Source of the DNA: a virus
Virus genome (UHGV): UHGV-0271208
DNA: 25,010 nucleotides
Reading direction: 5' to 3' (one strand)
Shown here: positions 1-25,010 of the stretch, in pieces
Position numbering within the stretch: position 1 is the stretch's first letter
Layout of the letters: each line of letters opens with the position of its first letter
Program-made: the position numbers and the translations under genes
Notes under the pieces: model-generated
What the model was told of the DNA's origin: nothing
The model's database searches: none
The model's input: the letters and a program-made list of their open reading frames with translations, nothing else

Positions 1-81
1 AAATACTCCCGCTATCAACTGACGCTAGTATAACGGAAGCAAATCATCTGCAATGCATTAAGCAGCAGGCAAATTGAGGAT

Positions 82-108
82 AAAAAAAACCCCCACATCA
101 TGTGGGGG
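82..108 (-). terminator. Putative rho-independent terminator (GC hairpin, T-run on minus strand)
   Basis: Inverted repeat CCCCCACATCATGTGGGGG at 90-108 preceded on the plus strand by an A-run at 82-89, which reads as hairpin then U-run on the minus strand. Confidence 0.5.
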
Positions 109-199
109 AAGACAGGGATGGTGAAGAAATCCGGCCAGTAACACAATGGAATAAAAGGATTTATTCTAATCTTCGTCTACATTTTGACTACACTTCGAC

Positions 200-225
200 A
201 AAAAAGGCCCCGTGCATTACGGGGC
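200..225 (-). terminator. Putative rho-independent terminator downstream of the 237-884 gene
   Basis: Stem GCCCCG/CGGGGC at 207-225 with a 7-nt loop; the A-run at 200-205 on the plus strand is a T-run after the hairpin on the minus strand, 12 nt past the stop of the minus-strand gene. Confidence 0.6.
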
Positions 226-236
226 TGCACACCGCA

Positions 237-884
237 TTACTTCCATCCACACGCTTTTTGAAGTGGCTTCAATGCCTCTGACAGACCAGCAACATCAAAT
301 GTCGCACTCACGGGACTTTCATTGTAAGGCGTGATCTGAGTAAACATTGAGTTAGCCTGGCTCAGCGCCTTGACGAACTCGATGACATTGCCACGATAAA
401 ATACCGATTTGGTATCGCTAGATATGTCCCATGTTTTCGTTTTTGCCTTCTGTTTATCCAAGCGAGATAACATCTGTGTTTCGTTCAACCCAAGATAGGT
501 ATCCCAATTGAGGAAAAGTTCTGTTTTTTTCTCGCGGCAAGTGATGTAAAGACTTGGTGTGATCGATTCCCCAAACTGCGACCGGAAAGAATCATTAGCA
601 GAAAGGCTAACATAAACATTCTCTGAATCATCCACGGGTGAAGTTTTCGTGGATACCTGCCATTTTCCAACACCTACTACTGGCTTAGCCTCTTCGGCTA
701 CTTTCGGTGGAAGAACCTTATCGTAACAAGCTAAACGCGCATCACTTTTTGCCTCGGATTGGCATTTCATTAATGCGTCATTGTTAATATCGGCTTTAAC
801 TGGTTCTACCGCATACGCTGTTGATACAGCAGAAGAGCAAAGCGCCATAGCAATGATTATCTTTTTCATACCATTACCTTTCAT
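237..884 (-). CDS. Secreted (periplasmic) protein of unknown function, cargo gene
   Basis: 215-aa ORF with an N-terminal signal peptide (MKKIIIAMALCSSAVSTAYA, likely signal-peptidase I cleavage after AYA). Its start overlaps the upstream gene stop as ATGA (translational coupling). No family recognised by eye. Confidence 0.7.
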   Translation of the reverse strand: MKGNGMKKIIIAMALCSSAVSTAYAVEPVKADINNDALMKCQSEAKSDARLACYDKVLPPKVAEEAKPVVGVGKWQVSTKTSPVDDSENVYVSLSANDSFRSQFGESITPSLYITCREKKTELFLNWDTYLGLNETQMLSRLDKQKAKTKTWDISSDTKSVFYRGNVIEFVKALSQANSMFTQITPYNESPVSATFDVAGLSEALKPLQKACGWK

Positions 885-1213
885 GATTTCGGGCGAGTAA
901 AGAAAACAAACATTCCGATAATGATATCGCCAATAACCCAGATGGTTCCCAGCATCATCATCCCCAGCCCCGTACCAATTGCGGCTCCGGCCCGTTCTGC
1001 GTCTGAGGCTGCGTTATTGATAACGTCACTACTGCCGCCAGCCCCGGCAAAAATGCAATAGATCATAAAGATGTTAAACAGGATAAATATCCACTTAACG
1101 ATCTTGCCAAAAAATGAGCGCTTCGGCTTTCTGACCTGATGGCCGCAAGACGGACATTTAAACGCTGAATCACTAATTTCTTTACTGCATTCCGGGCAGT
1201 TTACTAATGCCAT
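881..1213 (-). CDS. Zinc-ribbon membrane protein (CPxC...CPxC followed by two hydrophobic helices)
   Basis: ORF 881-1234; the likely start is the third ATG (1213), which has AGGA 4-5 nt upstream and gives MALVNCPECSKEISDSAFKCPSCGH, a zinc ribbon, followed by two predicted transmembrane segments. Start uncertain (1213, 1228 or 1234). Confidence 0.65.
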   Translation of the reverse strand: MALVNCPECSKEISDSAFKCPSCGHQVRKPKRSFFGKIVKWIFILFNIFMIYCIFAGAGGSSDVINNAASDAERAGAAIGTGLGMMMLGTIWVIGDIIIGMFVFFTRPKS

Positions 1214-1280
1214 TTTCCTAGACTCCATAGACATGGTTACATAACCGCCATAAAGCCTATCAGTTGATTTTGTTTGAATA

Positions 1281-1320
1281 AATAAAAATTAACCCGCCAT
1301 ATAGGCGGGTTATTTTAGAG
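1281..1320 (-). terminator. Putative terminator after ogr (bidirectional-looking hairpin)
   Basis: Stem AACCCGCC/GGCGGGTT at 1291-1311 with loop ATATA, flanked by AATAAAAATT (a T-run on the minus strand) immediately after the ogr stop. Confidence 0.6.
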
Positions 1321-1557
1321 TGCCAGCGATAACTGATCTTCGCCGTGGTGACTTCGTGGAAAAGCTTCTTGTGGCACCATCGCGCCGGGCGCTGGCTGGG
1401 TCTGGTTTAGTGAACCGTCTATTTCCGTCATGCTGGTGAAACAGTACCCGCACAACATATTTTGACACTGGTGATAGCTGCGTCGTACAAGCAAACTCAG
1501 CTCAACGCTGGTTCTGGTTTTTGCTATTGCACGGCAGCGAGGACAGCGCATTGCCAT
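1315..1557 (-). CDS. ogr: Ogr/Delta-family zinc-finger late-gene transcriptional activator
   Basis: 80-aa ORF with CPRC...RTS...YHQCQN.LCGYCF, matching the P2 Ogr / phage 186 B / P4 Delta signature (CPxC, RTS, YHQCQN, C..F). AGGAGG lies 7 nt upstream of the ATG. Confidence 0.85.
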   Translation of the reverse strand: MAMRCPRCRAIAKTRTSVELSLLVRRSYHQCQNMLCGYCFTSMTEIDGSLNQTQPAPGAMVPQEAFPRSHHGEDQLSLAL

Positions 1558-1605
1558 ACGCGGGCCTCCTTTCAGGACTGGTTAATATCAACGCAAGTAT
1601 AACGC

Positions 1606-2724
1606 TTAAGACGTTGAATCGTCACTCTCCGCTGTCCAGTCGTCGATTTTTACTTCCAGTTCCAGCGACGTGGTAAACCCTCCCCCGCCAATATCGTGAA
1701 CGCACCGCGTTATCGTCCAGTTCCCACTGTCGATCGTGGACTTAAAGCCGTAGACGCTGGCGGGCTGTTCCGGGTACAAATCTGCGCGGCCACGCGCCAG
1801 GGTGATGCTGAACGTAGCCGCACCGCGCTGCAACTCCCGCCACTTAGCCGCAGCGGCACGCTTCGCCGCCTTTTCCGTCTTGAAGGTTTTACGTATAACA
1901 AAAACGTTACCTTCGGCCCCGGCCAGATAATCACCCTCTTTTTTGCTGGATGCAGGCTCTTTCTTTTTGGCCTGGCTGGTTCGTCGCCTGCGGGTTGTTT
2001 TCTTCACGGTAGTGGATGGTTTCTTGCCAAAGTTGAGATCAAGCCAGTATGCAGTTACGCCCGTGTACGCGTCGCGGTCAGCTACGTTAAAGCTATGTTT
2101 ATCACCGCTTGACCGGACTATCTCGATCACCGGCAGCGGCTTGCCGCTCTGCGTCACTCCTTTGCCCGGCGTGATAAACAGAAGCATACCGTTTTTAATG
2201 GTTGCCACCGCGCCCAGCATTTCGGCCATGCGCGTTAAGAAGCTGATATCTGATTCACTCGTCTGATCGGCGTGGTCTATCTCAATCTTCGCCAGTTCTT
2301 CGCTGACACCCGCACGCAGATCGTAGCGACTGGCAATGCTGGCGACCACATCCCCCACGGTAATATCGTGCCAGCTATATTCCCTTTTCACGTTGAAGGT
2401 ATCGCGGAAATCTGCGCTTCTGGCACTGATCGTTAGCTGGTCAGGCGGGCCTGAATGACCTATCTCATCAACCGTATACACGCCCTTAAAAACCAATGGA
2501 TCATTATCCCAGCCCAGCGCCACCGATATCTTTGCGCCGCGTGGTGGTAATGCTACCTGCCCGTCTGCATCATCCAGAGTCAGATCCAGCGTGTCCGCTT
2601 CAAATCCCCGGTTATCTGTCAGGGAAAGAGAGATCAACCGGTTATCCAGCGCCGTAAGCTGATTACCTTCAATTTCAATACTGAACGCCGGGCGCGGCGA
2701 ATATCGGTTTTCTGTCGTGTCCAT
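1606..2724 (-). CDS. D: P2 gpD-like tail protein (phage late control D family, baseplate hub)
   Basis: 372-aa ORF with the gpD-family pattern (RLISLSLTDNRGFEADTLDLTLDD, ISARSADFR, an internal Lys/Arg-rich linker, C-terminal FTTSLELEV). Directly upstream of ogr on the same strand, as in P2. Confidence 0.85.
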   Translation of the reverse strand: MDTTENRYSPRPAFSIEIEGNQLTALDNRLISLSLTDNRGFEADTLDLTLDDADGQVALPPRGAKISVALGWDNDPLVFKGVYTVDEIGHSGPPDQLTISARSADFRDTFNVKREYSWHDITVGDVVASIASRYDLRAGVSEELAKIEIDHADQTSESDISFLTRMAEMLGAVATIKNGMLLFITPGKGVTQSGKPLPVIEIVRSSGDKHSFNVADRDAYTGVTAYWLDLNFGKKPSTTVKKTTRRRRTSQAKKKEPASSKKEGDYLAGAEGNVFVIRKTFKTEKAAKRAAAAKWRELQRGAATFSITLARGRADLYPEQPASVYGFKSTIDSGNWTITRCVHDIGGGGFTTSLELEVKIDDWTAESDDSTS

Positions 2725-2791
2725 ATCAACCCCTTCATCATGATGGGGTACATCGTCGCCACGCGCGCGCGCATGAACAACGCCCCGTCAT

Positions 2792-2809
2792 TGTTGCAGG
2801 TTGCTGACA
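2792..2809. promoter_or_regulatory. Ogr-type late-promoter dyad (TGT-N12-ACA) between divergent D and FI
   Basis: TGT at 2792-2794, a 12-nt spacer, ACA at 2807-2809. The centre is about 81 nt upstream of the FI ATG and about 76 nt upstream of the D ATG. A weak -10 candidate (TGATATT, 2846-2852) lies on the FI side. P2 late promoters carry TGT-N12-ACA centred near -55. Confidence 0.5.
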
Positions 2810-2881
2810 ACCCTTATTCATCGCATCAGCCTGCCATTGCCGCAATGATATTCGCAGTCATTAAACTGGCGAGGCAAATAC

Positions 2882-4075
2882 ATGGCCACTAACTACCATC
2901 ACGGTGTAACCGTCACGGAAACCACCGACCTTAGCACGATGATCACCGACATTGATTCGGCGGTGATCGGCGTTGTCTGCACCGCTGATGATGCGGACGA
3001 AACAGCGTTCCCGCTGGATACCCCTGTACTGATCACCCGCGTGGCTAACATGCTGGGCAAGGCAGGTAAAACCGGCACCCTGTTTACCACCTTGAAAGCG
3101 ATTTCAGACCAGACCAGCCCGCAAACCATTGTGATCCGCGTTGCTGATGCTGCAAATATCGAACCGCCAGAAGGCGGCACCGCACAGACACAGGATCAAC
3201 TGGTTATTGGCGGCACCGATGCAAACGGACGCTTTACCGGCATGTACGCGCTGCTGTCTGCCGAAATGCGCGTAGGCGTGCGCCCGCGTGTGCTGGCTGT
3301 TCCCGGTCTTGATACGGAAGCGGTGGCCGCACAACTCGGCGTCATTGCCGAAAAGCTGCGCGCGTTTGCTTACGTGGCAGCGAACGGCTGCAACAGCATC
3401 GCCGAAGTGAAGGAATACCGCGAACAGTTCTCCCAGCGTGAAATGATGGTTATCTGGCCTAATTTCATCTGCTACGACACCAACGCCGGAGCGAATGCCA
3501 CCGTGCCCGTGGGTGCCCATGCGGTTGGGATGCGCGCCAAAATCGACGCAACGCAGGGCTGGCATAAAACCATTTCCAACGTGCCCGTTAATAACGTGCT
3601 GGGGATGGATCGGGATATCTATTTCACGTTGCAGGGCACCGATACCGACGCCGACGAACTGAACGCAGCAGGCGTTACCACGCTGATCAAGCAGGACGGC
3701 TACCGCATCTGGGGATCGCGTACCTGCGACGCGGAAACGTATATCTTCGAAAGCTATACCCGAACCGCGCAGATCGTTGCGGATACCGTCGCCGAAGCAC
3801 ATTTCGCCTATGTTGATAAACCGCTTACCCCGTCGCTGGTAAAGGACATTGTGGACGGCATCAATAAGAAGCTGACCTCATATGTGACGGCTGGCAAGCT
3901 GCTGGGCGCCCGCTGCTGGTATGACCCGGAACCGAATACCTCGGAAACCCTGCGCAATGGTCAACTGACCATTAAGTACAACTACACCCCTGTTCCACCG
4001 CTGGAAAATCTCAGCCTGGTACAGGAGTTCACCGACGAATATTTCGCTACGTTTTCCAGCGCAGTGAATAACTAA
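2882..4075 (+). CDS. FI: Contractile tail sheath protein (P2 FI-like)
   Basis: 397-aa ORF; the N-terminus (YHHGV.V) and overall pattern resemble the P2 FI sheath family. GAGG SD 7 nt upstream. Followed by tube, E/E', T and U in P2 order. Confidence 0.9.
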   Translation: MATNYHHGVTVTETTDLSTMITDIDSAVIGVVCTADDADETAFPLDTPVLITRVANMLGKAGKTGTLFTTLKAISDQTSPQTIVIRVADAANIEPPEGGTAQTQDQLVIGGTDANGRFTGMYALLSAEMRVGVRPRVLAVPGLDTEAVAAQLGVIAEKLRAFAYVAANGCNSIAEVKEYREQFSQREMMVIWPNFICYDTNAGANATVPVGAHAVGMRAKIDATQGWHKTISNVPVNNVLGMDRDIYFTLQGTDTDADELNAAGVTTLIKQDGYRIWGSRTCDAETYIFESYTRTAQIVADTVAEAHFAYVDKPLTPSLVKDIVDGINKKLTSYVTAGKLLGARCWYDPEPNTSETLRNGQLTIKYNYTPVPPLENLSLVQEFTDEYFATFSSAVNN

Positions 4076-4087
4076 CCGGGGGCGCTT

Positions 4088-4603
4088 ATGGCACTGCCTA
4101 AGAAACTCAAATATTTCAATATGTTCTTTGACGGGGATAACTACTTCGGCATGGTGCCGGAAATCACCCCCGCCAAACTCACCAAAAAAACCGAAGACTA
4201 CCAGGCGGGCGGTATGCCGGGTTCGGTTGCGGTGGATCTGGGCTTCGACGCTGGCGCCCTGGATATGGATATCACGCTGGGCGGCATGGATGCAGGGCTA
4301 ATGAAAAAATGGGGCGTTACCACTGCGGACGGAATGCAGGTGCGCTTTGCTGGCTCTTACCAGGACGATGCGACCGGCGACGCCGTACCGTGCGAAATCC
4401 AGACGCGTGGCCGCTTCACTGAACTGGATCCCGGTTCGGCAAAGGTTGGGGATGATACTTCGCATAAGTACACCCTGAAAAACACCTATTACAAGCTGAC
4501 CATCAATAGCGAAGAAATTATCGAAATTGATGTGCTCAACATGATCTACAAAGTTGCCGGTGTGGATGTGCTGGAAAAACACCGCGCTAACATCGGCTTA
4601 TAA
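4088..4603 (+). CDS. FII: Tail tube protein (P2 FII-like)
   Basis: 171-aa ORF 12 nt after FI; size and position match P2 FII. Confidence 0.85.
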   Translation: MALPKKLKYFNMFFDGDNYFGMVPEITPAKLTKKTEDYQAGGMPGSVAVDLGFDAGALDMDITLGGMDAGLMKKWGVTTADGMQVRFAGSYQDDATGDAVPCEIQTRGRFTELDPGSAKVGDDTSHKYTLKNTYYKLTINSEEIIEIDVLNMIYKVAGVDVLEKHRANIGL

Positions 4604-4617
4604 GGAAACCCGGCACC

Positions 4618-4953
4618 ATGAGCAAGACCAAAGAAAACACCGTTATTCTTACCGCCCCTATTACGCGCGGTAAGACCAAAATCACCGAAGTGGCGATCAC
4701 TTCCGTGCTTAGACAGGCTGGATCACTGCGCGGCTTAAAAGCCTATGACGTGCTGACGTCCAACTATGACGCGCTGGTTATTCTGCTGCCCCGCGTTACC
4801 GCTCCGGCATTAACCGCCGATGAGATTGCCCGAATGGATACCTGGGATTTTTGCCAGTTAGCCAACGCGGTGGTTGATTTTTTGCAACCCTCTTCGGATC
4901 TGACCGCGACGGATACGGGCAACGAATCATCCGATGCCCCTGCGAACGCATAG
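4618..4953 (+). CDS. E: Tail assembly chaperone (P2 gpE-like), zero-frame product
   Basis: 111-aa ORF with AAGGAA SD; lies between the tube and tape-measure genes and contains a TTTTTTG slippery heptamer in frame. Confidence 0.8.
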   Translation: MSKTKENTVILTAPITRGKTKITEVAITSVLRQAGSLRGLKAYDVLTSNYDALVILLPRVTAPALTADEIARMDTWDFCQLANAVVDFLQPSSDLTATDTGNESSDAPANA

Positions 4954-5078
4954 AAGACCTGATGGCAGATATCGCCGTCATATTCCACTGGCGGCCGGTA
5001 GAGATGGACGCCATGACGGTACAGGAAATACTGTTATGGCGTGATCAGGCGGCTGCGCGCAGTGGTGGAGATCACTAA
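4618..5078 (+). CDS. E': E+E' fusion chaperone made by programmed -1 frameshift at T6G (4878-4884)
   Basis: The heptamer T_TTT_TTG sits in the zero frame at 4878-4884. The -1 frame stays open for 64 codons (ATLFGSDRDGYGQRIIRCPCERIEDLMADIAVIFHWRPVEMDAMTVQEILLWRDQAAARSGGDH) and ends at TAA 5076-5078, overlapping the T start as TAAATG. Same arrangement as the P2 E/E' frameshift. Confidence 0.6.
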
Positions 5079-8000
5079 ATGGCAGACCGCAATTTAAATA
5101 TCAGGGTGGCATTCAGCGCCCTGAATAATATGTCCCGCCCTGTCAACGCGGCGCGCCAGAGTGCCGCCGCGTTGGCGTCTCAAATCAATCAGACCAAAAC
5201 CAGCATTAAAGGGCTTGAGCGTCAGGCAACCAGCTTTGACCGCCTCACCGCAGCCAATAAAAAAACCACCGAACAACTGGCCCAGGCGAAAGAACAGGCC
5301 CGGCAAATGGCGGCGGCTTATGGCCCGTTACGCCAGCGCAGCGCCGAACAGGTTGCCGCCCTCAATCAGCAACGTGCAGCCATTCGCCAGTTAACCCAGC
5401 AGCAGAAAGGCGAGCAGACGCAGCTTAACCAGTTGCGCGCCAGCTTCTACAGCGAAGGCATTGCGATCAGCAGCGCCAGCCGGGCGACGGAACAGATCAA
5501 CCAGCGCACCGCGCAATACAACCGCCAGCTTGCCGAACAGCAGCGACGGCTTGACGCTGTTAACCAGGCGCAGGCCCGTTACAGCCGCGCCAAAGAAACC
5601 GGCGAAAAGATGATGAGCGGGGGGATGAAAACCGCCGCAGTAGGGGCGGCAACCCTCGCACCTGTCGCCGCTGCGGTTAAATCATACAGCAGCCTTGAAG
5701 ACGCCATGAAAGGCGTAGCCAAACAGGTAAACGGCTTGCGTGACGACAGCGGCAACCGCACCCCGCAGTATGAAGAAATGCAGCGGGCGATCATGGATGC
5801 CAGCGAAAAGCTACCAATGGCTAACGGCGCTGTTGACTATGCCGCCCTGGTCGAAGGTGGCGCGCGCATGGGCGTGGCAAACAGCGATGATCCGTGGGAA
5901 AAACAAAAAGCCGATCTGCTGGCTTTCGCCAGCATGGCGGCAAAAGCTTCGGTAGCCTTTGAACTGCCCGCCGATCAGCTTTCTGAAAGCCTCGGTAAGA
6001 TTGCCGGGCTGTATAAAATCCCTACCCAGAATATTGAACAGTTAGGCGACGCCATAAACTACCTGGACGATAACGCGAAGTCGAAAGGCTCCGATATTAT
6101 CGACGTGCTCCAGCGCGTTGGCGGACTTGCCAGCCAACTGGATTACAAGCAAGCCGCCGCGCTGGGTTCCACCTTCCTGACGCTTGGATCACCTGCCGAA
6201 GTTGCCGCCAGCGCAACCAATGCAATGGTGCGCGAACTATCGATCGCCACAGTACAAAGCGATAAATTTTTGGGTGCGCTGGATGAAATCGGCGTCAATG
6301 CTGAAAAAGTCCAGAAAAGCATGTCAGTGGACGCGATGGGCACGATCATTTCAGTGCTGGAAGCGTCCAAAAAACTTGCACCAGATAAGCAGGTAGCCAA
6401 CCTTACTCAGATTTTCGGTAAAGAGTTCGGCGATGATGCGCAGAAACTTGCGAACAACCTGCCCGAACTACGCCGCCAGATAGAACTGACGCAGGGCGCA
6501 GCCGCTAAAGGTTCCATGAATCGGGAATCTGATATCAATAAAGCGTCCCTTTCAGCTCAGTGGCAACTGACCAAAACCGGCGCGGTTAACGCATTGAGTT
6601 CAGCAGGGGAAACGCTCCGCGAACCGCTGATGGATATCATGCTTACCGTCAGTAAGGTGGTTGGCAGCGTCCGCCGCTGGGTTGAGGCAAACCCGGCTCT
6701 GGTTGGCTCAATCATGAAAGTCACCGCAGCCATAGGCGCGTTGCTGGTTGTCGTGGGTGGCCTGATGCTGACCATCGGCGCAGTGCTCGGCCCGATGGCA
6801 CTTGTTCGCCTCAGCTTCACCACGCTGGCTGGCTCCGGTGGGGTAACTCCCCTCATAGGCTCGCTGGGAAAATTATCCAGCACATTACGCGGGCTGATCC
6901 CCTCACTATCTGGCGTGGGCCGAAGTATTAAAGACTGGCCTGCCCTCTTCCGATCTGCTGCGTCTGGCATTACCCAATTTAGTAAACAAGCTATTGGCGG
7001 GTTAAACACAGCGTTAATGGCACTTTCACGCGGTGCTGTTGCTGCCGGACAGGGGCTATTTACCCTATTCACAAGGCCTATGACGGCTATAACCTGGCTT
7101 GGTAATGGCCTCAGAACTCTGGCGACCTCCGGTTTCGGCGCTTTGCTGAACGTTGGACGCACCGTAATGATGGCGTTGGGTGGCGGGTTATCATTACTTC
7201 TTAGCCCTATTGGAATACTGGTAATCGCTTTATCAGCAGCAGCGATCGCCGTTATTAAATTCTGGGAACCTATAAAAGCCTTTTTCACTGGCTTTTACAC
7301 CGGGTTAATGAGTGGCTTACAGCCTTTAACCTCAGCATTTAGTACAGCCTTTGCACCACTAGCCCCACTCTTTGACTCTATCGGTAATGCTGTCGGTGGC
7401 GTCTGGGAGTGGTTCACAAAACTATTCGAACCTATCCAGTTCTCCAGCGAAGCGCTAGCCTCCTGCACCAGTGCCGGGGAAACGTTCGGTAAGGTTGTAG
7501 GTAACGCTCTATCTGCATTAACACCAATAATCGAAGGAATAGCGCGCGGTATAGGATGGGTACTGGAAAAACTCGGCGCCATCCCCGACGCAACAAAAGC
7601 AGCGCAGCAAGCTGCGGAAAGTATGCACAAAGACCCTGTTGTCTGGGAGTGGGATCCGCAGCAAAAGAAAATGGTTAAAAAGGGTTGGAACTGGTCGCCG
7701 AAAGACGATCAGCAGAAGAAAACCAACCAGAAGCAACAGCAGGCCATTGACCAGCAGAAAAAGCAGGAAAGCTTAATTAACTCGCTCAAGGGCCCGGCCA
7801 ACATCGTGCCGAAGATGAGCAGCAGCCTGGATAAGATCGCCACCAATACCACGGAGAAGAAAGACGGCCCCGGCGAAATTGTCTTCAAGAATAAGCAGCC
7901 CTATATCCCGATCCGTGGCGGATATTCGGAACCGCTTAAGCAGGCACAGCGCCAGCTACCATCCCTTACCGATTGGGTGACGCAGCAGGCCGGATCGCTG

Positions 8001-8249
8001 ATCGCTTCCGTTACCCCCTGGCAGGTTGAGAAGCCCGCCGCACGGATGCCTGTTTCGGCGTCTCCGTCTGCGGCTTCCGTCGCTGCGCTGATGCCTGCTC
8101 CGGGTGGCGATGTATATAACCTTAACTTCGACTTTAGCGGCCAGAAACTGGATGAAGAAACCATTATCAGGCGCGTGCGCGAAGAACTTGCGTTAGCGAA
8201 GCAACAGGCCGACCGGCGCAAGCGCTCCCAACTGACCGATCACGTCTAA
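5079..8249 (+). CDS. T: Tail tape measure protein (P2 gpT-like), 1056 aa
   Basis: Long ORF right after E/E' with an Ala/Gln-rich coiled-coil N-terminal third, central Gly/Ala-rich hydrophobic segments and a Lys/Gln-rich C-terminal region; position and composition typical of tape measure proteins. Confidence 0.9.
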   Translation: MADRNLNIRVAFSALNNMSRPVNAARQSAAALASQINQTKTSIKGLERQATSFDRLTAANKKTTEQLAQAKEQARQMAAAYGPLRQRSAEQVAALNQQRAAIRQLTQQQKGEQTQLNQLRASFYSEGIAISSASRATEQINQRTAQYNRQLAEQQRRLDAVNQAQARYSRAKETGEKMMSGGMKTAAVGAATLAPVAAAVKSYSSLEDAMKGVAKQVNGLRDDSGNRTPQYEEMQRAIMDASEKLPMANGAVDYAALVEGGARMGVANSDDPWEKQKADLLAFASMAAKASVAFELPADQLSESLGKIAGLYKIPTQNIEQLGDAINYLDDNAKSKGSDIIDVLQRVGGLASQLDYKQAAALGSTFLTLGSPAEVAASATNAMVRELSIATVQSDKFLGALDEIGVNAEKVQKSMSVDAMGTIISVLEASKKLAPDKQVANLTQIFGKEFGDDAQKLANNLPELRRQIELTQGAAAKGSMNRESDINKASLSAQWQLTKTGAVNALSSAGETLREPLMDIMLTVSKVVGSVRRWVEANPALVGSIMKVTAAIGALLVVVGGLMLTIGAVLGPMALVRLSFTTLAGSGGVTPLIGSLGKLSSTLRGLIPSLSGVGRSIKDWPALFRSAASGITQFSKQAIGGLNTALMALSRGAVAAGQGLFTLFTRPMTAITWLGNGLRTLATSGFGALLNVGRTVMMALGGGLSLLLSPIGILVIALSAAAIAVIKFWEPIKAFFTGFYTGLMSGLQPLTSAFSTAFAPLAPLFDSIGNAVGGVWEWFTKLFEPIQFSSEALASCTSAGETFGKVVGNALSALTPIIEGIARGIGWVLEKLGAIPDATKAAQQAAESMHKDPVVWEWDPQQKKMVKKGWNWSPKDDQQKKTNQKQQQAIDQQKKQESLINSLKGPANIVPKMSSSLDKIATNTTEKKDGPGEIVFKNKQPYIPIRGGYSEPLKQAQRQLPSLTDWVTQQAGSLIASVTPWQVEKPAARMPVSASPSAASVAALMPAPGGDVYNLNFDFSGQKLDEETIIRRVREELALAKQQADRRKRSQLTDHV

Positions 8250-8258
8250 GGCAATATC

Positions 8259-8708
8259 ATGATGATGATTCTGGGGATGTTCCCCTTTTCACTGCAAACC
8301 ACACCTTACCAGAGTGCGAATAAAACCAACTCCTGGCGGCACGTCAAAAACGATCGCGTGGGGAAATCCCCGCGCTATCAGTTCATCGGCGCAGATGAAG
8401 AACCGTTCGTACTCAGCGGCACGCTGTACCCCGAAATAAGCGGCGGTGATGTGTCGCTTGTCATGCTGGAAACTATGGCTTTTTCCGGGCGCCCGTGGCC
8501 CCTGATAGAAGGCACGGGCAGGATCTACGGCATGTATGTAATTGAGCAGATCACGCAAAACCGGACGGAGTTTTTTAAGGACGGGAAGGCAAAGAAAATT
8601 GATTTCACGCTCAACCTGAAACGGGTAAGCGAGGACATACGGGAAAAGCTGGCTGAAACCACCACCGACGATCTCTTCTCTCTGGTGAAAACCAACCTTT
8701 CGATATAA
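8259..8708 (+). CDS. U: Tail protein (P2 gpU-like)
   Basis: 149-aa ORF 10 nt after T; size and position match P2 gpU. Confidence 0.8.
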   Translation: MMMILGMFPFSLQTTPYQSANKTNSWRHVKNDRVGKSPRYQFIGADEEPFVLSGTLYPEISGGDVSLVMLETMAFSGRPWPLIEGTGRIYGMYVIEQITQNRTEFFKDGKAKKIDFTLNLKRVSEDIREKLAETTTDDLFSLVKTNLSI

Positions 8709-8710
8709 GA

Positions 8711-8738
8711 AAAGCGGGCCATTGCCCGCTTCGTCTTC
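8711..8738 (+). terminator. Possible terminator after U
   Basis: Stem AAGCGGGC/GCCCGCTT at 8712-8731 with loop CATT, followed by CGTCTTCC (a weak U-tract). Confidence 0.4.
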
Positions 8739-8814
8739 CGTAATACACCACCATAACTGACCGTGCTACAGCACCGTTAAAAGTGACCGTACTCGATACA
8801 CACGGCCAGCACGG

Positions 8815-9141
8815 TTATAACCGGCCATGCGTGCCGGAATTCTTATCTCTGGTCGCTGGGAATTTTTTGTAAAGCGTAGATATCCCAACATCATAAATTA
8901 TGGCAACCCTCCGGCGCGATTCCCCTGCCGCTATTAACCTACCCGCCTGCGCCCATTGTTCTGGTGTAAGTTTGGGACGTCGTCCACCAATTCGTCCCTG
9001 TGCGCGAGCAGCTTCCAGGCCAGCTTTTGTTCGTTCAACAATCAGTTCTCGCAGGGTCTGAACGTAAGGCGAATCCTGGGAGTCGGTTCTTACTGCATCC
9101 TTTTCACTGGGGCTTGATGGGCCCAAGCGTGGATCACTCAC
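8815..9141 (-). pseudogene. Truncated serine DNA invertase (Cin/Gin/Hin/Pin family); C-terminal HTH part only
   Basis: 108-aa ORF with RELIVERTKAGLEAARAQGRIGGRRPKLTPEQWAQAGRLIAAG...VAIIYDVGISTLYKKFPA, which matches the C-terminal half of Hin/Gin-type invertases. The ORF begins at GTG and no catalytic N-terminal domain is found in any frame upstream (9141-9524). Confidence 0.7.
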
Positions 9142-9524
9142 GCGTCAGTGAGTGGAGCGCGTGTCTCAATAATGACCTCGAGCGTTTTGTCGATATTTTG
9201 GAGAGTCAGATTGAGCTCAGTAAGAGCCGCAATGAGTGGAAGGAGGTTATCTCCGCCGCCACCATAGCCAATGCCTCCACAGCTCTGGATTGGGGGATGG
9301 TTCACGAGGTTGCCGCCGCCACTTACCCGCAGGCACCCGGCACATACTGGTGGATTAACTGTTAACATAATTACCTCTCAAATTTAAATTGGGCAGAGAT
9401 GCCAGCATCCAGGCTCGCGCCTGGACGATTGTCTGATGATGAAAAGTGCAGTTTAATCTGTGGCTGGATTATCTGGATGCACTGGAGCTGGTTGATACCT
9501 CCAGTGCGCCAGATATTGAATGGC

Positions 9525-9935
9525 CTACTCCTCCGGCAGTTCAGGCCAGATGACATCCGGTGCGGTGCTGGTATCTGTTGCCGTCACAGCGTCGATATAA
9601 TCCAGCACAGCGTTAAGTCGGGTAGTTTCTTCTTGCGTCAGTTTACGCCCGGCCTGCAGCTTTAACTGAATCACGCTGATATTGACCATTGCTGCGTCTA
9701 ACAGCGACTGTTTTTTCTGTTCAGCATCAGCTACCAGTTCATCATGAGAACGTTCCGGAGGGAGCGGCGCAGTAAATACCCCGTCTGAATACCCCCAGCC
9801 AATTCCGGGATGCTCACTGATATCAGAAATATCAATGAGCTGCTGATTATCCGGCACTGTGAATTCAGCCTCGCCATCCCAGACAATGACATTCACAACC
9901 ATCTCATTTTCAATAACTGCATATGACGCATTCAT
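9525..9935 (-). CDS. Tail fibre assembly protein (Tfa; P1 U / P2 G-like)
   Basis: ORF 9525-9959; the likely start is ATG 9935, overlapping the fibre stop as TAATG, giving MNASYAVIENE. The C-terminal APDVIWPELPEE resembles tail-fibre chaperones. Confidence 0.85.
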   Translation of the reverse strand: MNASYAVIENEMVVNVIVWDGEAEFTVPDNQQLIDISDISEHPGIGWGYSDGVFTAPLPPERSHDELVADAEQKKQSLLDAAMVNISVIQLKLQAGRKLTQEETTRLNAVLDYIDAVTATDTSTAPDVIWPELPEE

Positions 9936-12649
9936 TATGCAAACTCCTCGATAATACAAATCCCATCAGCACCTTTCCCGCCTGTCATACTGGTTCCGCT
10001 ATAACCGGCATCGTATGCGCCACCGCCACCTGAACCATATGCCTTACCACTAACACCACCGCCAGCGCCTGCGCGTCCACCGCCCCCCCAGTACGATGTT
10101 CCGCCTTCACCGCTGACGCCGATATTTCCGGACTGACCGTCGCCACCATTTCCACCAGTGATGCTGATATCGCCAGTACTCGGCACACCTCCGTTACCGC
10201 CGTTTGTGTTTGTGGTTCCTACTTTTCCGGCACCTTCGCCACCGATAGCAATTAACGATGCGAACGAACTATAGCCGCCATTAAGGCCGTAATTTGCTCC
10301 AATACCACCGGCTCCACCTGCGCCGATAGTGACTGGATAACTATTCTGTGTCGGGGTCATTATTGAAATTATTGTTCCACCGGCCCCGCCGCCAGCACCG
10401 AAAAACGTTTCATTATTGGATATAGCCTGGCAGCCGCCCCCACCACCACCGCCACCCGTTATTGTGACCCTGATCCGTTTTGTTCCTGGGGTTGGGGTAT
10501 ACGTACCTGATGAAGTGAAAACCTGGGTATTCACCAAACGCCCAACATATCCGCTTGAATCGCTCAGGCCAAGGTTAGCAGCAGTTAAAGTAATATTTGC
10601 AGAACCATCAAACTTAACACCGTTGATAGTGCGTGCAGTCTGTAGTTTCGTTGCGGTTGCGGCATTACCGGTAGTGCTCTGATTACCTGCTTTATTCACG
10701 CCCGGCAGGTCGATATTGGCACTACCATCGAACGACACTCCGCCGATTGTGCGTGCTGTTTGCAGTTTTGTGGCGGTGGATGCATTACCTGTCAAAGATC
10801 CACTAAGAGCCACGGCACTAAGAGACTTAACACTTACATCCTGACCCCATCCGGAAACAACAACCTGACTCCACGCTGCCCAGCTTCCATTAACAACAAA
10901 GCGAACGTATATACGTTTTGTGTCGCTGTTAATCAGCGTTTGCATGTTCGCATAATCTGATCCCGTAGTCTTACGAATCGACTCTACACGAACCAAAAAG
11001 TTACCGCTTACGCCGTCAGGCTTATTGGTAATATTTGCACCACCTGCGACAGTTTTGCATTGATAGTATTTAACGGATCCAGCTTCTGTATTAGCAATAA
11101 TCAAGTCGTTTAAATCAATAGTCCGGCCGTCAATGGCTTCCGGCTCGATGGCTCCTGCTATCCCGGCACTGAATGTGGCAGCGGCTGAAAACGCTGTCTT
11201 ACCTTTGAAAGTCTGTTGAGAACTCCAGGTATTAGCTGTGCTCAACAGGGGGATCTTTTCGCCGCTGGTTCCGATTTCTCTTAAACCAAGGTATTGGATA
11301 ACAGCCAGTGTGCTTGTTTTAGCCAGGATATCGCGACCGACTGACGTTAAATCAGTCTGGGAAACAGTGTCTGTACCGGTAAAGTACGGCAATTTATTTG
11401 CGCCTGTCGCAAGACCAGCAAGCGCGGTTAAAGTTGCATCCAGAGGCTGTTTGCCTGCCAGCGCATTTGTCATTGTTGTCGCAAAGTTCGGGTCATTGCC
11501 CAGTGCTGCTGCAAGCTCATTCAGGGTATCAAGAGCTTCAGGTGATGAGCCGACCAATGCAGAGATAGCAGCTCTTACATAAGCGGTCGTAGCAATCTGC
11601 GTGTTATTCGTACCCTGTGCAGCGGTAGGCGCAGTAGGTATTCCCGTTAATGCAGGACTTGCTAAAGGAGCTTTAAGAGCCAGAGCATTGTTGATAGTTG
11701 TGCTGAAATTCGGGTCGTTATTGATCGCAGCAGCTATTTCTTTAAGCGTATCCAGAGTGCCAGGTGCACCGTTGATAAGTGCCGTTATAGCTGCCTTAAC
11801 AAAGGCTGTATTTGCGATCTGCGTGCTGTTTGTACCTTGCGCTGCCGTCGGCGCGGTTGGCGTTCCTGTCAGACTCGGGCTTTCTATTGGCGCTTTGGTA
11901 TCAGCCAGCTCTTTTACAGACTTAACGGCTTTAGGGGTAGCCGCCATTGTTTCGCTGTCGCTGTTAGTTGCGCTACTGAGCTGAACTAATCCCTTTTGTG
12001 TTGTGCTTGCATCCTGCGCCGTATACTTGCTTTTAGCCAGATCGTAGGCTTTTTTAACCGCCAGCGAACTTGCAGCGACATCACTTCTGGTACTGGTTAC
12101 AGAGTCGGAAATTTCAATGCCTATCGCGAGATCGATGCGGTCGGATACATCTATCATTTCCTTAGTAATAGCAGATACGCCAGCAGGGATATTCACCGTA
12201 CAAACAAGCAGTTCTCCATCTCCTAACTGATATGAATCGGTATAGGTTCTGGCAACAAATTCAGCCGCATGAATATGTGACGCGGTATTAACCTGATAAG
12301 AATCTTCTCCAAGGAGGTATCTTCCCTTCAGCACAATTGCATATTTCTTACCTGCGCTAAGTGCAAGAGAAATATCCTTACGCTGCTGAATAGTTACCTG
12401 GTAGAATTCACCAATATTCACTGACGCCGCGCCAGCGGTTTTATCACCATCCACTGAGGTGATTAACAGGTTCATCCCACCGCCAGGCTTAGGAAAAAAA
12501 CCGGCATAAAATCCAGGGTCAACAATTCCCCTGAATTTTCGGTTTAGCGCGGCTGACAGATATGGTTCGTGGTATTGCACATCAGCCACCAGAGCCAACG
12601 ACTCGGGTGATGGGTAAGTAACCGATGTGACAACTGTAACGTCATTCAT
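9935..12649 (-). CDS. Long tail fibre protein (P1 S-like) with Gly-rich C-terminal domain
   Basis: Contains repeated tail-fibre motifs (GLVQLSSATNSDSETMAATPKAVKSV, TGTPTAPTAAQGTNSTQIANTAFV, ALDTLNELAAALGNDPNF) and a C-terminal Gly-rich domain including GGGGGGGG. Likely start MNDVTVV at 12649 with AAGGA SD; the ORF track extends to 12736. Confidence 0.85.
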   Translation of the reverse strand: MNDVTVVTSVTYPSPESLALVADVQYHEPYLSAALNRKFRGIVDPGFYAGFFPKPGGGMNLLITSVDGDKTAGAASVNIGEFYQVTIQQRKDISLALSAGKKYAIVLKGRYLLGEDSYQVNTASHIHAAEFVARTYTDSYQLGDGELLVCTVNIPAGVSAITKEMIDVSDRIDLAIGIEISDSVTSTRSDVAASSLAVKKAYDLAKSKYTAQDASTTQKGLVQLSSATNSDSETMAATPKAVKSVKELADTKAPIESPSLTGTPTAPTAAQGTNSTQIANTAFVKAAITALINGAPGTLDTLKEIAAAINNDPNFSTTINNALALKAPLASPALTGIPTAPTAAQGTNNTQIATTAYVRAAISALVGSSPEALDTLNELAAALGNDPNFATTMTNALAGKQPLDATLTALAGLATGANKLPYFTGTDTVSQTDLTSVGRDILAKTSTLAVIQYLGLREIGTSGEKIPLLSTANTWSSQQTFKGKTAFSAAATFSAGIAGAIEPEAIDGRTIDLNDLIIANTEAGSVKYYQCKTVAGGANITNKPDGVSGNFLVRVESIRKTTGSDYANMQTLINSDTKRIYVRFVVNGSWAAWSQVVVSGWGQDVSVKSLSAVALSGSLTGNASTATKLQTARTIGGVSFDGSANIDLPGVNKAGNQSTTGNAATATKLQTARTINGVKFDGSANITLTAANLGLSDSSGYVGRLVNTQVFTSSGTYTPTPGTKRIRVTITGGGGGGGGCQAISNNETFFGAGGGAGGTIISIMTPTQNSYPVTIGAGGAGGIGANYGLNGGYSSFASLIAIGGEGAGKVGTTNTNGGNGGVPSTGDISITGGNGGDGQSGNIGVSGEGGTSYWGGGGRAGAGGGVSGKAYGSGGGGAYDAGYSGTSMTGGKGADGICIIEEFA

Positions 12650-12660
12650 CAAGCATATCC

Positions 12661-13095
12661 TTATGCTGTAGTCGTGTTTATGGCCATAACTGCGGTATAT
12701 GTTTTGCCCACATACAGCGAGTCTTCCTGGACACAAATAATGGCGATTGGCTTGTTCTCGTTATCCAGAACAACCAGAGTGTTGAATGGGTAGTTTTTCC
12801 CTTTCTGCAACTGGCTTTGATCAAGGTCCATTCGGACAGTAATTATCCCGCCTGAGTAGGTTGGGACGAGGTTGATGGTGCAAAATTTACTGGTCAGTTC
12901 TGCCAGCTCGAAAGCCTTTGGCAGTTCTCCAATCTCATAAGTGCCATCTCCTTTCTTAGTAACCAGTGAACTGGTACCGAAAACGGCCTTGCTGATTAAA
13001 AATCGAGAGCCTTTGTTAATGGACGATTCAGCGCGCCGCTGATAGTAATAGTCCAACAACTGACTCTTATAGAGGTTTGTTGAGACGTCAGACAT
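12661..13095 (-). CDS. Tail-fibre-associated structural protein (position of P1 R)
   Basis: 144-aa ORF ending 12 nt before the fibre start. Assignment is by gene order only. Confidence 0.55.
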   Translation of the reverse strand: MSDVSTNLYKSQLLDYYYQRRAESSINKGSRFLISKAVFGTSSLVTKKGDGTYEIGELPKAFELAELTSKFCTINLVPTYSGGIITVRMDLDQSQLQKGKNYPFNTLVVLDNENKPIAIICVQEDSLYVGKTYTAVMAINTTTA

Positions 13096-13173
13096 GATTT
13101 TCCCTAATCAATGTTGTGAAGCCTCATTGTAAGAGAAGTAACTTGTCACCCCGCCCTGCGGACGGGGTGATTG

Positions 13174-14013
13174 TCAGGCGTCGCTATCCAGCAACAAATC
13201 ATCTGCGCGTGTGCGATCAAACGTAGGTGTCGCTTTCACAATAGTGCCACCAGGCGTTGCGGTGATCGGGGCGCTAATCGACGTAACTCCAGTAAGCGAA
13301 GTTGTATCCGAAGTTTCAAACCAGCAGTACGCTTTTTCGGTATCAGAAATCTCGTTCAAAGTGATCATGTCGGCCTGTTCATTCACAACAACCGACAAAT
13401 AGAGCGTAAGCCCATCAAACACTATATGCAGTGGCAGTAGAGGCTTTACGAACTGATTAAACTTTCTGAGAATTTCTTCTGTAATTGCGGACTGATCTAT
13501 CGTGCCAGTAATACCCATTGTCCGGGCCAGGTCGTTTATGGGAATACTGATCATCCCTCTGGAAGTCAGAAACATCTCACCGAATGTGCCGCCGGTAGTT
13601 TCCAGTGTGCTTTCTGGTATTAGAACTGTGCCATAGGGATGACGTTCAAGGTCCACCGGTGCATATATCGGATCCCATAAAACAGAAATACCATTAAATT
13701 CGCGGTAAATTGTCTGGTTTATAGGGCGTTCAGTCCCCTTAAAGTGAATCTCATCAAGCCGCTGTTGTAACAACATCGGAACGGAAGATGAGTTTGAGGT
13801 TCTGATAGTAAAGAACTGGCCAAGTTCATTTGTCCTGGTCTCCAGATCCTCCTTGCTCATGGAAAAAATAGACTTCCGGTTGGTAATTCGCTCCAACCAT
13901 GGGTCAACAAAGGTGTCCATCATTGACTGAACCAAATCAGCCAATGATTTATAGAGCAATGACTTTTGCTTAGCTGATGTAAGCCGATTATTAAACCAGG
14001 AACGTTGCATCAC
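13174..14013 (-). CDS. Baseplate or tail structural protein (position of P1 gene 16)
   Basis: 279-aa ORF whose start overlaps the upstream stop by 4 nt. Assignment is by gene order. Confidence 0.55.
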   Translation of the reverse strand: MMQRSWFNNRLTSAKQKSLLYKSLADLVQSMMDTFVDPWLERITNRKSIFSMSKEDLETRTNELGQFFTIRTSNSSSVPMLLQQRLDEIHFKGTERPINQTIYREFNGISVLWDPIYAPVDLERHPYGTVLIPESTLETTGGTFGEMFLTSRGMISIPINDLARTMGITGTIDQSAITEEILRKFNQFVKPLLPLHIVFDGLTLYLSVVVNEQADMITLNEISDTEKAYCWFETSDTTSLTGVTSISAPITATPGGTIVKATPTFDRTRADDLLLDSDA

Positions 14014-15443
14014 TCCTCCTCATACGAAATATTAAAGGTGGAGTTTTCTGTATCCAGATAAACGAAATCGTAAAAGCCGTTGGACTCATTCCACTCGACA
14101 AATTCCAGATAAAAGTCGCGGAAATAACCCAGCGTTTCGATAAATGCCCAAACGTCTTTTTTCTTGATCAGGATGTACTTGCCGACACCGTTCGGATCAA
14201 AGAAATTTGAGTCGCGCCCAAATTTTGTTTCCAGTGCCGACTTCAACTCATCAGTCACGTTCTCAATAGTCAGGCTTGCCGATATCCGCCCGGTGATGGT
14301 TATCTTAAATGGTAGTTTTCTGACCTCTTTATAAGAGAATTTCTTGTTCAGTTCATTCGGTACCTTCTTAAAGGCAGTCAGGATCATTTCTTCAAGCTCT
14401 GACTGGCTTTTATTTGGATGCCATCCTGAAATAAATATCTTATTGATATTCTGAACATTATAAGCACCATCTAATTTCTCTTGCTGGCCTTCGCCCCATG
14501 CCTTTACCCAGGACAGCCCAGGGATGTTACGAACCAGAAAATACGTATAGTCCCCGCCCCATACGACCTGATCATCATAGGCAAGGTAATATTGTGCACG
14601 GTTACGTGTGATCTCCGTTGTTTCAGCATCGGTACCTGCGGTTATAGGTGTCGTTGTCTTAACTGAAATCAAATTAGCTAAATTAGCCGCAGAATCGACA
14701 GGCGTCAGGTTTTGGCCAGCAACCAGGGTTATATCGCCGTTGGTGCACCATACCTTAAGCGTAATTGTCGAACCTTCTGGCGGTATTTGCCCAATTAGCC
14801 CATCGCCGAATCGAACCCCCAACTGCTCGGATGGTTTATAAAACTCAACGTAGACCTGGCTTTTACTACCGGCTAACCGGAACATAGTGCTGGAAGACCA
14901 CTGCGTGGTCTTACCATCGGTCGTCACGAATACTTCCAGCTTATAGCAGACAGCAGTAAGAGCCTTTGATAACACGACTTCCAGAAATTCTTTGGCTGCC
15001 GTAACGGTATATGTCACCTCCTGGATTTCCAACTGTGCCACTTCTACCGTACCGGTGCCGTCAACCAACCTGCATACATCCATAGTCATGTAAGGGTACT
15101 GGTCGTCAGATATTAAAGGCATGTTTTTGGGGATTACCGCTGGAGCATCTTCACTTGTGGCGGTGATCTCAATCATCCCCGATGACGGTGTTGGCTTGGT
15201 ACCAACGTAACTATTCGTTTCTGCCGCTGCCAGGATAGAGGAACGCCGCGTCGCGGTCGATATAAAGCCTTCAGCCAGCGCCGCATCGGCATACTGAAAG
15301 CACCTGTAGACAATCTGGGTAATAAACAATGTCAGCATCGAGACAAATTGAGAGCCGACAAACTTCGACCAGAATGAATCTTTCTCGACAAGCTCTTCAA
15401 ACTCTGCACGAATACTGTCTTTAGTCGGTGTTGTTTTACTCAT
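14010..15443 (-). CDS. Baseplate protein (position of P1 bplA)
   Basis: 477-aa ORF translationally coupled to both neighbours by 4-nt overlaps. Assignment is by gene order. Confidence 0.55.
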   Translation of the reverse strand: MSKTTPTKDSIRAEFEELVEKDSFWSKFVGSQFVSMLTLFITQIVYRCFQYADAALAEGFISTATRRSSILAAAETNSYVGTKPTPSSGMIEITATSEDAPAVIPKNMPLISDDQYPYMTMDVCRLVDGTGTVEVAQLEIQEVTYTVTAAKEFLEVVLSKALTAVCYKLEVFVTTDGKTTQWSSSTMFRLAGSKSQVYVEFYKPSEQLGVRFGDGLIGQIPPEGSTITLKVWCTNGDITLVAGQNLTPVDSAANLANLISVKTTTPITAGTDAETTEITRNRAQYYLAYDDQVVWGGDYTYFLVRNIPGLSWVKAWGEGQQEKLDGAYNVQNINKIFISGWHPNKSQSELEEMILTAFKKVPNELNKKFSYKEVRKLPFKITITGRISASLTIENVTDELKSALETKFGRDSNFFDPNGVGKYILIKKKDVWAFIETLGYFRDFYLEFVEWNESNGFYDFVYLDTENSTFNISYEEE

Positions 15444-15799
15444 AGCACCACGTCCTGTGTGATAGTTATATCCCTGATACGAATGGATATTTTCAACTTA
15501 TCAAAAGCATCTCCCTCGGCTACTGACAAGCCAGAAATCGGTATGTCAGGTAAATCTACCGTCAGTTTTTGCAACAGCATTGCCTCAACCGCAATTTGAA
15601 CATGCGACAAGTTGGTCGGTTCGTGTTTAAACTGCGGTAAAACATTGCCCCATGACGGATCTCCGTATACCTCACCCTGATAAGTGTTTAGCCACTCATA
15701 TAAACGAGCGCCCCAGGCCTCCTCCTGGGACTCATACGTTTTTACGCCGGATAACTCCAGCGTCAGCAAAGGATCAATTTCGTTATTGTTGGCCATCAA
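15440..15799 (-). CDS. Small morphogenetic protein (position of P1 pmgA)
   Basis: 119-aa ORF overlapping the stop of the Sit-like gene by 4 nt. Confidence 0.55.
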   Translation of the reverse strand: MMANNNEIDPLLTLELSGVKTYESQEEAWGARLYEWLNTYQGEVYGDPSWGNVLPQFKHEPTNLSHVQIAVEAMLLQKLTVDLPDIPISGLSVAEGDAFDKLKISIRIRDITITQDVVL

Positions 15800-18700
15800 T
15801 CAACTCTCGCGTAGTCATTCATCAACGGATCATCAATTGACAGTGGTACCGTGCGCATAACGCCCGGCTGAGGCGTGCTGACCTTTACGACAGTTCCCTG
15901 GCCTTTCGCCGAGTCTTTGGTGTGCTCTTCAATCCTGGCAAGCAATGAGGTCATCTGCGCAAACAGCCGCTTCGTTTCACCATCAAGTGAAACGGTATTA
16001 TCAGCCAACTGCATTGTCGGCTTGGCACCGGAACCGCCAAGGTCACTAATAACCTGCCCGTCTATCTGCATACGACCGGTTGGTTGCTGCAAATCGTTGG
16101 CGGCAGTCGTCACCTTGGACGTGGAGGCTGGTTCAGTCGCATTATTTTTCCGCATCCCCGGCGAGTTGCGGAGTTTATCGAATAGTCCATCAATCCCCAT
16201 TTGTGCGCCGAGTTGGTCAAAGTAACTTGAGTTGCTGGCCACCGGACGCGCCTCTTCAACTGGCATCGGAGTATCAACATACACATTGCCAGCTGCTGTT
16301 GCGGTCCCCTTCCCTCGTGCACGTTCTTCGAGCGTTCCCTGAACGACTTCCCGACGCATACCCCGGCCATTCATGAATTTGTTGACCAGATCGTTAACGC
16401 CAACAGCATTGCCGATTTTGTCTACCAGACCGCCTTTCTCAAACGGGCTATCACCAGGGGTAAACGCCAGGCCAGTAGACTGATCGATAACAGCGTTATC
16501 AGGCAGTGGTCCCCTCACTCCATATTGCGCCCCACCCTGTGCTCCTGCTCCAGGTGTATAGATTTCACCACCTAAATAGCGAGCACGATGAGTATTGACC
16601 TTGATCGCGTACTCACGGTTTTCTTTCGATAAGTCACCTGTGCCTTTTTTCCACTTATTGATAGTGCCAAACCCAGCGTTATATGCAGTGATGGCCTCGT
16701 TTAAGTCTCCATTGGCTTGCTTCAGATACTTGCTCATGAGAAGAGCCGCAGCTTCTGCCGATTTCACAGGATCAAACGATTCACCTTCAGCTAAGCCAGT
16801 CTCTTCACGAGCAATCCCCGTGAACTGAAACATTCCCAGAGCACCGGTTTGGGATTTTGCATACGGATTACCACCAGATTCAGTTGCAGCAATCGCGTAA
16901 AGAGTGCCTTCTGGAAGACCATATTTATTCTCTAGTTCAGCAAAATACGGAGCCAACTTATCGAGATTTGCCTTACCTTCAGATCCAAGACTTCCGACTT
17001 TTACATCCAAGCGGCCATTGTTGTAGGTATCCGCAGCTTTCTGAATGTCATTCCTGGTGCCAGTGGAATTAAGCGACGATGATGACGAGCTATTTTGACC
17101 AATAGCTTTATCAATTTTCTGCAACGCGCTATTGCCCGTTTCTACGGCATTTGCATTGATAATCTGATTCGCAGTTTCTTTAACTGTTTTATTGCTATCT
17201 TTCGCCGTGTCCAGTGCCGCATTTATCACGCGGGTAACAATATTAGTCTGTTTGGCATCGGATTCAGTTTTAGAATCAGATGTCTCCTGGTGGCTATTAA
17301 CCGGAGCTTTTAACTCTGGAGTGATTTCTTTCGCATTAGCCTCGCCGATCGGATTGGGTATTTTTGATACAATCATTGCCGCAGGGGTATTTTTAACGGC
17401 ATCAACCGCTGCATCTAATGCTTTACCAGGTAAATTTTTAACCCCATCCCAAATATTACCAGCCGCCTCTTTAATGTGTTTCCCTGGGTTCTTAATGAAA
17501 TCAATTGCACTATCAATTGCATCACTGAAAACCTGTTTCAGGTTATCAACAGTAAAGAAGTCTTTGATGGCATCCAGCTTTTCAAGCAGCTTATTAGATG
17601 TATCGCTAAACCATGCTGAAACAGCATCACCAATCTTTGCTGTGTAATCTTCGAACTTGGTAGAAATGGTGTCGCCAAGGTTAGAAATATATGTTTCTAA
17701 GTTGGTAATCCCACTATCAATGGCCTGGGCAATACTTTCCGTCGAAAATGATTGCAACATATTGCCGATATCCTCAAATCCAAGTGATTTGAGAACCTCA
17801 CCAATGGCGCTGCTAATACCAGATACCAGTCCCCCCATATCAAGAACATTGGCTAACGTATAAGCGGCTTTTTGCTGGAATGATGGATCTTGTCCTGATT
17901 TAAGCCCAAACGCTCGACGTTGCGCTTCTGTATCATTCCAACCGGTTACCGCATCATAAATACCTCCAGCCACTGTGCCGACTAAGGGAATTGCGCGTAA
18001 CGCCCCTTTACCAACTGCCTTTAATCCAAGTTTACCTGCTGCCCGGGCAGCCAAATCTCCACCTTCATGGGCGATAGTCTTCTTGCCACCACCGCGTAGC
18101 ATTCCTACAAGTTTCTTTGCCCCCAGAGCGCCAAAAGCGAGTGCTCCAGCTTTTTTCAGCATGCCACGCCCCATTAACAACGACGCGACGCCACCGGCCC
18201 CCTTCCCTAACAGGCTAAATAGTTTGGACAGCAAGCCGCCCTTCTTTTTCCCGGTGTTTTTGGCTATCTGATCAAGGGCGCTGAGAATCTTGTCATTGCC
18301 CTCTTTAATTTCGCTGGTCTGCTCCTGAAGTTCCTGAACTGTCCGTTTTTGGGTGTTAACCTGAACGACATCGGCACTATTTTGCGATTTACGCCTAAAA
18401 AAACCTTTTCTACGGCTGTTATCGTCATTGCCACGAATCACATCGGCAATAGACTTTCTGGCACCATTAAGCGATCCACCAACTTCTTTTGATATCCCGC
18501 CAAGCTCCTTCCCTGCTGCCCACAATGGACCAGCAACGGCATAACCTAACGCATCAACGGCACGAGTCTCTGAAGGGTTACCTATGCCTTCAGCTACTTT
18601 TGACAGTTTTTTTAATAAACCTGATTCAGCATTTAGACGCTCATCATCCTCTTTGCGCCTGGCCTTTTCAGCACGTTCAGCACGGGCATCTTCCGCTGCG

Positions 18701-19485
18701 GCCTTACTCCCTGACTTTCCAATAAAACGACCACGCGCATCGCGTTGGTTTTGGCTTTTTTGCGCACCGCCTTTTTGATCGAACATTTCGCGAGCGTGTT
18801 CGGCTGCTTCGGTCCGTTGTGCCTTTATATCCTCTGGTATAGCCTTCCTGCGTCGTTTTTTACCCTTTGGTGTAGTTGATTTGGCCTGCTGTTCCTGTTG
18901 AGCAATGCCCTCCTGAACTACACGAGAAACGTCCCCTAAATTAAGCCGTTTCATTGCGTCAACAATAGGGTCTACTGATGGCGCATTGGCCACAAAGTCT
19001 GGCCGGGAATTTTCGATTGTTCGATTTAATGCCGACACACTGCGAGATACTGGGTCAACCGTTGCAACGCGTTCCCCTTTCAAATCACGAGCGAGTTTGA
19101 CCGTTTCTAACCGCTGTGCTTTAACATCCTCTGTTATTGCCTCTCTTCGTCTATTTGGGGGATTGTGCGCTGTTGGTGCAGCCTGCTGTTCACGGTTAGT
19201 GACTTTGTCCTCCCGTATACGAGAAACGTCCCCTAAATTAAGCCGTTTTATTGCGTCAACAATAGGGTCCACTGATGGCGCATTGGTCACAAAGTCAGGA
19301 CGTGAATTTTCGATTGTGCGATTTAATGCCGACACACTGCGAGATACTGGGTCAACAGTTGCAACTCGTTCCCCTTTCAAATCTTCAACAGCTTCCCGAA
19401 TACCTGCAAGCTCTTCCAGCTCTTTCGCGCTGGCGGTTTCAACTGTCCTTATAACATCGTCAATATTGGCGTTTTTTCTTTCCAT
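15796..19485 (-). CDS. sit: Sit-like structural injection transglycosylase / tape-measure-like protein with SLT domain
   Basis: 1229-aa ORF with a lytic-transglycosylase motif (LPEGTLYAIAATESGGNPYAKSQTGALGMFQFTGIAREETGL), Gly/Ala/Lys-rich hydrophobic segments and an N-terminal tandem duplication. Size and neighbours match P1 sit as recalled. Confidence 0.8.
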   Translation of the reverse strand: MERKNANIDDVIRTVETASAKELEELAGIREAVEDLKGERVATVDPVSRSVSALNRTIENSRPDFVTNAPSVDPIVDAIKRLNLGDVSRIREDKVTNREQQAAPTAHNPPNRRREAITEDVKAQRLETVKLARDLKGERVATVDPVSRSVSALNRTIENSRPDFVANAPSVDPIVDAMKRLNLGDVSRVVQEGIAQQEQQAKSTTPKGKKRRRKAIPEDIKAQRTEAAEHAREMFDQKGGAQKSQNQRDARGRFIGKSGSKAAAEDARAERAEKARRKEDDERLNAESGLLKKLSKVAEGIGNPSETRAVDALGYAVAGPLWAAGKELGGISKEVGGSLNGARKSIADVIRGNDDNSRRKGFFRRKSQNSADVVQVNTQKRTVQELQEQTSEIKEGNDKILSALDQIAKNTGKKKGGLLSKLFSLLGKGAGGVASLLMGRGMLKKAGALAFGALGAKKLVGMLRGGGKKTIAHEGGDLAARAAGKLGLKAVGKGALRAIPLVGTVAGGIYDAVTGWNDTEAQRRAFGLKSGQDPSFQQKAAYTLANVLDMGGLVSGISSAIGEVLKSLGFEDIGNMLQSFSTESIAQAIDSGITNLETYISNLGDTISTKFEDYTAKIGDAVSAWFSDTSNKLLEKLDAIKDFFTVDNLKQVFSDAIDSAIDFIKNPGKHIKEAAGNIWDGVKNLPGKALDAAVDAVKNTPAAMIVSKIPNPIGEANAKEITPELKAPVNSHQETSDSKTESDAKQTNIVTRVINAALDTAKDSNKTVKETANQIINANAVETGNSALQKIDKAIGQNSSSSSSLNSTGTRNDIQKAADTYNNGRLDVKVGSLGSEGKANLDKLAPYFAELENKYGLPEGTLYAIAATESGGNPYAKSQTGALGMFQFTGIAREETGLAEGESFDPVKSAEAAALLMSKYLKQANGDLNEAITAYNAGFGTINKWKKGTGDLSKENREYAIKVNTHRARYLGGEIYTPGAGAQGGAQYGVRGPLPDNAVIDQSTGLAFTPGDSPFEKGGLVDKIGNAVGVNDLVNKFMNGRGMRREVVQGTLEERARGKGTATAAGNVYVDTPMPVEEARPVASNSSYFDQLGAQMGIDGLFDKLRNSPGMRKNNATEPASTSKVTTAANDLQQPTGRMQIDGQVISDLGGSGAKPTMQLADNTVSLDGETKRLFAQMTSLLARIEEHTKDSAKGQGTVVKVSTPQPGVMRTVPLSIDDPLMNDYARVD
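18922..19383. repeat. Intragenic direct repeat: two 165-bp copies (18922-19086, 19219-19383), about 93% identical, period 297 bp
   Basis: Compared base by base: about 11 mismatches in 165. Because 297 bp is 99 codons, the repeat is in frame and encodes the duplicated peptide RVATVDPVSRSVSALNRTIENSRPDFV.NAPSVDPIVDA.KRLNLGDVSR. Confidence 0.85.
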
Positions 19486-19566
19486 GATCTTATCGCCTAC
19501 CGTTTCGGTTTAAGTTTTTCTTCCAGTTTCTCCAACAGGAAAAACGCATAGGATTCAGTAAGCCTT

Positions 19567-20448
19567 TCAGCGTCCTGAATCGGTATACCCCCATACAAAA
19601 CCAGGTTGGACACTAAGGTCTGATAGCTTTTCAATCCCCACCTGTGGAATGAAGTCGGTAGCCCGAAAGGGCACCCACAGACGGGTATATGCACCCTCTG
19701 TGGACTCCTTTTTATCCTGATTTGGGCATTTATGCGGCGGGAGACGAAGACGCATTTCACCTTTATCGATGTAGCACGGTAAACCATGTTCGAGCTTTTC
19801 ATGAGCCAGTCGGATGTGTGCCGCCAGCTTCATAAATTCAGTATCAATGGCCATCCGTTTAATCGTTTCATAACGACGCTCAGCCTGATCTTCACGAGTA
19901 CCACTAACATCGTTATAAAGCTCACACTGATAAGCGAATTCCCAAAAACGCAAATCAACGATCGCTTCTTTGAATTCCGCGTCGTCTTCAGGTGGCAATG
20001 CTGCACGGCGCATCTCCAGCATTTCCATTGCCCAACCATCAAGCGGCACGATACGCCATTGATAAGGTACTCCCTCTACAGGCACCTCAATATCGTCAAT
20101 GAACGGTTCCACTTCCAGGACCTGGATATCTTCAGCCAGAGCATTCATATCGCAATCGTAATAATGCTCTTTACCGCAATGTTTACAGGTGTAGGTGAAT
20201 GTCTCGACCGGTGTTTCACGGGAGCCGGTAAATATCCACCATAACGCGGTAATCCGGTCCTGCGCCGTCCATGTCAGGGGATCATGTTTCGCGGGTTCAG
20301 CCAGCAAGGCTTTTAAATACGCCGTTGTCTGTTGTTCTTGTTCCTCCGGTGTTATCGAGTTGAAACGCATCGCATCAGCAATATTTGGCTGACGGAACTG
20401 GATCAATTCAGTTGGCCGCGATGGTAGCGGGAAAAGGGGTAAAAGCAT
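19567..20448 (-). CDS. Hypothetical phage structural/morphogenesis protein (position of P1 pmgB)
   Basis: 293-aa ORF just upstream of the Sit-like gene; contains CKHCGKEHYYDCDM, a possible metal-binding motif. Confidence 0.6.
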   Translation of the reverse strand: MLLPLFPLPSRPTELIQFRQPNIADAMRFNSITPEEQEQQTTAYLKALLAEPAKHDPLTWTAQDRITALWWIFTGSRETPVETFTYTCKHCGKEHYYDCDMNALAEDIQVLEVEPFIDDIEVPVEGVPYQWRIVPLDGWAMEMLEMRRAALPPEDDAEFKEAIVDLRFWEFAYQCELYNDVSGTREDQAERRYETIKRMAIDTEFMKLAAHIRLAHEKLEHGLPCYIDKGEMRLRLPPHKCPNQDKKESTEGAYTRLWVPFRATDFIPQVGIEKLSDLSVQPGFVWGYTDSGR

Positions 20449-20462
20449 CCTTGCTCCTTAAT

Positions 20463-21074
20463 TCAAAGAGAAAAACTAAAGCCCAGAAGGGAAGCCAAAG
20501 AACTTGAGGATTGGTTAAACGTGCTGTGCAATGCGAAGGTCATTGGGAATGACTTAAATTCAGTAACCTGATCTCGCGCATAGGTGACATCGCCGGTAGT
20601 GACCGGGAATACCGTCATCTCATTTTCCAGTTTGGTTATGCCGGAAGACAGCAACCGATAAATACGCACATTGAGCAAATATTTAGACGGTATATTCCCG
20701 GTACCGTCCGGATTGATCACCCGACTTTTTGCCGTCTTAAACCAGTCCAAAACGAGGCCATCAACGGTATCCCTGACCATCATTGTTATCTGCCCAGGCG
20801 AACGCTCCGTTGGCTGAAGGATATTCCCTCCGCCGATTTTAATCGTTTCATATTCGATGCTGTAATCGTGGTAGGTAATGTCTTTAGCAAAGAAGTCTGC
20901 CCCCTCCAGACCATCAACTTCGACAGAGAACTGCCATCCTTGCGCGAACAGCATTTTGTTCATGATGATTGACGTCAGCTTGCCAACTTCCCGCTCACCA
21001 ACGCCGGAGCCAAATAATGTCGTCGTTAATGCCGAAGATACATAAGACTTTACTGAAGCAACATTAAGCCCCAT
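20463..21074 (-). CDS. Putative tail tube protein (position of P1 tub)
   Basis: 203-aa ORF, 14 nt upstream of the previous gene. Assignment is by gene order. Confidence 0.55.
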   Translation of the reverse strand: MGLNVASVKSYVSSALTTTLFGSGVGEREVGKLTSIIMNKMLFAQGWQFSVEVDGLEGADFFAKDITYHDYSIEYETIKIGGGNILQPTERSPGQITMMVRDTVDGLVLDWFKTAKSRVINPDGTGNIPSKYLLNVRIYRLLSSGITKLENEMTVFPVTTGDVTYARDQVTEFKSFPMTFALHSTFNQSSSSLASLLGFSFSL

Positions 21075-21084
21075 ATCAGCCTCC

Positions 21085-21675
<591 letters not shown>

Positions 21676-21709
21676 TTACCCGATTCTACGAGTAGTCATT
21701 TGTGACAGG

Positions 21710-22186
21710 TCATTTTGCGCGCTTCAGACAGCCATCTTCAGGTGCCGCGTTGAAAAGCTCTGCGGCCTTACGTAGCGTAAATGTTGCTATTTTTTTTCCG
21801 TCTACGTATGCATCGAATGTTTTAACTTCCATATCAGGGGTATCTGACCAAAAACCATACCAGTAACTATCACCCACAGAGGAACCGATAGAACTGATAG
21901 GATATTCATCATCACCAACTTTCAGCGTTATTTGTTCTTTTTTAGCATCAAATGACTCACCGCCAGGTTCTGTTTTCATGAGAGTGAGTAGTCGTGTTCC
22001 TACTTGATTGGGATCCGTATTATTAAATCCAACATCGCACTCAAATGTAAGCGTATAATTATCTTTGCTGGAAACAGCATAAGAACGAACACCATGAGTC
22101 TCGCCGGTTGACCATTTGCTTACATTTGCCATTGATGAAAATGGAGTAAGCAAAGCAAGAATTAGAAAAAATCGTTTGATGCGCAT
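21710..22186 (-). CDS. Secreted protein, sim-region-like (superimmunity candidate)
   Basis: 158-aa ORF with a signal peptide (MRIKRFFLILALLTPFSSMA); AT-rich upstream region; sits where the P1 sim genes lie relative to pmgC. Confidence 0.6.
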   Translation of the reverse strand: MRIKRFFLILALLTPFSSMANVSKWSTGETHGVRSYAVSSKDNYTLTFECDVGFNNTDPNQVGTRLLTLMKTEPGGESFDAKKEQITLKVGDDEYPISSIGSSVGDSYWYGFWSDTPDMEVKTFDAYVDGKKIATFTLRKAAELFNAAPEDGCLKRAK

Positions 22187-22247
22187 TAATTTATCTCCTT
22201 TGGATATTAACGATTATCAATATTTTAATTGGTTATCCATAATATAT

Positions 22248-22895
22248 TTACCATTCATAGGGTAAATTAAGCGCTTTTAAACCTTGCTGAAAGGTATTAA
22301 GTGAGCCGTTCTTTTGTTGTTCCATTTGCTCGCGTGCCGCTTTCTCATACTGCTCCATCCGTTGGTTATACTCTTGCAATTCCTCTGGTGAGAGGTTTCC
22401 CATTGGGGAGTTTGTACCCGGCCCCCTGGCCCGCTCTTCAAGCGTACCCTGCACGTTTTGATGGCGCATTCCTGGGGCATTTCTGATTGAGTCAATGCCA
22501 TTTCTTCCAACGTCTTCTTTATTAACGGCATTGCTCGCCACCAGCACACCCCAGCTAGGAATAGCAAAATCAGGAGCGGTTTCGCATGCCTTTACCATAT
22601 AATCGAAAGAGCTTCGATTGATCTCGTTTGCGTCGGGATTTAACAGGCGAGAATATTGATATTTAGCATTTTCGTTGGTTGCGACTTTATACAGTTCTTG
22701 CTGCACCATCGCTTCAGAAAGTTTAAGGCGTTTCATATCTGACAGTAACTTCTTGCGCATGGATTCGTCTTGACTGACAGCAAAGCCGTAAACGTGCCCA
22801 AGGTATTTCGTATAATCGGTACAAATCTCCTTTACGCTTGATGCTGCATTAACAGTCTCAGCCATAAATAATAACGGTAGTAATAGTTTTCTCAT
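22248..22895 (-). CDS. Secreted protein, sim-region-like, sharing a motif with the Sit-like protein
   Basis: ORF 22248-22922; the likely start is ATG 22895 (GGTGAGG SD), giving a signal peptide MRKLLLPLLFMAETVNA. Its C-terminal part carries NAPGMRHQNVQGTLEERARGPGT, homologous to GRGMRREVVQGTLEERARGKGT in the Sit-like protein. Confidence 0.65.
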   Translation of the reverse strand: MRKLLLPLLFMAETVNAASSVKEICTDYTKYLGHVYGFAVSQDESMRKKLLSDMKRLKLSEAMVQQELYKVATNENAKYQYSRLLNPDANEINRSSFDYMVKACETAPDFAIPSWGVLVASNAVNKEDVGRNGIDSIRNAPGMRHQNVQGTLEERARGPGTNSPMGNLSPEELQEYNQRMEQYEKAAREQMEQQKNGSLNTFQQGLKALNLPYEW

Positions 22896-22991
22896 TATAA
22901 CCTCACCTGCCTTATAACTCATTTAGGGTACATATTTTCGCCTTTAAAAAAAAGAGGTTATTAGATCCAATTGTGTATTTATTAAGCATGT

Positions 22992-23008
22992 AATGCTCTA
23001 ATAAATTT
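22992..23008 (+). promoter_or_regulatory. P1 C1-repressor operator-like 17-mer (Op51-like)
   Basis: AATGCTCTAATAAATTT is one mismatch from the recalled C1 operator consensus ATTGCTCTAATAAATTT; it lies upstream of the c4/icd/ant region. Confidence 0.6.
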
Positions 23009-23204
23009 GTATTTTTAAGTCGCGAATGCTATCTTTTCGCATCATATTGACCTTTTAATCGTTCAGGCTTATAGTTCCGCCGTCGTAGCAAATTCTGCGA
23101 CCGGGTTTAGCAGCCTGAATGTTAGTGCGGACAACCGCAGATATCCGATATTGCGGTATTTTTGTGTCCGTAAAACCGCGTTACGCCCAAATTATGGTGG
23201 GGCG

Positions 23205-23275
23205 TGATGGGGAGGCTTCGGCCTGCTGGTTTCACTAACGCCAGTCTGCTAACCCCGTCACGTCCTGCCACCTGT
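23205..23275 (+). ncRNA. c4: c4-like antisense RNA (ImmI-type repressor of icd/ant translation); boundaries approximate
   Basis: CACTAAC (23233-23239) and CTGCTAAC (23246-23253) are complementary to GTTTAGCAG / GTTAGTG pairs at 23105-23127 and 23274-23311, the second overlapping the icd-like SD. This mirrors the P1 c4 a'/b' versus a1/b1 and a2/b2 layout. Confidence 0.4.
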
Positions 23276-23322
23276 TTAGCAGCGGGTAGCAGGTTGTTAA
23301 ACCTGTTAGTGAGGCCGTAACT

Positions 23323-23544
23323 ATGGTTAATGCCAATCCTTGCGCACGCCAAGAATTCATCTGGCGTTTCTATTCCTGTAAAAAACACCACTATCACTTC
23401 GTTATCGCAGCAACAGAAGACGAAGCACGCTCTCAATTGCCTGATGGCCCCTGCATTTTTACTGCCCGTTTTTCAACTAACTCGCGCAATTCACTTAGTT
23501 ACTGGAGCCTCCCCTTCTCTGCCGACGTTCAGGGGGGTTTATGA
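23323..23544 (+). CDS. icd: Icd-like small protein (73 aa) translationally coupled to ant
   Basis: 73-aa ORF with GAGG SD 8 nt upstream; its stop overlaps the ant start as ATGA. P1 icd is also 73 codons and overlaps ant. Confidence 0.5.
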   Translation: MVNANPCARQEFIWRFYSCKKHHYHFVIAATEDEARSQLPDGPCIFTARFSTNSRNSLSYWSLPFSADVQGGL

Positions 23545-24575
23545 AAACACCTCTCGTCACCCGTAATGAAATAGCCGAAGCGATCGCCTTGCATACAATC
23601 TGTATGCCGACACGGGAGATCCCCGGCGCAATTGCCAACTATTTCATGATAACCAGGCGTTTTTATACCCGAACAGATAAGGCTGTGATCAACAGGCTAC
23701 TGATAGCCGAGATCAGGGATTATTTGATTGAACAAGGACGTCTACGTTACGCAACAGTGGCAGCAGAAATGAGAAAGGAGGCACATAGAATGACCGGTAA
23801 TAATTTAAATGTTGAAAAACCAGCACCTGTTGCTTCAGCTACGCCAGCACCAGCCCTGAATGTCATCCCCAACACCGGAGACACAATCGACAGCCAAACA
23901 TTGTTGAAGATGGTCAATGAGGCACGGAAATTATGTAGCGAAAAACCAGTTCGCAACAATGATTTCATTGCCAGAGTTAAGGATGAGCTTGAAGGAGAAA
24001 CCTACGAAATTTTCGTAGGTCAAAAAAACGGCGCAGAAATAGATATTATAACCATGACCTACAAACAAGCCCTGCGAGTTGCCGCGCGCGAGTCAAAAGC
24101 GGTCCGCCGTTCGCTGATCGACAAACTGGAAGAATTACAGCAGGCAAACTCCCCTACCCCATCGATCCCCCAAACATTACCAGAAGCCCTACGCCTGGCT
24201 GCCGAGTTGGCAGAACAGAAAATGCATCTGGAACAACAGCTGGTGGCCGCAGCACCTAAAGTCGATTTTGCCGACCGGGTATCAGTGGCTAATGGAATCC
24301 TGATCGGTAACTTTGCAAAGGTCGTTGGACTTAAGCAAAACGCCCTTTTCTCATGGTTGCGCCAGAACGGCATTCTCATGGCTTTTGGTGCGCGCAAAAA
24401 CGTACCGCGCCAGCAGTACATTAACGCCGGGTATTTCACGGTGAAAGAAGTGGTGCTGGATGATGAAAATGGCTATCAGATACGGCTGACGCCACAATTA
24501 ACGGGTAAAGGCCAGCAGTGGTTAACTCGCAAGCTACTTGATGCTGGTTTGTTAAAACCAGTAGCAATAGGTTAA
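23541..24575 (+). CDS. ant: Phage antirepressor (Ant-like)
   Basis: 344-aa ORF whose C-terminal region (FADRVSVANGILIGNFAKVVGL...RKNVPRQQYINAGYFTVKEV...QIRLTPQLTGKGQQWLTRKL) resembles antirepressor C-terminal domains; sits downstream of the operator and c4-like elements. Confidence 0.8.
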   Translation: MKTPLVTRNEIAEAIALHTICMPTREIPGAIANYFMITRRFYTRTDKAVINRLLIAEIRDYLIEQGRLRYATVAAEMRKEAHRMTGNNLNVEKPAPVASATPAPALNVIPNTGDTIDSQTLLKMVNEARKLCSEKPVRNNDFIARVKDELEGETYEIFVGQKNGAEIDIITMTYKQALRVAARESKAVRRSLIDKLEELQQANSPTPSIPQTLPEALRLAAELAEQKMHLEQQLVAAAPKVDFADRVSVANGILIGNFAKVVGLKQNALFSWLRQNGILMAFGARKNVPRQQYINAGYFTVKEVVLDDENGYQIRLTPQLTGKGQQWLTRKLLDAGLLKPVAIG

Positions 24576-24581
24576 CAAAAG

Positions 24582-24614
24582 AAAAAAACCTGCCAGCAAA
24601 CTGGCAGGTTTCTG
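24582..24614 (+). terminator. Rho-independent terminator after ant
   Basis: Stem CCTGCCAG/CTGGCAGG at 24589-24608 with loop CAAA, followed by TTTCTG. Confidence 0.65.
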
Positions 24615-24653
24615 AGCAGATCGTCCAACCCGATCTGGATCGAGTCAGAAAAA

Positions 24654-24670
24654 TTTGCTCTAATAAATTT
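24654..24670 (+). promoter_or_regulatory. P1 C1-repressor operator-like 17-mer (Op53-like) upstream of kilA-like gene
   Basis: TTTGCTCTAATAAATTT is one mismatch from the consensus and 70 nt upstream of the ATG at 24740. The flanking approx. 30 bp is also similar to the 22992 site. Confidence 0.6.
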
Positions 24671-24739
24671 CGTTTTCTAAGTGCAAAGAATCACCATTTC
24701 GAGCTGGTGATTGAAGGTTGATGCAAATTTGGAGAAAAA

Positions 24740-25010
24740 ATGCAACAAACATTCAATGCGGATATGAATATATCAAACCTTCATCAAAATGTCGATCCTT
24801 CAACCACTCTGCCCGTTATTTGTGGTGTTGAAATTACGACCGACCGCGCTGGCCGTTACAACCTTAATGCTCTACACAGAGCGAGCGGACTCGGTGCCCA
24901 TAAAGCGCCAGCTCAATGGCTAAGAACGCTGTCAGCCAAACAGCTCATCGAAGAGCTTGAAAAAGAAACTATGCAGAATTGCATAGTTTCGTTCGAAGGC
25001 CGTGGCGGCG
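24740..25010 (+). CDS. kilA: KilA-N domain protein, 5' partial (runs off the window)
   Basis: ATG at 24740 with GGAGAAAAAA upstream; open to the window end, encoding MQQTFNADMNISNLHQNVDPSTTLPVICGVEITTDRAGRYNLNALHRASGLGAHKAPAQWLRTLSAKQLIEELEKE, which looks like a KilA-N domain. Confidence 0.65.
   Translation, partial: MQQTFNADMNISNLHQNVDPSTTLPVICGVEITTDRAGRYNLNALHRASGLGAHKAPAQWLRTLSAKQLIEELEKETMQNCIVSFEGRGG

Follow-up and report, generated by a model that had tools for sequence, protein, structure and literature searches.

The 25,010-nt stretch of DNA analysed here (UHGV virus genome UHGV-0271208; hereafter the window) combines two ordinary elements, the left arm of a chromosomal P2-like prophage and a P1-like phage-plasmid, fused within a tail-fibre gene. 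Bases 1-10489 matched a chromosomal E. coli contig (L008), in which a P2-like prophage adjoins fieF, with 0 mismatches, and bases 10668-25010 matched two independently assembled P1-like plasmid contigs (L014 and L015), likewise with 0 mismatches. The bridge between them (10490-10667) equals the final repeat of a P1-type fibre gene, S, and is identical in two further loci (L004 and L035). In other assemblies, each parent element runs on normally and separately. Because elements of two different parents meet in the fibre ORF, the paired tail-length determinants and tube genes of the window are parts of two separate virions, without a hybrid tail. Parentage, breakpoints, single occurrence and the natural exchange of the fibre module were all demonstrated, and the join itself originated either in an assembly error or in a one-off recombination.

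The prophage arm

In relatives, the nucleotide equivalent to base 1 of the window lies immediately upstream of the fieF start codon. Base 1 aligns to position 4923 of L008, where fieF occupies 4020-4922 on the minus strand, and bases 1-206 are 95% identical to the spacer adjoining fieF in a second relative, L001. The arm is composed as follows; Pfam families given for ogr to U were found in the same-position proteins of loci with 99-100% DNA identity.

1-236, strand not applicable: chromosomal flank
237-1234, minus strand: two cargo genes at the prophage end, for a VasI-like protein (215 aa) and a zinc-ribbon protein (117 aa)
1315-1557, minus strand: ogr (Ogr_Delta)
1606-2724, minus strand: D (Phage_GPD)
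2882-8708, plus strand: P2-type F operon, FI to U, its order inverted relative to canonical P2
2882-4075, plus strand: FI, sheath (Phage_sheath)
4088-4603, plus strand: FII, tube (Phage_tube)
4618-5078, plus strand: E and a GpE-family ORF (P2_GpE)
5079-8249, plus strand: T, tape measure, 1056 aa (PhageMin_Tail; T itself matches PHROG 28)
8259-8708, plus strand: U (P2_GpU)
8815-9368, minus strand: decayed invertible fibre segment of the P2-like prophage, made up of a truncated invertase and a 76-aa ORF
8815-9141, minus strand: the truncated invertase, 108 aa (HTH_7 domain only)
9525-9935, minus strand: tail-fibre assembly chaperone of P2-prophage type (PHROG 188)

The gene content of the window is largely as given in a preliminary description of this DNA; the boundary and the interpretation differ. 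The P2-type identity proposed there for ogr, D, FI, FII, E/E', T and U at 1315-8708 was borne out by the Pfam families and by 93.6% DNA identity to Salmonella phages SEN4/SEN5. The inverted F operon is common to L001 and L005-L013, and the canonical order is found in L037. The cargo pair matched Pfam PF11319 (E=2.7e-13), with weak zinc-ribbon matches, and PHROGs 1848 and 6586, both of unknown function; PADLOC returned no match for the genes at 237-1234, and a different gene occupies this position in L001.

The stretch at 8815-9368, a recombinase pseudogene by the L001 annotation, is identical in L008, L012 and L013. The gene read earlier as P1 cin (8815-9141) is the 108-aa remnant, and the supposed P1 gene U (9525-9935) and the C-terminal third of the fibre likewise belong to the prophage, with 0 mismatches to L008/L012/L013. 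The exact chaperone protein occurs on 21 contigs; the fibre is of P2 type in every one that reaches past 10489, and P1 genes adjoin the chaperone in none of the 21. In relatives, the prophage goes on into its own H gene (659 aa), followed by I, J, W and V. Both places where a junction had been suspected, 8700-9530 and 2725-2881, are contiguous in many P2-like prophage contigs; the boundary had been set ~1-1.7 kb too far left of the actual switch, which lies at 10455-10489 in the fibre ORF.

The plasmid arm

Rightward of the interior of S, the window is colinear with P1 at 95-96% identity over 11202-21703 and 22756-25010. Gene names are taken from the P1 record.

11202-25010: segment containing Sc, R, 16, bplA, pmgA, sit, pmgB, tub and pmgC, then c4-icd-ant-kilA
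12661-21651, minus strand: R, 16, bplA, pmgA, sit, pmgB, tub and pmgC (95-96% identity to P1; 0 mismatches to L014 and L015)
15796-19485, minus strand: sit, 1229 aa (SLT domain only)
21704-22755, minus strand: two non-P1 genes replacing simC and simB, 158 aa and 215/224 aa (PHROG 3429 and 3933)
23069-25010, plus strand: P1 ImmI region and start of kilA (94.9% identity to P1; Rfam RF03163 and RF01695)
23190-23275, plus strand: C4 RNA (Rfam; c4 targets a1b1 within the ImmI region)
23323-23544, plus strand: icd (P1 annotation)
23541-24575, plus strand: ant (P1 annotation)
about 24740 onwards, plus strand: kilA, cut by the window end (P1 annotation)

The P1 map order previously extended over 8815-25010 therefore holds from the S interior rightward, the leftward part being P2-like prophage. 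The c4-icd-ant-kilA assignment was upheld by colinearity with P1 and by the Rfam match to C4 RNA. The reported sim genes were not found: 21704-22755 has no alignment to P1, P1 simC and simB are absent, and the two unrelated genes in their place are also present in L014, L015 and L035. Regarding the two tape-measure-class genes described before, T is confirmed by PHROG 28; Sit had no match to tape-measure families, and the P1 record labels it 'putative tail ruler'. In the plasmid lineage, the closest full-length S (1475 aa) is followed by a chaperone gene, holins and darA.

The chimeric fibre gene and its joints

The two arms meet in a single ORF with the following features.

9935-12649, minus strand: chimeric tail-fibre ORF, 904 aa (Pfam Phage_fiber_2 and Gly_rich_2)
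10455-10489, strand not applicable: J1, the switch from P2 type to P1 type, a 35-nt block common to both parents
10490-10667, minus strand: the bridge, 178 nt, last 40-aa repeat unit of P1-type S
10668-10732, strand not applicable: J2, a 65-nt block common to the first and last S repeat units
11277-11298, plus strand: cixR, an exact match to P1 cixR and the sole cix site in the window, without a partner

Sliding identity and in-register alignments assigned the N-terminal part of the fibre to P1 S and the Gly-rich C-terminal domain to the H type of P2 prophages, so that the prophage parent supplies the last third of the gene. The window has 0 mismatches to L008 up to 10489 and is identical to S of both L004 and L035 over 10455-10732; the bridge differs both from L008 and from the in-register unit of L014. 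J1 sits at the N-terminal edge of the Gly-rich receptor-binding module. At J2, ~1.7 kb of repeats of the closest full-length S (P0021/L035, 1475 aa) are missing, and the S genes of L014/L015 also extend well beyond this point. S proteins of P1-like plasmids differ in length by 40-aa steps. The module shared by P2-type H and P1-type S is ~90% identical over ~1.1 kb and contains seven exact runs (34, 35, 56, 59, 48, 62 and 35 nt); the switch lies in the last. The reading frame is kept through the join.

P2-type H and P1-type S swap their C-terminal module in nature. In L002, a closed P1-like plasmid, S contains an H-type insert of 390 nt, and several P2-like H proteins in ordinary P2 context bear P1-type patches that start in the interval of J1.

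Origin of the join

Neither this junction nor its reciprocal was found in the 5,426 complete E. coli genomes searched (0/5,426), and no record in the phage and plasmid collections spanned the window. The hybrid fibre protein had no identical match in an exact-protein index, and in a search of 5.8 billion protein clusters none of the 120 best-scoring hits aligned over >77% of it. The J1 core sequence was absent from three DNA collections, in pattern scans whose power was low, the IMG/VR positive controls having returned 0 and 1 hits.

Our preferred reading, to which we give an even chance, is that the join is an assembler path through the shared fibre module; we infer a computational origin for the linkage of prophage and plasmid. 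Both elements would have been present in one sample, and the contig path would have run from the prophage into the shared module and out of it into the plasmid, the same path collapsing the 40-aa tandem repeats of S. This reading is supported by the 0 mismatches of each half to separate elements, by a bridge that equals the last S repeat of L004/L035, and by the position of both novel joints on exact parental repeats (35 and 65 nt), only ~180 nt apart. The use of the last of the seven exact runs is expected if a collapsed repeat is exited at its end. In seven or more further assemblies of this prophage, contigs end within the H/S homology (window positions 9888-10286), and L014 and L015 end within the S repeat array, which makes this region a proven assembly trouble spot. 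The parents also continue differently in relatives (H-I-J-W-V on one side; a long S, chaperone, holins and darA on the other), and the join is a singleton across the collections searched. A variant is possible in which the plasmid really carries the chimeric fibre gene, as a conversion patch, and the false part is confined to the linkage with the prophage arm.

Several observations argue against the assembly reading. At 35 nt, the identity at J1 falls short of the final k used by the commonest assemblers (55-127), and a de Bruijn path would therefore need a small-k or bubble-collapsing assembler, or a plasmid parent closer than L004/L035. P1-type bases occur at 10442, 10445 and 10454 in all seven P1-like S genes examined, and at 10429 in five of them. 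The frame is kept and natural H genes break in the same interval, so in-cell recombination at J1 is plausible, and the negative DNA-pattern scans had the low power noted above.

An assembly join, one of three options listed in the preliminary description, still stands. It is accompanied by a fourth, absent from that list, namely a cointegrate that would have arisen when the two elements recombined homologously across their common fibre module. A circular P1-like plasmid would have integrated by one RecA-type crossover between its S and the H of a resident P2-like prophage, splitting the prophage and leaving two reciprocal chimeric fibre genes, of which the window would show one junction. We consider this a serious contender, if a somewhat doubtful one. 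The frame is preserved and the switch falls within a block of identity, whose 35 nt exceed the minimum commonly given for recombination by RecA and are short for a typical assembler error. The left end of the window is chromosomal, and natural H/S recombination is documented by the L002 insert and the P1-type patches in P2-like H proteins. The natural variation of S repeat number in 40-aa steps would allow J2 to predate the join. Chromosomal P1-like elements were also seen in L031, L032 and L034, and P1-like elements integrated beside resident prophages have been reported, with the cause still 'to be clarified' (PMC10879196). However, the join is a singleton, with junction and reciprocal missing from all of the complete genomes and the hybrid S from large protein collections, and the visible borders of chromosomal P1-like elements lie outside the fibre gene (near yjjJ; at IS26/Tn3; near ref/cre). 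A cointegrate would moreover require another recent event, J2, in a lineage that shows 0 mismatches to longer-S relatives; its crossover would fall in the last identity run, which is among the shortest, and flanking direct repeats would make the cointegrate unstable.

It is improbable that the window derives from a P1-like plasmid that acquired the chromosomal fieF-side prophage arm ('P1-prime' type), or from a deletion derivative of a cointegrate. The junction evidence is the same as for a cointegrate and the sequence left of fieF lies outside the window, but the P2-type arm was found in no P1 or plasmid record, and the exact chaperone protein never stands beside P1 genes on its 21 contigs.

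A single functional hybrid phage or phage-plasmid, with sheath, tube and ruler from P2 and baseplate, fibre and Sit from P1, had been counted as the sole option that would be new biology. Juxtaposition alone speaks for it, and we regard it as effectively refuted, with very little probability left. Each half matches a complete, separate element with 0 mismatches; the left end is formed by fieF-adjacent host DNA; tube genes and candidate rulers are both kept in redundant pairs; the P2 arm is without its own baseplate and head only through the cut at the fibre gene; and nothing comparable recurs in the phage, plasmid and complete-genome collections searched or among the best protein matches. The third earlier option, adjacent prophage remnants, is wrong, since the two elements share one uninterrupted reading frame in a single tail-fibre gene.

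Site-specific recombination at cix sites of both elements, catalysed by a Cin/Pin-family invertase and favoured by remains of invertible fibre segments in each, has next to no probability and is refuted by coordinates, as the switch lies ~790 nt from the sole cix site, the invertase is a truncated remnant, and 8700-11500 contains no cix-type inverted repeat (a single inverted pair, of 18 nt, lies there at 9463-9606).

Comparison with known systems

The left arm resembles fieF-adjacent P2-like (Peduoviridae) E. coli prophages in insertion site, inverted F operon and invertase remnant. It has 0 mismatches to L008 over 1-10489 and to L012/L013 over their spans, 98-99% identity to prophages of complete genomes, NZ_CM129865.1 among them, and 93.6% to SEN4/SEN5. 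In these relatives the fibre is H (659 aa), followed by I, J, W, V and head genes, whereas the window fibre passes into P1 S.

The right arm shares with P1, P7 and P1-like phage-plasmids (Punavirus) its colinearity over 11202-25010, except 21704-22755, and the C4/icd/ant immunity. It differs from P1 in the replacement of simC/simB, in a Sit of 1229 aa rather than 1140 aa, and in the lack of Cin, cixL and the alternative Sv'/U'; S has 904 aa, compared to 1024-1555 aa in close relatives. The fibre-tip side is prophage in the window and lysis and dar genes in P1.

If the linkage is real, it is the same phenomenon as P1-like DNA contiguous with a resident chromosomal prophage (Pfeifer and Rocha 2024, PMC10879196). 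The borders of such integrated elements, where visible, are close to ref/cre in ST2747, at IS26/Tn3 in NCCP 15734 and close to yjjJ in PK-F-10122; a fibre-gene crossover as the integration site of a P1-like element, putative here, has no known precedent. Tail-fibre modules are reportedly exchanged horizontally among P2, P1 and Mu, as Haggard-Ljungquist, Halling and Calendar are said to have described in 1992. The window resembles such exchange in that its join lies in the C-terminal fibre-plus-chaperone module, where natural mosaics occur in both directions. The known cases are patches or swaps inside one element, whereas the two sides of the window belong to different elements.

Two elements fused at a fibre-tip module

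On sequence comparison, the window is two ordinary elements, a P2-like prophage and a P1-like phage-plasmid, fused at an exchangeable fibre-tip module. The features on which the comparison turns are listed below.

Features of the window
237–1234, minus strand: two cargo genes between fieF and ogr, encoding a VasI-like protein (PF11319, 215 aa) and a zinc-ribbon protein (117 aa)
Within 8.7–10.5 kb: the 'cin' of the preliminary description, a 108-aa remnant with an HTH_7 domain only, of prophage origin
9525–9935, minus strand: fibre chaperone (the 'U' of the preliminary description); exact protein on 21 contigs
9935–12649, minus strand: chimeric fibre open reading frame (ORF) of 904 aa (hybrid S), holding the P2-to-P1 switch as located by sliding identity and in-register alignments
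21704–22755, minus strand: replacement of simC and simB, encoding a 158-aa protein and a 215/224-aa protein

The left arm is a P2-like prophage

By family content, the P2-like tail module is present, with FI sheath, FII tube, E/E′, T and gpU, as well as gpD and an activator of the ogr/delta zinc-finger type. The preliminary description had named the same genes from P2, and the Pfam families, read from same-position proteins in loci with 99–100% DNA identity to the window, bear it out. T matches the tape-measure families PHROG 28 and PF10145. By megablast, the P2-like Salmonella phages SEN4 and SEN5 cover 79–8906 at 93.6%, and chromosomal prophages cover 7753–10585 among 5,426 complete Escherichia coli genomes. 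Positions 1–10489 have no mismatches to a chromosomal E. coli contig carrying a P2-like prophage next to fieF (L008, GCA_026413045.1), and none to two metagenome contigs (L012 and L013) across their spans. The same sequence adjoins fieF in NZ_CM129865.1, where the order is ogr(−), D(−), FI-FII-E-T-U(+), a recombinase pseudogene, fibre-chaperone remnants, the fibre gene, I, J, W, V and head genes. An exact copy of T is indexed in 42 collection blocks, and all contexts shown have the fieF-type P2-like prophage arrangement. With the fieF start codon set where relatives have it, base 1 of the window falls immediately 5′ of the codon; such a start suggests that the record was trimmed at the host-gene boundary, as in provirus trimming.

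Genes FI to U lie on the plus strand; the minus strand carries D and ogr together with the genes for the fibre and its chaperone. The canonical P2 order, H-G-FI-FII-E-T-U-D-ogr on a single strand, was not found in the window and is present in the P2-like locus L037. The inverted FI-U arrangement is a lineage trait, common to loci L001 and L005–L013 and kept in all close relatives. A truncated invertase adjoins U within this rearranged stretch (1315–9935). Downstream of the chaperone, the window does not contain the prophage's own fibre N terminus, baseplate genes (I, J, W and V) or head genes; these are present in relatives and are replaced in the window by P1-like DNA from 10490 on. In every one of the 21 chaperone contigs that extends past 10489 the fibre continues as P2 type, and none of the 21 has P1 genes beside the exact chaperone protein. 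The mismatch-free prophage contigs, the HTH_7-only 'cin' and these chaperone contexts therefore place 8.7–10.5 kb in the prophage and not in P1. Many P2-like prophage contigs run through both places where a junction had been suspected, 8.7–9.5 kb and 2725–2881, with identical, uninterrupted sequence. These relatives show the left arm to be a P2-like prophage of the ordinary chromosomal kind.

The two cargo genes had no PADLOC match and fall in PHROG families without known function. A different 237-aa gene occupies their position in NZ_CM129865.1, which makes 237–1234 a slot for variable cargo at this end of the prophage. T itself has 1,056 aa in the window compared to 974 aa in NZ_CM129865.1 and the comparison locus L019, and its mid-part (6830–7752) does not align between the window and either of them; ruler length thus varies within one prophage lineage.

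The right arm is a P1-like phage-plasmid

Positions 11202–21703 and 22756–25010 align to P1 at 95–96%. P1 and P1-like elements cover approximately 11.2–25 kb at 95–98% identity by megablast, and P1-like plasmids cover the window from 9469 or 10593 rightwards among the 5,426 complete genomes. With gene names taken from the P1 record, the order is that of P1: Sc, R, 16, bplA, pmgA, sit, pmgB, tub and pmgC, then c4, icd, ant and kilA. The P1 map order, which the preliminary description had begun at 8815, holds over this colinear stretch from Sc to kilA; its first two members, cin and U, belong to the prophage. The ImmI region is present, with the C4 RNA and a1b1 targets (Rfam RF01695, 70 bits; RF03163, 55.5 bits) and the icd and ant ORFs. 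Positions 10668–25010 have no mismatches to two P1-like plasmid contigs, L014 (90.8 kb, GCA_040693585.1) and L015 (ENA ERZ783810), the former of which continues into repL. The genes for plasmid replication and partition (repA, parAB), c1 and cre-lox fall beyond the ends of the window. The right arm is, by these matches, an ordinary P1-like phage-plasmid.

Two further P1 assignments concern sim and Sit. A sim superimmunity locus was not found: 21704–22755, where the genes are unrelated, has no alignment to P1. The 158-aa protein belongs to PHROG 3429, and the matching gene in L014 and L035 (a locus with a P1-type S gene) has a precomputed Pfam match to PF27224 YfjT; the 215/224-aa protein belongs to PHROG 3933, with a weak PTP-like match. 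The same replacement is found in L014, L015 and L035. Of the two tape-measure-class genes proposed, T matches such families. Sit, a candidate ruler, contains an SLT domain only, its other matches being families without known function, and it matched no tape-measure family; the ruler label comes solely from the P1 record ('putative tail ruler'). Sit has 1,229 aa in the window compared to 1,140 aa in P1, and sit contains a repeat pair (18919–19086 and 19216–19383, ~168 nt each, 94% identity) that is an internal duplication relative to P1. Neither an intact Cin nor an invertible C segment with cixL and cixR at its ends was found in the window.

The switch lies at shared repeats in the fibre ORF

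Within the fibre ORF, the window is identical to the prophage up to 10489, to the last repeat unit and tip boundary of the P1-type S genes of L004 and L035 over 10455–10732, and to L014 and L015 from 10668. These three overlapping stretches of identity define two joints. J1 (10455–10489) is a 35-nt block common to the P2-type fibre gene H and the P1-type fibre gene S, and J2 (10668–10732) is a 65-nt block that S carries in its first 40-aa repeat unit and again in its last. Compared to the closest full-length S (P0021 of L035, 1,475 aa), ~1.7 kb of S repeats is absent from the window. H and S are homologous over ~1.1 kb at ~90% identity (9459–10585), with exact runs of 34, 35, 56, 59, 48, 62 and 35 nt, the last of which is J1. 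The 120-nt repeat structure of S was seen only through comparison with other S genes, as Tandem Repeats Finder reported no repeats in the S gene. A single cix site (11277–11298) and the lack of any cix-type inverted repeat in 8700–11500 exclude invertase-mediated joining; the coordinates and the truncated invertase likewise exclude Cin/cix.

The join is a singleton in the collections searched. By megablast, no phage or plasmid record spans the window, and none of the 5,426 complete E. coli genomes covers at least 80% of 7500–12500. Hybrid S is missing from the exact-protein index, and in a search of 5.8 billion clusters the alignment never exceeds 77% of its length for any of the 120 best-scoring matches, which are S proteins of 1,024–1,555 aa varying in 40-aa steps. 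Complete genomes and plasmids gave no full-length 100% match to 10440–10800. In DNA scans that positive controls showed to have low power, neither GTDB representative genomes nor JGI metagenomes nor IMG/VR contained J1 patterns (111 and 64 nt), and the J2 pattern was not found in viral contigs. The surroundings of exact matches to T, Sit and the chaperone contained no independent copy of the join. The reciprocal junction, P1 lysis genes beside P2-like I-J-W-V, was not found in complete E. coli genomes with a 5.3-kb query that joins gaps of up to ~3.1 kb.

Origin of the linkage

Whether the assembler made the linkage is evenly balanced in our judgment, and it is the reading we favor. The join is a singleton, two repeat-coincident joints fall within ~280 nt, the path exits the homology at its very end and the junction spot demonstrably breaks other assemblies: where the same prophage was assembled elsewhere, contigs stop within the H/S homology, at window positions 9888–10286, and L014 and L015 stop within the S repeats. 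Each flank agrees, without mismatches, with sequence that was assembled separately, and the change between them falls on shared exact repeats of 35 and 65 nt, as in an assembly chimera.

A real linkage is possible, with the balance tilting somewhat against it. The P1-like phage-plasmid would have integrated into the chromosome through RecA-type homologous recombination, its S gene crossing over with H of the resident P2-like prophage. In the window as given, P1-like DNA is contiguous with chromosomal DNA, and a second junction would lie outside it. For a typical assembler error, 35 nt would be a short block; the reading frame is kept across the switch, and natural recombination is documented in the J1 interval. 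The closed P1-like plasmid NZ_CP158349.1 (L002) is a natural H/S mosaic, with a 390-nt H-type insert in S (7117–7507). In five P2-like H proteins of 659 aa (P0158, P0161, P0170, P0171 and P0174), the Gly-rich domain contains a P1-type patch of residues; these patches start within the interval that holds J1 and lie in ordinary P2 context (L037, 8001–9980). From such mosaics, H and S genes evidently recombine in cells. The prophage that encodes P0170 is a canonical P2 type and has, in addition, a TIR-domain gene between S and V. The S proteins P0001–P0120 form length classes 40 aa apart (1,395, 1,435, 1,475, 1,515 and 1,555 aa; 1,434, 1,474 and 1,514 aa), and the 40-aa unit is therefore frequently gained or lost.

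That the window is a single hybrid phage, an option raised in the preliminary description, is very improbable, as the join did not recur in the independent genomes, phages or plasmids searched, the DNA-pattern scans being of low power.

For now, the finding serves mostly as a caution. P2-like prophages have a fibre tip and chaperone module in common with P1-like plasmids. It is a hot spot for recombination in nature and equally a point of breakage or misjoining in assemblies, so proof at read level is needed for any apparent hybrid phage located there. If the linkage is true, it would be a modest but useful addition on phage-plasmid-to-prophage transitions, giving a base-resolution view of a phage-plasmid entering the chromosome via a resident prophage and exchanging host-range determinants. 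Receptor-binding tips would be swapped between two unrelated myoviruses in one step, and the cointegrate could be the intermediate that produces natural fibre conversion patches.

Among three chromosomal P1-like elements, no border lies in the fibre gene wherever a border is visible. The element integrated in strain ST2747 (L034, NZ_CP007392.1, 2171125–2220000) has one border at a truncated ref near cre and c1, and keeps repB-like and parAB genes. Integrated P1-like elements next to resident prophages have been reported with no mechanism given (PMC10879196), and a true linkage would supply a concrete one for such integration.

Follow-up and report, generated by a model that had tools for sequence, protein, structure and literature searches.

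Divergent D and FI tail genes in a P2-like prophage arm: an order shared across a clade, with a predicted bidirectional late promoter

The divergence of D from FI in the DNA analyzed here, where ORF and Pfam calls put FI-FII-E/E'-T-U (2882-8708) on the plus strand and both D and ogr on the minus strand, is the normal working layout of a whole branch of P2-like phages. The window, that is, the whole stretch of 25,010 nucleotides from the virus genome UHGV-0271208, probably carries a Senquatrovirus-like left arm with an inherited inverted FI-U order, which would work via one bidirectional Ogr-dependent promoter between D and FI. In the arrangement that we propose, the start of the window would be the left arm of a SEN4/SEN5-type P2-family prophage integrated beside fieF, in which FI-FII-E/E'-T-U has a fixed orientation, opposite to that of D-ogr as well as of the baseplate and tail-fibre operon. 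One symmetric dyad for Ogr binding would serve a rightward FI start (~2856) and a leftward D start (~2745), its centre lying at about -55.5 for both; ogr would be driven by its own sigma-70-type promoter at the D end, and terminators after ogr and between U and an invertase gene would close the transcription units. What would make the divergent order work is the D/FI gap, most likely a single late promoter that acts in both directions. Moreover, since the order is fixed in a clade that includes viable phages, it is ordinary, and neither a broken nor a freshly flipped operon.

The seven tail-cluster genes are readily recognized. The product of ogr (1315-1557, minus strand; Pfam Ogr_Delta, E = 1.5e-13), an Ogr/Delta zinc-finger late activator, is 30% identical to P2 Ogr and its translation keeps the CX2CX22CX4C zinc finger (C5, C8, C31 and C36) by which the Ogr motif is defined (PMC3931495). 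D (1606-2724, minus strand; Pfam Phage_GPD), coding for the gpD tail/baseplate hub protein ('late control D'), is an intact ORF that covers positions 12-302 of the 305 in the profile, and its product is 98.7% identical to SEN5 D and 50% identical to P2 gpD. On the plus strand, the tail sheath gene FI (2882-4075; Pfam Phage_sheath_1, Phage_sheath_1C and Gp18_domIII_N), with 94% identity to SEN5 FI, is followed by the tail tube gene FII (4088-4603; Pfam Phage_tube, E = 4e-61) and by E (4618-4953), for an E-type chaperone with a weak match to Pfam Phage_TAC_7. A slippery TTTTTTG (T6G) at 4878-4884 predicts an E+E' -1 frameshift product (4618-5078, plus strand); frame analysis finds the E' frame open up to 5078, and RefSeq annotates a GpE family protein on E. 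coli 730V1 at the equivalent of 5004-5078. The tape measure gene T (5079-8249; Pfam PhageMin_Tail) and the tail protein gene U (8259-8708; Pfam Phage_P2_GpU, E = 4.7e-39) complete the block. Homologues of FI, FII, E, T, U, D and Ogr, which make up the contractile-tail module of the P2 family (Peduoviridae), are all present and intact.

These gene identities and strands are those given by an earlier sequence-only reading of this DNA, and its statement that FI-U is inverted relative to P2, with D divergent from FI, holds against the P2 record. The P2 F operon has the same seven genes, the E+E' frameshift, a terminator after ogr, and ogr downstream of D with a promoter of its own. However, in P2 the order is FI-FII-E-E'-T-U-D and then ogr, with D last and the stop of U overlapping the start of D, whereas in the window D stands apart from the operon and diverges from FI. 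The co-directional FI-FII-E-T-U-D order of the Peduovirus F operon, with D at its end, is thus absent from the window. The order found is of the Senquatrovirus type: ogr-D lies on one strand and FI-U on the other, D and FI are divergent, and U is convergent with the tail-fibre side.

This order recurs well beyond the window. The Salmonella phages SEN4 and SEN5 (Peduoviridae, Senquatrovirus SEN4) are colinear with the window at 93.5% nucleotide identity over ogr-D-FI-FII-E-T-U, with identical gene order and strands, D/FI gap, dyad and both -10 hexamers. The prophages at fieF of E. coli 730V1, CX12 and 2020N21-246 are also colinear, at 96-98% identity, and share both the integration flank and the tail-gene order of the window. 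D is likewise divergent from FI-FII-E-T-U in Escherichia phage P88 (Xuanwuvirus), Enterobacter phage phiT5282H (Novemvirus), Klebsiella phage 3LV2017 (Reginaelenavirus) and Serratia phage KSP20, although D in these four phages is only ~62% identical to that of the window. The divergent order thus spans four ICTV genera (Senquatrovirus, Xuanwuvirus, Novemvirus and Reginaelenavirus). It is found in all 80 of the IMG/VR relatives examined, in which the identity of D goes from 100% down to 64%, and each of the 32 E. coli records that match a 1-kb D/FI junction, which come from 31 complete genomes, has it unbroken; no half-only match occurs among them. SEN4 and SEN5 form plaques and have contractile tails in electron microscopy (PMC5261728), and P88 is inducible, forms plaques and was imaged by electron microscopy with a contractile tail (PMC5285337). 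The sequence-only reading took the order as non-canonical and anomalous, possibly recent or defective, and named close relatives with working tails as what would overturn this view; SEN4, SEN5 and P88 are such relatives, and the view fails against an order fixed across a large Peduoviridae clade. We think it probable that the divergent FI-U order is old and inherited, being neither a recent inversion, nor a switchable segment, nor an assembly error. For annotators and for callers of prophage completeness, D divergent from FI should not count as evidence that a P2-like tail cluster is broken, being the standard layout of several Peduoviridae genera. The order itself is already known from named phages; a literature search of incomplete coverage returned no paper that explicitly discusses it or a bidirectional promoter between D and FI.

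That FI-U could be a switchable or recently flipped segment, turned by a Cin/Pin-type invertase or by recombination between repeats, is suggested by the invertase gene or remnant that adjoins the U end, both in the window and in relatives. The window copy (8815-9141, minus strand; Pfam HTH_7 only) is a Cin/Pin-family DNA invertase remnant consisting of the C-terminal HTH part alone, and is no intact serine invertase, having no catalytic domain. Compared with the 582-bp gene of 730V1, which is intact, its homology ends at ~9050, and it misses 533 bp relative to the pseudogene of CX12. Relatives with an intact invertase have its inverted repeats around the tail-fibre segment and not around FI-U. 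Moreover, the ends of the FI-U block carry no inverted repeats, as the sequence-only reading had judged by eye: none of the 25 longest inverted pairs connects 2725-2881 with 8709-8814, and when the two boundary regions are aligned locally in inverted orientation, the top score is 7 (7.24 ± 0.97 in shuffles). Crossover cores of the cix/gix type (AAACCNNGGTTT, up to 2 mismatches), which an invertible segment would have in inverted orientation at both ends, are absent from both boundaries; across the window such matches number 14 against 13.2 expected, that is, they are at chance level, and the only good site (11274-11299) is inside the tail-fibre gene. Nor do both orientations occur, the opposite one being found in 0 of 80 IMG/VR loci and in 0 of the 31 E. 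coli genomes that carry the D/FI junction, and the order is common to genera in which D is only ~62% identical. A switchable or recently flipped FI-U is therefore already largely refuted, and we regard it as highly improbable. An ancestral flip of FI-U by the neighbouring Cin/Pin-family invertase at secondary sites, tolerated in that the symmetric Ogr site of the block's own promoter also came to serve D, is very unlikely; the part of the invertase in such a flip is pure speculation, no sites remaining, while the sharing of the promoter belongs to the explanation that we favour. If true, this would be a natural case in which a palindromic activator site rescued an inverted operon. An assembly artefact, with a mis-join at the block boundaries, could be suspected from the unusual P2-like/P1-like join found further to the right, which is shared by no other record, but both block boundaries are reproduced base for base in independent complete genomes and in phage genomes, which leaves a mis-join there a negligible prospect.

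How D would be expressed in the inherited divergent order is suggested by the gap of 157 bp (2725-2881) that separates it from FI. The gap contains a single Ogr-type activator dyad, TGTTGCAGGTTGCTGACA (2792-2809; TGT-N12-ACA, centre 2800.5), which is the sole match to TGT-N12-ACA in the first 17 kb of the window and a putative site shared by the late promoters of D (PD) and FI (PF). On the D side, PD is predicted at 2752-2780 (minus strand), with a -10 GACGAT at 2757-2752, a (CG)5 run in the spacer (2762-2772), a -35-like TTGTTC (2780-2775) placed 17 nt from GACGAT, and a start at ~2745. On the FI side, the predicted -10 of PF is AATGAT (2844-2849, plus strand), with a start at ~2856. Both -10 hexamers lie exactly 34 nt from the dyad, and the two predicted starts are 111 bp apart, each 55.5 bp from the dyad centre. 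GACGAT and AATGAT are weak matches to the -10 consensus, as are the hexamers of P2 late promoters. With the reservation that the starts are predicted, both promoters have the P2-type late-promoter form, a TGT-N12-ACA partial dyad centred near -55, for which the consensus and the dependence on Ogr have been described (PMC3931495).

This anatomy is conserved. TGT and ACA are kept, with a spacer that varies, in 56 of 57 distinct D/FI gaps, the remaining one (L077) being without a perfect dyad. When the offset from the dyad is scanned over 22 dyad types, which are phylogenetically related so that the counts overstate independence, only offset 34 gives A2 of the -10 in 22/22 on both sides, with T6 present at this offset in 22/22 types towards FI and in 20/22 towards D. 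P88, phiT5282H, 3LV2017 and KSP20 have one dyad each, with -10 hexamers ~34 nt away on each side; the FI-side hexamer of 3LV2017 is at offset 35, the dyad of P88 and phiT5282H is TGT-N12-AGA instead of the TGT-N12-ACA of the window, and the D/FI gap of P88 is also 157 bp long. In L066-type relatives the predicted D start falls on or beside the ATG, so that either the mRNA would be leaderless or the start is wrongly assigned. The sister prophage of 730V1 has intergenic TGT-N12-ACA sites between D and FI, in front of V and between O and P; the promoters PV and PP of this prophage have the TTGTT-(CG)n template found in PD, and the shared-site bidirectional geometry recurs at O/P. In phages with the divergent order, three Ogr sites appear to drive five late transcription units.

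The closest known counterpart of the D/FI gap is the pP/pO region of P2, where two back-to-back promoters share one activator site, each with its -10 hexamer 34 nt from the dyad. A single 'activator binding site; pO, pP promoters' is annotated in the P2 record, and the mapped starts (3016 and 3127) are 111 bp apart, so that single site, equal -10 distances and spacing of starts are all matched in the window, where the starts are predicted and not mapped. The P2 dyad is, however, TGT-N12-CCA, and pP and pO drive the P-Q and O-S operons (head, lysis and tail completion) and not D and FI. The D/FI gap may reproduce the shared-site design of pP/pO, which we offer as a hypothesis and as a small biological addition.

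Alternatively, D could be transcribed from an ordinary sigma-70 promoter, independently of Ogr, with the dyad acting for FI only and D being constitutive or early. The TTGTTC on the D side, at its 17-nt distance from GACGAT, would fit such a promoter, classic P2 late promoters being described as devoid of a -35. However, the distance from the dyad to the -10 of D is an invariant 34 nt, with no indels, across very divergent gaps, which would be surprising for a dyad with no role at D. In addition, the same template of TTGTT-(CG)n and -10 follows the dyads at PV and PP of the sister prophage, and the layout equals that of the shared pP/pO site. An Ogr-independent D promoter thus seems unlikely, although the partial -35 may possibly allow some activator-independent transcription. 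We infer Ogr binding, the two transcription starts and the late timing of D from the features of the gap, which has the anatomy of a bidirectional Ogr-dependent promoter; therefore D is most likely still a late gene and not orphaned. The implication of the sequence-only reading that D is cut off from late expression finds no support in a gap with this predicted anatomy.

The bidirectional D/FI promoter would act within transcription units whose other ends can also be placed. The -10 of ogr's own promoter is predicted as TATACT (1596-1601, minus strand), overlapping the 3' end of D, in the scan match GTGACG-18-TATACT. The generic sigma-70 scan was at chance overall (6 matches against 5.7 expected) and served as a positional hint only, followed by a check of conservation: TATA(A/C/G)T is conserved in every group of divergent relatives, ~35-40 nt before the ogr ATG, and the P2 record annotates an ogr promoter at the same place. 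The D-ogr unit ends at an intrinsic terminator (1290-1312, minus strand; 9 pairs, then ATTTTTATTT), which folds at -17 kcal/mol (z = -5.4) and occupies the place that the terminator downstream of ogr has in P2. The terminator scan also detected a hairpin (8711-8732) where U and the invertase gene converge; read on the minus strand it has a T-run and is a terminator (-19.9 kcal/mol, z = -3.4), whereas on the plus strand it is just a hairpin (-15.7 kcal/mol, z = -3.0).

To the right of the tail block the window differs from its relatives. In SEN4 and SEN5, which have no invertase there, P2-type G, H, I, J, W, V and the head genes follow, whereas in the window P1-like DNA comes after the invertase remnant; another difference is in the cargo genes beside ogr. 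CX12 shares with the window an invertase pseudogene and a glycine-rich tail-fibre end, at 98-99.9% identity, but the prophages of 730V1, CX12 and 2020N21-246 have full P2-type baseplate, lysis and head modules, whereas in the window the sequence becomes P1-like within the tail-fibre gene. The genes V, W, J and I and the lysis and head genes that follow the tail-fibre genes in a complete Senquatrovirus-like prophage are absent within the window. It is conceivable, if rather doubtful, that the tail block is a decaying remnant in which D, ogr and FI-U are no longer co-expressed after the P1-like disruption, given that P1-like genes replace the P2-type baseplate and head genes from ~10.6-11.2 kb onward and that the invertase is a remnant. 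No damage is seen, however, in the seven tail ORFs, in the signal for the E' frameshift, in either promoter half or in the terminators, and these elements are 93-100% identical to those of functional relatives. Decay would, in any event, concern the state of this single copy and leave the gene order unexplained.

The P1-like DNA extends from ~11.2 kb to the end of the window (11202-25010). No exact match to the join at 9040-9079 was found in a scan of one-genome-per-species contigs, and the chromosomal P1-like region of E. coli EC16, considered as a sister of the P1/P2 join, proved to be a whole P1-like element with no P2-like neighbour. The P2-like/P1-like join suggests recombination between a plasmid-prophage and a chromosomal prophage via a shared tail-fibre module, and it may matter more for this genome than the D/FI order. 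A duplication in a sit-like gene, missed by Tandem Repeats Finder, was detected by direct-repeat search.

The genes of the tail block lie on the plus strand from FI (2882-4075) through FII (4088-4603), E (4618-4953) and T (5079-8249) to U (8259-8708), while ogr (1315-1557) and D (1606-2724) are on the minus strand; the ORF listing and Pfam scans agree here with the gene calls of an earlier, sequence-only reading. TTTTTTG at 4878-4884 is the E+E' -1 frameshift signal, with the open E' frame running to 5078. D is 50% identical to P2 gpD and Ogr 30% identical to P2 Ogr, with the CX2CX22CX4C zinc finger (as defined in PMC3931495) present. In the P2 reference, FI-FII-E-E'-T-U-D-ogr are co-directional throughout; the FI-U block is therefore oppositely oriented here relative to P2, as the sequence-only reading had it. 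Its further suggestion, of a non-canonical operon from which D has been cut off, is not supported, because the same order is present in classified, viable phages. With 1200-9500 as the megablast query against deposited phage genomes, the Salmonella phages SEN4 and SEN5 (Peduoviridae, genus Senquatrovirus) are colinear at 93.5% identity, and in their annotation the genes from FI to U run opposite to D, after which the tail-fibre and baseplate genes return to the strand of D. Both phages were obtained as plaque formers and purified from single plaques; by electron microscopy their heads are icosahedral and their tails long and contractile (PMC5261728). A search of all phage records with the D and FI proteins also found the divergent adjacency in Enterobacter phage phiT5282H (Novemvirus), Klebsiella phage 3LV2017 (Reginaelenavirus) and many other Klebsiella phages, Escherichia phage Chuche, a 2009 fragment of Serratia phage KSP20, and Escherichia phage P88 (Xuanwuvirus), which is mitomycin-inducible and plaque-forming, has been imaged and has had its tail fibre engineered (PMC5285337). 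Near relatives with proven functional tails, SEN4/5 and P88, thus share the order, whereas the canonical one is kept where D is more distant (P2, ENT90 and Burkholderia KS5).

The D protein retrieved 302 relatives from IMG/VR, and the best 80 of these (D identity from 100% down to 64%) were classified with the full set of seven window proteins as tblastn queries; in 80 of these 80, U, T, E, FII and FI are on one strand and D and ogr on the other. The 1-kb D/FI junction occurs in 32 records, which come from 31 of 5,426 complete E. coli genomes, in one piece and intact every time, with no half-only matches among the complete E. coli genome records. Compared with the window, the chromosomal prophages of E. 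coli 730V1, CX12 and 2020N21-246 show 96-98% identity; they adjoin fieF, as it does, and have full P2-type baseplate, lysis and head modules. The orientation cannot be an artefact of assembly, because both block boundaries recur in independent genomes. On these sequence comparisons, the divergent D/FI order is typical of the lineage rather than an anomaly.

Could FI-U be a switchable segment, or an inversion made by an invertase? Several observations contradict this view. Inverted repeats at the block ends, not seen by eye in the sequence-only reading, are absent: no repeats joining the two boundaries were found, local alignment of 2700-2900 with the reverse complement of 8680-8840 scored 7 (shuffles, 7.24 +/- 0.97), and there is no cix/gix-type crossover core at either boundary. 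The other orientation was seen in none of the best 80 of the 302 IMG/VR relatives and in none of the 31 E. coli genomes. Moreover, the invertase at the U end is truncated in the window, and where it is intact, in relatives, its repeats flank a tail-fibre segment instead of FI-U. The remnant (8815-9141, minus strand), of the Cin/Pin family, retains only the C-terminal HTH; its homology with the intact gene of 582 bp breaks off near 9050, and at about 9046-9051 it lacks 533 bp that the CX12 invertase pseudogene has. In the window copy, therefore, the tail-fibre segment is locked. U and the invertase gene converge on a strong hairpin terminator (8711-8732), and another lies beyond the end of ogr (1312-1290, minus strand).

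The D/FI gap (2725-2881, 157 bp) contains exactly one match to TGT-N12-ACA, the activator site pattern of P2-family late promoters, TGTTGCAGGTTGCTGACA at 2792-2809; the rest of the 25-kb window has one other, at 17534. This dyad is present in 56 of 57 distinct D/FI gaps (window and relatives), its TGT and ACA invariant and its 12 inner bases freely variable, which is the signature of a putative protein-binding site and not of shared ancestry alone. On each strand a hexamer starts exactly 34 nt out from the dyad, AATGAT on the FI side (2844-2849, plus) and GACGAT on the D side (2757-2752, minus). When offsets of 24-45 were scanned over 22 dyad types, only offset 34 gave A at hexamer position 2 in 22/22 on both sides; T occupies position 6 there in 22/22 on the FI side and 20/22 on the D side. 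The spacing suffers no indels, even between gaps that are otherwise unalignable, and a D promoter independent of Ogr fits poorly with this invariance. The layout is the same in 3LV2017 and KSP20, with perfect dyads, and in P88 and phiT5282H, where the dyad is TGT-N12-AGA. An alternating CGCGCGCGCGC run (2762-2772) is located in the spacer of the predicted D promoter; it recurs in most relatives and, in the sister prophage (L002, near 34770 and 41170), in the late-promoter halves of V and P, but is absent from the FI and O halves. In one IMG/VR group (L066-L082) the predicted D start falls on or beside the D start codon, so that the D mRNA may be leaderless there or the start wrongly assigned.

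In the P2 reference record, one "activator binding site; pO, pP promoters" is annotated (3057-3087), together with mapped starts at 3016 (minus) and 3127 (plus), 111 bp apart. The P2 dyad, TGT-N12-CCA at 3063-3080, has the hexamers TAGCCT and GAAACT exactly 34 nt off, one per side, and each mapped start is 7 nt past its own hexamer. Transferred to the window, this rule predicts starts at about 2745 (minus) and 2856 (plus), likewise separated by 111 bp, with the dyad centre 55.5 bp from either one. The 730V1 prophage has intergenic TGT-N12-ACA sites in the D/FI gap, upstream of V and between O and P, the last with -10 hexamers on both sides. The V and P halves resemble the D half in carrying TTGTT at 11 nt from the dyad and then, in the spacer, a (CG)n run, so the D promoter has the features of a regular late promoter in these phages. 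We infer that one shared predicted Ogr site drives both D and FI, in which case D would stay a late gene and the lineage would have five late transcription units on three activator sites. Ogr supply, in turn, appears independent of the D promoter, since ogr has its own conserved -10-like element, TATACT at 1601-1596, about 39 nt upstream of its ATG; all relative groups keep TATA(A/C/G)T at the equivalent position, even where Ogr identity is only 36-50%, and the annotated ogr promoter of P2 is located there too. By analogy, the mechanism that would allow the divergent order to function copies a design known from P2. The order itself is already known from classified, viable phages, and the predicted bidirectional promoter of D and FI adds one modest new point.

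The window does not contain a complete P2-like prophage. Positions 1291-10585 match a CX12-type prophage (98.4% identity over 9046-10585, which holds the C-terminal part of the tail fibre and a tail-fibre assembly gene), 10586-11201 match neither partner, and 11202-25010 match P1-like plasmid prophages at 94-97% identity; this last stretch holds the tail-fibre N-terminal part, a baseplate J-like gene, KilAC antirepressors and a Sit-like protein of 1,229 aa with an SLT domain. The join therefore falls inside the tail-fibre ORF (9935-12736, 933 aa), a hybrid with a P2-like (CX12), glycine-rich C-terminal part and a P1-like N-terminal part. Within this gene and near the join, TTCTCTTAAACCAAGGTATTGGATAA at 11274-11299 is a cix/pix-type crossover site, about 75 bp from the end of P1-like similarity; in the intact 730V1 prophage a matching pair, CTTCTCCCAAACCAAGGTTTT, flanks the invertible segment. 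The join had no match among complete E. coli genomes, PLSDB plasmids or representative genomes, and may reflect recombination of a P1-like plasmid into a chromosomal P2-like prophage via the shared tail-fibre module, or a mis-join or mis-assembly. Between the ogr terminator and host fieF are two low-GC (about 44%) cargo genes (237-1234, minus), of which one (237-884) encodes a VasI/TagO-like protein associated with type VI secretion and the other (881-1234) a membrane protein with a zinc ribbon; CX12 and 2020N21-246 carry other genes there and the slot thus behaves as a moron site. The Sit-like protein (15796-19485, minus) has an in-frame 297-bp tandem duplication (copies at 18875-19086 and 19172-19383, 86% identical), which brings it to 1,229 aa; in other P1-like plasmids the protein has about 1,130.

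Follow-up and report, generated by a model that had tools for sequence, protein, structure and literature searches.

A single Ogr-type operator between the divergent D and FI genes of a P2-like prophage and its predicted late promoter pair

The D/FI locus and its surroundings

The window analysed here is a stretch of 25,010 nucleotides of the virus genome UHGV-0271208, and its region of interest is the 157-bp intergenic gap between the divergent genes D, read leftward, and FI, read rightward (positions 2725-2881). Gene D (1606-2724, minus strand) encodes a tail/baseplate hub protein (PF05954, E=1e-18) that is 50% identical to P2 gpD, and it is the first gene of a leftward unit. Next in this unit comes ogr (1315-1557, minus strand), which encodes an 80 aa zinc-finger late activator (PF04606, Ogr_Delta, E=1.5e-13); the protein is 30% identical to P2 Ogr and the cysteine motif is aligned. 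The D-ogr unit is closed by a strong intrinsic terminator on the same strand (1290-1312), a 9-bp stem followed by a T run. On the other side of the gap lies the rightward late operon (2882-8708, plus strand) with the genes FI (sheath), FII (tube), E, T (tape measure) and U. The gap is thus flanked by morphogenetic genes on both sides, i.e. FI-FII-E-T-U on the right and D on the left, and a zinc-finger protein of the Ogr/Delta type is encoded in the same element.

This part of the window is 93-95% identical to the Salmonella phages SEN4 and SEN5 (Peduoviridae, genus Senquatrovirus) and 97-98% identical to prophages found in about 31 E. coli genomes. With respect to P2 the FI-U block is inverted, so that D and ogr are cut off from the PF operon and stand head to head with FI. 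The comparison of gene orders indicates that the D/FI gene pair was created by an old inversion of the tail module. The paper on SEN4 and SEN5 makes no mention of ogr or of an inversion.

The ogr gene has a predicted promoter of its own, a sigma-70-type sequence GTGACG-18-TATACT (1596-1625, minus strand) serving ogr only, whose -35 element is partly embedded in the 3' end of D. Most of the sampled lineages (junctions of loci L007-L041) keep its -10 element (TATACT, TATAAT, TAGAAT or TAAAAT) 30-38 nt ahead of the ogr ATG. A conserved -10 at this place in the D-ogr junction is also a feature of P2 Pogr, and we consider the two promoters to be counterparts.

The window as a whole is a mosaic with joints near 206/1291 and 10585/11201. 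Positions 1-206 are a chromosomal flank beside fieF, 94.7% identical to E. coli CX12, positions 1291-10585 represent the right arm of a Senquatrovirus-type P2-like prophage, and positions 11201-25000 belong to phage P1 (S constant part, R, bplA, sit ... ant1; 96-98% identity). The ORF for the tail fibre (9935-12736) is chimeric, with an N-terminus of the P1 S type and a glycine-rich C-terminus of the P2-like type. The joint between the P2-like part and the P1 DNA is spanned by no record in the E. coli and phage collections, and the mosaic prophage may be defective, perhaps not functional as a phage. Two cargo genes on the minus strand are found past the ogr terminator (237-1234), one for a VasI-like protein of the type VI secretion family PF11319 (237-884) and one for a zinc-ribbon protein (881-1234); both are missing from the otherwise matching prophage of E. 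coli CX12. After gene U, a DNA invertase gene (8815-9368, minus strand) is split into two ORFs, 8815-9141 (resolvase HTH) and 9138-9368, and this region is about 530 bp shorter than in CX12, where a Clp-protease-like gene sits.

The Ogr-type dyad and the two predicted flanking promoters

The D/FI gap contains one predicted Ogr-type operator, TGTTGCAGGTTGCTGACA, a perfect TGT-N12-ACA dyad at 2792-2809 with its centre at 2800|2801. The earlier note had described this dyad as the only one in the gap, and a scan of 2725-2881 with 0 or 1 mismatch allowed found no other, i.e. the gap has a single site as does the PP/PO region of P2. The approximate distances given there, 76 nt to the D ATG and 81 nt to the FI ATG, are also correct, as the centre is 76.5 nt from position 2724 and 81.5 nt from position 2882. 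The Ogr protein encoded downstream of D is the predicted binder of this dyad.

The motif by itself is weak evidence. In the window, the bare TGT-N12-ACA pattern occurs twice against 5.4 expected sites, so it is not enriched, and the expectation for a gap of 157 bp is about 0.03 sites (calculated by hand from the window figures). Since motif enrichment in the window is uninformative, a comparative analysis was used instead. In the SEN5 genome, three of the seven perfect dyads fall inside the three late-promoter gaps, which together account for about 1.4% of its length (binomial probability approximately 1e-4, by hand).

A search with gpD yielded 52 loci. FI is divergent from D in about 45 of these, which come from about 20 enterobacterial genera, and ogr follows D in most. 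The hosts of the 52 loci include Salmonella, Citrobacter, Hafnia, Enterobacter, Pectobacterium, Photorhabdus, Xenorhabdus, Providencia, Morganella, Brenneria, Erwinia, Pantoea, Klebsiella, Edwardsiella and others. The D/FI gaps comprise 43 different sequences, most of them 140-180 bp in length, and nearly all contain one central dyad at about 80-83 nt from the FI ATG, in the form TGT-N12-ACA or TGT-N12-AGA (TCT-N12-AGA in Providencia). The distance between the dyad and the D ATG is more variable (55-100 nt). The gaps were reduced to 21 clusters (<85% identity) and read without gaps from the dyad centre. The dyad used as anchor was in most cases picked by its distance from the FI ATG, and in four gaps it was set by hand, a procedure that favours the register on the FI side and not that on the D side.

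The one central dyad is kept in all 21 clusters. Half-site positions A7 and A9 are invariant on both sides (21/21), and the N12 spacer varies freely. C8 is kept in 20 of 21 clusters on the D side versus 12 of 21 on the FI side, meaning that the D-side half-site is the better conserved one. As judged from the alignment, location and conservation together mark the dyad as non-random. There are lineage-specific variants of the operator: the Providencia gaps (L016, L017, L043) carry a symmetric double change, TCT-N12-AGA within GTTCTC-N10-GAGAAC, which suggests co-evolution with the local Ogr protein, and a large group of Erwinia, Pantoea and Klebsiella loci together with P88 has an asymmetric dyad (TGT-N12-AGA or TCT-N12-ACA). 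A candidate second Ogr site over the CG-rich tract on the D side (TGT at positions 22-24, xCA at 37-39) was rejected, as one-mismatch matches were found at a few loci and the columns are unconserved.

The sequences flanking the dyad also show conserved columns, and the counts given here (n=21) are to be read as those of clusters that share descent, not as independent observations. The D side has T21 and T22 in 20 and 19 clusters, respectively, G42 in 17, A45 in 20, A48 in 14 and T49 in 18, and positions 34-35 are occupied only by C or G. On the FI side, C20-G21-T22-G23 is found in 17, 15, 17 and 20 clusters, A45 in 20, A48 in 21 and T49 in 20. Each side thus has a -10 signature (positions 44-49) and, separated from it by a 17-bp spacer, a partial -35 (positions 21-26); the elements of the two sides are equidistant from the centre, with A45 and T49 kept on both sides in 18-20 of the 21 clusters.

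On the FI side, the predicted promoter PF has a -35 region TCGCAT (2821-2826, plus strand), at a place where relatives keep CGTGA at positions 20-24, and a -10 region AATGAT (2844-2849, plus strand). This hexamer is identical to the -10 of PO in the CX12 prophage, and PO resembles the FI side. An alternative -10, GATATT (2847-2852, plus strand), overlaps it. In the register of the mapped P2 starts, transcription from PF is predicted to begin at 2855-2857 (plus strand), leaving a leader of about 25 nt, as compared to 24-26 nt for P2 PF.

On the D side, the predicted promoter PD is composed of a -35-like hexamer TTGTTC (2775-2780, minus strand; positions 21-26) and a -10 hexamer GACGAT (2752-2757, minus strand; positions 44-49). 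The predicted start is at 2744-2746 (minus strand), 55-57 nt from the dyad centre in the register of the mapped PP and PO starts of P2, and the leader before the D ATG would be about 21 nt long (23 nt at P2 PP). The predicted PD and PF starts are about 111 bp apart, as in P2. The earlier note regarded the D-side -10 match as poor, and in fact GACGAT agrees with the consensus in only 3 of 6 positions. As an objection to a promoter, however, this does not hold, since the two critical positions of the hexamer, A2 and T6, are kept and the match is no worse than that of the proven P2 promoters PP (TAGCCT) and PO (GAAACT).

The order of elements on the D side, i.e. dyad-N11-TTGTTC-17 bp-GACGAT, is found at other late promoters of this phage type as well. 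Written out, the D side reads ACA-atgacggggcg-TTGTTC-atgcgcgcgcgcgtggc-GACGAT. In SEN5 and in the E. coli CX12 prophage, the PV promoter reads ACA-agggcgccgcg-TTGTTT-gcgcgcgcgcgactcct-GATACT and the PP promoter reads ACA-...-TATTGT-tgcgcgcgcgagcgcga-TAGCCT. The succession of dyad, N11..13, TTGT(T), CG tract and -10 is thus common to PD, PV and PP, and by this comparison the D side, which is almost a duplicate of PV and PP, appears to be one of the ordinary late promoters of such phages. The side of the PV dyad that carries no promoter lies inside gene S and has no T at position 49, and can be considered a small internal negative control.

The alternating CG tract

The D side is further distinguished by an alternating pyrimidine/purine run of 16 nt, CACGCGCGCGCGCATG, at 2760-2775. 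The earlier note described it as a (CG)6 tract at 2761-2772; the tract itself is real, but its exact form is different, as these positions read ACGCGCGCGCGC, that is (CG)5 plus flanks. Positions 2760-2774 of the run lie inside the 17-bp spacer of PD (2758-2774), and the remaining base (2775) is the one with which the -35 hexamer ends. In the 21 clusters the alternating run on the D side has a median length of 12 nt (range 7-16). The corresponding figures are a median of 4 nt on the FI side and 4.7 nt (maximum 6) in shuffled sequences. Substitutions in the tract, for instance of CG by CA or TG, preserve the alternation. It is the purine/pyrimidine alternation that is conserved and neither the exact sequence nor palindromy.

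A similar tract, CGCGGGGCGCG, is located at the same place in the PP spacer of P2. P/O gaps taken from viral contigs (9 clusters) each have one dyad flanked by a -10 in either direction, and the CG tract is restricted to the P side. Judging from these alignments, the CG tract is the conserved -35/-10 spacer of the PD/PV/PP class of promoters and not a separate element. We could find no description of a conserved alternating CG spacer in the searchable literature. As to its role, the GC-rich spacer probably keeps promoters of this class weak and dependent on the activator. Weak, activator-dependent promoters would be in keeping with products made in few copies (D, portal and terminase, baseplate), and the CG tract is mostly confined to promoters of such low-copy products (PD, PP and PV). 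Taken as a strict mark of low-copy promoters the tract fails, as the FI side of P88 also has a short one, TACGCGCGTG; there is a tendency here and no rule.

The alternating CG spacer is the only feature of this locus that may hide something new. The tract is a CG-rich alternating run of the length (about 10-12 bp or more) at which DNA becomes prone to adopt the Z form, and we speculate that it might be a supercoiling-sensitive element prone to a B-to-Z transition rather than a passive GC-rich spacer. The tract would lie between two diverging polymerases, where negative supercoils accumulate, and heavy transcription from the strong partner promoter (PF or PO) would alter the geometry of the spacer and thereby throttle or time the weak PD or PP. 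If this were the case, the low D:sheath and terminase:capsid ratios would be set by the tract. It has long been known that late transcription of P2 depends on DNA replication, and a tract of this kind might contribute to that dependence. This idea is highly speculative and we think it quite unlikely to be correct; the reading of the tract as the GC-rich spacer of a weak promoter class is the one we follow below.

Precedents, proposed mechanism and competing explanations

It is useful to compare the D/FI gap with the late promoters of P2. The reference record of P2 shows a single "activator binding site; pO, pP promoters" at 3057-3087 and mapped starts at 3016 (minus strand) and 3127 (plus strand), 111 bp apart. 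The dyad at this site is TGT-N12-CCA; its centre, at 3071.5, is exactly 55.5 bp away from either start, and the -10 hexamers of PP and PO are at positions 44-49, i.e. in the same register as GACGAT and AATGAT on the D and FI sides here. One site for two divergent late promoters is thus an established design of P2. The similarities extend to the number of dyads (one), the length of the divergent gap (about 150 bp), the distance to each start (about 55.5 bp, predicted here) and the presence of a CG-rich spacer on one side only, namely the P side in P2 and the D side here. The differences are that the gene pair is D/FI instead of P/O, that the dyad is perfect here (ACA) and has CCA in P2, and that the starts are mapped in P2 and predicted here.

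The FI side is the positional homologue of P2 PF, with a -10 about 45-50 nt from the dyad centre and a leader of comparable length. TTGT-N12-ACAACC is found 90 nt before the FI ATG here and TTGT-N12-CCAACC 91 nt before it at P2 PF. P2 has no promoter before D, which is the last gene of its PF operon (FI-FII-E-T-U-D). In the clade of the present element, where FI-U is inverted relative to D-ogr, neither D nor ogr is within reach of PF any longer, and a second, predicted promoter stands on the opposite side of the PF operator. The PV and PP promoters of Senquatrovirus-type phages (SEN4/SEN5 and the CX12 prophage) correspond in layout to the D side almost base for base, but they drive the V and P operons, and PV is unidirectional. 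Phage P88 (genus Xuanwuvirus) shares the inverted module, and its D/FI and P/O gaps both show the register described here.

P4 Delta, 186 B and PSP3 Pag are activators of the same family, and the late promoters that respond to them have the consensus TGT-N12-ACA as well. In the Stenotrophomonas phage Smp131, the authors assigned PP' and PO' to a single common dyad (PMC3931495). All of these promoters belong to other hosts and, so far as the searchable literature goes, to gene pairs other than D/FI. We found nothing on a D/FI promoter in the searchable literature (Ogr late promoters, TGT-N12-ACA, SEN4/SEN5, xenorhabdicin).

From the dyad, its conservation, the -10/-35 register to its left and right and the likeness of the D side to PV and PP we infer that the D/FI gap is a mirror-symmetric, bidirectional pair of Ogr-dependent late promoters, PD and PF, that share one operator, a reading to which we assign a probability of about 0.8. 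According to this model, the sigma-70-type promoter directly in front of ogr would supply the first Ogr, which would then bind the single dyad at 2792-2809, the centre of which is about 55.5 bp upstream of the two predicted starts. PF (start near 2856) would drive FI-FII-E-T-U rightward, and PD (start near 2745) would drive D leftward. Transcription from PD would read on into ogr as far as the terminator at 1290-1312 and provide positive feedback, which is the logic of P2, where PF reads through D into ogr. Activation of P2 late promoters involves a contact with the alpha subunit of RNA polymerase (rpoA109 and Ogr), and by analogy with PP and PO, a site at -55 for both promoters would recruit RNA polymerase via this subunit. 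The idea put forward in the earlier note, namely that one palindromic Ogr site could drive D and FI in both directions, is thereby supported in silico, both by the P2 PP/PO precedent and the approximately 45 loci and by the -10 elements at 44-49 on both sides and the likeness of PD to PV and PP.

The main competing explanation concerns the D side. The dyad may serve PF only, as in P2, in which case D (and ogr) would be transcribed from an Ogr-independent sigma-70 promoter, TTGTTC-17-GACGAT, that adjoins the dyad by chance. A TTG -35 at the ideal 17-bp spacing could allow the D side to fire without Ogr, the TT(G) of the -35 and the spacer length are kept, and many relatives have a TG one base before the -10. 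In addition, ogr is located downstream of D and must be expressed before the late genes. This last argument is weakened by the fact that ogr has a conserved promoter of its own, so that PD need not start the cascade and an early promoter in the D/FI gap is not required. Moreover, PV and PP, whose late operons are strictly structural, have the same layout of TTGT, CG tract and -10, and in 21 clusters the -10 and -35 stand in an indel-free register with the dyad, which would be unexpected if the two were unrelated. It is also the D-side half-site that is the better conserved one (C8, 20/21 versus 12/21). We therefore consider an Ogr-independent D promoter unlikely.

Two further possibilities dispense with either the leftward promoter or the operator. 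It could be argued that there is no leftward promoter at all, that D is silent or transcribed from elsewhere, and that the CG tract is the site of another regulator or a piece of structural DNA; the -10 of PD is weak, the tract is the most eye-catching conserved feature, and in some lineages it is near-palindromic (e.g. TACGCGCGCGTA in L008). However, in no locus does another gene stand between the gap and D, and there is no upstream gene on the same strand from which read-through could come, A45 and T49 are kept at the correct distance from the dyad, it is the alternation of the tract and not its palindromy that is conserved, and P2 PP has a mapped start in spite of a similar spacer (CGCGGGGCGCG). 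We find this explanation very improbable. Hardly any more credence can be given to the view that the dyad itself arose as a palindrome by chance, forms a small hairpin or terminator, belongs to a small ORF or is the crossover site of the FI-U inversion. The motif count in the window is below chance expectation, GGTTGCTGACAACC (2799-2812) was flagged in a scan as a weak terminator-like stem, small ORFs are annotated across the gap in SEN5 and P88, and an invertase gene lies beyond U; on the other hand, invariant half-sites around a variable N12 without a conserved stem are not what these origins predict, and the orientation of FI-U is fixed in about 45 loci, which speaks for an old inversion and not for a switch.

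The individual candidates behind this last explanation were rejected one by one. The stem of the hairpin at 2799-2812 is unconserved and has no T run. A small protein encoded in the gap (SEN5_27, P88 gp50) is contradicted by the longest ORFs, which change strand and start among relatives. The annotated gap ORFs of SEN5 (20707-20859 in L001) and P88 (33155-33286 in L056) are on opposite strands, and by the sequence comparison both are probably annotation artefacts. A search for structured RNA gave no Rfam match in positions 1-9500. As for an invertase crossover site, the orientation of the module is fixed in all loci, and by eye the dyad is unlike the Hin/Gin/Cin sites; these sites have a central AACC..GGTT core, and no such core is apparent by eye in the dyad.

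A promoter pair PD/PF of the kind proposed here would explain how D and ogr can have stayed under late control in a large clade in which the old inversion separated them from the PF operon. Members of this clade are P2-like phages of the genera Senquatrovirus and Xuanwuvirus, and presumably also P2-type loci of the tailocin kind (xenorhabdicin, photorhabdicin) in Xenorhabdus, Photorhabdus and Pectobacterium. As a reuse of the one-site, two-promoter design of P2 PP/PO at a different gene pair, the D/FI gap is a well supported, if unsurprising, new example. Exact coordinates for both promoters are given above, and a clade-wide consensus (half-site at 7-9, -35 at 21-26 and -10 at 44-49 from the dyad centre) may be of use in annotation pipelines.

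The same register draws attention to some annotated gene starts in the P/O region. In Senquatrovirus-type phages, the ATG of the terminase gene P is annotated 55-56 nt from the dyad centre, i.e. exactly at the predicted PP start (TAGCCT-gttgcc-ATG; 33233-33291 in L055, also in L057, L077, L081, L099 and L102). It follows that either the P mRNA has no leader or its start codon has been mis-called; in P2 the leader is 23 nt long. The scaffold gene O of SEN5 (2993-3091 in L001) has its annotated start 44 nt from the centre of the P/O dyad, upstream of the predicted PO start. Its orthologue in CX12 is called 54 nt shorter by RefSeq, which results in a gap of 153 bp, and the start of the SEN5 gene has probably been called too far upstream.

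Follow-up and report, generated by a model that had tools for sequence, protein, structure and literature searches.

A P2-type E/E+E' -1 frameshift site upstream of the tape measure gene in a SEN4/SEN5-like (Senquatrovirus) prophage

The DNA between the tail tube gene FII and the tape measure gene T of SEN4/SEN5-like prophages raises the question of whether it holds two genes or a single gene that is read in two ways. In the GenBank, RefSeq and PGAP records of this lineage, which include Salmonella and E. coli prophages, the first reading frame, E, is labeled 'tail protein', 'hypothetical protein' or 'phage tail assembly protein', and the sequence that follows it, E', is split off as a gene of 24 or 38 aa. 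We examined this locus in the virus genome UHGV-0271208 (25,010 nucleotides, here called the window), for which the original prediction had proposed that a T6G heptamer brings about a conserved programmed -1 frameshift producing both E and a longer E+E'. We find that the site belongs to a SEN4/SEN5-like (Senquatrovirus) prophage and represents a -1 programmed ribosomal frameshift of the P2 E/E+E' type, and that it is an intact and ordinary one, of which only the annotation in the Senquatrovirus-like lineage is missing.

The slip site and the homology of the two products

Direct reading of the sequence around the heptamer (gtggttgaTTTTTTGcaacc) places TTTTTTG at 4878-4884, where the E codons GAT (4876-4878), TTT (4879-4881) and TTG (4882-4884) set it in frame 0 as T_TTT_TTG, the only in-frame X_XXY_YYZ heptamer within E (Table 1). 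In the -1 frame a TGA (4875-4877) lies directly 5' of the heptamer, and past it 64 codons remain open (4884-5075) up to a TAA (5076-5078) that abuts the tape measure ATG at 5079 (TAAATG). Frame 0, in turn, continues after the heptamer for 22 sense codons and the stop of E at 4951-4953. The anatomy put forward in the original prediction, namely a heptamer in the zero frame of E, a 64-codon -1 extension ending exactly at the start of T, and an E that runs 23 codons past the slip site (22 sense codons and the stop), is thus borne out in each of its parts. A conceptual fusion, E+E', consists of E residues 1-89 followed by the 64 codons of the -1 frame and is 153 aa in length.

Table 1. Features of the E/E+E' locus and of the adjoining tail genes (positions in the window)
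Feature	Position	Strand	Basis
gene FI, tail sheath protein	2882..4075	+	PF04984, PF17482, PF22671
gene FII, tail tube protein, directly upstream of E	4088..4603	+	PF04985 Phage_tube, 4e-61
likely Shine-Dalgarno of E, AAGGA	4602..4606	+	direct sequence reading
gene E, tail assembly chaperone, zero-frame product, 111 aa, ATG start	4618..4953	+	ORF and P2 gpE homology
slippery heptamer T_TTT_TTG, -1 shift site	4878..4884	+	sequence; homologous column in P2, Fels-2, phiCTX and others
E' segment, 64 -1 codons and TAA	4884..5078	+	translation, PF06528, P2 E' identity, third-position bias
dual-coding overlap: variable 22-aa E tail (frame 0) and E+E' linker (frame -1)	4884..4953	+	substitution pattern
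likely Shine-Dalgarno of T, GGTGGAG	5064..5070	+	direct sequence reading
gene T, tape measure protein, 1056 aa	5079..8249	+	PF10145 PhageMin_Tail, 3.3e-21; SEN5 homologue annotated tape measure
gene U, tail protein, 3' of T	8259..8708	+	PF06995 Phage_P2_GpU, 4.7e-39

The likely ribosome-binding sequences also interleave with the neighboring genes: that of E lies 11 nt before its ATG and overlaps the stop codon of FII, and that of T lies inside the final codons of E', 8 nt ahead of the ATG of T. Two antisense ORFs across the locus (4764-4988 and 4796-5014) are without a Pfam match and were treated as shadow ORFs.

As a control for chance we used the 22 plausible genes within the window (7425 codons), which contain 28 in-frame X_XXY_YYZ heptamers. 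Only 2.8% of the in-frame positions in these genes are followed by at least 64 open -1 codons, and the E site alone among the control heptamers has a -1 product that reaches far past the zero-frame stop, by 125 nt. Taken with the homology of E' (E=5e-16), this control puts the arrangement far beyond chance.

In BLASTP searches the zero-frame product of E shares 42% identity with the E portion of P2 gpE, its first 85 aa (E=3e-20), and it matches phrog_103 (3.3e-34); against the Pfam family PF10109 Phage_TAC_7 ('E, or 41 or 14') it scores 23.2 bits, just below the cut-off of 25. The E' segment matches PF06528 Phage_P2_GpE with 58.4 bits (cut-off 23, E=4.8e-16), and the extension is 50% identical to P2 E' (E=3e-17); the fusion also matches PHROGs 1756 and 6416. 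The extension therefore does have homologues among E' proteins, the absence of which would have spoken against the original prediction, and its description there as non-random agrees with both the chance control and the PF06528 match. The alignment with P2 E/E' that had been proposed as a check is continuous through the junction: the 153-aa fusion and the 142-aa P2 E+E' align over their whole lengths (39% identity, E=3e-35), without a break between the two parts (...VVDFL/ATLFG... versus ...VVGFL/VAELG..., the stroke marking the junction). Across the family, all 13 aligned members match PF06528 and 12 of the 13 match PF10109. An NCBIfam scan of E and the fusion gave no family match, and PDB sequence searches with both the single sequence and a 13-member profile recovered no solved relative. 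The position of E between FII (PF04985) and T (PF10145) is also that expected of a chaperone pair upstream of a tape measure gene.

Conservation of the slip arrangement and selection on the -1 frame

A tblastn search of 50,697 phage records with the fusion recovered matches in 413 records, in 385 of which a single place covers at least 80% of the query; in all of the matches listed at this coverage the two pieces lie in two reading frames. We then compared 14 distinct annotated relatives, which include P2, a near-identical P2 isolate, Fels-2 and phiCTX as well as phages of Burkholderia, Mannheimia, Vibrio, Yersinia, Erwinia, Enterobacter, Klebsiella and Arsenophonus. In each of the 14, E carries an in-frame slippery heptamer close to its end; the -1 extension behind it is 51-71 codons long and has the motif ..[DE][DA].AD[IVL]A..F.W.P.....[ML]...E...WR..A..R.. 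in it. When the fusions are aligned with MAFFT, all of them share one slip column except that of the Mannheimia phage, which has an insertion and the heptamer GGGAAAG. A joined -1 frameshift product is annotated for P2, EtG and Milagro; in the P2 entry the shift is placed 1 nt past the equivalent heptamer.

The same anatomy is seen in 78 of 80 related IMG/VR loci, whose heptamers are T6G in 51 cases, AAATTTT in 14, CCCTTTC in 12 and T6A in three. Two loci depart from this anatomy: in L026 a T7 run brings E and E' into the same frame, and in L031 a further indel lies within E'. Each has the look of a homopolymer or sequencing indel or of a pseudogene. Thus the slip site stands at a homologous column across Peduoviridae, and the arrangement is conserved, as had been claimed. 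With regard to L026 (IMGVR_UViG_2565956773_000017), the sequence at about 1440-1450 reads CCCTTTTTTTG (T7), compared with CCCTTTTTTG in the sister loci. E and E' form one continuous frame of 185 codons in this locus, so that E+E' would be its zero-frame product; the T7 run could be a sequencing error in the homopolymer or else reflect a naturally fused variant.

The public annotations imply a different arrangement, in which E' would be a separate gene with a start of its own, either ATG 4962 (38 aa) or ATG 5004 (24 aa), and would be made without a frameshift. An ATG is indeed present at 4962, inside E', and models of 38 aa (SEN5) and 24 aa (PGAP) stand in public records, but the start differs between these two annotation pipelines. 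Moreover, the column of Met 4962 is not a conserved initiator, being occupied by Val, Ile, Glu or Tyr in relatives, and conservation extends further upstream: the PHROG 1756 match (fusion residues 95-151) begins before this Met, and the -1 frame is open back to the heptamer in all 14 annotated relatives and in the 78 IMG/VR loci. The ATG at 4962 is also preceded by only a weak GAAGA, and the codon-position bias of the -1 frame, set out below, is already present in the overlap upstream of it. On these grounds we consider an independent E' gene very improbable.

Comparison of the window with its close relatives (L021, L023 and L024) revealed how substitutions are distributed over the two frames. 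In the overlap of the E tail and the E+E' linker (4884-4953), 18 of 26 substitutions hit third codon positions of the -1 frame (second positions in frame 0), a bias with a pooled binomial P of 2e-4, for lineages that are not independent of one another. Past the E stop, the corresponding figure is 23 of 35. In terms of residues, the overlap differs from these relatives at 5-10 of 22 positions of the E tail in frame 0 versus 3-4 of 23 when read in the -1 frame. In distant relatives the length of this zero-frame tail ranges from 4 to 22 residues, and it displays no conservation. As judged from this pattern of substitutions, selection acts on the -1 frame. Against SEN5 there are zero substitutions from 4859 to 5176, whereas the surrounding region differs at 3.8% of positions; this identical stretch could reflect either constraint or a recombination tract.

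Route of the shift and roles of the two products

We regard it as very probable that E and E+E' are expressed via a -1 ribosomal frameshift at 4878-4884. The single start codon at 4618 would then serve both E and E' of this P2-like (SEN4/SEN5-type, Peduoviridae) prophage. The majority of ribosomes would stay in frame 0 until the stop at 4951-4953 and yield the 111-aa chaperone E, and a minority would move back one nucleotide on U_UUU_UUG, with the P-site tRNA-Phe and the A-site tRNA-Leu re-pairing with UUU_UUU. After such a slip these ribosomes would translate the 64 -1 codons to the TAA at 5076-5078, giving the 153-aa E+E'. A tandem slip of this kind predicts the junction ...VVDFLATLFGSDR (Phe-Leu) and the tryptic peptide MDTWDFCQLANAVVDFLATLFGSDR (Phe-Leu-Ala); a slip in the P-site only, or an extra U in the mRNA, predicts ...VVDFFATLFGSDR as the junction.

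An extra U of this sort could arise by transcriptional slippage, in which the polymerase would add it on the T6 tract and the edited mRNA would encode E+E' in one frame. Being a homopolymer of six T, the site could in principle support this, and the T7 DNA of L026 points to changes in tract length that are at least tolerated or occurring. Efficient bacterial transcriptional slippage usually requires longer runs. The homologous sites weigh against it as well: AAATTTT (14/80 loci), CCCTTTC (12/80) and the GGGAAAG of the Mannheimia phage obey the tandem-slippage rule of canonical X_XXY_YYZ sites and, not being homopolymers, are poor tracts for slippage by a polymerase, which favors ribosomal over polymerase slippage and leaves the latter very unlikely for this site. 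The family in effect offers a small natural experiment, in that one protein junction is served by T6G, T6A, AAATTTT, CCCTTTC and GGGAAAG, and this variety of heptamers at a single junction supports tandem ribosomal slippage for the family. A related notion, that a T6 to T7 change in the DNA or in the transcript might be a second, heritable or transcriptional, setter of the E:E+E' ratio, we consider less probable still than transcriptional slippage itself.

Examination of the heptamer's surroundings for elements that might stimulate a ribosomal shift gave negative results throughout. Folds of the RNA downstream of the heptamer have z-scores of -0.57 (60 nt) and -1.24 (100 nt), which are not above those of shuffled controls; the equivalent P2 fold has z=0, and the consensus fold of eight relatives, at -3.2 kcal/mol, contains just a weak hairpin about 83 nt downstream. 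A stem-loop or pseudoknot of the dnaX/IS3 type 5-9 nt after the heptamer was not found, and Rfam gave no match at the slip region at E<=1. Upstream, GGTGGT (4869-4874) was taken up as a Shine-Dalgarno-like stimulator and rejected: it ends 3 nt before the heptamer, the spacing of stimulatory Shine-Dalgarno sequences being 6-17 nt (PMC4066793), and its conservation ends with the enteric relatives. The motif, which encodes a conserved Val-Val, is absent in the Burkholderia and Pseudomonas relatives.

This absence of a detectable stimulator agrees with what is reported for P2-like phages. P2 shifts at TTTTTTG to make a 91-aa E and a 142-aa E+E', and for P2 and the Burkholderia P2-like phages no downstream structure is reported (PMC3091744). 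Furthermore, the high-efficiency heptamers measured in E. coli do not include U_UUU_UUG (PMC4066793). Both this and the missing stimulator count against the frameshift reading, and the choice of heptamer also fits a long form that is needed in small amounts. The slip in the window likewise appears to depend on the heptamer alone, and slipping without a detectable RNA stimulator would again fit a product that is required at a low level.

By homology to P2 and by analogy with lambda G/GT, the E part common to both products would coat the tape measure protein T, which is the presumed client of both E and E+E'. The E' domain would recruit the tube protein, whereupon tube and sheath would polymerize to the length set by T. 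We infer the ribosomal nature of the shift, its efficiency and these protein functions from sequence and from analogy with known phages.

Prophage setting and comparison with known systems

The original prediction further saw in the chaperone pair support for a functional tail module. This holds for the genes D, FI, FII, E, T and U, all of which are intact; with the exception of T, which is 82 aa longer, they are equal in length to those of SEN5. It does not extend to the P2-type baseplate genes, which are absent from the window because the latter switches to P1-like DNA inside the tail-fibre gene, and the support thus stops short of the prophage as a whole. The heptamer and the open -1 frame might accordingly be a relic, inherited in a defective prophage in which the product no longer matters. 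The join to P1-like DNA inside the tail-fibre gene, an invertase cut down to its C-terminal 67 residues and the missing baseplate genes speak for such a state, but each of E, E', FI, FII, T, U and D is intact and the DNA from 4859 to 5176 is nucleotide-identical to that of the viable phage SEN5. We think this unlikely, though less so than the other alternatives; moreover, it bears on the present-day use of the element only, not on its identity as a P2-type frameshift site.

Several further features of the P2-like half of the window were observed. The tape measure protein, at 1056 aa, compares with 974 aa in SEN5 and 977 aa in the E. coli EC09 prophage; its divergent segment (6830-7752) has no nucleotide match to either and contains no tandem repeat. 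A longer T predicts a longer tail. Prophages of the same type adjoin fieF in 31 of 5426 complete E. coli genomes, and positions 1-206 of the window match this chromosomal flank. Between this chromosomal/att flank and ogr, at the prophage end, are two cargo ORFs (237-1234, minus strand), one coding for a protein of 215 aa that contains a type VI secretion VasI domain (PF11319, 2.7e-13) and the other for a 117-aa zinc-ribbon protein; this cargo stretch has no nucleotide match to SEN5 or the EC09 prophage. Gene D (PF05954) and ogr follow at 1606-2724 on the minus strand, upstream of FI and opposite to the plus-strand genes at 2882-8708, as in SEN4/5.

After gene U the window is a mosaic (8700-25010, with a junction zone at 9046-11301). 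Three segments make up the tail-fibre ORF at 9935-12736 (minus strand): the C-terminal one (9935-10585) shares 98% identity with the fibre of a SEN4-like E. coli prophage, the middle one (10586-11201) has no match in either that prophage or P1, and at 11202 begins DNA that is 95-97% identical to phage P1 and continues to the window's end. The P1-like genes comprise the Sc part of S, R, 16, bplA, pmgA, sit, pmgB, tub, pmgC, sim, c4, icd, ant and kilA, and the P1 cixR site TTCTCTTAAACCAAGGTATTGGATAA is present at 11276-11301. None of the complete E. coli genomes and PLSDB plasmids holds the junction region (8200-11700) contiguously, and the GTDB representative genomes contain no exact match to the 40-mer at 10566-10605. 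The junction is either the outcome of recombination of a P1-like plasmid prophage into a chromosomal P2-like prophage via their shared invertible tail-fibre segment or an assembly chimera. At 8851-9051 on the minus strand, within ORFs 8815-9141 and 9138-9368, is the remnant of a Cin/Pin-type invertase, whose C-terminal 67 residues (the HTH domain) are 70% identical to residues 116-182 of P1 Cin and whose catalytic N-terminal part is missing; the truncation point coincides with a deletion of about 536 nt relative to the E. coli PO06101 prophage, and the tail-fibre segment is presumably locked in a single orientation. The homologue of P1 sit, a putative injection transglycosylase/tail ruler (ORF 15796-19485, minus strand), has 1229 aa versus 1140 aa in P1 and contains a 212-nt direct repeat (18875-19086 and 19172-19383, 86% identical, spaced 297 nt) that constitutes an in-frame duplication. 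Rfam searches recovered the c4-a1b1 target (55.5 bits) and the C4 antisense RNA (70 bits) at 23069-23121 and 23190-23275 on the plus strand, and these P1 immunity elements confirm the right half of the window as a P1-type immI region.

Among known phages, the closest counterparts of the E locus are in SEN4/SEN5 (Senquatrovirus; SEN5_24 and SEN5_23), where the FII-E-T region has 96% DNA identity to the window. The slip site and the E' amino acids are identical there and E differs at two residues, but the SEN5 record presents E' as an independent 38-aa CDS. SEN4/SEN5 are known as a plaque-forming myovirus type with a long contractile tail, and the paper that describes them makes no mention of a frameshift (PMC5261728). 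For the Senquatrovirus-like lineage, the correct model has one start and two products, which a -1 shift at 4884 connects; annotation is where this result has its main value, and it raises no new biological question.

The likeness to P2 extends to the location between FII and T, to TTTTTTG at the homologous codon column (...VV.FL) and to the -1 direction, and in neither phage is a downstream structure detected. The P2 record (NC_001895, P2p25/P2p26) annotates E and E+E' as essential tail proteins, and the P2 E/E+E' frameshift is credited to Christie et al. 2002 (as cited in PMC3091744). The differences lie in dimensions and borders. E is 111 aa in the window versus 91 aa in P2, with a zero-frame tail of 22 rather than 6 codons after the slip, and the -1 extension has 64 rather than 57 codons, its linker being longer and containing a Cys. 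Whereas the E' stop of the window abuts the start of T, that of P2 overlaps it by 8 nt (ATGAGTAA). Gene D, which in the SEN4/5-type lineage lies upstream on the opposite strand, follows U in P2, where D and ogr come after U and the operon runs F-E-T-U-D.

With the frameshift signals of dnaX and IS elements the site has the X_XXY_YYZ heptamer and the -1 direction in common, but their stimulators were not found here. The lambda G/GT system offers a likeness of logic, for which no sequence similarity is claimed: a pair of products with a shared N-terminus is encoded between tail or tube genes and the tape measure gene, a -1 slip takes place on an X_XXY_YYZ heptamer, and the long form is the minority product. 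In lambda, G and GT are made at a ratio of about 30:1, G binds the tape measure protein and T binds the tube protein (PMC5009743). Lambda differs in its G_GGA_AAG heptamer, the type to which the GGGAAAG of the Mannheimia relative belongs, and in its non-contractile tail. The likeness of logic applies equally to the frameshift that is conserved in general among the tail genes of dsDNA phages (Xu, Hendrix and Duda 2004, as cited in PMC3091744 and PMC5009743).

Follow-up and report, generated by a model that had tools for sequence, protein, structure and literature searches.

The zone between positions 8709 and 9553 of UHGV-0271208 is very probably the non-functional fossil of a tail-fibre inversion switch of the Pin/Gin/Cin type, with the fibre now fixed in one form. 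In the 25,010-nucleotide stretch of viral DNA that was analysed (the window), this scar belongs to a Senquatrovirus-like (P2-like) prophage, where it occupies the interval between the tail gene U and tfa, the gene of the fibre chaperone; it contains a piece of an invertase gene, a piece of a ClpP-like gene and the stub of a second chaperone gene. Invertible fibre switches are textbook systems, found as the G segment of Mu with Gin, the C segment of P1 with Cin, the P segment of e14 with Pin, and in P2-like phages. Four of the five testable features that define a functional switch are lacking at the locus, and inversion within the window is impossible because the catalytic domain, the second crossover site and the alternative exon are all absent. 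The original prediction of a decayed Pin/Gin/Cin-type switch is thereby borne out, as only the C-terminal part of the invertase is left, the alternative fibre segment Sv' is gone and the window offers no second crossover site. The scar is ordinary gene decay, a pseudogene scar in a P2-like prophage, and not a new system.

The left neighbour of the scar is the gpU tail gene (8259-8708, plus strand; Pfam Phage_P2_GpU, 4.7e-39), whose gene order matches that of phage SEN5 and of the prophage of E. coli CX12. A GC-rich, terminator-like hairpin of nine pairs at 8711-8732, a minus-strand site, separates the converging ends of gpU and the invertase remnant and is kept in both SEN5 and CX12. The zone yielded no RNA genes, neither Rfam families nor tRNAs, and a promoter scan found no excess of promoter-like sites in it. 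A hix-like string in the 3' end of gpU (8689-8700) was rejected as a crossover site, its core match being at chance level (14 found, 13 expected).

The invertase remnant lies in a minus-strand ORF of 108 codons with a GTG start, at 8815-9141. The part of this ORF that derives from the invertase, at 8815-9051, is the 3' fragment of a PinE-type serine DNA invertase pseudogene and comprises the end of helix E and the helix-turn-helix (HTH) domain, approximately Gin residues 116-183, with the C-terminal tail. A C-terminal HTH DNA-binding domain is present, as seen from matches to Pfam HTH_7 (resolvase HTH; residues 53-96, 1.7e-13) and to the Hin DNA-binding domain (1hcr, 1.8e-6); the ORF also matches the DNA invertase family of PHROG (9e-24) and aligns with Gin residues 113-183 (PDB 3uj3, 8e-25). 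Codons 31-105 correspond to residues 116-190 of the intact 197-residue invertase of Escherichia phage pro483 with 73% identity, and at the nucleotide level the fragment is ~81% identical to pinE of K-12 and 99.8% identical to a recombinase pseudogene of CX12. Recombinases of the Gin/Cin/Pin/Hin type carry their catalytic domain at the N-terminus, with the active-site serine near residue 9-10. When the whole window was searched by tblastn with a full P1-like Cin, only residues 115-181 were matched, at 9051-8851, and no serine recombinase N-terminal catalytic domain was found in any frame of the 25 kb. Invertase residues 1-115, and with them all of the gene's 5' portion of about 345 nt, are absent. 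In gin, cin and hin the Fis-dependent recombinational enhancer sits in the 5' part of the gene, and by analogy it would have gone with that part here.

The original prediction, that the 108-codon ORF keeps the DNA-binding C-terminus of an invertase and has no catalytic domain, holds for the HTH and is confirmed by the Cin search; it does not extend to codons 1-30, which are not invertase. This GTG-initiated stretch (9052-9141) is a spurious 5' extension without counterpart in the alignments to Gin or to the pro483 invertase, and it is antisense to the clpP-like gene, because its coordinates fall inside the clpP-like remnant. We considered whether the ORF might nevertheless yield a functional HTH-only protein, either a DNA-binding regulator or a decoy that blocks other invertases at their crossover sites. 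The HTH domain is intact with strong scores and the frame is open across the deletion junction described below, but the first 30 codons are antisense to another gene and begin with GTG, no Shine-Dalgarno-like sequence is apparent by eye upstream, and the promoter scan found no promoter-like site for the ORF. In addition, the same region of the parental cassette is a pseudogene with an internal stop, gene callers leave the ORF uncalled in five related contigs, and an exact-protein look-up did not find the 108-residue sequence in the public record. Such a protein is very unlikely. From the anatomy of the zone, its ORFs are presumably silent, and no inverted isoform is to be expected at the scar.

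The state from which the window derives is apparent in CX12. Between the same flanks, CX12 has a recombinase pseudogene, an intact opposite-strand 183-codon ORF whose annotation reads ClpP proteolytic subunit, a fragment of a tfa pseudogene with a frameshift, and an intact tfa. The recombinase pseudogene has an internal stop and lacks its N-terminus, reading GDTLVV*KRDRLGRS with unrelated sequence upstream. Positions 7753-9051 of the window correspond to 5154-6452 of the CX12 locus, and positions 9046-10585 to 6986-8525, with 98-99.8% identity; relative to CX12 the window is therefore shorter by a 534-bp deletion, with its junction at an imperfect 6-bp microhomology, TTCT(C/T)G, at 9046-9051. 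The deletion took invertase codons ~54-115 together with codons 1-78 of the clpP-like gene and the region upstream of them.

By following contigs that encode the window's exact Tfa protein, we located the 34-mer that spans the junction in five independent assemblies (our contigs L017, L018, L019, L022 and L023; the sources are GCA_016687435.1, GCA_026413045.1, Logan ERR1971418, Logan SRR28111264 and ENA ERZ27276150). The deletion is real, because these five public assemblies have an identical junction. They look like complete Senquatrovirus-like prophages, lie at two distinct places in the chromosome, match the window with 98.6-100% identity over up to 10.5 kb, and show the segment in one and the same orientation throughout. 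Exact scans for the 34-mer in two large collections, one of genome contigs and one of metagenome contigs, gave no match, and the 534-bp deletion is absent from every complete E. coli genome in the collection.

To the right of the junction, on the plus strand, lies the 3' remnant of a gene for a non-canonical ClpP paralogue (9048-9365), which encodes residues 79-183 and the stop and is 100% identical by tblastn to the 183-residue CX12 protein. Only the last 105 codons remain; the start codon, the ribosome-binding site and the region of the catalytic serine are lost. The remnant matches PHROG 94. The complete CX12 protein matches Pfam CLP_protease (5e-13) and ClpP1 of Pseudomonas plecoglossicida (PDB 9uxt, 1e-37). 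In the latter match both the Ser and the His position are conserved, and this N-truncated, non-canonical ClpP1 is the closest solved relative of the CX12 protein. A complete ClpP fold of ~180 residues with catalytic Ser and His is thus found in the CX12 protein and not in the window, where the serine region is missing because residues 79-183 alone are kept. A plus-strand ORF of 121 codons is present at 9000-9365, and since 9048-9365 is 100% identical to ClpP residues 79-183, this ORF is the tail of the truncated clpP-like gene. No PADLOC defence-system match was obtained for the ClpP-like protein, the invertase fragment or two cargo ORFs at the left end. In related genomes an intact copy of the paralogue fills the slot of the lost alternative fibre exon, and other temperate phages, too, carry the gene inserted on the opposite strand.

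The clpP-like remnant also accounts for what had been taken as filler between the invertase ORF and tfa. The gap, predicted at about 385 bp, measures 383 bp (9142-9524) and holds the remnant; it is not empty. A 76-residue Gly-rich minus-strand ORF (9138-9368) and a palindrome, CACTCAC-N6-GTGAGTG (9135-9154), are indeed present as had been noted, but both are by-products of the clpP-like gene on the opposite strand. The ORF is not a gene but the antisense shadow of the remnant, because the frame that faces it on the other strand is 100% identical to a ClpP-family protein. Gene callers do report it in contigs L018, L019, L020, L022 and L023, and the neighbouring fibre has a Gly-rich domain, so one might see in it a real gene, perhaps the remnant of a Gly-rich fibre tip. 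We hold this to be extremely unlikely: the ORF has no family match in Pfam, NCBIfam or PHROG, either in the window or in those contigs, a tblastn search with the fibre C-terminus is blank across 9141-9524, and its glycines are the reverse complement of Ala and Pro codons in the ClpP-family frame. (The invertase and clpP-like fragments likewise gave nothing against NCBIfam.) The 108-codon, 121-codon and 76-codon ORFs are accidental frames over the junction. The palindrome was rejected as a recombination site, as it is unlike gix or cix, lies inside coding sequence, where the clpP-like remnant encodes DHSRVSEW, and belongs to a set of 36 perfect inverted repeats in the window that have 7-bp arms and loops of 3-8 nt; it is incidental, being found in all copies of the cassette and absent from a 51%-identical homologue.

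That a complete invertase is truly encoded and its truncation is a sequencing or assembly error, such as the frameshift that the original prediction had allowed for, is practically inconceivable and was excluded on checking, because the missing part is the 534-bp deletion whose identical junction is common to five independent assemblies; no catalytic-domain homology exists in any frame of the window, and past 9051 the other strand codes for clpP-like sequence with 100% identity.

The right end of the scar is a stub of tfa'/U', the alternative gene for tail-fibre assembly; this frameshifted 3' remnant (9417-9553, plus strand) converges on the intact tail-fibre assembly chaperone gene tfa/U (9525-9935, or 9959, minus strand; 136 residues from ATG) and overlaps its stop. 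The stub has ~45 codons, its translation ends in WLDYLDALELVDTSSAPDIEWPTPPAVQAR before the stop, and over its last 36 codons it shares 50-52% identity with the C-terminal ends of Tfa proteins: 52% with that of the window (E 2e-9) and 50% with Tfa' of pro483 (E 3e-9). RefSeq automatic annotation places a tfa' pseudogene at the equivalent position in CX12. The intact Tfa matches Pfam Caudo_TAP (3e-21), and the exact protein occurs on 21 public contigs. A full-length Caudo_TAP chaperone gene directly 3' of a fibre gene is provided by tfa and not by the tfa' stub. Two converging sets, Sv-U and U'-Sv', characterize a switch of this kind; here Sv and tfa are intact, tfa' is a stub and Sv' is gone, since tblastn with the fibre C-terminus detected no fibre C-terminus in 9141-9524. 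The prediction that the alternative segments are missing is hence correct for Sv' but needs amending for tfa', of which the stub remains.

The tail-fibre gene itself (9935-12649, minus strand; 904 residues from ATG; Pfam Phage_fiber_2 and Gly_rich_2) is a mosaic of a P1-like N-terminal shaft and a Gly-rich receptor-binding domain identical to that of the prophage, and the exact chimeric protein is absent from the public record by exact-protein look-up. Within its P1-like part is the sole intact crossover site, the cix sequence TTCTCTTAAACCAAGGTATTGGATAA (11276-11301, plus strand), which has no partner and is the only match in the window at up to 3 mismatches. It is identical to the S-gene cix of an intact P1-like plasmid (L005), in which there are two sites, the S-gene cix and an inverted partner beside cin. 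Where a switch has two inverted 26-bp crossover sites (gix/cix/pix) flanking the segment, the window has one. A degenerate pix-like sequence, ATCGCTCAGGCCAAGGTTAGCAGCAG (10560-10585), falls on the NLGL motif of the fibre and marks an old boundary of the cassette segment; an e14-like locus (L003) has a good pix-like site at the homologous position (7220-7245), which is also where its homology with the window stops. The suggestion that fibre specificity is probably locked gains support from the absence of the catalytic domain and of Sv' and from the single crossover site, features of the sequence that make a fixed fibre the probable outcome.

According to Kirigo et al. (2025, PMC12529663), inversion of the e14 P segment by PinQ/PinR serves as an anti-phage mechanism. 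Like the scar, e14 carries a fibre switch of the same family in a cryptic prophage, and it can be driven by an invertase encoded elsewhere; unlike the scar, it has the two sites around the segment that inversion needs, while the window has one intact site in 25 kb. An in-trans mechanism of the e14 type cannot operate within the window because there is only that one site. If provided in trans from elsewhere in the genome, an invertase such as PinE, PinQ or Cin could still use the lone cix along with a site that lies beyond the window.

Comparison with related loci provides a model for how the scar may have arisen, the order of events being read from present-day alleles and not from a phylogeny. 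The ancestor would have had the fibre gene and tfa, then tfa' and Sv' on the opposite strand, a crossover site and the invertase. This layout is kept in pro483, whose intact switch consists of the fibre gene, tfa, opposite-strand tfa' and Sv', and the invertase, followed by the sheath gene. The window shares its gene order and orientations, including an invertase on the strand of the fibre that adjoins the tail-gene block. In contrast to pro483, the window lacks the first 115 residues of the invertase, Sv', all but a stub of tfa' and the crossover site on the invertase side, and it has the clpP-like fragment at the position of Sv'.

In a second step, the opposite-strand gene for the 183-residue ClpP paralogue would have taken the place of the first ~53 codons of the invertase, the crossover site next to them, Sv' and the larger part of tfa'. 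With the invertase codons, the catalytic serine would have been lost and, if gin, cin and hin are a guide, the Fis-dependent enhancer as well; the invertase remnant would also have acquired a stop codon. This putative stage is kept in CX12 and 24 other complete genomes: we found the cassette of invertase remnant, clpP-like gene and tfa' stub in 25 of 5426 complete E. coli genomes, and in all 25 the homology to PinE (~81%) ends at the same truncation point. The cassette occurs in P2-like, e14-like and lambdoid contexts, and its carriers include E. coli CX12, CX08, PO06101 and N2512 and the e14-like or lambdoid prophage remnants of ST540 and EC1722-1. The window shares locus and flanks with the CX12 cassette at 98-99.8% identity, and RefSeq marks both the recombinase and tfa' as pseudogenes in CX12. 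It differs from that cassette by the 534 bp that held the start and the catalytic-serine codon of the clpP-like gene and the central part of the invertase remnant. The third step would be the deletion of these 534 bp at the imperfect TTCT(C/T)G repeats, by which the middle of an already dead invertase gene and 78 clpP-like codons would have been lost and the state of the window reached. Salmonella phage SEN5 (Senquatrovirus) may represent a later, fourth stage. It has the same tail-gene order (D; FI to U), followed by tfa and the fibre gene on the other strand, and after gpU it retains the last ~90 nt of the same invertase gene with the rest of the switch lost, which would make the window an intermediate.

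Truncated invertases and lost invertible segments have been described before, and the locus is best filed as a further decayed example. In P1-like phage-plasmids, a truncated cin together with a missing C segment was reported by Venturini et al. (2019, PMC6906374), and pMRSN23713_p1 is a further plasmid with a truncated cin and no C segment. As in the plasmids of that report, the window has a partial invertase, no alternative fibre cassette and a presumably fixed host range; unlike them, it keeps the C-terminal and not the N-terminal part of the invertase, and does so in a P2-like prophage. In many P1-like plasmids S and tfa are followed by holin genes without any switch, and a look-up of the P1 R protein (2510 blocks) shows that locked P1-like fibres are frequent.

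The window is composed of P2-like prophage DNA and P1-like DNA, and the original prediction had placed the join between them in the zone of the scar. Against this, the entire zone is 100% P2-like prophage and the join is found roughly at 10489/10490, inside the receptor-binding domain of the fibre and about 1 kb to the right of the scar. Compared with the prophage contig L019, the window is 100% identical from position 1 to 10489, all 22 mismatches fall in 10490-10585, and the homology then ends. Positions 10500-10585 are closer to a P1-like sequence (L009; 3 mismatches) than to L019 (18 mismatches), and from 10593 to the end of the window P1-like plasmids are 97-98% identical. It is because of the prophage identity up to 10489 and the P1-like identity from 10593 that we place the join inside the receptor-binding region. 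Over 9459-10585 the P1-like plasmids are ~89% identical to the window, which reflects a shared module of receptor-binding domain and tfa.

Whether the join is a real recombinant or an assembly artefact bears on the context of the scar. We see an even chance that the contig is an assembly chimera, formed across the fibre gene at a repeat that a prophage in the chromosome has in common with a separate P1-like plasmid. Two contigs that match the window with 100% identity stop at 10226 (L022) and 10286 (L023), and L019 breaks 558 bp beyond 10585; assemblers therefore meet a branch in the fibre region. Furthermore, the prophage of related genomes has its own P2-type fibre of 659 residues, and P1-like elements are normally plasmids. 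On the other hand, the fibre ORF is intact over the switch point, natural exchange occurs at the same module boundary in other loci, and a single crossover between plasmid and prophage would yield exactly such a structure. If the contig is a chimera, the scar belongs to the prophage only and says nothing of a locking of the P1-like fibre, while its identity is unaffected.

A real recombinant is a tentative possibility. A P1-like phage-plasmid and a Senquatrovirus-like prophage in the chromosome may very recently have crossed over in vivo, inside their shared Gly-rich receptor-binding module at ~10489/10490, which would have brought P1-like DNA into the chromosome; the hybrid fibre gene would then carry the scar as a passenger, and the exon slot would have served as a landing pad for accessory genes, here the non-canonical ClpP paralogue. 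A chromosomal P1-like region in E. coli EC16 was rejected as a parallel to the join, as it has the fibre end without a cin switch and is unlinked to the cassette. It is extremely improbable that the decayed switch zone itself is the join, perhaps made by the invertase acting at the lost site. The homologous module of the P1-like plasmids does end inside the zone, at 9459-9469, but its ~89% match is that of a shared fibre module, P1-like identity of at least 97% begins only at 10593, and the 100% identity of the window to the P2-like prophage extends from base 1 to 10489, with no break in the zone.

The scar is thus read as the decayed remains of an inversion switch whichever account of the join is preferred. 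For annotation it carries a warning, since the 108-residue "HTH protein" and the 76-residue Gly-rich ORF are artefacts that gene callers still report. Two points are worth keeping: the intact ClpP paralogue in the related cassettes, and the join of P1-like and P2-like DNA, which may be a genuine recombinant of plasmid and prophage or else a chimera of the assembly and needs checking before the contig is used. The scar matters little in itself; its value is that, with intact pro483, the CX12 cassette, the window and SEN5, it offers a clean stepwise picture of how a host-range switch may decay.

Of 5426 complete E. coli genomes, 25 have an intact 183-residue non-canonical ClpP paralogue in the place of the lost alternative fibre exon, where the window retains only a clpP-like remnant (9048-9365). 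Intact copies lie at 6754-7305 of the E. coli CX12 locus (L001), at 5475-6026 of an e14-like prophage locus (L003) and, in loci L002, L006 and L010, at 5478-6029, 4001-4537 and 4001-4552, respectively. The nearest solved structure to the paralogue is that of P. plecoglossicida ClpP1 (PDB ID: 9uxt), which possesses a Ser-His-Pro triad and has an N-truncated form. Homologues with 51-70% identity are inserted on the opposite strand in two other settings: P22-like phages, where they adjoin arc, and a Mu-like tail cluster of Pantoea, where the insert separates the tape-measure gene from the tail gene that follows it. A PADLOC search returned no match for the 183-residue protein.

At 23069-23275 we found the P1 immI elements, namely the C4 antisense RNA (RF01695) together with the a1/b1 target of this RNA (RF03163), which confirms the P1-like nature of the window's right half. 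Many P1-like plasmids have locked fibre ends of their own, at 4770-5411 in the plasmid L009 and around 10750-11600 in L024, L027, L030 and L031; some retain an N-terminal cin stub directly followed by tfa, and others carry S, tfa and the holin genes in that order, without any switch. Cross-matches to an intact P1-like plasmid (L005) revealed that about 298 bp are tandemly duplicated, with about 80% identity, at 18788-19383, within a gene for a 1229-residue P1 sit-like transglycosylase/tape-measure protein.

The tape-measure gene of the prophage part (5079-8249) encodes 1056 residues in the window and its deletion-bearing relatives, as against 974 in CX12 and the Salmonella phage SEN5, and the part around 6832-7750 gives a poor alignment or none against CX12. 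Two minus-strand cargo ORFs, located between ogr and the end of the prophage that adjoins a cation-efflux gene (probably fieF), encode a 215-residue VasI-like protein (type VI secretion-associated; PHROG 1848; 237-884) and a 117-residue zinc-ribbon protein (PHROG 6586; 881-1234). The cargo at this position is different in CX12 and in L017, one of the assemblies that share the window's deletion junction.

The true change from prophage-type to P1-like sequence is found at 10489-10592, within the receptor-binding region of the fibre. Two contigs identical to the window stop at 10226 and 10286, and the window may therefore be either a genuine recombinant of plasmid and prophage or a chimera produced by assembly.

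The final codons of gpU (8685-8708; TGAAAACCAACCTTTCGATATAA) resemble a hix/gix crossover site, a likeness that is probably coincidental because the number of matches to the core (14) is about that expected by chance (13). One intact P1 cix site is present in the fibre gene at 11276-11301, on the motif IQYLGLRE; it has no partner in the 25-kb window and could be used by an invertase encoded elsewhere only together with a site outside the window. A degenerate pix-like sequence on an NLGL motif (10560-10585) lies exactly where the homology of the cassette to the e14-like prophage ends, and its counterpart there (7220-7245 of L003) is a good site. Old crossover sites coincide with the boundaries of the fibre modules.

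Follow-up and report, generated by a model that had tools for sequence, protein, structure and literature searches.

A tandem repeat of variable copy number in sit, the putative tape-measure gene of P1-like phage-plasmids

In phages TP901-1, lambda and T4, in-frame duplication or deletion of segments of the tape-measure proteins (TMPs; gpH in lambda, gp29 in T4) changes the length of the tail proportionally, by 0.145-0.15 nm per aa. In the siphophage TP901-1, engineered in-frame deletions in the TMP and a duplication in its N-terminal part shift the tail length in proportion, by 0.145 nm per aa, and the N-terminal duplication does not reduce the titre (PMC5099701). The N-terminal 154 residues of this protein act in assembly and about 127 residues add no length to the tail; repeats in TMPs, which are 11 or 18 aa long and lie in siphophage proteins, have been suggested to ease natural duplication and deletion (PMC5099701). 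Internal duplication or loss in tape-measure genes and its effect on tail length are therefore already known.

Phage P1 is a classic model phage with an exceptionally long tail, and phage-plasmids related to it are found widely in Enterobacteriaceae. The trunk of the P1 tail is built from 53 rings, each adding about 40 Å (PMC10304247). The protein Sit was found in P1 virions by LC-MS/MS and has been argued to be the tape measure on the grounds of its size, its predicted helical N-terminal two-thirds and the hydrolase domains in the tape measures of T5 and TM4; in the same study, PmgB was proposed as tape-measure chaperone (PMC9024508). Like Sit, T5 pb2 and TM4 Tmp combine a long ruler-like N-terminal part with a peptidoglycan hydrolase domain on the C-terminal side (PMC9024508), whereas phage morphology and type of hydrolase are different, and the likeness of Sit rests on the Pfam match to an SLT domain given below. 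Sit is called a TMP in a cryo-EM study as well, which did not resolve the protein and showed low-resolution density in the hub (PMC12810830), and it was found to be essential by CRISPRi (PMC10695390). The annotation in the P1 record reads putative structural injection transglycosylase and putative tail ruler. A further relative, phi456, is spontaneously released, forms plaques on MC1061 and has myovirus particles (PMC10967188).

Here, we describe the sit gene in a stretch of 25,010 nucleotides from the virus genome UHGV-0271208, referred to as the window, and compare it with the sit genes of P1-like elements in phage, plasmid and bacterial genome collections. The gene and its neighbours in the window are as follows.

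15796-19485, minus strand: sit, 1229 aa, intact, the largest minus-strand open reading frame (ORF) of the window according to ORF list and translation
16618-16947, minus strand: SLT lytic transglycosylase domain of Sit, aa 847-956 (PF01464, E=9.9e-27)
19567-20448, minus strand: pmgB, adjoining sit upstream (phrog_1854), in a position shared with P1, P7 and phi456
15440-15799, minus strand: pmgA/bplB homologue, adjoining sit downstream and overlapping its stop codon (phrog_1896), in the same position as in P1 and P7

Several lines of evidence identify the 15796-19485 ORF as sit and the right-hand half of the window as a P1-like (Punavirus) element. The SLT domain lies in the C-terminal third of the protein and scores 93.3 bits in Pfam against a cut-off of 21.3. 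The profile of phrog_2533 matches aa 133-1229 with its positions 34-1130 (E=0); a second stretch of Sit matched by the same profile presumably corresponds to the duplicated unit described below. At the nucleotide level, the gene is 96-97.6% identical to sit of P1, P7, JL22 and RCS47 and collinear with that of P1, P7 and JL22 apart from an insertion of 297 bp. Finally, sit is flanked by pmgB and pmgA/bplA as in the tail/baseplate operon of the P1 family, and the order 19567-20448, sit, 15440-15799, 14010-15443 is the order found in P1, P7 and phi456. In these respects (96-97% nucleotide identity, SLT domain, placement between pmgB and pmgA/bplA) the window resembles P1 Sit (AAQ14011.1, 1140 aa) and P7 Sit (AAQ07509.1, 1130 aa). 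It differs from both in an additional unit of 99 aa that follows residue 34 and carries a linker with 43% protein identity to the resident one.

This additional unit is part of a tandem array near the N-terminus. A repeat scan of the window returned a single large direct repeat (18875-19086 versus 19172-19383, spacing 297 nt), and the best self-diagonal of sit scored 138, which is far beyond chance: 30 codon shuffles of the gene averaged 12 and peaked at 15. The array and the segment preceding it can be divided as follows.

19384-19485, minus strand: unique N-terminal 34 codons (MERKNANI...REAVE), preceding the array
19087-19383, minus strand: unit A, aa 35-133, absent from P1, P7 and SJ46
19219-19383, minus strand: core of unit A, 55 aa
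19087-19218, minus strand: tail of unit A, 44 aa, IREDKVTNREQQAAPTAHNPPNRRREAITEDVKAQRLETVKLAR
18790-19086, minus strand: unit B, aa 134-232, orthologue of the single unit in P1, P7 and SJ46
18922-19086, minus strand: core of unit B, the first 165 bp of the unit
18790-18921, minus strand: tail of unit B, VVQEGIAQQEQQAKSTTPKGKKRRRKAIPEDIKAQRTEAAEHAR

The array is a complete head-to-tail tandem repeat of two units with 99 codons each, whose period of 297 bp keeps the reading frame. Each unit consists of a conserved core of 55 aa followed by a fast-evolving, charged, proline-containing linker of 44 aa, which is the tail of the unit. Aligned in register, the two cores are alike at 156 of 165 positions (94.5%), with identical runs of 38, 30, 20, 17 and 16 bp; the tails (132 bp) share 61% of their nucleotides and 19 of 44 amino acids (43%). 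An earlier note on this DNA had proposed an in-frame duplication of 99 codons in the N-terminal part of a Sit-like protein, which alignment and translation confirm. The two copies of 165 bp on which it was based are real and represent the cores of the units, although their identity is 94.5% and not about 93%. They had been described as lying 297 bp apart; this figure holds as the period of the array, and the intervening 132 bp turn out to be the diverged second half of unit A. The sequence does not contain a fresh duplication of 165 bp: it appears to be an old 297-bp tandem unit, the second half of which has diverged to a dS of about 1 and the first half of which has stayed similar. That the repeat lengthens Sit was correct, since the protein is exactly 99 aa longer than that of P7 (1229 versus 1130 aa).

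Core and tail of the unit differ strongly in their history. Between units A and B, the following values were obtained.

Core: pS 0.16, dS 0.18, dN 0.017
Tail: pS 0.54, dS 0.96, dN 0.45 (dN/dS about 0.47)

The step in divergence falls exactly at nucleotide 165 of the unit. Over all alleles, the protein sequence of the core is highly conserved and the linker varies. With a dN of 0.017 against a dS of 0.18, the core is under strong purifying selection in both copies, so that each unit represents a constrained piece of protein. Constraint at the nucleotide level was considered as a cause of the likeness of the cores and rejected, because in a set of 49 different one-unit alleles the third codon position is at least as diverse in the core (0.093) as in the tail (0.071) or in the N-terminal segment (0.077). 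Over all codon positions, the diversity amounts to 0.053 in the tail versus 0.036 in the core.

With a dS of about 1 relative to the B linker, the A linker would be either old or foreign, stemming from an old duplication or from an imported unit. On the simplest reading, the cores have been kept about 95% alike by continual recombination, both between the two of them and with alleles that have one unit, whereas the tails would be too different to pair. No donor for the A tail was found by tblastn against 50,697 phage records, in which protein identity was either at least 96% or at most about 52%, with no values in between; in all plasmid carriers the A tail shows at least 97.7% identity. Most matches of a word-indexed protein search for the A linker were incomplete Sit fragments, and one was a distant homologue with a single unit. 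For unit B, a phmmer search against 1.84 billion representative proteins gave Sit fragments alone as true homologues. Two candidates for homologues of unit B outside Sit were discarded, P0001 as a chimeric gene call and P0004, a repetitive Gram-positive surface protein, as a spurious match.

Relatives of the window carry one, two or three units. By protein alignment, a single unit of the B type is present in P1 (1140 aa), P7 (1130 aa) and SJ46 (1137 aa), and the sit span in P7 and JL22 is exactly 297 bp below that of the window. A distant Sit homologue with 42% identity (P0022) has one unit as well. A two-unit counterpart is the protein of phi456 (WNL49372.1, 1231 aa), which is already in GenBank under the name Sit and shares the A-B array with the window, differing from it by few substitutions in the units and by a more divergent background (94.6% across sit). 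The 34 codons at the N-terminus are unchanged across P1, P7, phi456 and the window. In the phi456 paper the array is not discussed, and the word 'tail' is absent from its text (PMC10967188). Likewise, our full-text search of the literature found no description of the repeat in sit or of its copy-number polymorphism. A Sit protein identical to that of the window occurs on five independent contigs. The numbers of carriers are as follows.

PLSDB plasmids: sit region in 479, A tail (at least 97.7% identity) in 137 (29%), three units in 7
Complete E. coli genomes (5426): sit in 470 (about 9%), A tail (at least 95% identity) in 198 (42%), three units in 8
Scored fetched loci (77 from IMG/VR and 6 phage records, 83 together): two units in 20, one unit in 63, the latter including two frameshifted phage records (L004 and L006) that carry two and three units, respectively, when checked at the nucleotide level

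Three-unit alleles were counted with a query composed of A tail, core and A tail, and the PLSDB figure refers to this configuration. They make up about 1.5-2% of sit carriers in PLSDB and in the complete E. coli genomes and were not seen among the 77 scored IMG/VR loci; the two-unit array occurs in about 20 IMG/VR contigs. Counting every record with two A-tail places as a three-unit allele was rejected as a method because it over-counts, as exemplified by NZ_CP029117.1, which has two such places and a two-unit sit. In complete E. coli genomes, at most two A tails are found per record. A minority of the relatives thus have an A-A-B array, and their intact sit ORFs encode 1322-1340 aa. Carriers of an intact three-unit allele include pEC2_5 (NZ_CP041960.1), p211899A_LBHALD (NZ_CP130449.1) and strain A_5 (NZ_CP195583.1). 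The reading frame is kept through both units in the window and through all three in alleles from Senegal (L087), Houston (L094) and cattle in China (L093). In the three-unit lineage from Hangzhou (L088 and L089), sit is frameshifted, so this lineage is uninformative on whether three units work. Among one-, two- and three-unit alleles, no compensating change of length was seen elsewhere in Sit. Some RefSeq records place the start of sit after the array or split the gene.

All units of the fetched alleles were scored at the nine positions at which the two cores of the window differ (a, A-type; b, B-type). The middle units of the three-unit alleles fall into three kinds, each switching from a B-type to an A-type core at a different point.

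bbaaaaaaa, followed by an A tail: L093; crossover between core nt 45 and 64
bbbbbbbab, followed by an A tail: L087, L094 and L006 (prophage 813R1); crossover between core nt 97 and 112
bbbbbbbbb, followed by an A tail: L088 and L089; crossover between core nt 135 and 164

These chimeric middle units are exactly what unequal crossing-over of a B core with an A core should produce. The three distinct crossover intervals, all within the core, imply that two-unit arrays gained a third unit on at least three separate occasions, and they rule out a single origin of all three-unit alleles. The one-unit allele of L079, in which a fully A-type core is fused to a B tail, is by its sequence the reciprocal kind of product of unequal crossing-over. 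Further mixed arrays are found in L029 and L004, with A units that have partly B-type or ancestral-type cores, and in L023, where an A unit is paired with a B unit of the SJ46 type. Altogether, these footprints indicate that units are gained and lost through unequal homologous recombination in the 165-bp cores and that this has happened repeatedly. Identical runs of 16-38 bp, as present between the cores of the window, are short, yet of the order usable by RecA-type recombination.

The flanking sequences do not sort with copy number. Mean flank distances are about equal within and between copy-number classes, some two- and three-unit alleles have flanks identical to those of one-unit alleles, and the array is present on many flanking haplotypes. 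Such a pattern is in keeping with P1-like elements recombining frequently, with units being gained and lost recurrently, or with both. The earlier note had predicted that the array would expand and contract by homologous recombination; relatives with one, two and three units and recombinant units at the junctions bear this out, and the chimeric units in several alleles match recombination in the cores as the route. The comparison of Sit lengths among relatives and the search for one-copy and three-copy variants that it suggested uncovered both variants, and it is clearly not the case that all homologues carry the same two copies. For the anatomy of the array, its copy-number polymorphism and the recombination footprints, taken alone, our confidence is very high.

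What the additional unit does to the particle can be approached from the proposed function of Sit. If Sit is the ruler, it would lie in the lumen of the tube, the C-terminal end with the SLT domain facing the baseplate and the N-terminus pointing to the head. From this orientation, each extra unit would be expected to delay the termination of the tube and so to lengthen the tail. A value of 1.5 Å per residue would put the step per unit at about 15 nm (3.7 rings), and the apparent 1.86 Å per residue of P1 (2120 Å/1140 aa) would put it at about 18 nm (4.6 rings). P1 breaks the simple helical-ruler rule, 1140 aa at 1.5 Å giving 171 nm against a trunk of about 212 nm, and the step is therefore uncertain. 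By analogy with TP901-1, in which in-frame changes in TMP length alter the tail and an N-terminal duplication is tolerated (PMC5099701), we lean modestly towards the view that the tail grows with each extra Sit unit, by roughly 4-5 rings beyond the 53 of P1. The window differs from TP901-1 in that its unit is 99 aa long, the phage has a contractile tail and the variation from one to three units arose in nature. The PHROG comparison and phmmer found no sequence similarity of Sit or unit B to the TMPs of TP901-1, lambda and T4. Nor did Sit match a tape-measure family in Pfam, where SLT was its sole match, or in PHROGs, where it matched families of unknown function, endolysin, transglycosylase and lytic tail protein; the P2-like T protein, which is also encoded in the window, does match tape-measure PHROGs. 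A two-unit Sit is compatible with infectious particles, since phi456 forms plaques and myovirus particles. In the literature searched, no tail measurements are reported for phi456, 673R5 and 813R1, or for two- and three-unit phages in general. The statement as a whole, that the array is a copy-number-variable tandem repeat in a tape-measure gene with an effect on tail length, is one to which we give slightly better than even credence.

The strongest alternative, which we regard as unlikely without being negligible, is a neutral length polymorphism: the N-terminal segment would be flexible and would not measure, lying in the neck or terminator, in the lumen, or being trimmed, copy number would drift by recombination, and the extra unit would have no effect on tail or infectivity. 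The units start 34 residues from the N-terminus and could indeed be in a non-measuring part of Sit. The array begins at residue 35, and its pLDDT is about 30-37 in an AlphaFold2 model of Sit aa 1-370, computed from a shallow alignment. This model shows helices broken by coil in the units, and with a mean pLDDT of 43.7 and a pTM of 0.17 the prediction itself is uninformative and unusable. Further points in favour of a neutral segment are the fast evolution of the linker half (dN/dS about 0.47; diversity 0.053 in the tail, above 0.036 in the core), the fact that alleles of all three unit counts coexist on similar backgrounds while the rest of Sit shows no compensating change in length, and the precedent of the approximately 127 residues of the TP901-1 TMP that add no tail length (PMC5099701). 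Against this, the N-terminal duplication in the same TMP did shift the tail length proportionally (PMC5099701). Neutrality also sits poorly with the strong purifying selection that the core is under in both copies (dN 0.017 versus dS 0.18). To our knowledge, there is no case of a TMP that gained about 9% in length without a change of the tail, which likewise counts against a neutral segment.

A second alternative appears improbable to us. Here, the 55-aa core would serve as a module that binds a partner such as PmgB, the tube protein or the terminator gp24, and the number of units would tune the efficiency or stoichiometry of assembly instead of providing a passive spacer. The high conservation of the core protein across alleles next to a linker that is free to vary would agree with such a role, as would the confinement of the unit to the Sit family among 1.84 billion representative proteins and the position of pmgB directly upstream, PmgB being the proposed TMP chaperone (PMC9024508). 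The partners named are candidates only, however, and the AlphaFold2 model is of no use in weighing them. Moreover, binding by the core is compatible with a ruler function of Sit and not strictly exclusive of it.

A role at the DNA or RNA level, such as an antisense gene, an array of binding sites or a regulatory RNA, with the duplication of the peptide being incidental, is very improbable. An antisense ORF of 175 aa (18986-19513, plus strand) overlaps the array; it has no PHROG match, and a scan of 18600-19700 found no promoter-like sites. The three terminator-like stem-loops in the scan, with 1.3 expected by chance, all lie outside the array and consist of the inverted repeat 18733-18745, scored on both strands, and 19458-19471. 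The sole Rfam matches of the window are a C4 antisense RNA and an a1/b1 target element at 23069-23275, and the P1 record annotates CDS alone at the position of the array. In addition, synonymous diversity is not reduced in the core and the sit reading frame is kept in all units, both of which speak against such a role.

An artefact of assembly or sequencing, for which nothing more than the odd P2/P1 joint elsewhere in the window can be adduced, has a practically negligible chance, because the array recurs independently in hundreds of complete plasmids and genomes, with 137 carriers in PLSDB and 198 among E. coli genomes, as well as in about 20 contigs of IMG/VR and in a sequenced phage that forms plaques.

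The natural alleles, which differ by nothing more than 99 and 198 additional residues, would constitute a clean natural test of Sit as a ruler, of the length that each residue measures and of the contribution of its extreme N-terminus. A true length switch would provide the first direct calibration, in Å per residue, of a ruler in an ultra-long contractile tail. A more far-reaching and, in our opinion, doubtful extension is that P1-like phages possess a natural quantised switch of tail length: unequal recombination in the 165-bp cores would yield virions of three classes, their tube and sheath counting about 53, 57-58 or 62 rings, and the classes would persist in the population because different host envelopes favour different tail lengths. 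This would be of note since Sit looks too short for a plain alpha-helical ruler in such a tail. In practical terms, three size classes are to be expected when P1-like plasmids are typed by sit length, and the array confuses automatic annotation.

A separate observation concerns the left 10 kb of the window, which are not P1-like and contain a P2-like tail module with 99.5% identity to chromosomal prophages. The joint between the P2-like and the P1-like part is absent from PLSDB plasmids and may reflect either a real integration or an assembly chimera. It falls inside the tail-fibre gene, and the assemblies of contigs with an exact match to the Sit protein tend to break in this gene.

The left part of the window (1-10300) carries a tail module that is P2-like (Peduovirus-type) and not of the P1 kind. 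The following features are found there:

1606-2724, minus strand, D-like gene of the P2-like module
2882-4075, sheath gene of the P2-like module
4088-4603, tube gene of the P2-like module
4618-4953, E gene of the P2-like module
5079-8249, tape measure gene of the P2-like module (1056 aa)
8259-8708, U gene of the P2-like module
8815-9141, minus strand, truncated Cin/Pin-type invertase, flanked by the U gene of the P2-like module and the tail-fibre assembly gene

Positions 7800-10300 show 99.5% identity to P2-like prophages of four E. coli chromosomes, and in the one chromosome looked at (NZ_CM129865.1) the matching prophage is adjoined by fieF/pfkA. In the matching chromosomal prophages, the invertase is labelled as a 'recombinase family protein' and as a pseudogene; in this region the window is ~540 bp shorter than its chromosomal relatives.

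The joint between the P2-like and P1-like sequences was placed somewhere within 10300-10593, and the match to P1-like plasmids starts at 10593 and extends rightwards only. A hybrid tail-fibre gene is located here:

9935-12736, minus strand, tail-fibre gene with a P1 S-like N-terminal part and a P2-prophage-like C-terminal part

From 10593, the N-terminal part is 99% identical to P1-like plasmids. The C-terminal part shows 99.5% identity to the matching section of a P2-like chromosomal prophage, and a tail-fibre gene is annotated there. The joint itself was found in no PLSDB plasmid. Either a P1-like element and a P2-like prophage recombined here, or a shared tail-fibre repeat gave rise to a chimeric assembly. 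The contig of GCA_040693585.1, which encodes a Sit protein identical to that of the window, stops within the tail-fibre gene, and this suggests that assemblers break or mis-join at this point.

One protein of the representative library was matched by the second repeat unit of Sit (P0001, 1009 aa). Its gene call begins in the second half of unit A, spans the full unit B as well as the following ~120 Sit residues, and turns unrelated to Sit at KELGGI; it reflects either recombination or mis-assembly of the contig.

Repeat-bearing sit alleles are mishandled by the RefSeq annotation. In the locus from NZ_CP031654.1 (L090, 1234-1932), the annotated start is the Met directly after the array (MFDQKGG), and the 233 codons upstream of it form an intact ORF. 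In the locus from NZ_CP195583.1 (L093, 3734-7702), an intact three-unit ORF of 1322 codons is annotated as a 'partial' pseudogene plus a shorter CDS. The Hangzhou three-unit lineage (NZ_CP060921.1 and NZ_CP102674.1) lacks one G in AGAAAAGGTTTTTTT at about codon 460 of sit, resulting in a frameshift and a stop at codon 505, which reflects either a true pseudogene or a homopolymer sequencing error common to both sequences.

The argument that the length of Sit suits the P1 tail assumed a tail of 120 nm (PMC9024508). By cryo-EM, the P1 tail measures 245 nm, and its trunk is built from 53 rings, each of ~40 Å (PMC10304247). Compared with these dimensions, the computed reach of Sit (1140 aa at 1.5 Å per residue) is only 171 nm, and thus the ruler arithmetic for P1 fails to close.

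The P1 immI region is present in the window in its canonical form, with Rfam scores of 70 bits for the C4 antisense RNA and 55.5 bits for its target element:

23069-23121 and 23190-23275, plus strand, C4 antisense RNA and a1/b1 target element (Rfam)
23541-24575, Ant antirepressor gene, following the C4 RNA and the a1/b1 element

Follow-up and report, generated by a model that had tools for sequence, protein, structure and literature searches.

Two questions about P1 date from the 1980s: how its DNA passes across the envelope, and how the sim locus blocks a second infection. Both may be touched by a DNA stretch of 25,010 nucleotides (hereafter the window), in which a very probably secreted protein encoded at the sim locus shares a segment with Sit. 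Why should these two proteins have a motif in common? P1 Sit has been identified as the tape measure, and the muralytic domain of the virion resides in it (PMC9024508).

The window derives from a P1-like phage or phage-plasmid (Punavirus). Its positions 21000-24000 are 96.7% identical to Escherichia phage vB_EcoM-Ro157c2YLVW, and P1 and P7 match throughout this interval apart from one replaced cassette. The minus-strand gene order is sit (15796..19485), pmgB, tub, pmgC (21085..21651), a 158-aa ORF (21710..22186) and a 224-aa ORF (22248..22922), followed by the divergently transcribed immI region with c4 RNA, then icd and ant. The slot holding the two ORFs is occupied by simC-simB-simA in P1 and by upf50.0/upf50.5 in P7, and corresponds to a region described as hypervariable in P1-like phage-plasmids (PMC9603915). 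We found that at least five different cassettes, encoding secreted or membrane proteins, can fill it (21710-22186 on the minus strand of the window; L016 8731-10689; L018 8608-10174), including a YfjT-like protein, a 116-aa protein with multiple transmembrane segments and a 344-352-aa SH3-domain protein. The features of the locus are as follows.

22248..22922, minus strand: full-length SimA-family ORF; 224 aa if counted from the first ATG, with the ATG at 22893-22895 (215 aa) as the probable start
21710..22186, minus strand: predicted secreted YfjT-like protein, 158 aa, directly downstream of full-length simA at the standard sim locus
22992..23008, no strand assigned: C1 operator Oc4, beside the predicted simA promoter region, placed by alignment to the annotated P1 record
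23069-23121: match to Rfam RF03163
23190..23275, plus strand: C4 antisense RNA of the immI region (Rfam RF01695, 70 bits), divergent from simA

The 224-aa ORF belongs to the SimA family. It matches phrog_3933, a family without assigned function, over the full profile (E=9.9e-136; residues 10-224 against positions 1-213 of 213), and several of its 22 homologues are named 'simA domain protein'. The second methionine (ATG 22893-22895) is most likely the true start, giving 215 aa; it is preceded by a GGTGAGG Shine-Dalgarno sequence, and the 215-aa form is annotated in phage Ro157c2YLVW. Family members lie at the sim locus between pmgC and c4/icd/ant, with one distant member elsewhere. Matches occur in 266 PLSDB plasmids, 82 of them at full length (>=80% length), annotated as hypothetical or 'simA domain protein'; NCBIfam and PADLOC returned no match for the protein, and scans of genomic and metagenomic contigs added few further divergent simA loci. 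A borderline Pfam match to PTP-like phytase (PF14566) was rejected; it did not combine a score above the gathering threshold with the catalytic C-x5-R loop.

Comparison with P1 clarifies what this gene is. Over its first 50 aa, the window protein is 92% identical to P1 SimA by BLASTP (86% over 57 aa by tblastn), whereupon P1 SimA (52 codons; L002, P1 NC_005856, 3488-3646) diverges and stops just after GHVY; identity to P1 simA ends near codon 46, at the start of the simB-simC cassette. Because P1 simA matches the first ~50 residues and then stops, we read it as a 5' remnant whose remaining part was replaced by the simB-simC cassette. By sequence comparison, the window ORF is thus the intact form of P1 simA, and the P1 copy a remnant without the N-domain and the motif described below. 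This revises the P1 annotation: simA is what is left of a longer gene, which many P1-like plasmids of clinical and animal Enterobacteriaceae still carry intact.

P1 simA-simB-simC occupies the same slot, between pmgC/LPsit and the c4-icd-ant immI operon, is transcribed in the same direction and encodes products with signal peptides, as predicted for the window protein; the region upstream of simA is 97% identical to P1. Oc4 (22992-23008) lies a few bases upstream of the predicted -35 element of the simA promoter, so the immunity repressor could influence simA transcription. The first-pass annotation had described the window protein as sim-like, which is accurate for its position and its homology to SimA, but it does not extend to SimC, which we take to be the gene carrying P1's Sim phenotype. 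A SimC homologue is ruled out (best BLASTP E=29), SimB is likewise without similarity, and the match to P1 Sim products is confined to the first ~50 residues of SimA. P1 Sim is reported to prevent entry of superinfecting DNA, according to a citation in PMC8546580.

The downstream neighbour also recurs. By synteny, the YfjT-like protein stands next to full-length simA in all fetched sim-locus examples. Its relatives carry the PF27224:YfjT label at pairwise identities of 28-66%, and the 158-aa protein itself matches phrog_3429, another family without assigned function.

Reading of the SimA-family protein revealed four successive parts, listed here from the N terminus.

22845..22895, minus strand: predicted Sec signal peptide, MRKLLLPLLFMAETVNA before ASS, with an A-x-A site, read from sequence and conserved in all relatives
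22533..22841, minus strand: helical N-domain (aa 28-130), conserved in the family and containing the invariant Cys34 and Cys113
22392..22532, minus strand: Sit-like segment, aa 131-177, core motif 22413..22481 (aa 148-170)
22272..22388, minus strand: predicted long C-terminal helix, aa 179-217 (AF2, low confidence), one of several interchangeable C-terminal modules

The predicted Sec-type signal peptide and the invariant cysteine pair support the claim of secretion, which is very probably correct; annotators of P7 and P1 also mark signal peptides on sim-locus proteins. AF2 models the N-domain (residues 28-130) as helical with pLDDT 80-94, and no known fold relative was found for it. The N-domain may be stabilised by a disulfide and the protein is presumably periplasmic. 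Residues 139-177, including the motif, have pLDDT <50 and are predicted to form a disordered linker. For Sit, the C-terminal model (pLDDT 39) is uninformative. Codon 22 (22857-22859) encodes Glu in the window (FMAETVNA, against FMAGTVNA elsewhere); G22E is unique to the window, and ~140 other loci have a small or neutral residue there, Gly in nearly all.

The shared motif itself is well defined. SimA residues 148-170, NAPGMRHQNVQGTLEERARGPGT (22413..22481, minus strand), and Sit residues 1039-1061, NGRGMRREVVQGTLEERARGKGT (16303..16371), are identical at 17/23 positions, so that the motif of roughly 23 aa claimed at first pass is present in both proteins. BLASTP extends the match to 23/47 identities between SimA 131-177 and Sit 1026-1068 (E=8e-9), and P1 Sit matches SimA 130-177 by tblastn at 47.9% identity. 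The Smith-Waterman score of 101 compares with 40.3 +/- 5.6 (maximum 61) in 300 shuffles (z ~11). Profile methods recovered the same region: the Sit-family profile phrog_2533 matches SimA aa 138-180 (E=8.5e-8), and aligning the SimA and full-length Sit families with hhalign gave a single match of 41 columns (probability 95.5%, E=1.5e-8), with no homology in SimA to the SLT domain, hydrophobic segments or conserved C-terminus of Sit. Neither SimC nor SimB matched Sit by BLASTP at E<=1e-3. Likeness at the DNA level, also asserted at first pass, is weak, at 47/69 nt (68%). Different codons encode 11 of the 17 identical residues, and the DNA likeness is only what amino-acid conservation forces.

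On the Sit side, the motif lies immediately beyond the catalytic domain.

15796..19485, minus strand: Sit, tape-measure protein, with an SLT transglycosylase domain at aa 847-956 (16618..16947; Pfam PF01464, E=1e-26)
16282..16410, minus strand: Sit motif copy 1, aa 1026-1068, core 16303..16371, a conservation island just past the SLT domain
16150..16170, minus strand: Sit half-copy 2, RNSPGMR, aa 1106-1112, inside an insertion of ~43-50 aa that the alignment places only in E. coli-type Sit

The half-copy is the second RNSPGMR that the first-pass annotation had noticed further towards the C terminus, recovered here with a pairwise E of 0.011. Among Sit proteins that are 52-58% identical overall, conservation reaches 0.8-0.88 at aa 1006-1060 versus 0.25-0.5 in the flanks. 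G1042, M1043, R1044, G1050, R1055, A1056, G1058 and G1060 stay invariant even when a 44%-identical Sit is added.

A 55-position profile built on the shared segment was run with HMMER on a set of 1.84 billion representative proteins. The ten matches were Sit orthologues or fragments, SimA relatives and one spurious repetitive protein, and a word-seeded search with the Sit C-terminus recovered only Sit fragments. Since only Sit and SimA relatives matched, the motif is neither a common low-complexity element, the objection anticipated at first pass, nor borrowed from the host; no host protein in this search set matched it. In the literature searched, we found no description of the SimA-Sit motif or of full-length SimA, the sim region appearing only as 'variable' or under 'superimmunity'. 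The motif is invisible in P1 and P7 themselves: P1 simA breaks off ahead of it, and in P7 the gene is absent.

Within the SimA family, the motif is retained while its surroundings change. The N-domain is kept in relatives from Escherichia, Salmonella, Klebsiella and Cronobacter and ends in N-x-[P/R]-G-[M/V]-R-x-Q, with N, G, R and Q invariant and M replaced by V in one member. In a 12-member alignment, N148, G151 and R153 show no variation, and M152 and Q155 hardly any; with the most distant member added, N148, G151, R153 and Q155 are still invariant. The sole conserved element of the linker is N-x-x-G-[M/V]-R-x-Q, and many members retain only the first half of the motif. What follows it varies: the remainder of the Sit-like motif and a long helix in the window (215 aa), an immediate stop after the motif in proteins of 163 and 179 aa, a two-Cys hairpin following the motif at 212 and 222 aa, a hairpin directly after G-M-R-x-Q at 189-194 aa, and two hairpins at 246 aa. 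When the Cys-hairpin and long-helix modules were compared by tblastn with fetched stretches of several P1-like genomes, only other SimA tails matched, and mimicry of further virion proteins by these alternative tails was accordingly rejected.

Codon usage and a distant phage bear on how the match has been maintained. In the six genomes compared, different codons encode 43-88% of the residues that SimA and Sit have in common, indicating protein-level constraint in both genes and excluding recent gene conversion as the source of the match. The strongest single case, the P1-like contig IMGVR_UViG_2871745582_000001 (GC 54%; L123 10001-10531 and L124 10001-13372), encodes a Sit only 44% identical, and its simA-like gene lies ~16 kb from sit, on the opposite strand and outside the sim locus; a related contig has this slot empty. 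Its motif reads NAPGMRHQAVKGSMAERARGDGT in SimA and NAPGMRHQVATGSMADRAYGMGT in Sit, with 17/26 residues in common, 11 of them on different codons, and a lineage-specific G-S-M in both. The downstream neighbour of simA in L123 is a different secreted protein of 123 aa, without detectable YfjT similarity. This deep co-retention of the motif in both families is a solid result.

Covariation between cognate SimA and Sit proteins is weak. Over the 14-residue motif head, cognate pairs score 7.56 versus 6.98 for non-cognate pairs (permutation p=0.0065, with 18 combinations that are not independent). When all 27 residues were compared in the five lineages with a full motif, 8/120 permutations reached the observed sum, and the window SimA agrees at 20/27 positions with the Sit of another lineage versus 17/27 with its own. 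The signal is thus suggestive for the head and not significant over the full motif, so that strong cognate covariation is not upheld despite the nominally significant head test.

What might such a motif do? Sit meets the periplasm only during infection and SimA is probably resident there, which makes the periplasm the one compartment where the shared motif could matter. Contraction expels tape-measure proteins, which help to form the channel, as in T4. The reading that we favour, tentatively and short of an even chance, is that SimA serves as a periplasmic decoy which copies a Sit segment, competes for Sit's partner and so blocks genome entry. On tail contraction, Sit is expelled into the periplasm, where it has to cut peptidoglycan with its SLT domain and help to form the DNA conduit. 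The conserved post-SLT segment would dock Sit onto a partner required for this step, which could come from the host envelope or from among the other ejected proteins. SimA, if expressed in the lysogen, would outnumber the few incoming Sit molecules and take up this partner through the same motif, thereby excluding the genomes of P1-like phages; its putatively disulfide-stabilised helical N-domain would be followed by a flexible linker that displays the Sit-like linear segment.

Several observations suggest this decoy arrangement. The match is specific and selected, the motif being kept despite a 44%-identical Sit and a moved simA locus, and it is retained across four C-terminal contexts, one of which ends right after it. 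The predicted disorder in SimA is as expected of a displayed linear motif, and the Sit counterpart forms a conservation island beside the SLT domain. SimA has a predicted signal peptide and invariant cysteine pairs, it is encoded beside immI in the hypervariable sim locus, which houses the exclusion function of P1, and other exclusion proteins are known to act on a tape-measure or ejection protein (T4 Imm, P22 SieA, Ltp). However, SimA is unrelated to SimC and the P1 simA stump is dispensable; cognate matching is weak and the half-motif members are many; a pure decoy model gives the strongly conserved N-domain nothing to do; and a promoter and terminator scan around the gene gave nothing above background.

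A rather unlikely alternative removes exclusion from the picture. The motif could mediate an interaction common to both proteins, with a periplasmic chaperone or protease or as a peptidoglycan tether, and SimA might have another envelope role that benefits the lysogen, possibly together with the YfjT-like protein. The motif occurs in no other exported protein among the 1.84 billion, which would be odd for a general signal, and the locus context favours exclusion.

It is likewise doubtful that SimA acts on incoming Sit itself, through a self-associating segment or with the N-domain as receptor, and caps or co-assembles with Sit to poison the conduit. The same conservation and specificity apply here, the conserved N-domain gains a role, and both T4 Imm, which binds the tape-measure protein, and Ltp, which targets its own, offer parallels. 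Sequence change in Sit points in the same direction. Between two E. coli-type Sit alleles, 9/13 substitutions of the C-terminal 400 aa fall at aa 1102-1124 (16114-16182), around motif copy 2, where nonsynonymous/synonymous codon counts are 9/5 versus 4/22 elsewhere (Fisher p=0.0036), as for an escape surface and possibly as an arms-race signal. SimA type C (NARGMR) was seen only with the Sit beta allele, also NARGMR (3/3; Fisher p=0.0025, the loci not being independent), and NAPGMR SimA occurs with both Sit alleles (44 and 5). Against direct action stand the uninformative C-terminal model of Sit, the fact that homotypic pairing needs no sequence identity, and the weak cognate matching.

The motif could also be an evolutionary relic, a piece of sit captured in simA by illegitimate recombination and persisting without function. 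The sim locus is rich in cassettes and a hotspot of recombination, and the homology is confined to one short patch. We nevertheless consider this improbable: synonymous sites are heavily diverged while the residues are still identical, the patch survives in SimA proteins only 38% identical and at another genomic locus, and outside the core residues the disordered linker is variable, with no invariant position. Chance or low-complexity resemblance, which has nothing but the shortness of the match in its favour, is close to nil in probability given a score of 101 against a shuffle maximum of 61, the agreement of independent profile methods and the specificity of the exhaustive search.

Comparison with established systems places the decoy model among exclusion mechanisms aimed at tape-measure-dependent genome entry, which are already known; mimicry by a soluble periplasmic protein would be new if the motif is functional. 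In Streptococcus phage TP-J34, Ltp blocks DNA injection and targets the tape-measure protein (Bebeacua et al. 2013, as cited in PMC3952083). Like the proposed SimA, Ltp is prophage-encoded, located outside the cytoplasm and linked to the tape-measure protein; unlike SimA, it is a lipoprotein of a Gram-positive siphophage, and we detected no sequence or fold relation between the two. To our knowledge, no report describes Ltp as sharing a motif with its target tape-measure protein. T4 Imm, which binds the tape-measure protein at a helical-bundle domain, differs in being integral to the inner membrane instead of soluble in the periplasm, and no sequence mimicry is described for it. HK97 gp15, in the 2012 work of Cumby et al., is reportedly a prophage moron that blocks DNA entry with a specificity mapping to ejection or tape-measure proteins. 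P22 SieA is also a prophage moron that blocks DNA entry, and its specificity maps to ejection/tape-measure proteins (PMC10883804). Both SieA and gp15 are inner-membrane proteins, unlike SimA, and no homology or shared motif with their targets has been reported.

We found no sequence or fold homology between SimA and these tape-measure-targeting exclusion proteins (Ltp, Imm, gp15, SieA), and the sole link of SimA to the tape-measure protein is the shared, selected motif. It is possible, if somewhat unlikely, that SimA represents the first superinfection-exclusion protein to mimic an injected tape-measure protein, displaying Sit's post-SLT docking motif as a periplasmic decoy. Decoy mimicry of an ejected virion protein would then join the known exclusion mechanisms. 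A functional motif would show which part of Sit is active in the periplasm and would provide a peptide bait for finding its partner; the envelope partner that P1-like phages need for DNA transfer across the periplasm and inner membrane could thus be identified by pull-down.

Two further features of these genes emerged from the analysis. In four read-archive homologues of SimA (P0002, P0004, P0008 and P0016), frameshifts at differing positions lead into one alternative frame, and all four end in ...SSKV; this open frame inside simA corresponds to window positions 22277-22567 on the minus strand, and the shared-frame shifts could reflect assembly errors or recurrent pseudogenisation. The N-terminal part of the window Sit contains a 297-nt tandem duplication (18875-19086 and 19172-19383, minus strand) with a 212-nt core that is 86% identical. 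It repeats ~99 residues (LKGERVATVDPVSRSVSALNRTIENSRPDF...), giving a protein of 1229 aa versus ~1075-1130 aa in relatives, and, Sit being the tape measure, it could alter tail length.

Follow-up and report, generated by a model that had tools for sequence, protein, structure and literature searches.

The window analysed here is a 25,010-nt stretch of viral DNA (UHGV virus genome UHGV-0271208). From 11.2 to 25 kb it consists of P1-like (Punavirus) DNA that is 95–98% identical to P1, P7, RCS47, and many IncY plasmid prophages; in the region of interest, matches to P1, P7, and other P1-like phages range from 95 to 99%. In this part, two rightward transcription units, the c4-icd-ant operon and the kilA-repL lytic replicon, are each headed by a 17-bp motif that resembles the operator of the P1 repressor C1 (Table 1).

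The first unit has the layout of an immI operon, with the C4 RNA, a and b targets 5′ of icd, icd itself, and the overlapping ant1/ant2 genes. The Rfam families RF01695 and RF03163 both score above their gathering thresholds, the latter with 55.5 bits at 23069-23121. The targets a1, b1, a2, and b2 and the complementary C4 segments could all be located, and icd, ant1, and ant2 are intact ORFs. The G+C-rich hairpin between ant and the kilA promoter is likely a terminator. The window includes P53 and Op53 of the lytic replicon but ends after 90 codons of kilA, before repL and oriL, which are present in relatives. A simple promoter consensus scan recovered only P51b and P53as, not P51a or P53. Through identity with the annotated P1 promoters, each operator can be seen to overlap or abut a sigma-70 promoter that a bound protein could occlude, Op53 at the -10 element of P53 and Op51 at the -35 element of P51a.

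Table 1. Features of the window that bear on the two operators and on the P1-like/P2-like junction
Feature	Position	Strand	Basis or remark
Truncated resolvase/DNA invertase (Cin/Hin-like); only the C-terminal HTH_7 domain, catalytic N-terminal domain missing	8815-9141	-	
Tail-fibre ORF, 904 aa; P1 S-type N-terminus, Gly-rich C-terminus of P2-like-prophage type	9935-12649	-	
224-aa ORF	22248-22922	-	Starts in P1 simA sequence, then unrelated to simB/simC
C1 operator Op51 (Oc4), AATGCTCTAATAAATTT	22992-23008	+	Aligned with AF234172 feature; P7 Op(c4) at the equivalent place
Promoter P51a (P2c4); -35 overlaps the Op51 3′ end, -10 TATCTT at 23030-23035	23007-23035	+	Transferred from P1 annotation
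TTTTT tract, 4-8 nt 3′ of Op51	23012-23016	+	Flank pattern common to most C1 operator sites
Promoter P51b (P1c4), TTGACC-17-TATAGT, 3′ of the operator	23047-23075	+	Promoter scan; coincides with P1 annotation
C4 RNA leader targets a1 (23107-23113) and b1 (23121-23128)	23069-23128	+	Rfam RF03163; mapped from P1
C4 antisense RNA gene	23190-23275	+	Rfam RF01695, 70 bits, E=5.6e-12; P1 c4 misc_RNA aligns
C4 targets a2 (23276-23282) and b2 (23305-23312), 5′ of icd	23276-23312	+	Mapped from P1 annotation
icd, 73 aa	23323-23544	+	ORF list; orthologue of P1 icd
ant1, 344 aa; in-frame internal ant2 start at 23790	23541-24575	+	ORF list; Pfam ANT/KilAC, E=1.3e-30; P1 and P7 annotation
G+C-rich hairpin, 13 pairs, between ant and the kilA promoter	24584-24613	.	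Terminator scan
Three GATC (Dam) sites at 24619, 24632, and 24638, the last within the P53 -35 TGGATC (24636-24641)	24619-24641	+	Sequence; P1 annotation
C1 operator Op53 (OrepL), TTTGCTCTAATAAATTT; holds the P53 -10 TCTAAT (24659-24664)	24654-24670	+	AF234172 alignment; P7 Op(rep)
TTTCT, T-rich tract 4-8 nt 3′ of Op53	24674-24678	+	Flank pattern
kilA, first 90 codons; continues past the window end	24740-25010	+	Pfam KilA-N, E=2e-8; P1 annotation
Antisense promoter P53as (PaskilA), TCGACA-17-TATATT	24767-24795	-	Promoter scan; coincides with P1 annotation

The original prediction had been made from the letters of the window and a consensus for the P1 C1 operator. Both 17-mers that it named, AATGCTCTAATAAATTT at 22992-23008 and TTTGCTCTAATAAATTT at 24654-24670, are present on the plus strand, and each departs from the consensus by a single base as it had claimed, AATGCTCTAATAAATTT at position 2 and TTTGCTCTAATAAATTT at position 1. 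That consensus, ATTGCTCTAATAAATTT, agrees with the literature, in which it describes the 17-bp asymmetric C1 operator, copies of which are dispersed (PMC8546580). Both sites are thus 17-bp asymmetric sequences close to ATTGCTCTAATAAATTT, as P1-type C1 operators are. A search of both strands of the whole window at up to three mismatches returned these two sites and no others; the third-ranking site has four mismatches, and dinucleotide shuffles of the window lead one to expect 0.14 matches at the same threshold. The description of the sites as preceding the ant and kilA units holds in that both lie on the plus strand upstream of rightward genes. Direct adjacency to ant does not hold, as AATGCTCTAATAAATTT heads the c4-icd-ant operon and lies ~550 bp before ant1. 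Stated exactly, Op51 stands at the head of the entire c4-icd-ant operon, and Op53 at that of the kilA-repL lytic replicon.

Pairwise alignments gave both sites a name. AATGCTCTAATAAATTT aligns base for base with protein_bind 48140-48156 of the P1 record AF234172, the monovalent C1-controlled operator Oc4 (former Op51), which controls c4; TTTGCTCTAATAAATTT aligns in the same way with protein_bind 49810-49826, the monovalent C1-controlled operator OrepL (former Op53), which controls kilA and repL. The same record annotates the promoters P2c4, P1c4, and PkilA, the Dam sites, and PaskilA. Both 17-mers, and ~70–100 bp on their 3′ side, are identical to P1; since the 17-mers match, their single-base departures from the consensus are native to P1 and not peculiar to the window. 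The P7 record (AF503408) annotates operators Op(c4) and Op(rep) at matching positions, so that both window sites are positional orthologues of experimentally defined P1/P7 operators. By sequence identity, then, the two 17-mers almost certainly belong to a P1-like (Punavirus) prophage as its operators Op51 and Op53, at which C1 acts in the lysogen, with c1 located outside the window. The identification itself is not new: these are ordinary P1 elements, already known, and the interval from Op51 to Op53 is covered to at least 80% in 439 PLSDB plasmids.

A tblastn search of the window with P1 C1 found no C1 homologue (best E-value 2). To follow the repressor beyond the window we used NZ_CP103660.1, the complete replicon closest to it, as a proxy; the two are 99.8% identical over 22960-24760. 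The c1 of this replicon, annotated as 'phage repressor protein C1' at 69020-69871, encodes a protein 99.6% identical to P1 C1 and lies ~50 kb from the interval. The scan for motif and c1 that had been proposed as a check on the original prediction was carried out on this relative; besides c1, it found 18 matches to ATTGCTCTAATAAATTT at up to three mismatches, compared with 0.33 in shuffles, and most of these are intergenic and precede known C1-controlled genes. Neither a cognate c1 nor a set of dispersed operators is located in the window, and both are located on NZ_CP103660.1. With c1 present and the motif well above background frequency in this relative, neither of the two outcomes that would have spoken against the prediction applies there, and the results support the claim that a C1-type repressor is encoded outside the window. 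For the replicon from which the window derives we infer c1 from the relative, because the window spans a P1/P2 junction and the element is possibly incomplete.

The biology of P1 provides the frame for what the two operators may do: C1 binds its operators and occludes the promoters that they overlap, and P51b is constitutive. Binding of C1 and C1-dependent repression have been demonstrated for P1 sequences identical to those of the window (AF234172 GenBank notes; PMC9948254), and Op53 overlaps P53 and represses kilA/repL (PMC9948254). By identity with these sequences, C1 would be expected to bind the window sites as well. In a lysogen, C1 made from the immC region, ~45–50 kb away, would occupy each asymmetric 17-bp site. 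At Op53 it would cover the -10 hexamer of P53 and shut off kilA-repL transcription; because this hexamer lies inside the operator, bound C1 is predicted to block kilA-repL and thereby to keep the lytic origin oriL from firing. At Op51, C1 would shut P51a, the upstream promoter of c4-icd-ant1/ant2, through the overlap with its -35 element. Transcription from P51b, which the operator does not reach, should continue to yield C4 antisense RNA; by pairing with a2/b2 this RNA would block icd/ant expression and keep antirepressor synthesis off. Inactivation of C1 by Coi or Ant would open both units. A search by sequence found no solved structure of C1.

The C4 recognition elements of the window combine two types. 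The a elements are P7-type, with TTAGCAG pairing to CTGCTAA in the C4 segment at 23233-23252, and the b elements are P1-type, with GTTAGTG pairing to CACTAAC in that segment; all three copies of each element co-vary. This co-variation suggests that the P1/P7 hybrid C4 likely specifies a third immI immunity specificity. The same hybrid combination of a and b occurs in plasmid pMB5646_3.

A second mosaic feature lies at the left edge of the operon. Similarity to P7, RCS47, phi456, SJ46, and JL22 starts at 22994, which is position 3 of Op51, and the DNA upstream is unrelated in those phages, indicating that the operator forms a mosaic boundary and delimits the conserved immI module on the left. 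Upstream of it, the P1 superimmunity (sim) genes are replaced in the window, as they are in pMB5646_3. The 224-aa ORF found there has a weak PTPlike_phytase match that falls below the Pfam cutoff.

The resemblance between the two sites extends beyond the 17-mers on one side. As had been noted from the letters of the window, the ~12 bp that follow also align, with agreement at 8 of 12 positions between GTATTTTTAAGT (after AATGCTCTAATAAATTT) and CGTTTTCTAAGT (after TTTGCTCTAATAAATTT). Agreement of 8/12 or better occurs in 0.8% of random AT-rich 12-mer pairs from the window, a figure obtained post hoc. The 12 bases upstream of the two 17-mers do not align (5/12).

To place this flank among other C1 operators, we aligned those motif matches of NZ_CP103660.1 that do not overlap one another, 16 in number. 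Each of the positions +21 to +25, 4–8 nt 3′ of the 17-mer, is T in 12–13 of the 16 sites; the information content of this T-tract is ~0.8–1.2 bits per position, equal to that of operator positions 12–17, and no position of the upstream flank of these 16 sites has comparable conservation. As a control we scanned IMG/VR for the exact 17-mer, which returned mostly orthologous P1-like sites plus chance hits, and took 27 distinct chance copies from contigs that are not P1-like. The mean number of T residues in the five positions is 3.9 at operator sites and 1.85 at chance copies (Mann-Whitney p=7e-6), and the enrichment persists when Op51 and Op53 are left out (p=2.8e-5).

Two explanations of the tract in terms of known elements were considered. 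A promoter element was rejected: at P51a the tract occupies the spacer, whereas at P53 it comes right behind the -10 element, near the start site, and its position relative to the promoters thus varies. For the vestige of an inverted second operator, such as bivalent operators have, reverse-complement similarity reaches 6.7–6.9 of 17 at offsets 17–18 over a background of ~4.7, with some offsets that overlap the operator being equally good. A tentative reading of the conservation is that the textbook 17-bp C1 operator is incomplete and that the T5 tract 3′ of most sites is a functional part of it that has gone undescribed; we hold this to be possible rather than probable. Such a tract might set the minor groove or the bend of the DNA that monomeric C1 recognises, possibly through its basic C-terminal tail, or it might be the point of contact by which the corepressor Lxc (Bof) stabilises C1 on the operator. 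The T-tract is the only point of the analysis that is mildly new, and it could refine the operator model of a repressor that lacks a solved structure.

The two 17-mers could also resemble operators for other reasons. Because the motif is AT-rich, both might be chance matches without a regulatory role, and 2 of 100 dinucleotide shuffles of the window do contain two matches at up to three mismatches. However, each site has one mismatch, both lie in intergenic promoter regions, and both are base-for-base orthologues of P1 and P7 operators; the 18 motif copies on NZ_CP103660.1, where 0.33 are expected, argue in the same direction. Judged by orthology, coincidence is in practice already refuted, and we assign it virtually no probability. 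The extended similarity, 17-mer plus ~12 bp, might instead stem from local duplication of a promoter-operator cassette, to which the agreement of 8/12 downstream bases (p ~0.008) would be well suited. Yet the similarity ends after ~12 bp and is missing upstream, and the geometry differs, with the operator placed over the -10 element at P53 and at the -35 element at P51a. In addition, most of the other C1 sites of NZ_CP103660.1, which are unrelated, have the T-tract at +21 to +25 as well, so that the flank similarity is general to C1 sites and gives no sign of duplication, which we regard as highly improbable.

The left-hand part of the window is of different origin. Over its first 8.9 kb it is 93.6% identical to Salmonella phages SEN4/SEN5; this stretch is a tail module from a chromosomal P2-like prophage and has genes for a VasI-like protein, gpD, sheath, tube, tape measure, and gpU. 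The remnant of a DNA invertase sits at the P2/P1 junction, and this truncated gene and the tail-fibre assembly gene that follow the P2-like module are identical to those of such prophages. P2-like and P1-like DNA are fused inside the tail-fibre ORF at 9935-12649. No GTDB representative genome contains the exact 40-mer at the junction, and no record of the 904-aa tail-fibre protein was found. For gpU, the tail-fibre assembly protein, and R, the matches were confined to P2-like prophages or P1-like plasmids of the ordinary kind. Some P1-like plasmids bear the same fibre end and assembly gene, so the junction is either a real recombinant formed through shared sequence or an assembly chimera; in other words, it could be a true co-integrate or a product of assembly.

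This junction inside a tail-fibre gene is what would favour a third account, in which the sites are true operators by descent that have been orphaned: a P1-like fragment lacking c1 and fused to a P2-like prophage, with nothing to bind the sites and with kilA and ant silent or decayed. Against this, every gene of the P1-like 14 kb is an intact ORF, and no damage is seen in the operators, the promoters, or C4 and its targets. Decay would be expected of an element that lacks C1, given that kilA and ant harm P1 when they are not repressed. The junction, moreover, is possibly an assembly artefact that arose via shared tail-fibre sequence. We consider orphaned operators improbable and retain Op51 and Op53 of a C1-repressed P1-like prophage as the preferred reading.

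Op51 (immI) and Op53 (lytic replicon) are textbook elements of P1 immunity, found in hundreds of sequenced P1-like plasmids, and the biological importance of the finding is small. Its value lies in annotation: the right-hand 14 kb of the window can be marked as a P1-type prophage, presumably kept silent by a C1 encoded elsewhere, whose control regions for immI and the lytic replicon are intact.

Comparison with related phages defines how far this operator sequence reaches. Phage D6 (MF356679.1), a P1-like plasmid prophage, has a similar organisation, with a c1-like gene, icd, anti-repressor genes, and repL. However, its C1 (345 aa) is only ~21% identical to that of P1, and no P1-type 17-mer with fewer than four mismatches was found in D6. 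Phage D6 is thus uninformative when used to check the operator and the T-tract independently. The lack of P1-type 17-mers implies that D6 uses a different operator sequence and, together with its divergent C1, that the operator sequence described here is specific to the P1/P7 group. Within this group, P7 differs at one of the two sites: its Op(rep) is identical to Op53 of the window, whereas the 17-mer at its Op(c4) is TCTGCTCTAATAAATTT, and homology with the window starts only at operator position 3.

P1 itself is the closest match at both sites. At immI, AATGCTCTAATAAATTT is identical, and identity is 100% over 22992-23078, from the operator through P51b. The order of operator, P51a, P51b, a1/b1, c4, a2/b2, icd, and ant1/ant2 is shared, while Ant1 has 344 aa in the window and 347 aa in P1, and the DNA upstream of Op51 encodes the 224-aa ORF in place of simB/simC. 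At the lytic replicon, TTTGCTCTAATAAATTT is identical, the -10 element lies within the operator, and one mismatch is present in 161 bp. The three Dam sites, the -35 element, P53as, and the kilA start are all kept, with no notable difference between the window and P1.

Follow-up and report, generated by a model that had tools for sequence, protein, structure and literature searches.

In antisense regulation, the c4/icd/ant circuit has been a classic example since 1990, and it is represented in Rfam. Hartmann et al. are said to have reported in 1995, for c4 of the phages P1 and P7, that its 5′ end in P1 is made by RNase P. The P1 immI specificity set consists of the a alleles TTGACAG/CTGTCAA (target/antisense) and the b alleles GTTAGTG/CACTAAC, and the P7 set of the a alleles TTAGCAG/CTGCTAA and the b alleles GATTGTG/CACAATC. 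The roles of C4 and Ant have been described (PMC8198154), and a further, transcriptional control is exerted by C1 at the operator Op51 (PMC8198154; PMC8546580). A pairing model in which the elements a′ and b′ of c4 pair with the a1b1 and a2b2 sites was proposed for P1 and has been summarised by Weinberg et al. (2010, Additional file 1; PMC2864571).

The subject of the present analysis is a stretch of 25,010 nucleotides from the virus genome UHGV-0271208, here called the window, in which a preliminary description made from the sequence alone had proposed an ImmI-type c4 antisense RNA circuit upstream of icd/ant. This proposal is borne out by Rfam matches, by alignment with P1 and P7 and by the homology of Icd and Ant. 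The c4/icd/ant antisense switch is an already known system, of which the window copy represents a common though uncharacterised allele.

Identity and layout of the locus

Positions 22992-24575 of the window can be assigned with high confidence to the immI operon of a P1-like phage-plasmid, most likely working as in P1 and P7. A C1 operator is followed by two promoters, a1/b1, c4, a2/b2, icd and ant1/ant2 (Table 1), in the same order and with the same spacing as in P1 immI (NC_005856, 48140-49731) from the operator through ant1/ant2, and with the same architecture as in P7 immI (AF503408, 50853-52448). Alignment with P1/P7 immI, which the preliminary description had recommended as a check, gives about 97% mean column identity to the two annotated regions with the full set of elements in register, and the element coordinates in the window are a position-for-position transfer of the P1 annotation through this alignment. 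All coordinates of the preliminary description agree with the sequence of 22600-25010 and with the list of open reading frames. Directly shown here are the elements and their complementarity, together with the fold, the covariation and the homology. The sequence offers no argument against the assignment. When 22900-23600 is compared with phage records by megablast, P1, P7, RCS47, SJ46 and other P1-like phages match with 95-98% identity and D6 with 87%. Taken as a whole, the 25-kb window has matches in P1-like plasmids of E. coli and Salmonella. The element that carries the circuit may be defective.

Table 1. Features of the immI region in the window, in order of position
Feature	Position	Strand	Basis
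C1 repressor operator Oc4 (Op51), AATGCTCTAATAAATTT	22992-23008	+	identical to annotated P1 operator, NC_005856 48140-48156 (alignment)
Promoter P2c4 (P51a), -10 TATCTT at 23030-23035	23006-23035	+	P1 annotation; invariant in window, P1 and P7
Promoter P1c4 (P51b), TTGACC, 17-nt spacer, TATAGT	23047-23075	+	P1 annotation via alignment
c4-a1b1 structured leader, two hairpins, a1 in second loop	23069-23121	+	RF03163, 55.5 bits against gathering score 46.7, model positions 1-53 of 53
a1 site TTAGCAG (P7-type allele)	23107-23113	+	aligns with P1 a1 (48255-48261); complementary to a′
b1 site GTTAGTG (P1-type allele)	23121-23127	+	aligns with P1 b1; complementary to b′
Spacer hairpin with internal U-run (GCGGACAACCGCAG...UUGCGGUAUUUUUGUGUCCG), between b1 and c4	23126-23172	+	folding and haplotype pairing
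Mature c4 antisense RNA, 77 nt	23196-23272	+	homology with P1 48343-48419
b′ element UCACUAAC (P1-type), c4 hairpin loop	23232-23239	+	unpaired in MFE and centroid folds
a′ element CUGCUAA (P7-type), c4 single-stranded junction	23246-23252	+	unpaired in MFE and centroid folds
a2 target TTAGCAG (P7-type), icd leader	23276-23282	+	aligns with P1 a2 (48423-48429)
b2 target GTTAGTGA (P1-type; RNA GUUAGUGA), overlaps icd Shine-Dalgarno	23305-23312	+	aligns with P1 b2 (48452-48459)
icd, 73-aa cell-division inhibitor	23323-23544	+	96% identical to P1 Icd; NCBIfam NF033153 phage_ICD_like, 52.3 bits against 25
ant1, 344-aa antirepressor	23541-24575	+	90% identical to P1 Ant1, 93% to P7 Ant1
ant2, in-frame internal start, ATG at 23790 preceded by AAGGAGG	23790-24575	+	P1 ant2 start, 249 nt into ant1
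GC-rich 13-bp hairpin after ant1, terminator-like	24584-24613	.	terminator scan call on minus strand; plus-strand T-run weaker

The operator and both promoters are identical in sequence to those of P1, and the elements downstream would be co-transcribed from these C1-controlled promoters; P51b is also recovered independently by a sigma-70 scan (10/12 matches). The 15-mer TGCTCTAATAAATTT, the core of the C1 operator, is found again on the plus strand at 24656-24670, some 70 nt before the start of kilA (24740). This second copy is the counterpart of Op53/OrepL, the operator that controls kilA-repL in P1, and the open reading frame from 24740 has a KilA-N domain, as in P1 kilA.

The a2/b2 sites follow c4 on its own strand, b2 lying over the icd ribosome-binding site, whose Shine-Dalgarno GAGG is at 23311-23314, and the second target copy, a1/b1, is placed upstream of c4 inside the structured leader. 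Ant1 contains the Pfam ANT/KilAC domain (PF03374, 106 bits). The 73-aa reading frame had been said to be coupled to ant by ATGA, and the start of ant1 does overlap the icd stop in this way at 23541-23544. With the internal ant2 start and the homology of Icd and Ant, this overlap is consistent with the coupling known from P1 and P7, and icd translation would by analogy be needed for ant expression.

Fold of c4 RNA and its pairing elements

In a Rfam scan of the entire window, two families exceed the gathering score, RF01695 (C4) and RF03163 (c4-a1b1), both with full-length matches. The former matches 23190-23275 with 70 bits (gathering 45) over model positions 1-87 of 87. The window shares the family consensus three-helix structure, shows no difference from the two families and is a typical enterobacterial member. 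The predicted fold of c4 (minimum free energy -44.9 kcal/mol, z = -5.6) has three helices and a 3′ ACC overhang; it is composed of a long closing stem, a hairpin capped by UUCG, a second hairpin with b′ in its 9-nt loop, and a 7-nt single-stranded junction that holds a′. RF01695, the minimum free energy (MFE) fold and pairing across haplotypes agree on this tRNA-like form, in which a′ and b′ are both exposed in single-stranded parts. The acceptor-like stem from G23196 and the 3′ ACC overhang of the predicted fold are consistent with release by RNase P and accumulation of c4 as a 77-nt RNA.

The complementary elements on which the preliminary description was built are present as it stated, with a correction to the length of the a duplex. 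The b′ element pairs with b2 over up to 8 bp (23232-23239 with 23305-23312) and with b1 over 7 bp, and a′, which is covered by CTGCTAAC at 23246-23253, pairs with a2 and a1 over 7 bp each. The contiguous pairing of a′ with a2 is 7 bp (CUGCUAA/UUAGCAG, 23246-23252 with 23276-23282), not 8-9, because C stands opposite U at the next position.

Counts of these motifs by themselves are weakly significant. GTTTAGCAG occurs at 23105-23113 and 23274-23282 and nowhere else in the 25 kb (expected 0.21; two occurrences are reached in 4 of 100 shuffles), and GTTAGTG at 23121-23127 and 23305-23311, together with its reverse complement CACTAAC at 23233-23239, accounts for three of the seven matches in the window within 190 bp (expected 1.9 window-wide). 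Since each motif is 7-9 nt long and the enrichment is modest, the motifs might be taken for chance short repeats of no regulatory meaning. This has next to no probability and is refuted by the Rfam matches, by 95-97% identity to the characterised P1/P7 locus and by three-way covariation in 56 haplotypes; homology, Rfam matches and covariation, rather than motif counts, are the decisive evidence against chance.

Covariation across related loci

Related loci were collected from IMG/VR by degenerate patterns, combined with the named phages, reduced to 56 distinct haplotypes of 230 nt and aligned (alignment A3). The c4 helices together with a′/a2 and b′/b2 have 99.1% of cells paired in the 56 haplotypes, compared with 34-50% in slid controls, and the c4 helices alone have 99.9-100%. 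Pairing of a′/a2 is complete (100%), with two pairs switching from CG/UA to UA/CG in 27 of the 56 haplotypes, and b′/b2 is paired in 95.3% of cells, with six of its eight pairs changed on both sides; double changes altogether affect eight pairs of a′/a2 and b′/b2. The upstream copies behave likewise: a1/a′ is paired at 100% with two pairs changed on both sides, and b1/b′ at 94.9% with six of seven pairs so changed. This covariation gives strong natural support to the intermolecular pairing model.

The same data bear on the nature of the c4 product. Some records annotate c4 as a protein, either as 'c4: CDS' (X15639) or as 'transcriptional regulator C4' (RCS47), and short open reading frames do overlap the region (23119-23238, 39 aa; 23204-23320, 38 aa), as would be expected if c4 encoded a small protein repressor and the complementary motifs were incidental. 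The P1 and P7 genome records, on the other hand, annotate c4 as misc_RNA. A protein-coding c4, to which hardly any probability can be given, is effectively refuted by the full-length match to the covariance model of an RNA family, by compensatory double substitutions that keep helices and intermolecular pairs, and by loop indels of 1-2 nt among related loci (A3), which would be intolerable for a reading frame.

The spacer hairpin between b1 and c4 is nested, has conserved core stems and lies outside both Rfam models. Of its cells, 89% are paired in the 56 haplotypes, compared with 23-52% in slid controls, and compensatory changes are few; the fold of 23082-23195, which spans it, has z = -3.0. 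A leader hairpin that partly sequesters b2 was dropped as a candidate, since it is not conserved in other b types.

A mixed set of recognition elements

In the three-way alignment with P1 and P7, the window has the P7 allele at a1, a′ and a2 (TTAGCAG/CTGCTAA) and the P1 allele at b1, b′ and b2 (GTTAGTG/CACTAAC). The preliminary description had missed this combination of P7-type a and P1-type b elements. Compared with P1, to which the window is 95.2% identical over 23100-23330, the b sites are identical and the a sites carry TTAGCAG/CTGCTAA where P1 has TTGACAG/CTGTCAA; a few flanking SNPs follow P7. Compared with P7 (97.0% identity over the same positions), the a sites are identical, whereas the b sites differ by two bases each, GATTGTG/CACAATC being present in P7. 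To the left of the operator, the DNA agrees with P1 and not with P7. Neither specificity set is complete in the window, because a is the P7 allele in a P1-type b background and b is the P1 allele in a P7-type a background.

A single exchange between P1 and P7 was considered as the origin of the mosaic and rejected, as no clean blocks are seen among the flanking SNPs. Along the window DNA the alleles follow each other as P7, P1, P1, P7, P7, P1, an order that takes three crossovers or more, in gaps of 7, 6 and 22 nt.

Other P1-like elements (JL22, SJ46, D6 and 813R1/673R5) share this scaffold, with exchanges confined to the recognition elements. JL22 is the reciprocal mix of the window, a(P1)/b(P7); SJ46 is a(P7)/b(SJ46) and D6 is a(P1)/b(SJ46). 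The b alleles ACTTACG of SJ46 and D6 and ACGAATG of 813R1 are unlike that of the window, and in D6 the module is joined to a different antirepressor, Roi-like by its annotation.

The a(P7)/b(P1) combination is absent from the 24 matching phage records, among which the best match (97.0%) is of P7 type. It does occur in plasmids and genomes, window-type plasmids being, for example, NZ_CP009168.1 of E. coli 1303 and NZ_CP103660.1. Over 23100-23330, at least 99% identity is shown by 34 of 575 matching plasmid records, from E. coli, E. albertii, E. fergusonii and Salmonella, and by 34 of 550 matching records from complete E. coli genomes; the c4 region itself is present in 537 of 5426 complete E. 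coli genomes (about 10%). At least 14 IMG/VR loci are of the a(P7)/b(P1) type, and the exact c4 core is found in one GTDB species-representative genome, an E. coli strain.

A census of 157 c4 loci, a sample of the matches listed in which allele counts are lower bounds, shows how differently the two elements vary. Two a′ dinucleotides, CT and TC, occur among the 157 loci listed (2 of 16 possible), and there are at least 15 b′ sequences. All seven b types with at least four samples among these loci occur with both a alleles (Table 2). Despite being interleaved at three places with 6-22 nt between them, the elements a and b reassort freely (A3, 56 haplotypes). No description of such a × b combinations was found in the open literature; Lobocka 2004, Citron and Schuster 1992, and Gilcrease and Casjens 2018 may contain one.

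Table 2. Combinations of a and b alleles among the 157 c4 loci listed (lower bounds)
b type	a = AG (P7 allele)	a = GA (P1 allele)
P7-b	at least 36	at least 13
P1-b	at least 15	at least 18
SJ46-b	at least 17	at least 6
813R1-b	at least 14	at least 3
GTACAT	at least 5	at least 9
AAATTGG	at least 4	at least 2
GTTCAA	at least 1	at least 3

Several variants of the module were observed during the census. Ten IMG/VR loci (L086-L095) form a divergent c4 subclass with a b′ loop longer by one base (7 nt compared with 6 in the window), a 7-nt b′ core (for example CCAATTT or CTAGAAC), a GGAG Shine-Dalgarno and another start of the downstream open reading frame (ATGGC...); their a and b elements are still matched to their own targets. 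On some P1-like contigs there are two or three c4-icd modules, and the b type differs from one module to the next, as in the 97-kb IMG/VR contig 2703718869_000013 (L057, L101 and L126) with P1-b, GTACAT-b and ACTTGT-b modules; the loci L035 and L127, and L060 and L099, are further cases. Complete E. coli genomes have up to five c4 places per genome, and the Rfam scan finds one module in the window.

Among the loci listed, disagreement between c4 and its targets is seen at one, L122 (4683-4912, minus strand), where b1 and b′ are of 813R1 type and b2 is of P1 type. Such a module, if real, would be repressible only in trans. Its interpretation as a natural recombination intermediate was rejected as unsafe: c4 lies about 140 nt from the contig end (b′ 166-171 nt), and another contig of the same source genome (L042) has a window-type module at the same offset. 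L122 is probably an assembly chimera across the repeated region.

Duplex energies and immunity specificity

By calculated duplex energies, the cognate pairing of the window (a′/a2 plus b′/b2) amounts to -21.1 kcal/mol, equal to that of the P1 and P7 cognates (about -21). Window c4 gives -17.1 kcal/mol on the P1 target and -14.2 kcal/mol on the P7 target, and the heteroimmune cross pairs of P1 and P7 give -9.0 and -10.5 kcal/mol. Since the same allele type stands at all three places of each element, the cognate pairing of the window is intact and partners of P1 or P7 are half matched. To judge from the sequence, the a(P7)/b(P1) mix may define an immunity specificity unlike those of both P1 and P7. 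A further reading, put forward tentatively and given slightly less than even probability, is that the window represents a natural a(P7)/b(P1) immI specificity absent from characterised phages and occupies one cell of a two-key combinatorial immunity code of P1-like phage-plasmids.

The mixed alleles might instead leave a circuit of the P1 kind without a new specificity, if b′/b2 over the ribosome-binding site suffices alone. The element would then be co-immune at immI with P1 and others sharing its b type, and a would merely tune kinetics. For this speaks that b′/b2 is the stronger of the two duplexes (-11.8 compared with -9.3 kcal/mol for a′/a2) and covers the Shine-Dalgarno, and that the energy of window c4 on the P1 target is much nearer to the cognate value than are the energies of the heteroimmune cross pairs. 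It does not readily account for the constancy of a, of which two alleles exist among the 157 loci listed, each matched perfectly at a1, a′ and a2 (100% paired); such matching is hard to explain unless an a mismatch is selected against. The perfect retention of the a allele at three sites suggests selection of this kind, and sufficiency of b alone is regarded as possible but rather doubtful, both as to the absence of a new specificity and as to co-immunity with P1.

Neighbouring genes

Upstream of the operator, divergent from the c4 promoters, lies an open reading frame of 224 aa (22248-22922, minus strand), whose first 50 residues are 92% identical to P1 SimA (52 aa). Beyond residue 50 it is unrelated to SimA and gives, as its only family match, a sub-threshold one to Pfam PTPlike_phytase. 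The sim genes of P1 are replaced in the window beyond simA codon 50; P1 simB and simC are absent from the sim region of the window, and P7 has other genes at that position. By these comparisons the superimmunity (sim) region is a hot-spot of replacement, with its end inside simA. A 158-aa open reading frame (21710-22186, minus strand), located between the sim-like gene and tail/morphogenesis genes, has a signal-peptide-like N-terminus (MRIKRFFLILALLTPFSSMA) and no match in Pfam or NCBIfam.

Proposed working of the switch

What is said here of c4 processing, of the block to translation, of coupling and of the immunity phenotype is carried over from experiments on P1 and P7. On this analogy, transcription from the C1-controlled promoters P51a and P51b would run through a1-b1, c4, a2-b2, icd and ant1/ant2, and the 77-nt c4 would be cut out of the operon transcript, with the 5′ end made by RNase P as is reported for P1. 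The tRNA-like three-helix RNA would leave a′ (CUGCUAA) free in a single-stranded junction and b′ (UCACUAAC) free in the loop of a hairpin, and these would pair in trans with a2 (UUAGCAG) and b2 (GUUAGUGA), respectively. Because b2 covers the icd Shine-Dalgarno, icd translation would be blocked, and because ant1 is presumably coupled translationally to icd through the ATGA overlap, antirepressor synthesis would also be switched off and lysogeny maintained. In P1, untranslated icd also leads to premature transcription termination. The upstream a1/b1 copies presumably serve as competing sites.

Implications

The system as such is nothing new, and the value of the locus in this respect is confirmatory, in that 56 natural haplotypes supply three-way covariation for the intermolecular pairing model. 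The a(P7)/b(P1) combination is a recurrent minority allele, and by combining two short recognition elements in different ways P1-like phage-plasmids appear to diversify their superinfection immunity. If both keys are needed for repression, the window element would, at immI, be heteroimmune to P1 and to P7 alike, and the family would constitute a natural library of orthogonal antisense regulators. Knowledge of the allele combinations could help to predict co-residence and superinfection of P1-like plasmids, many of which carry resistance genes, and could yield orthogonal antisense parts for engineering.
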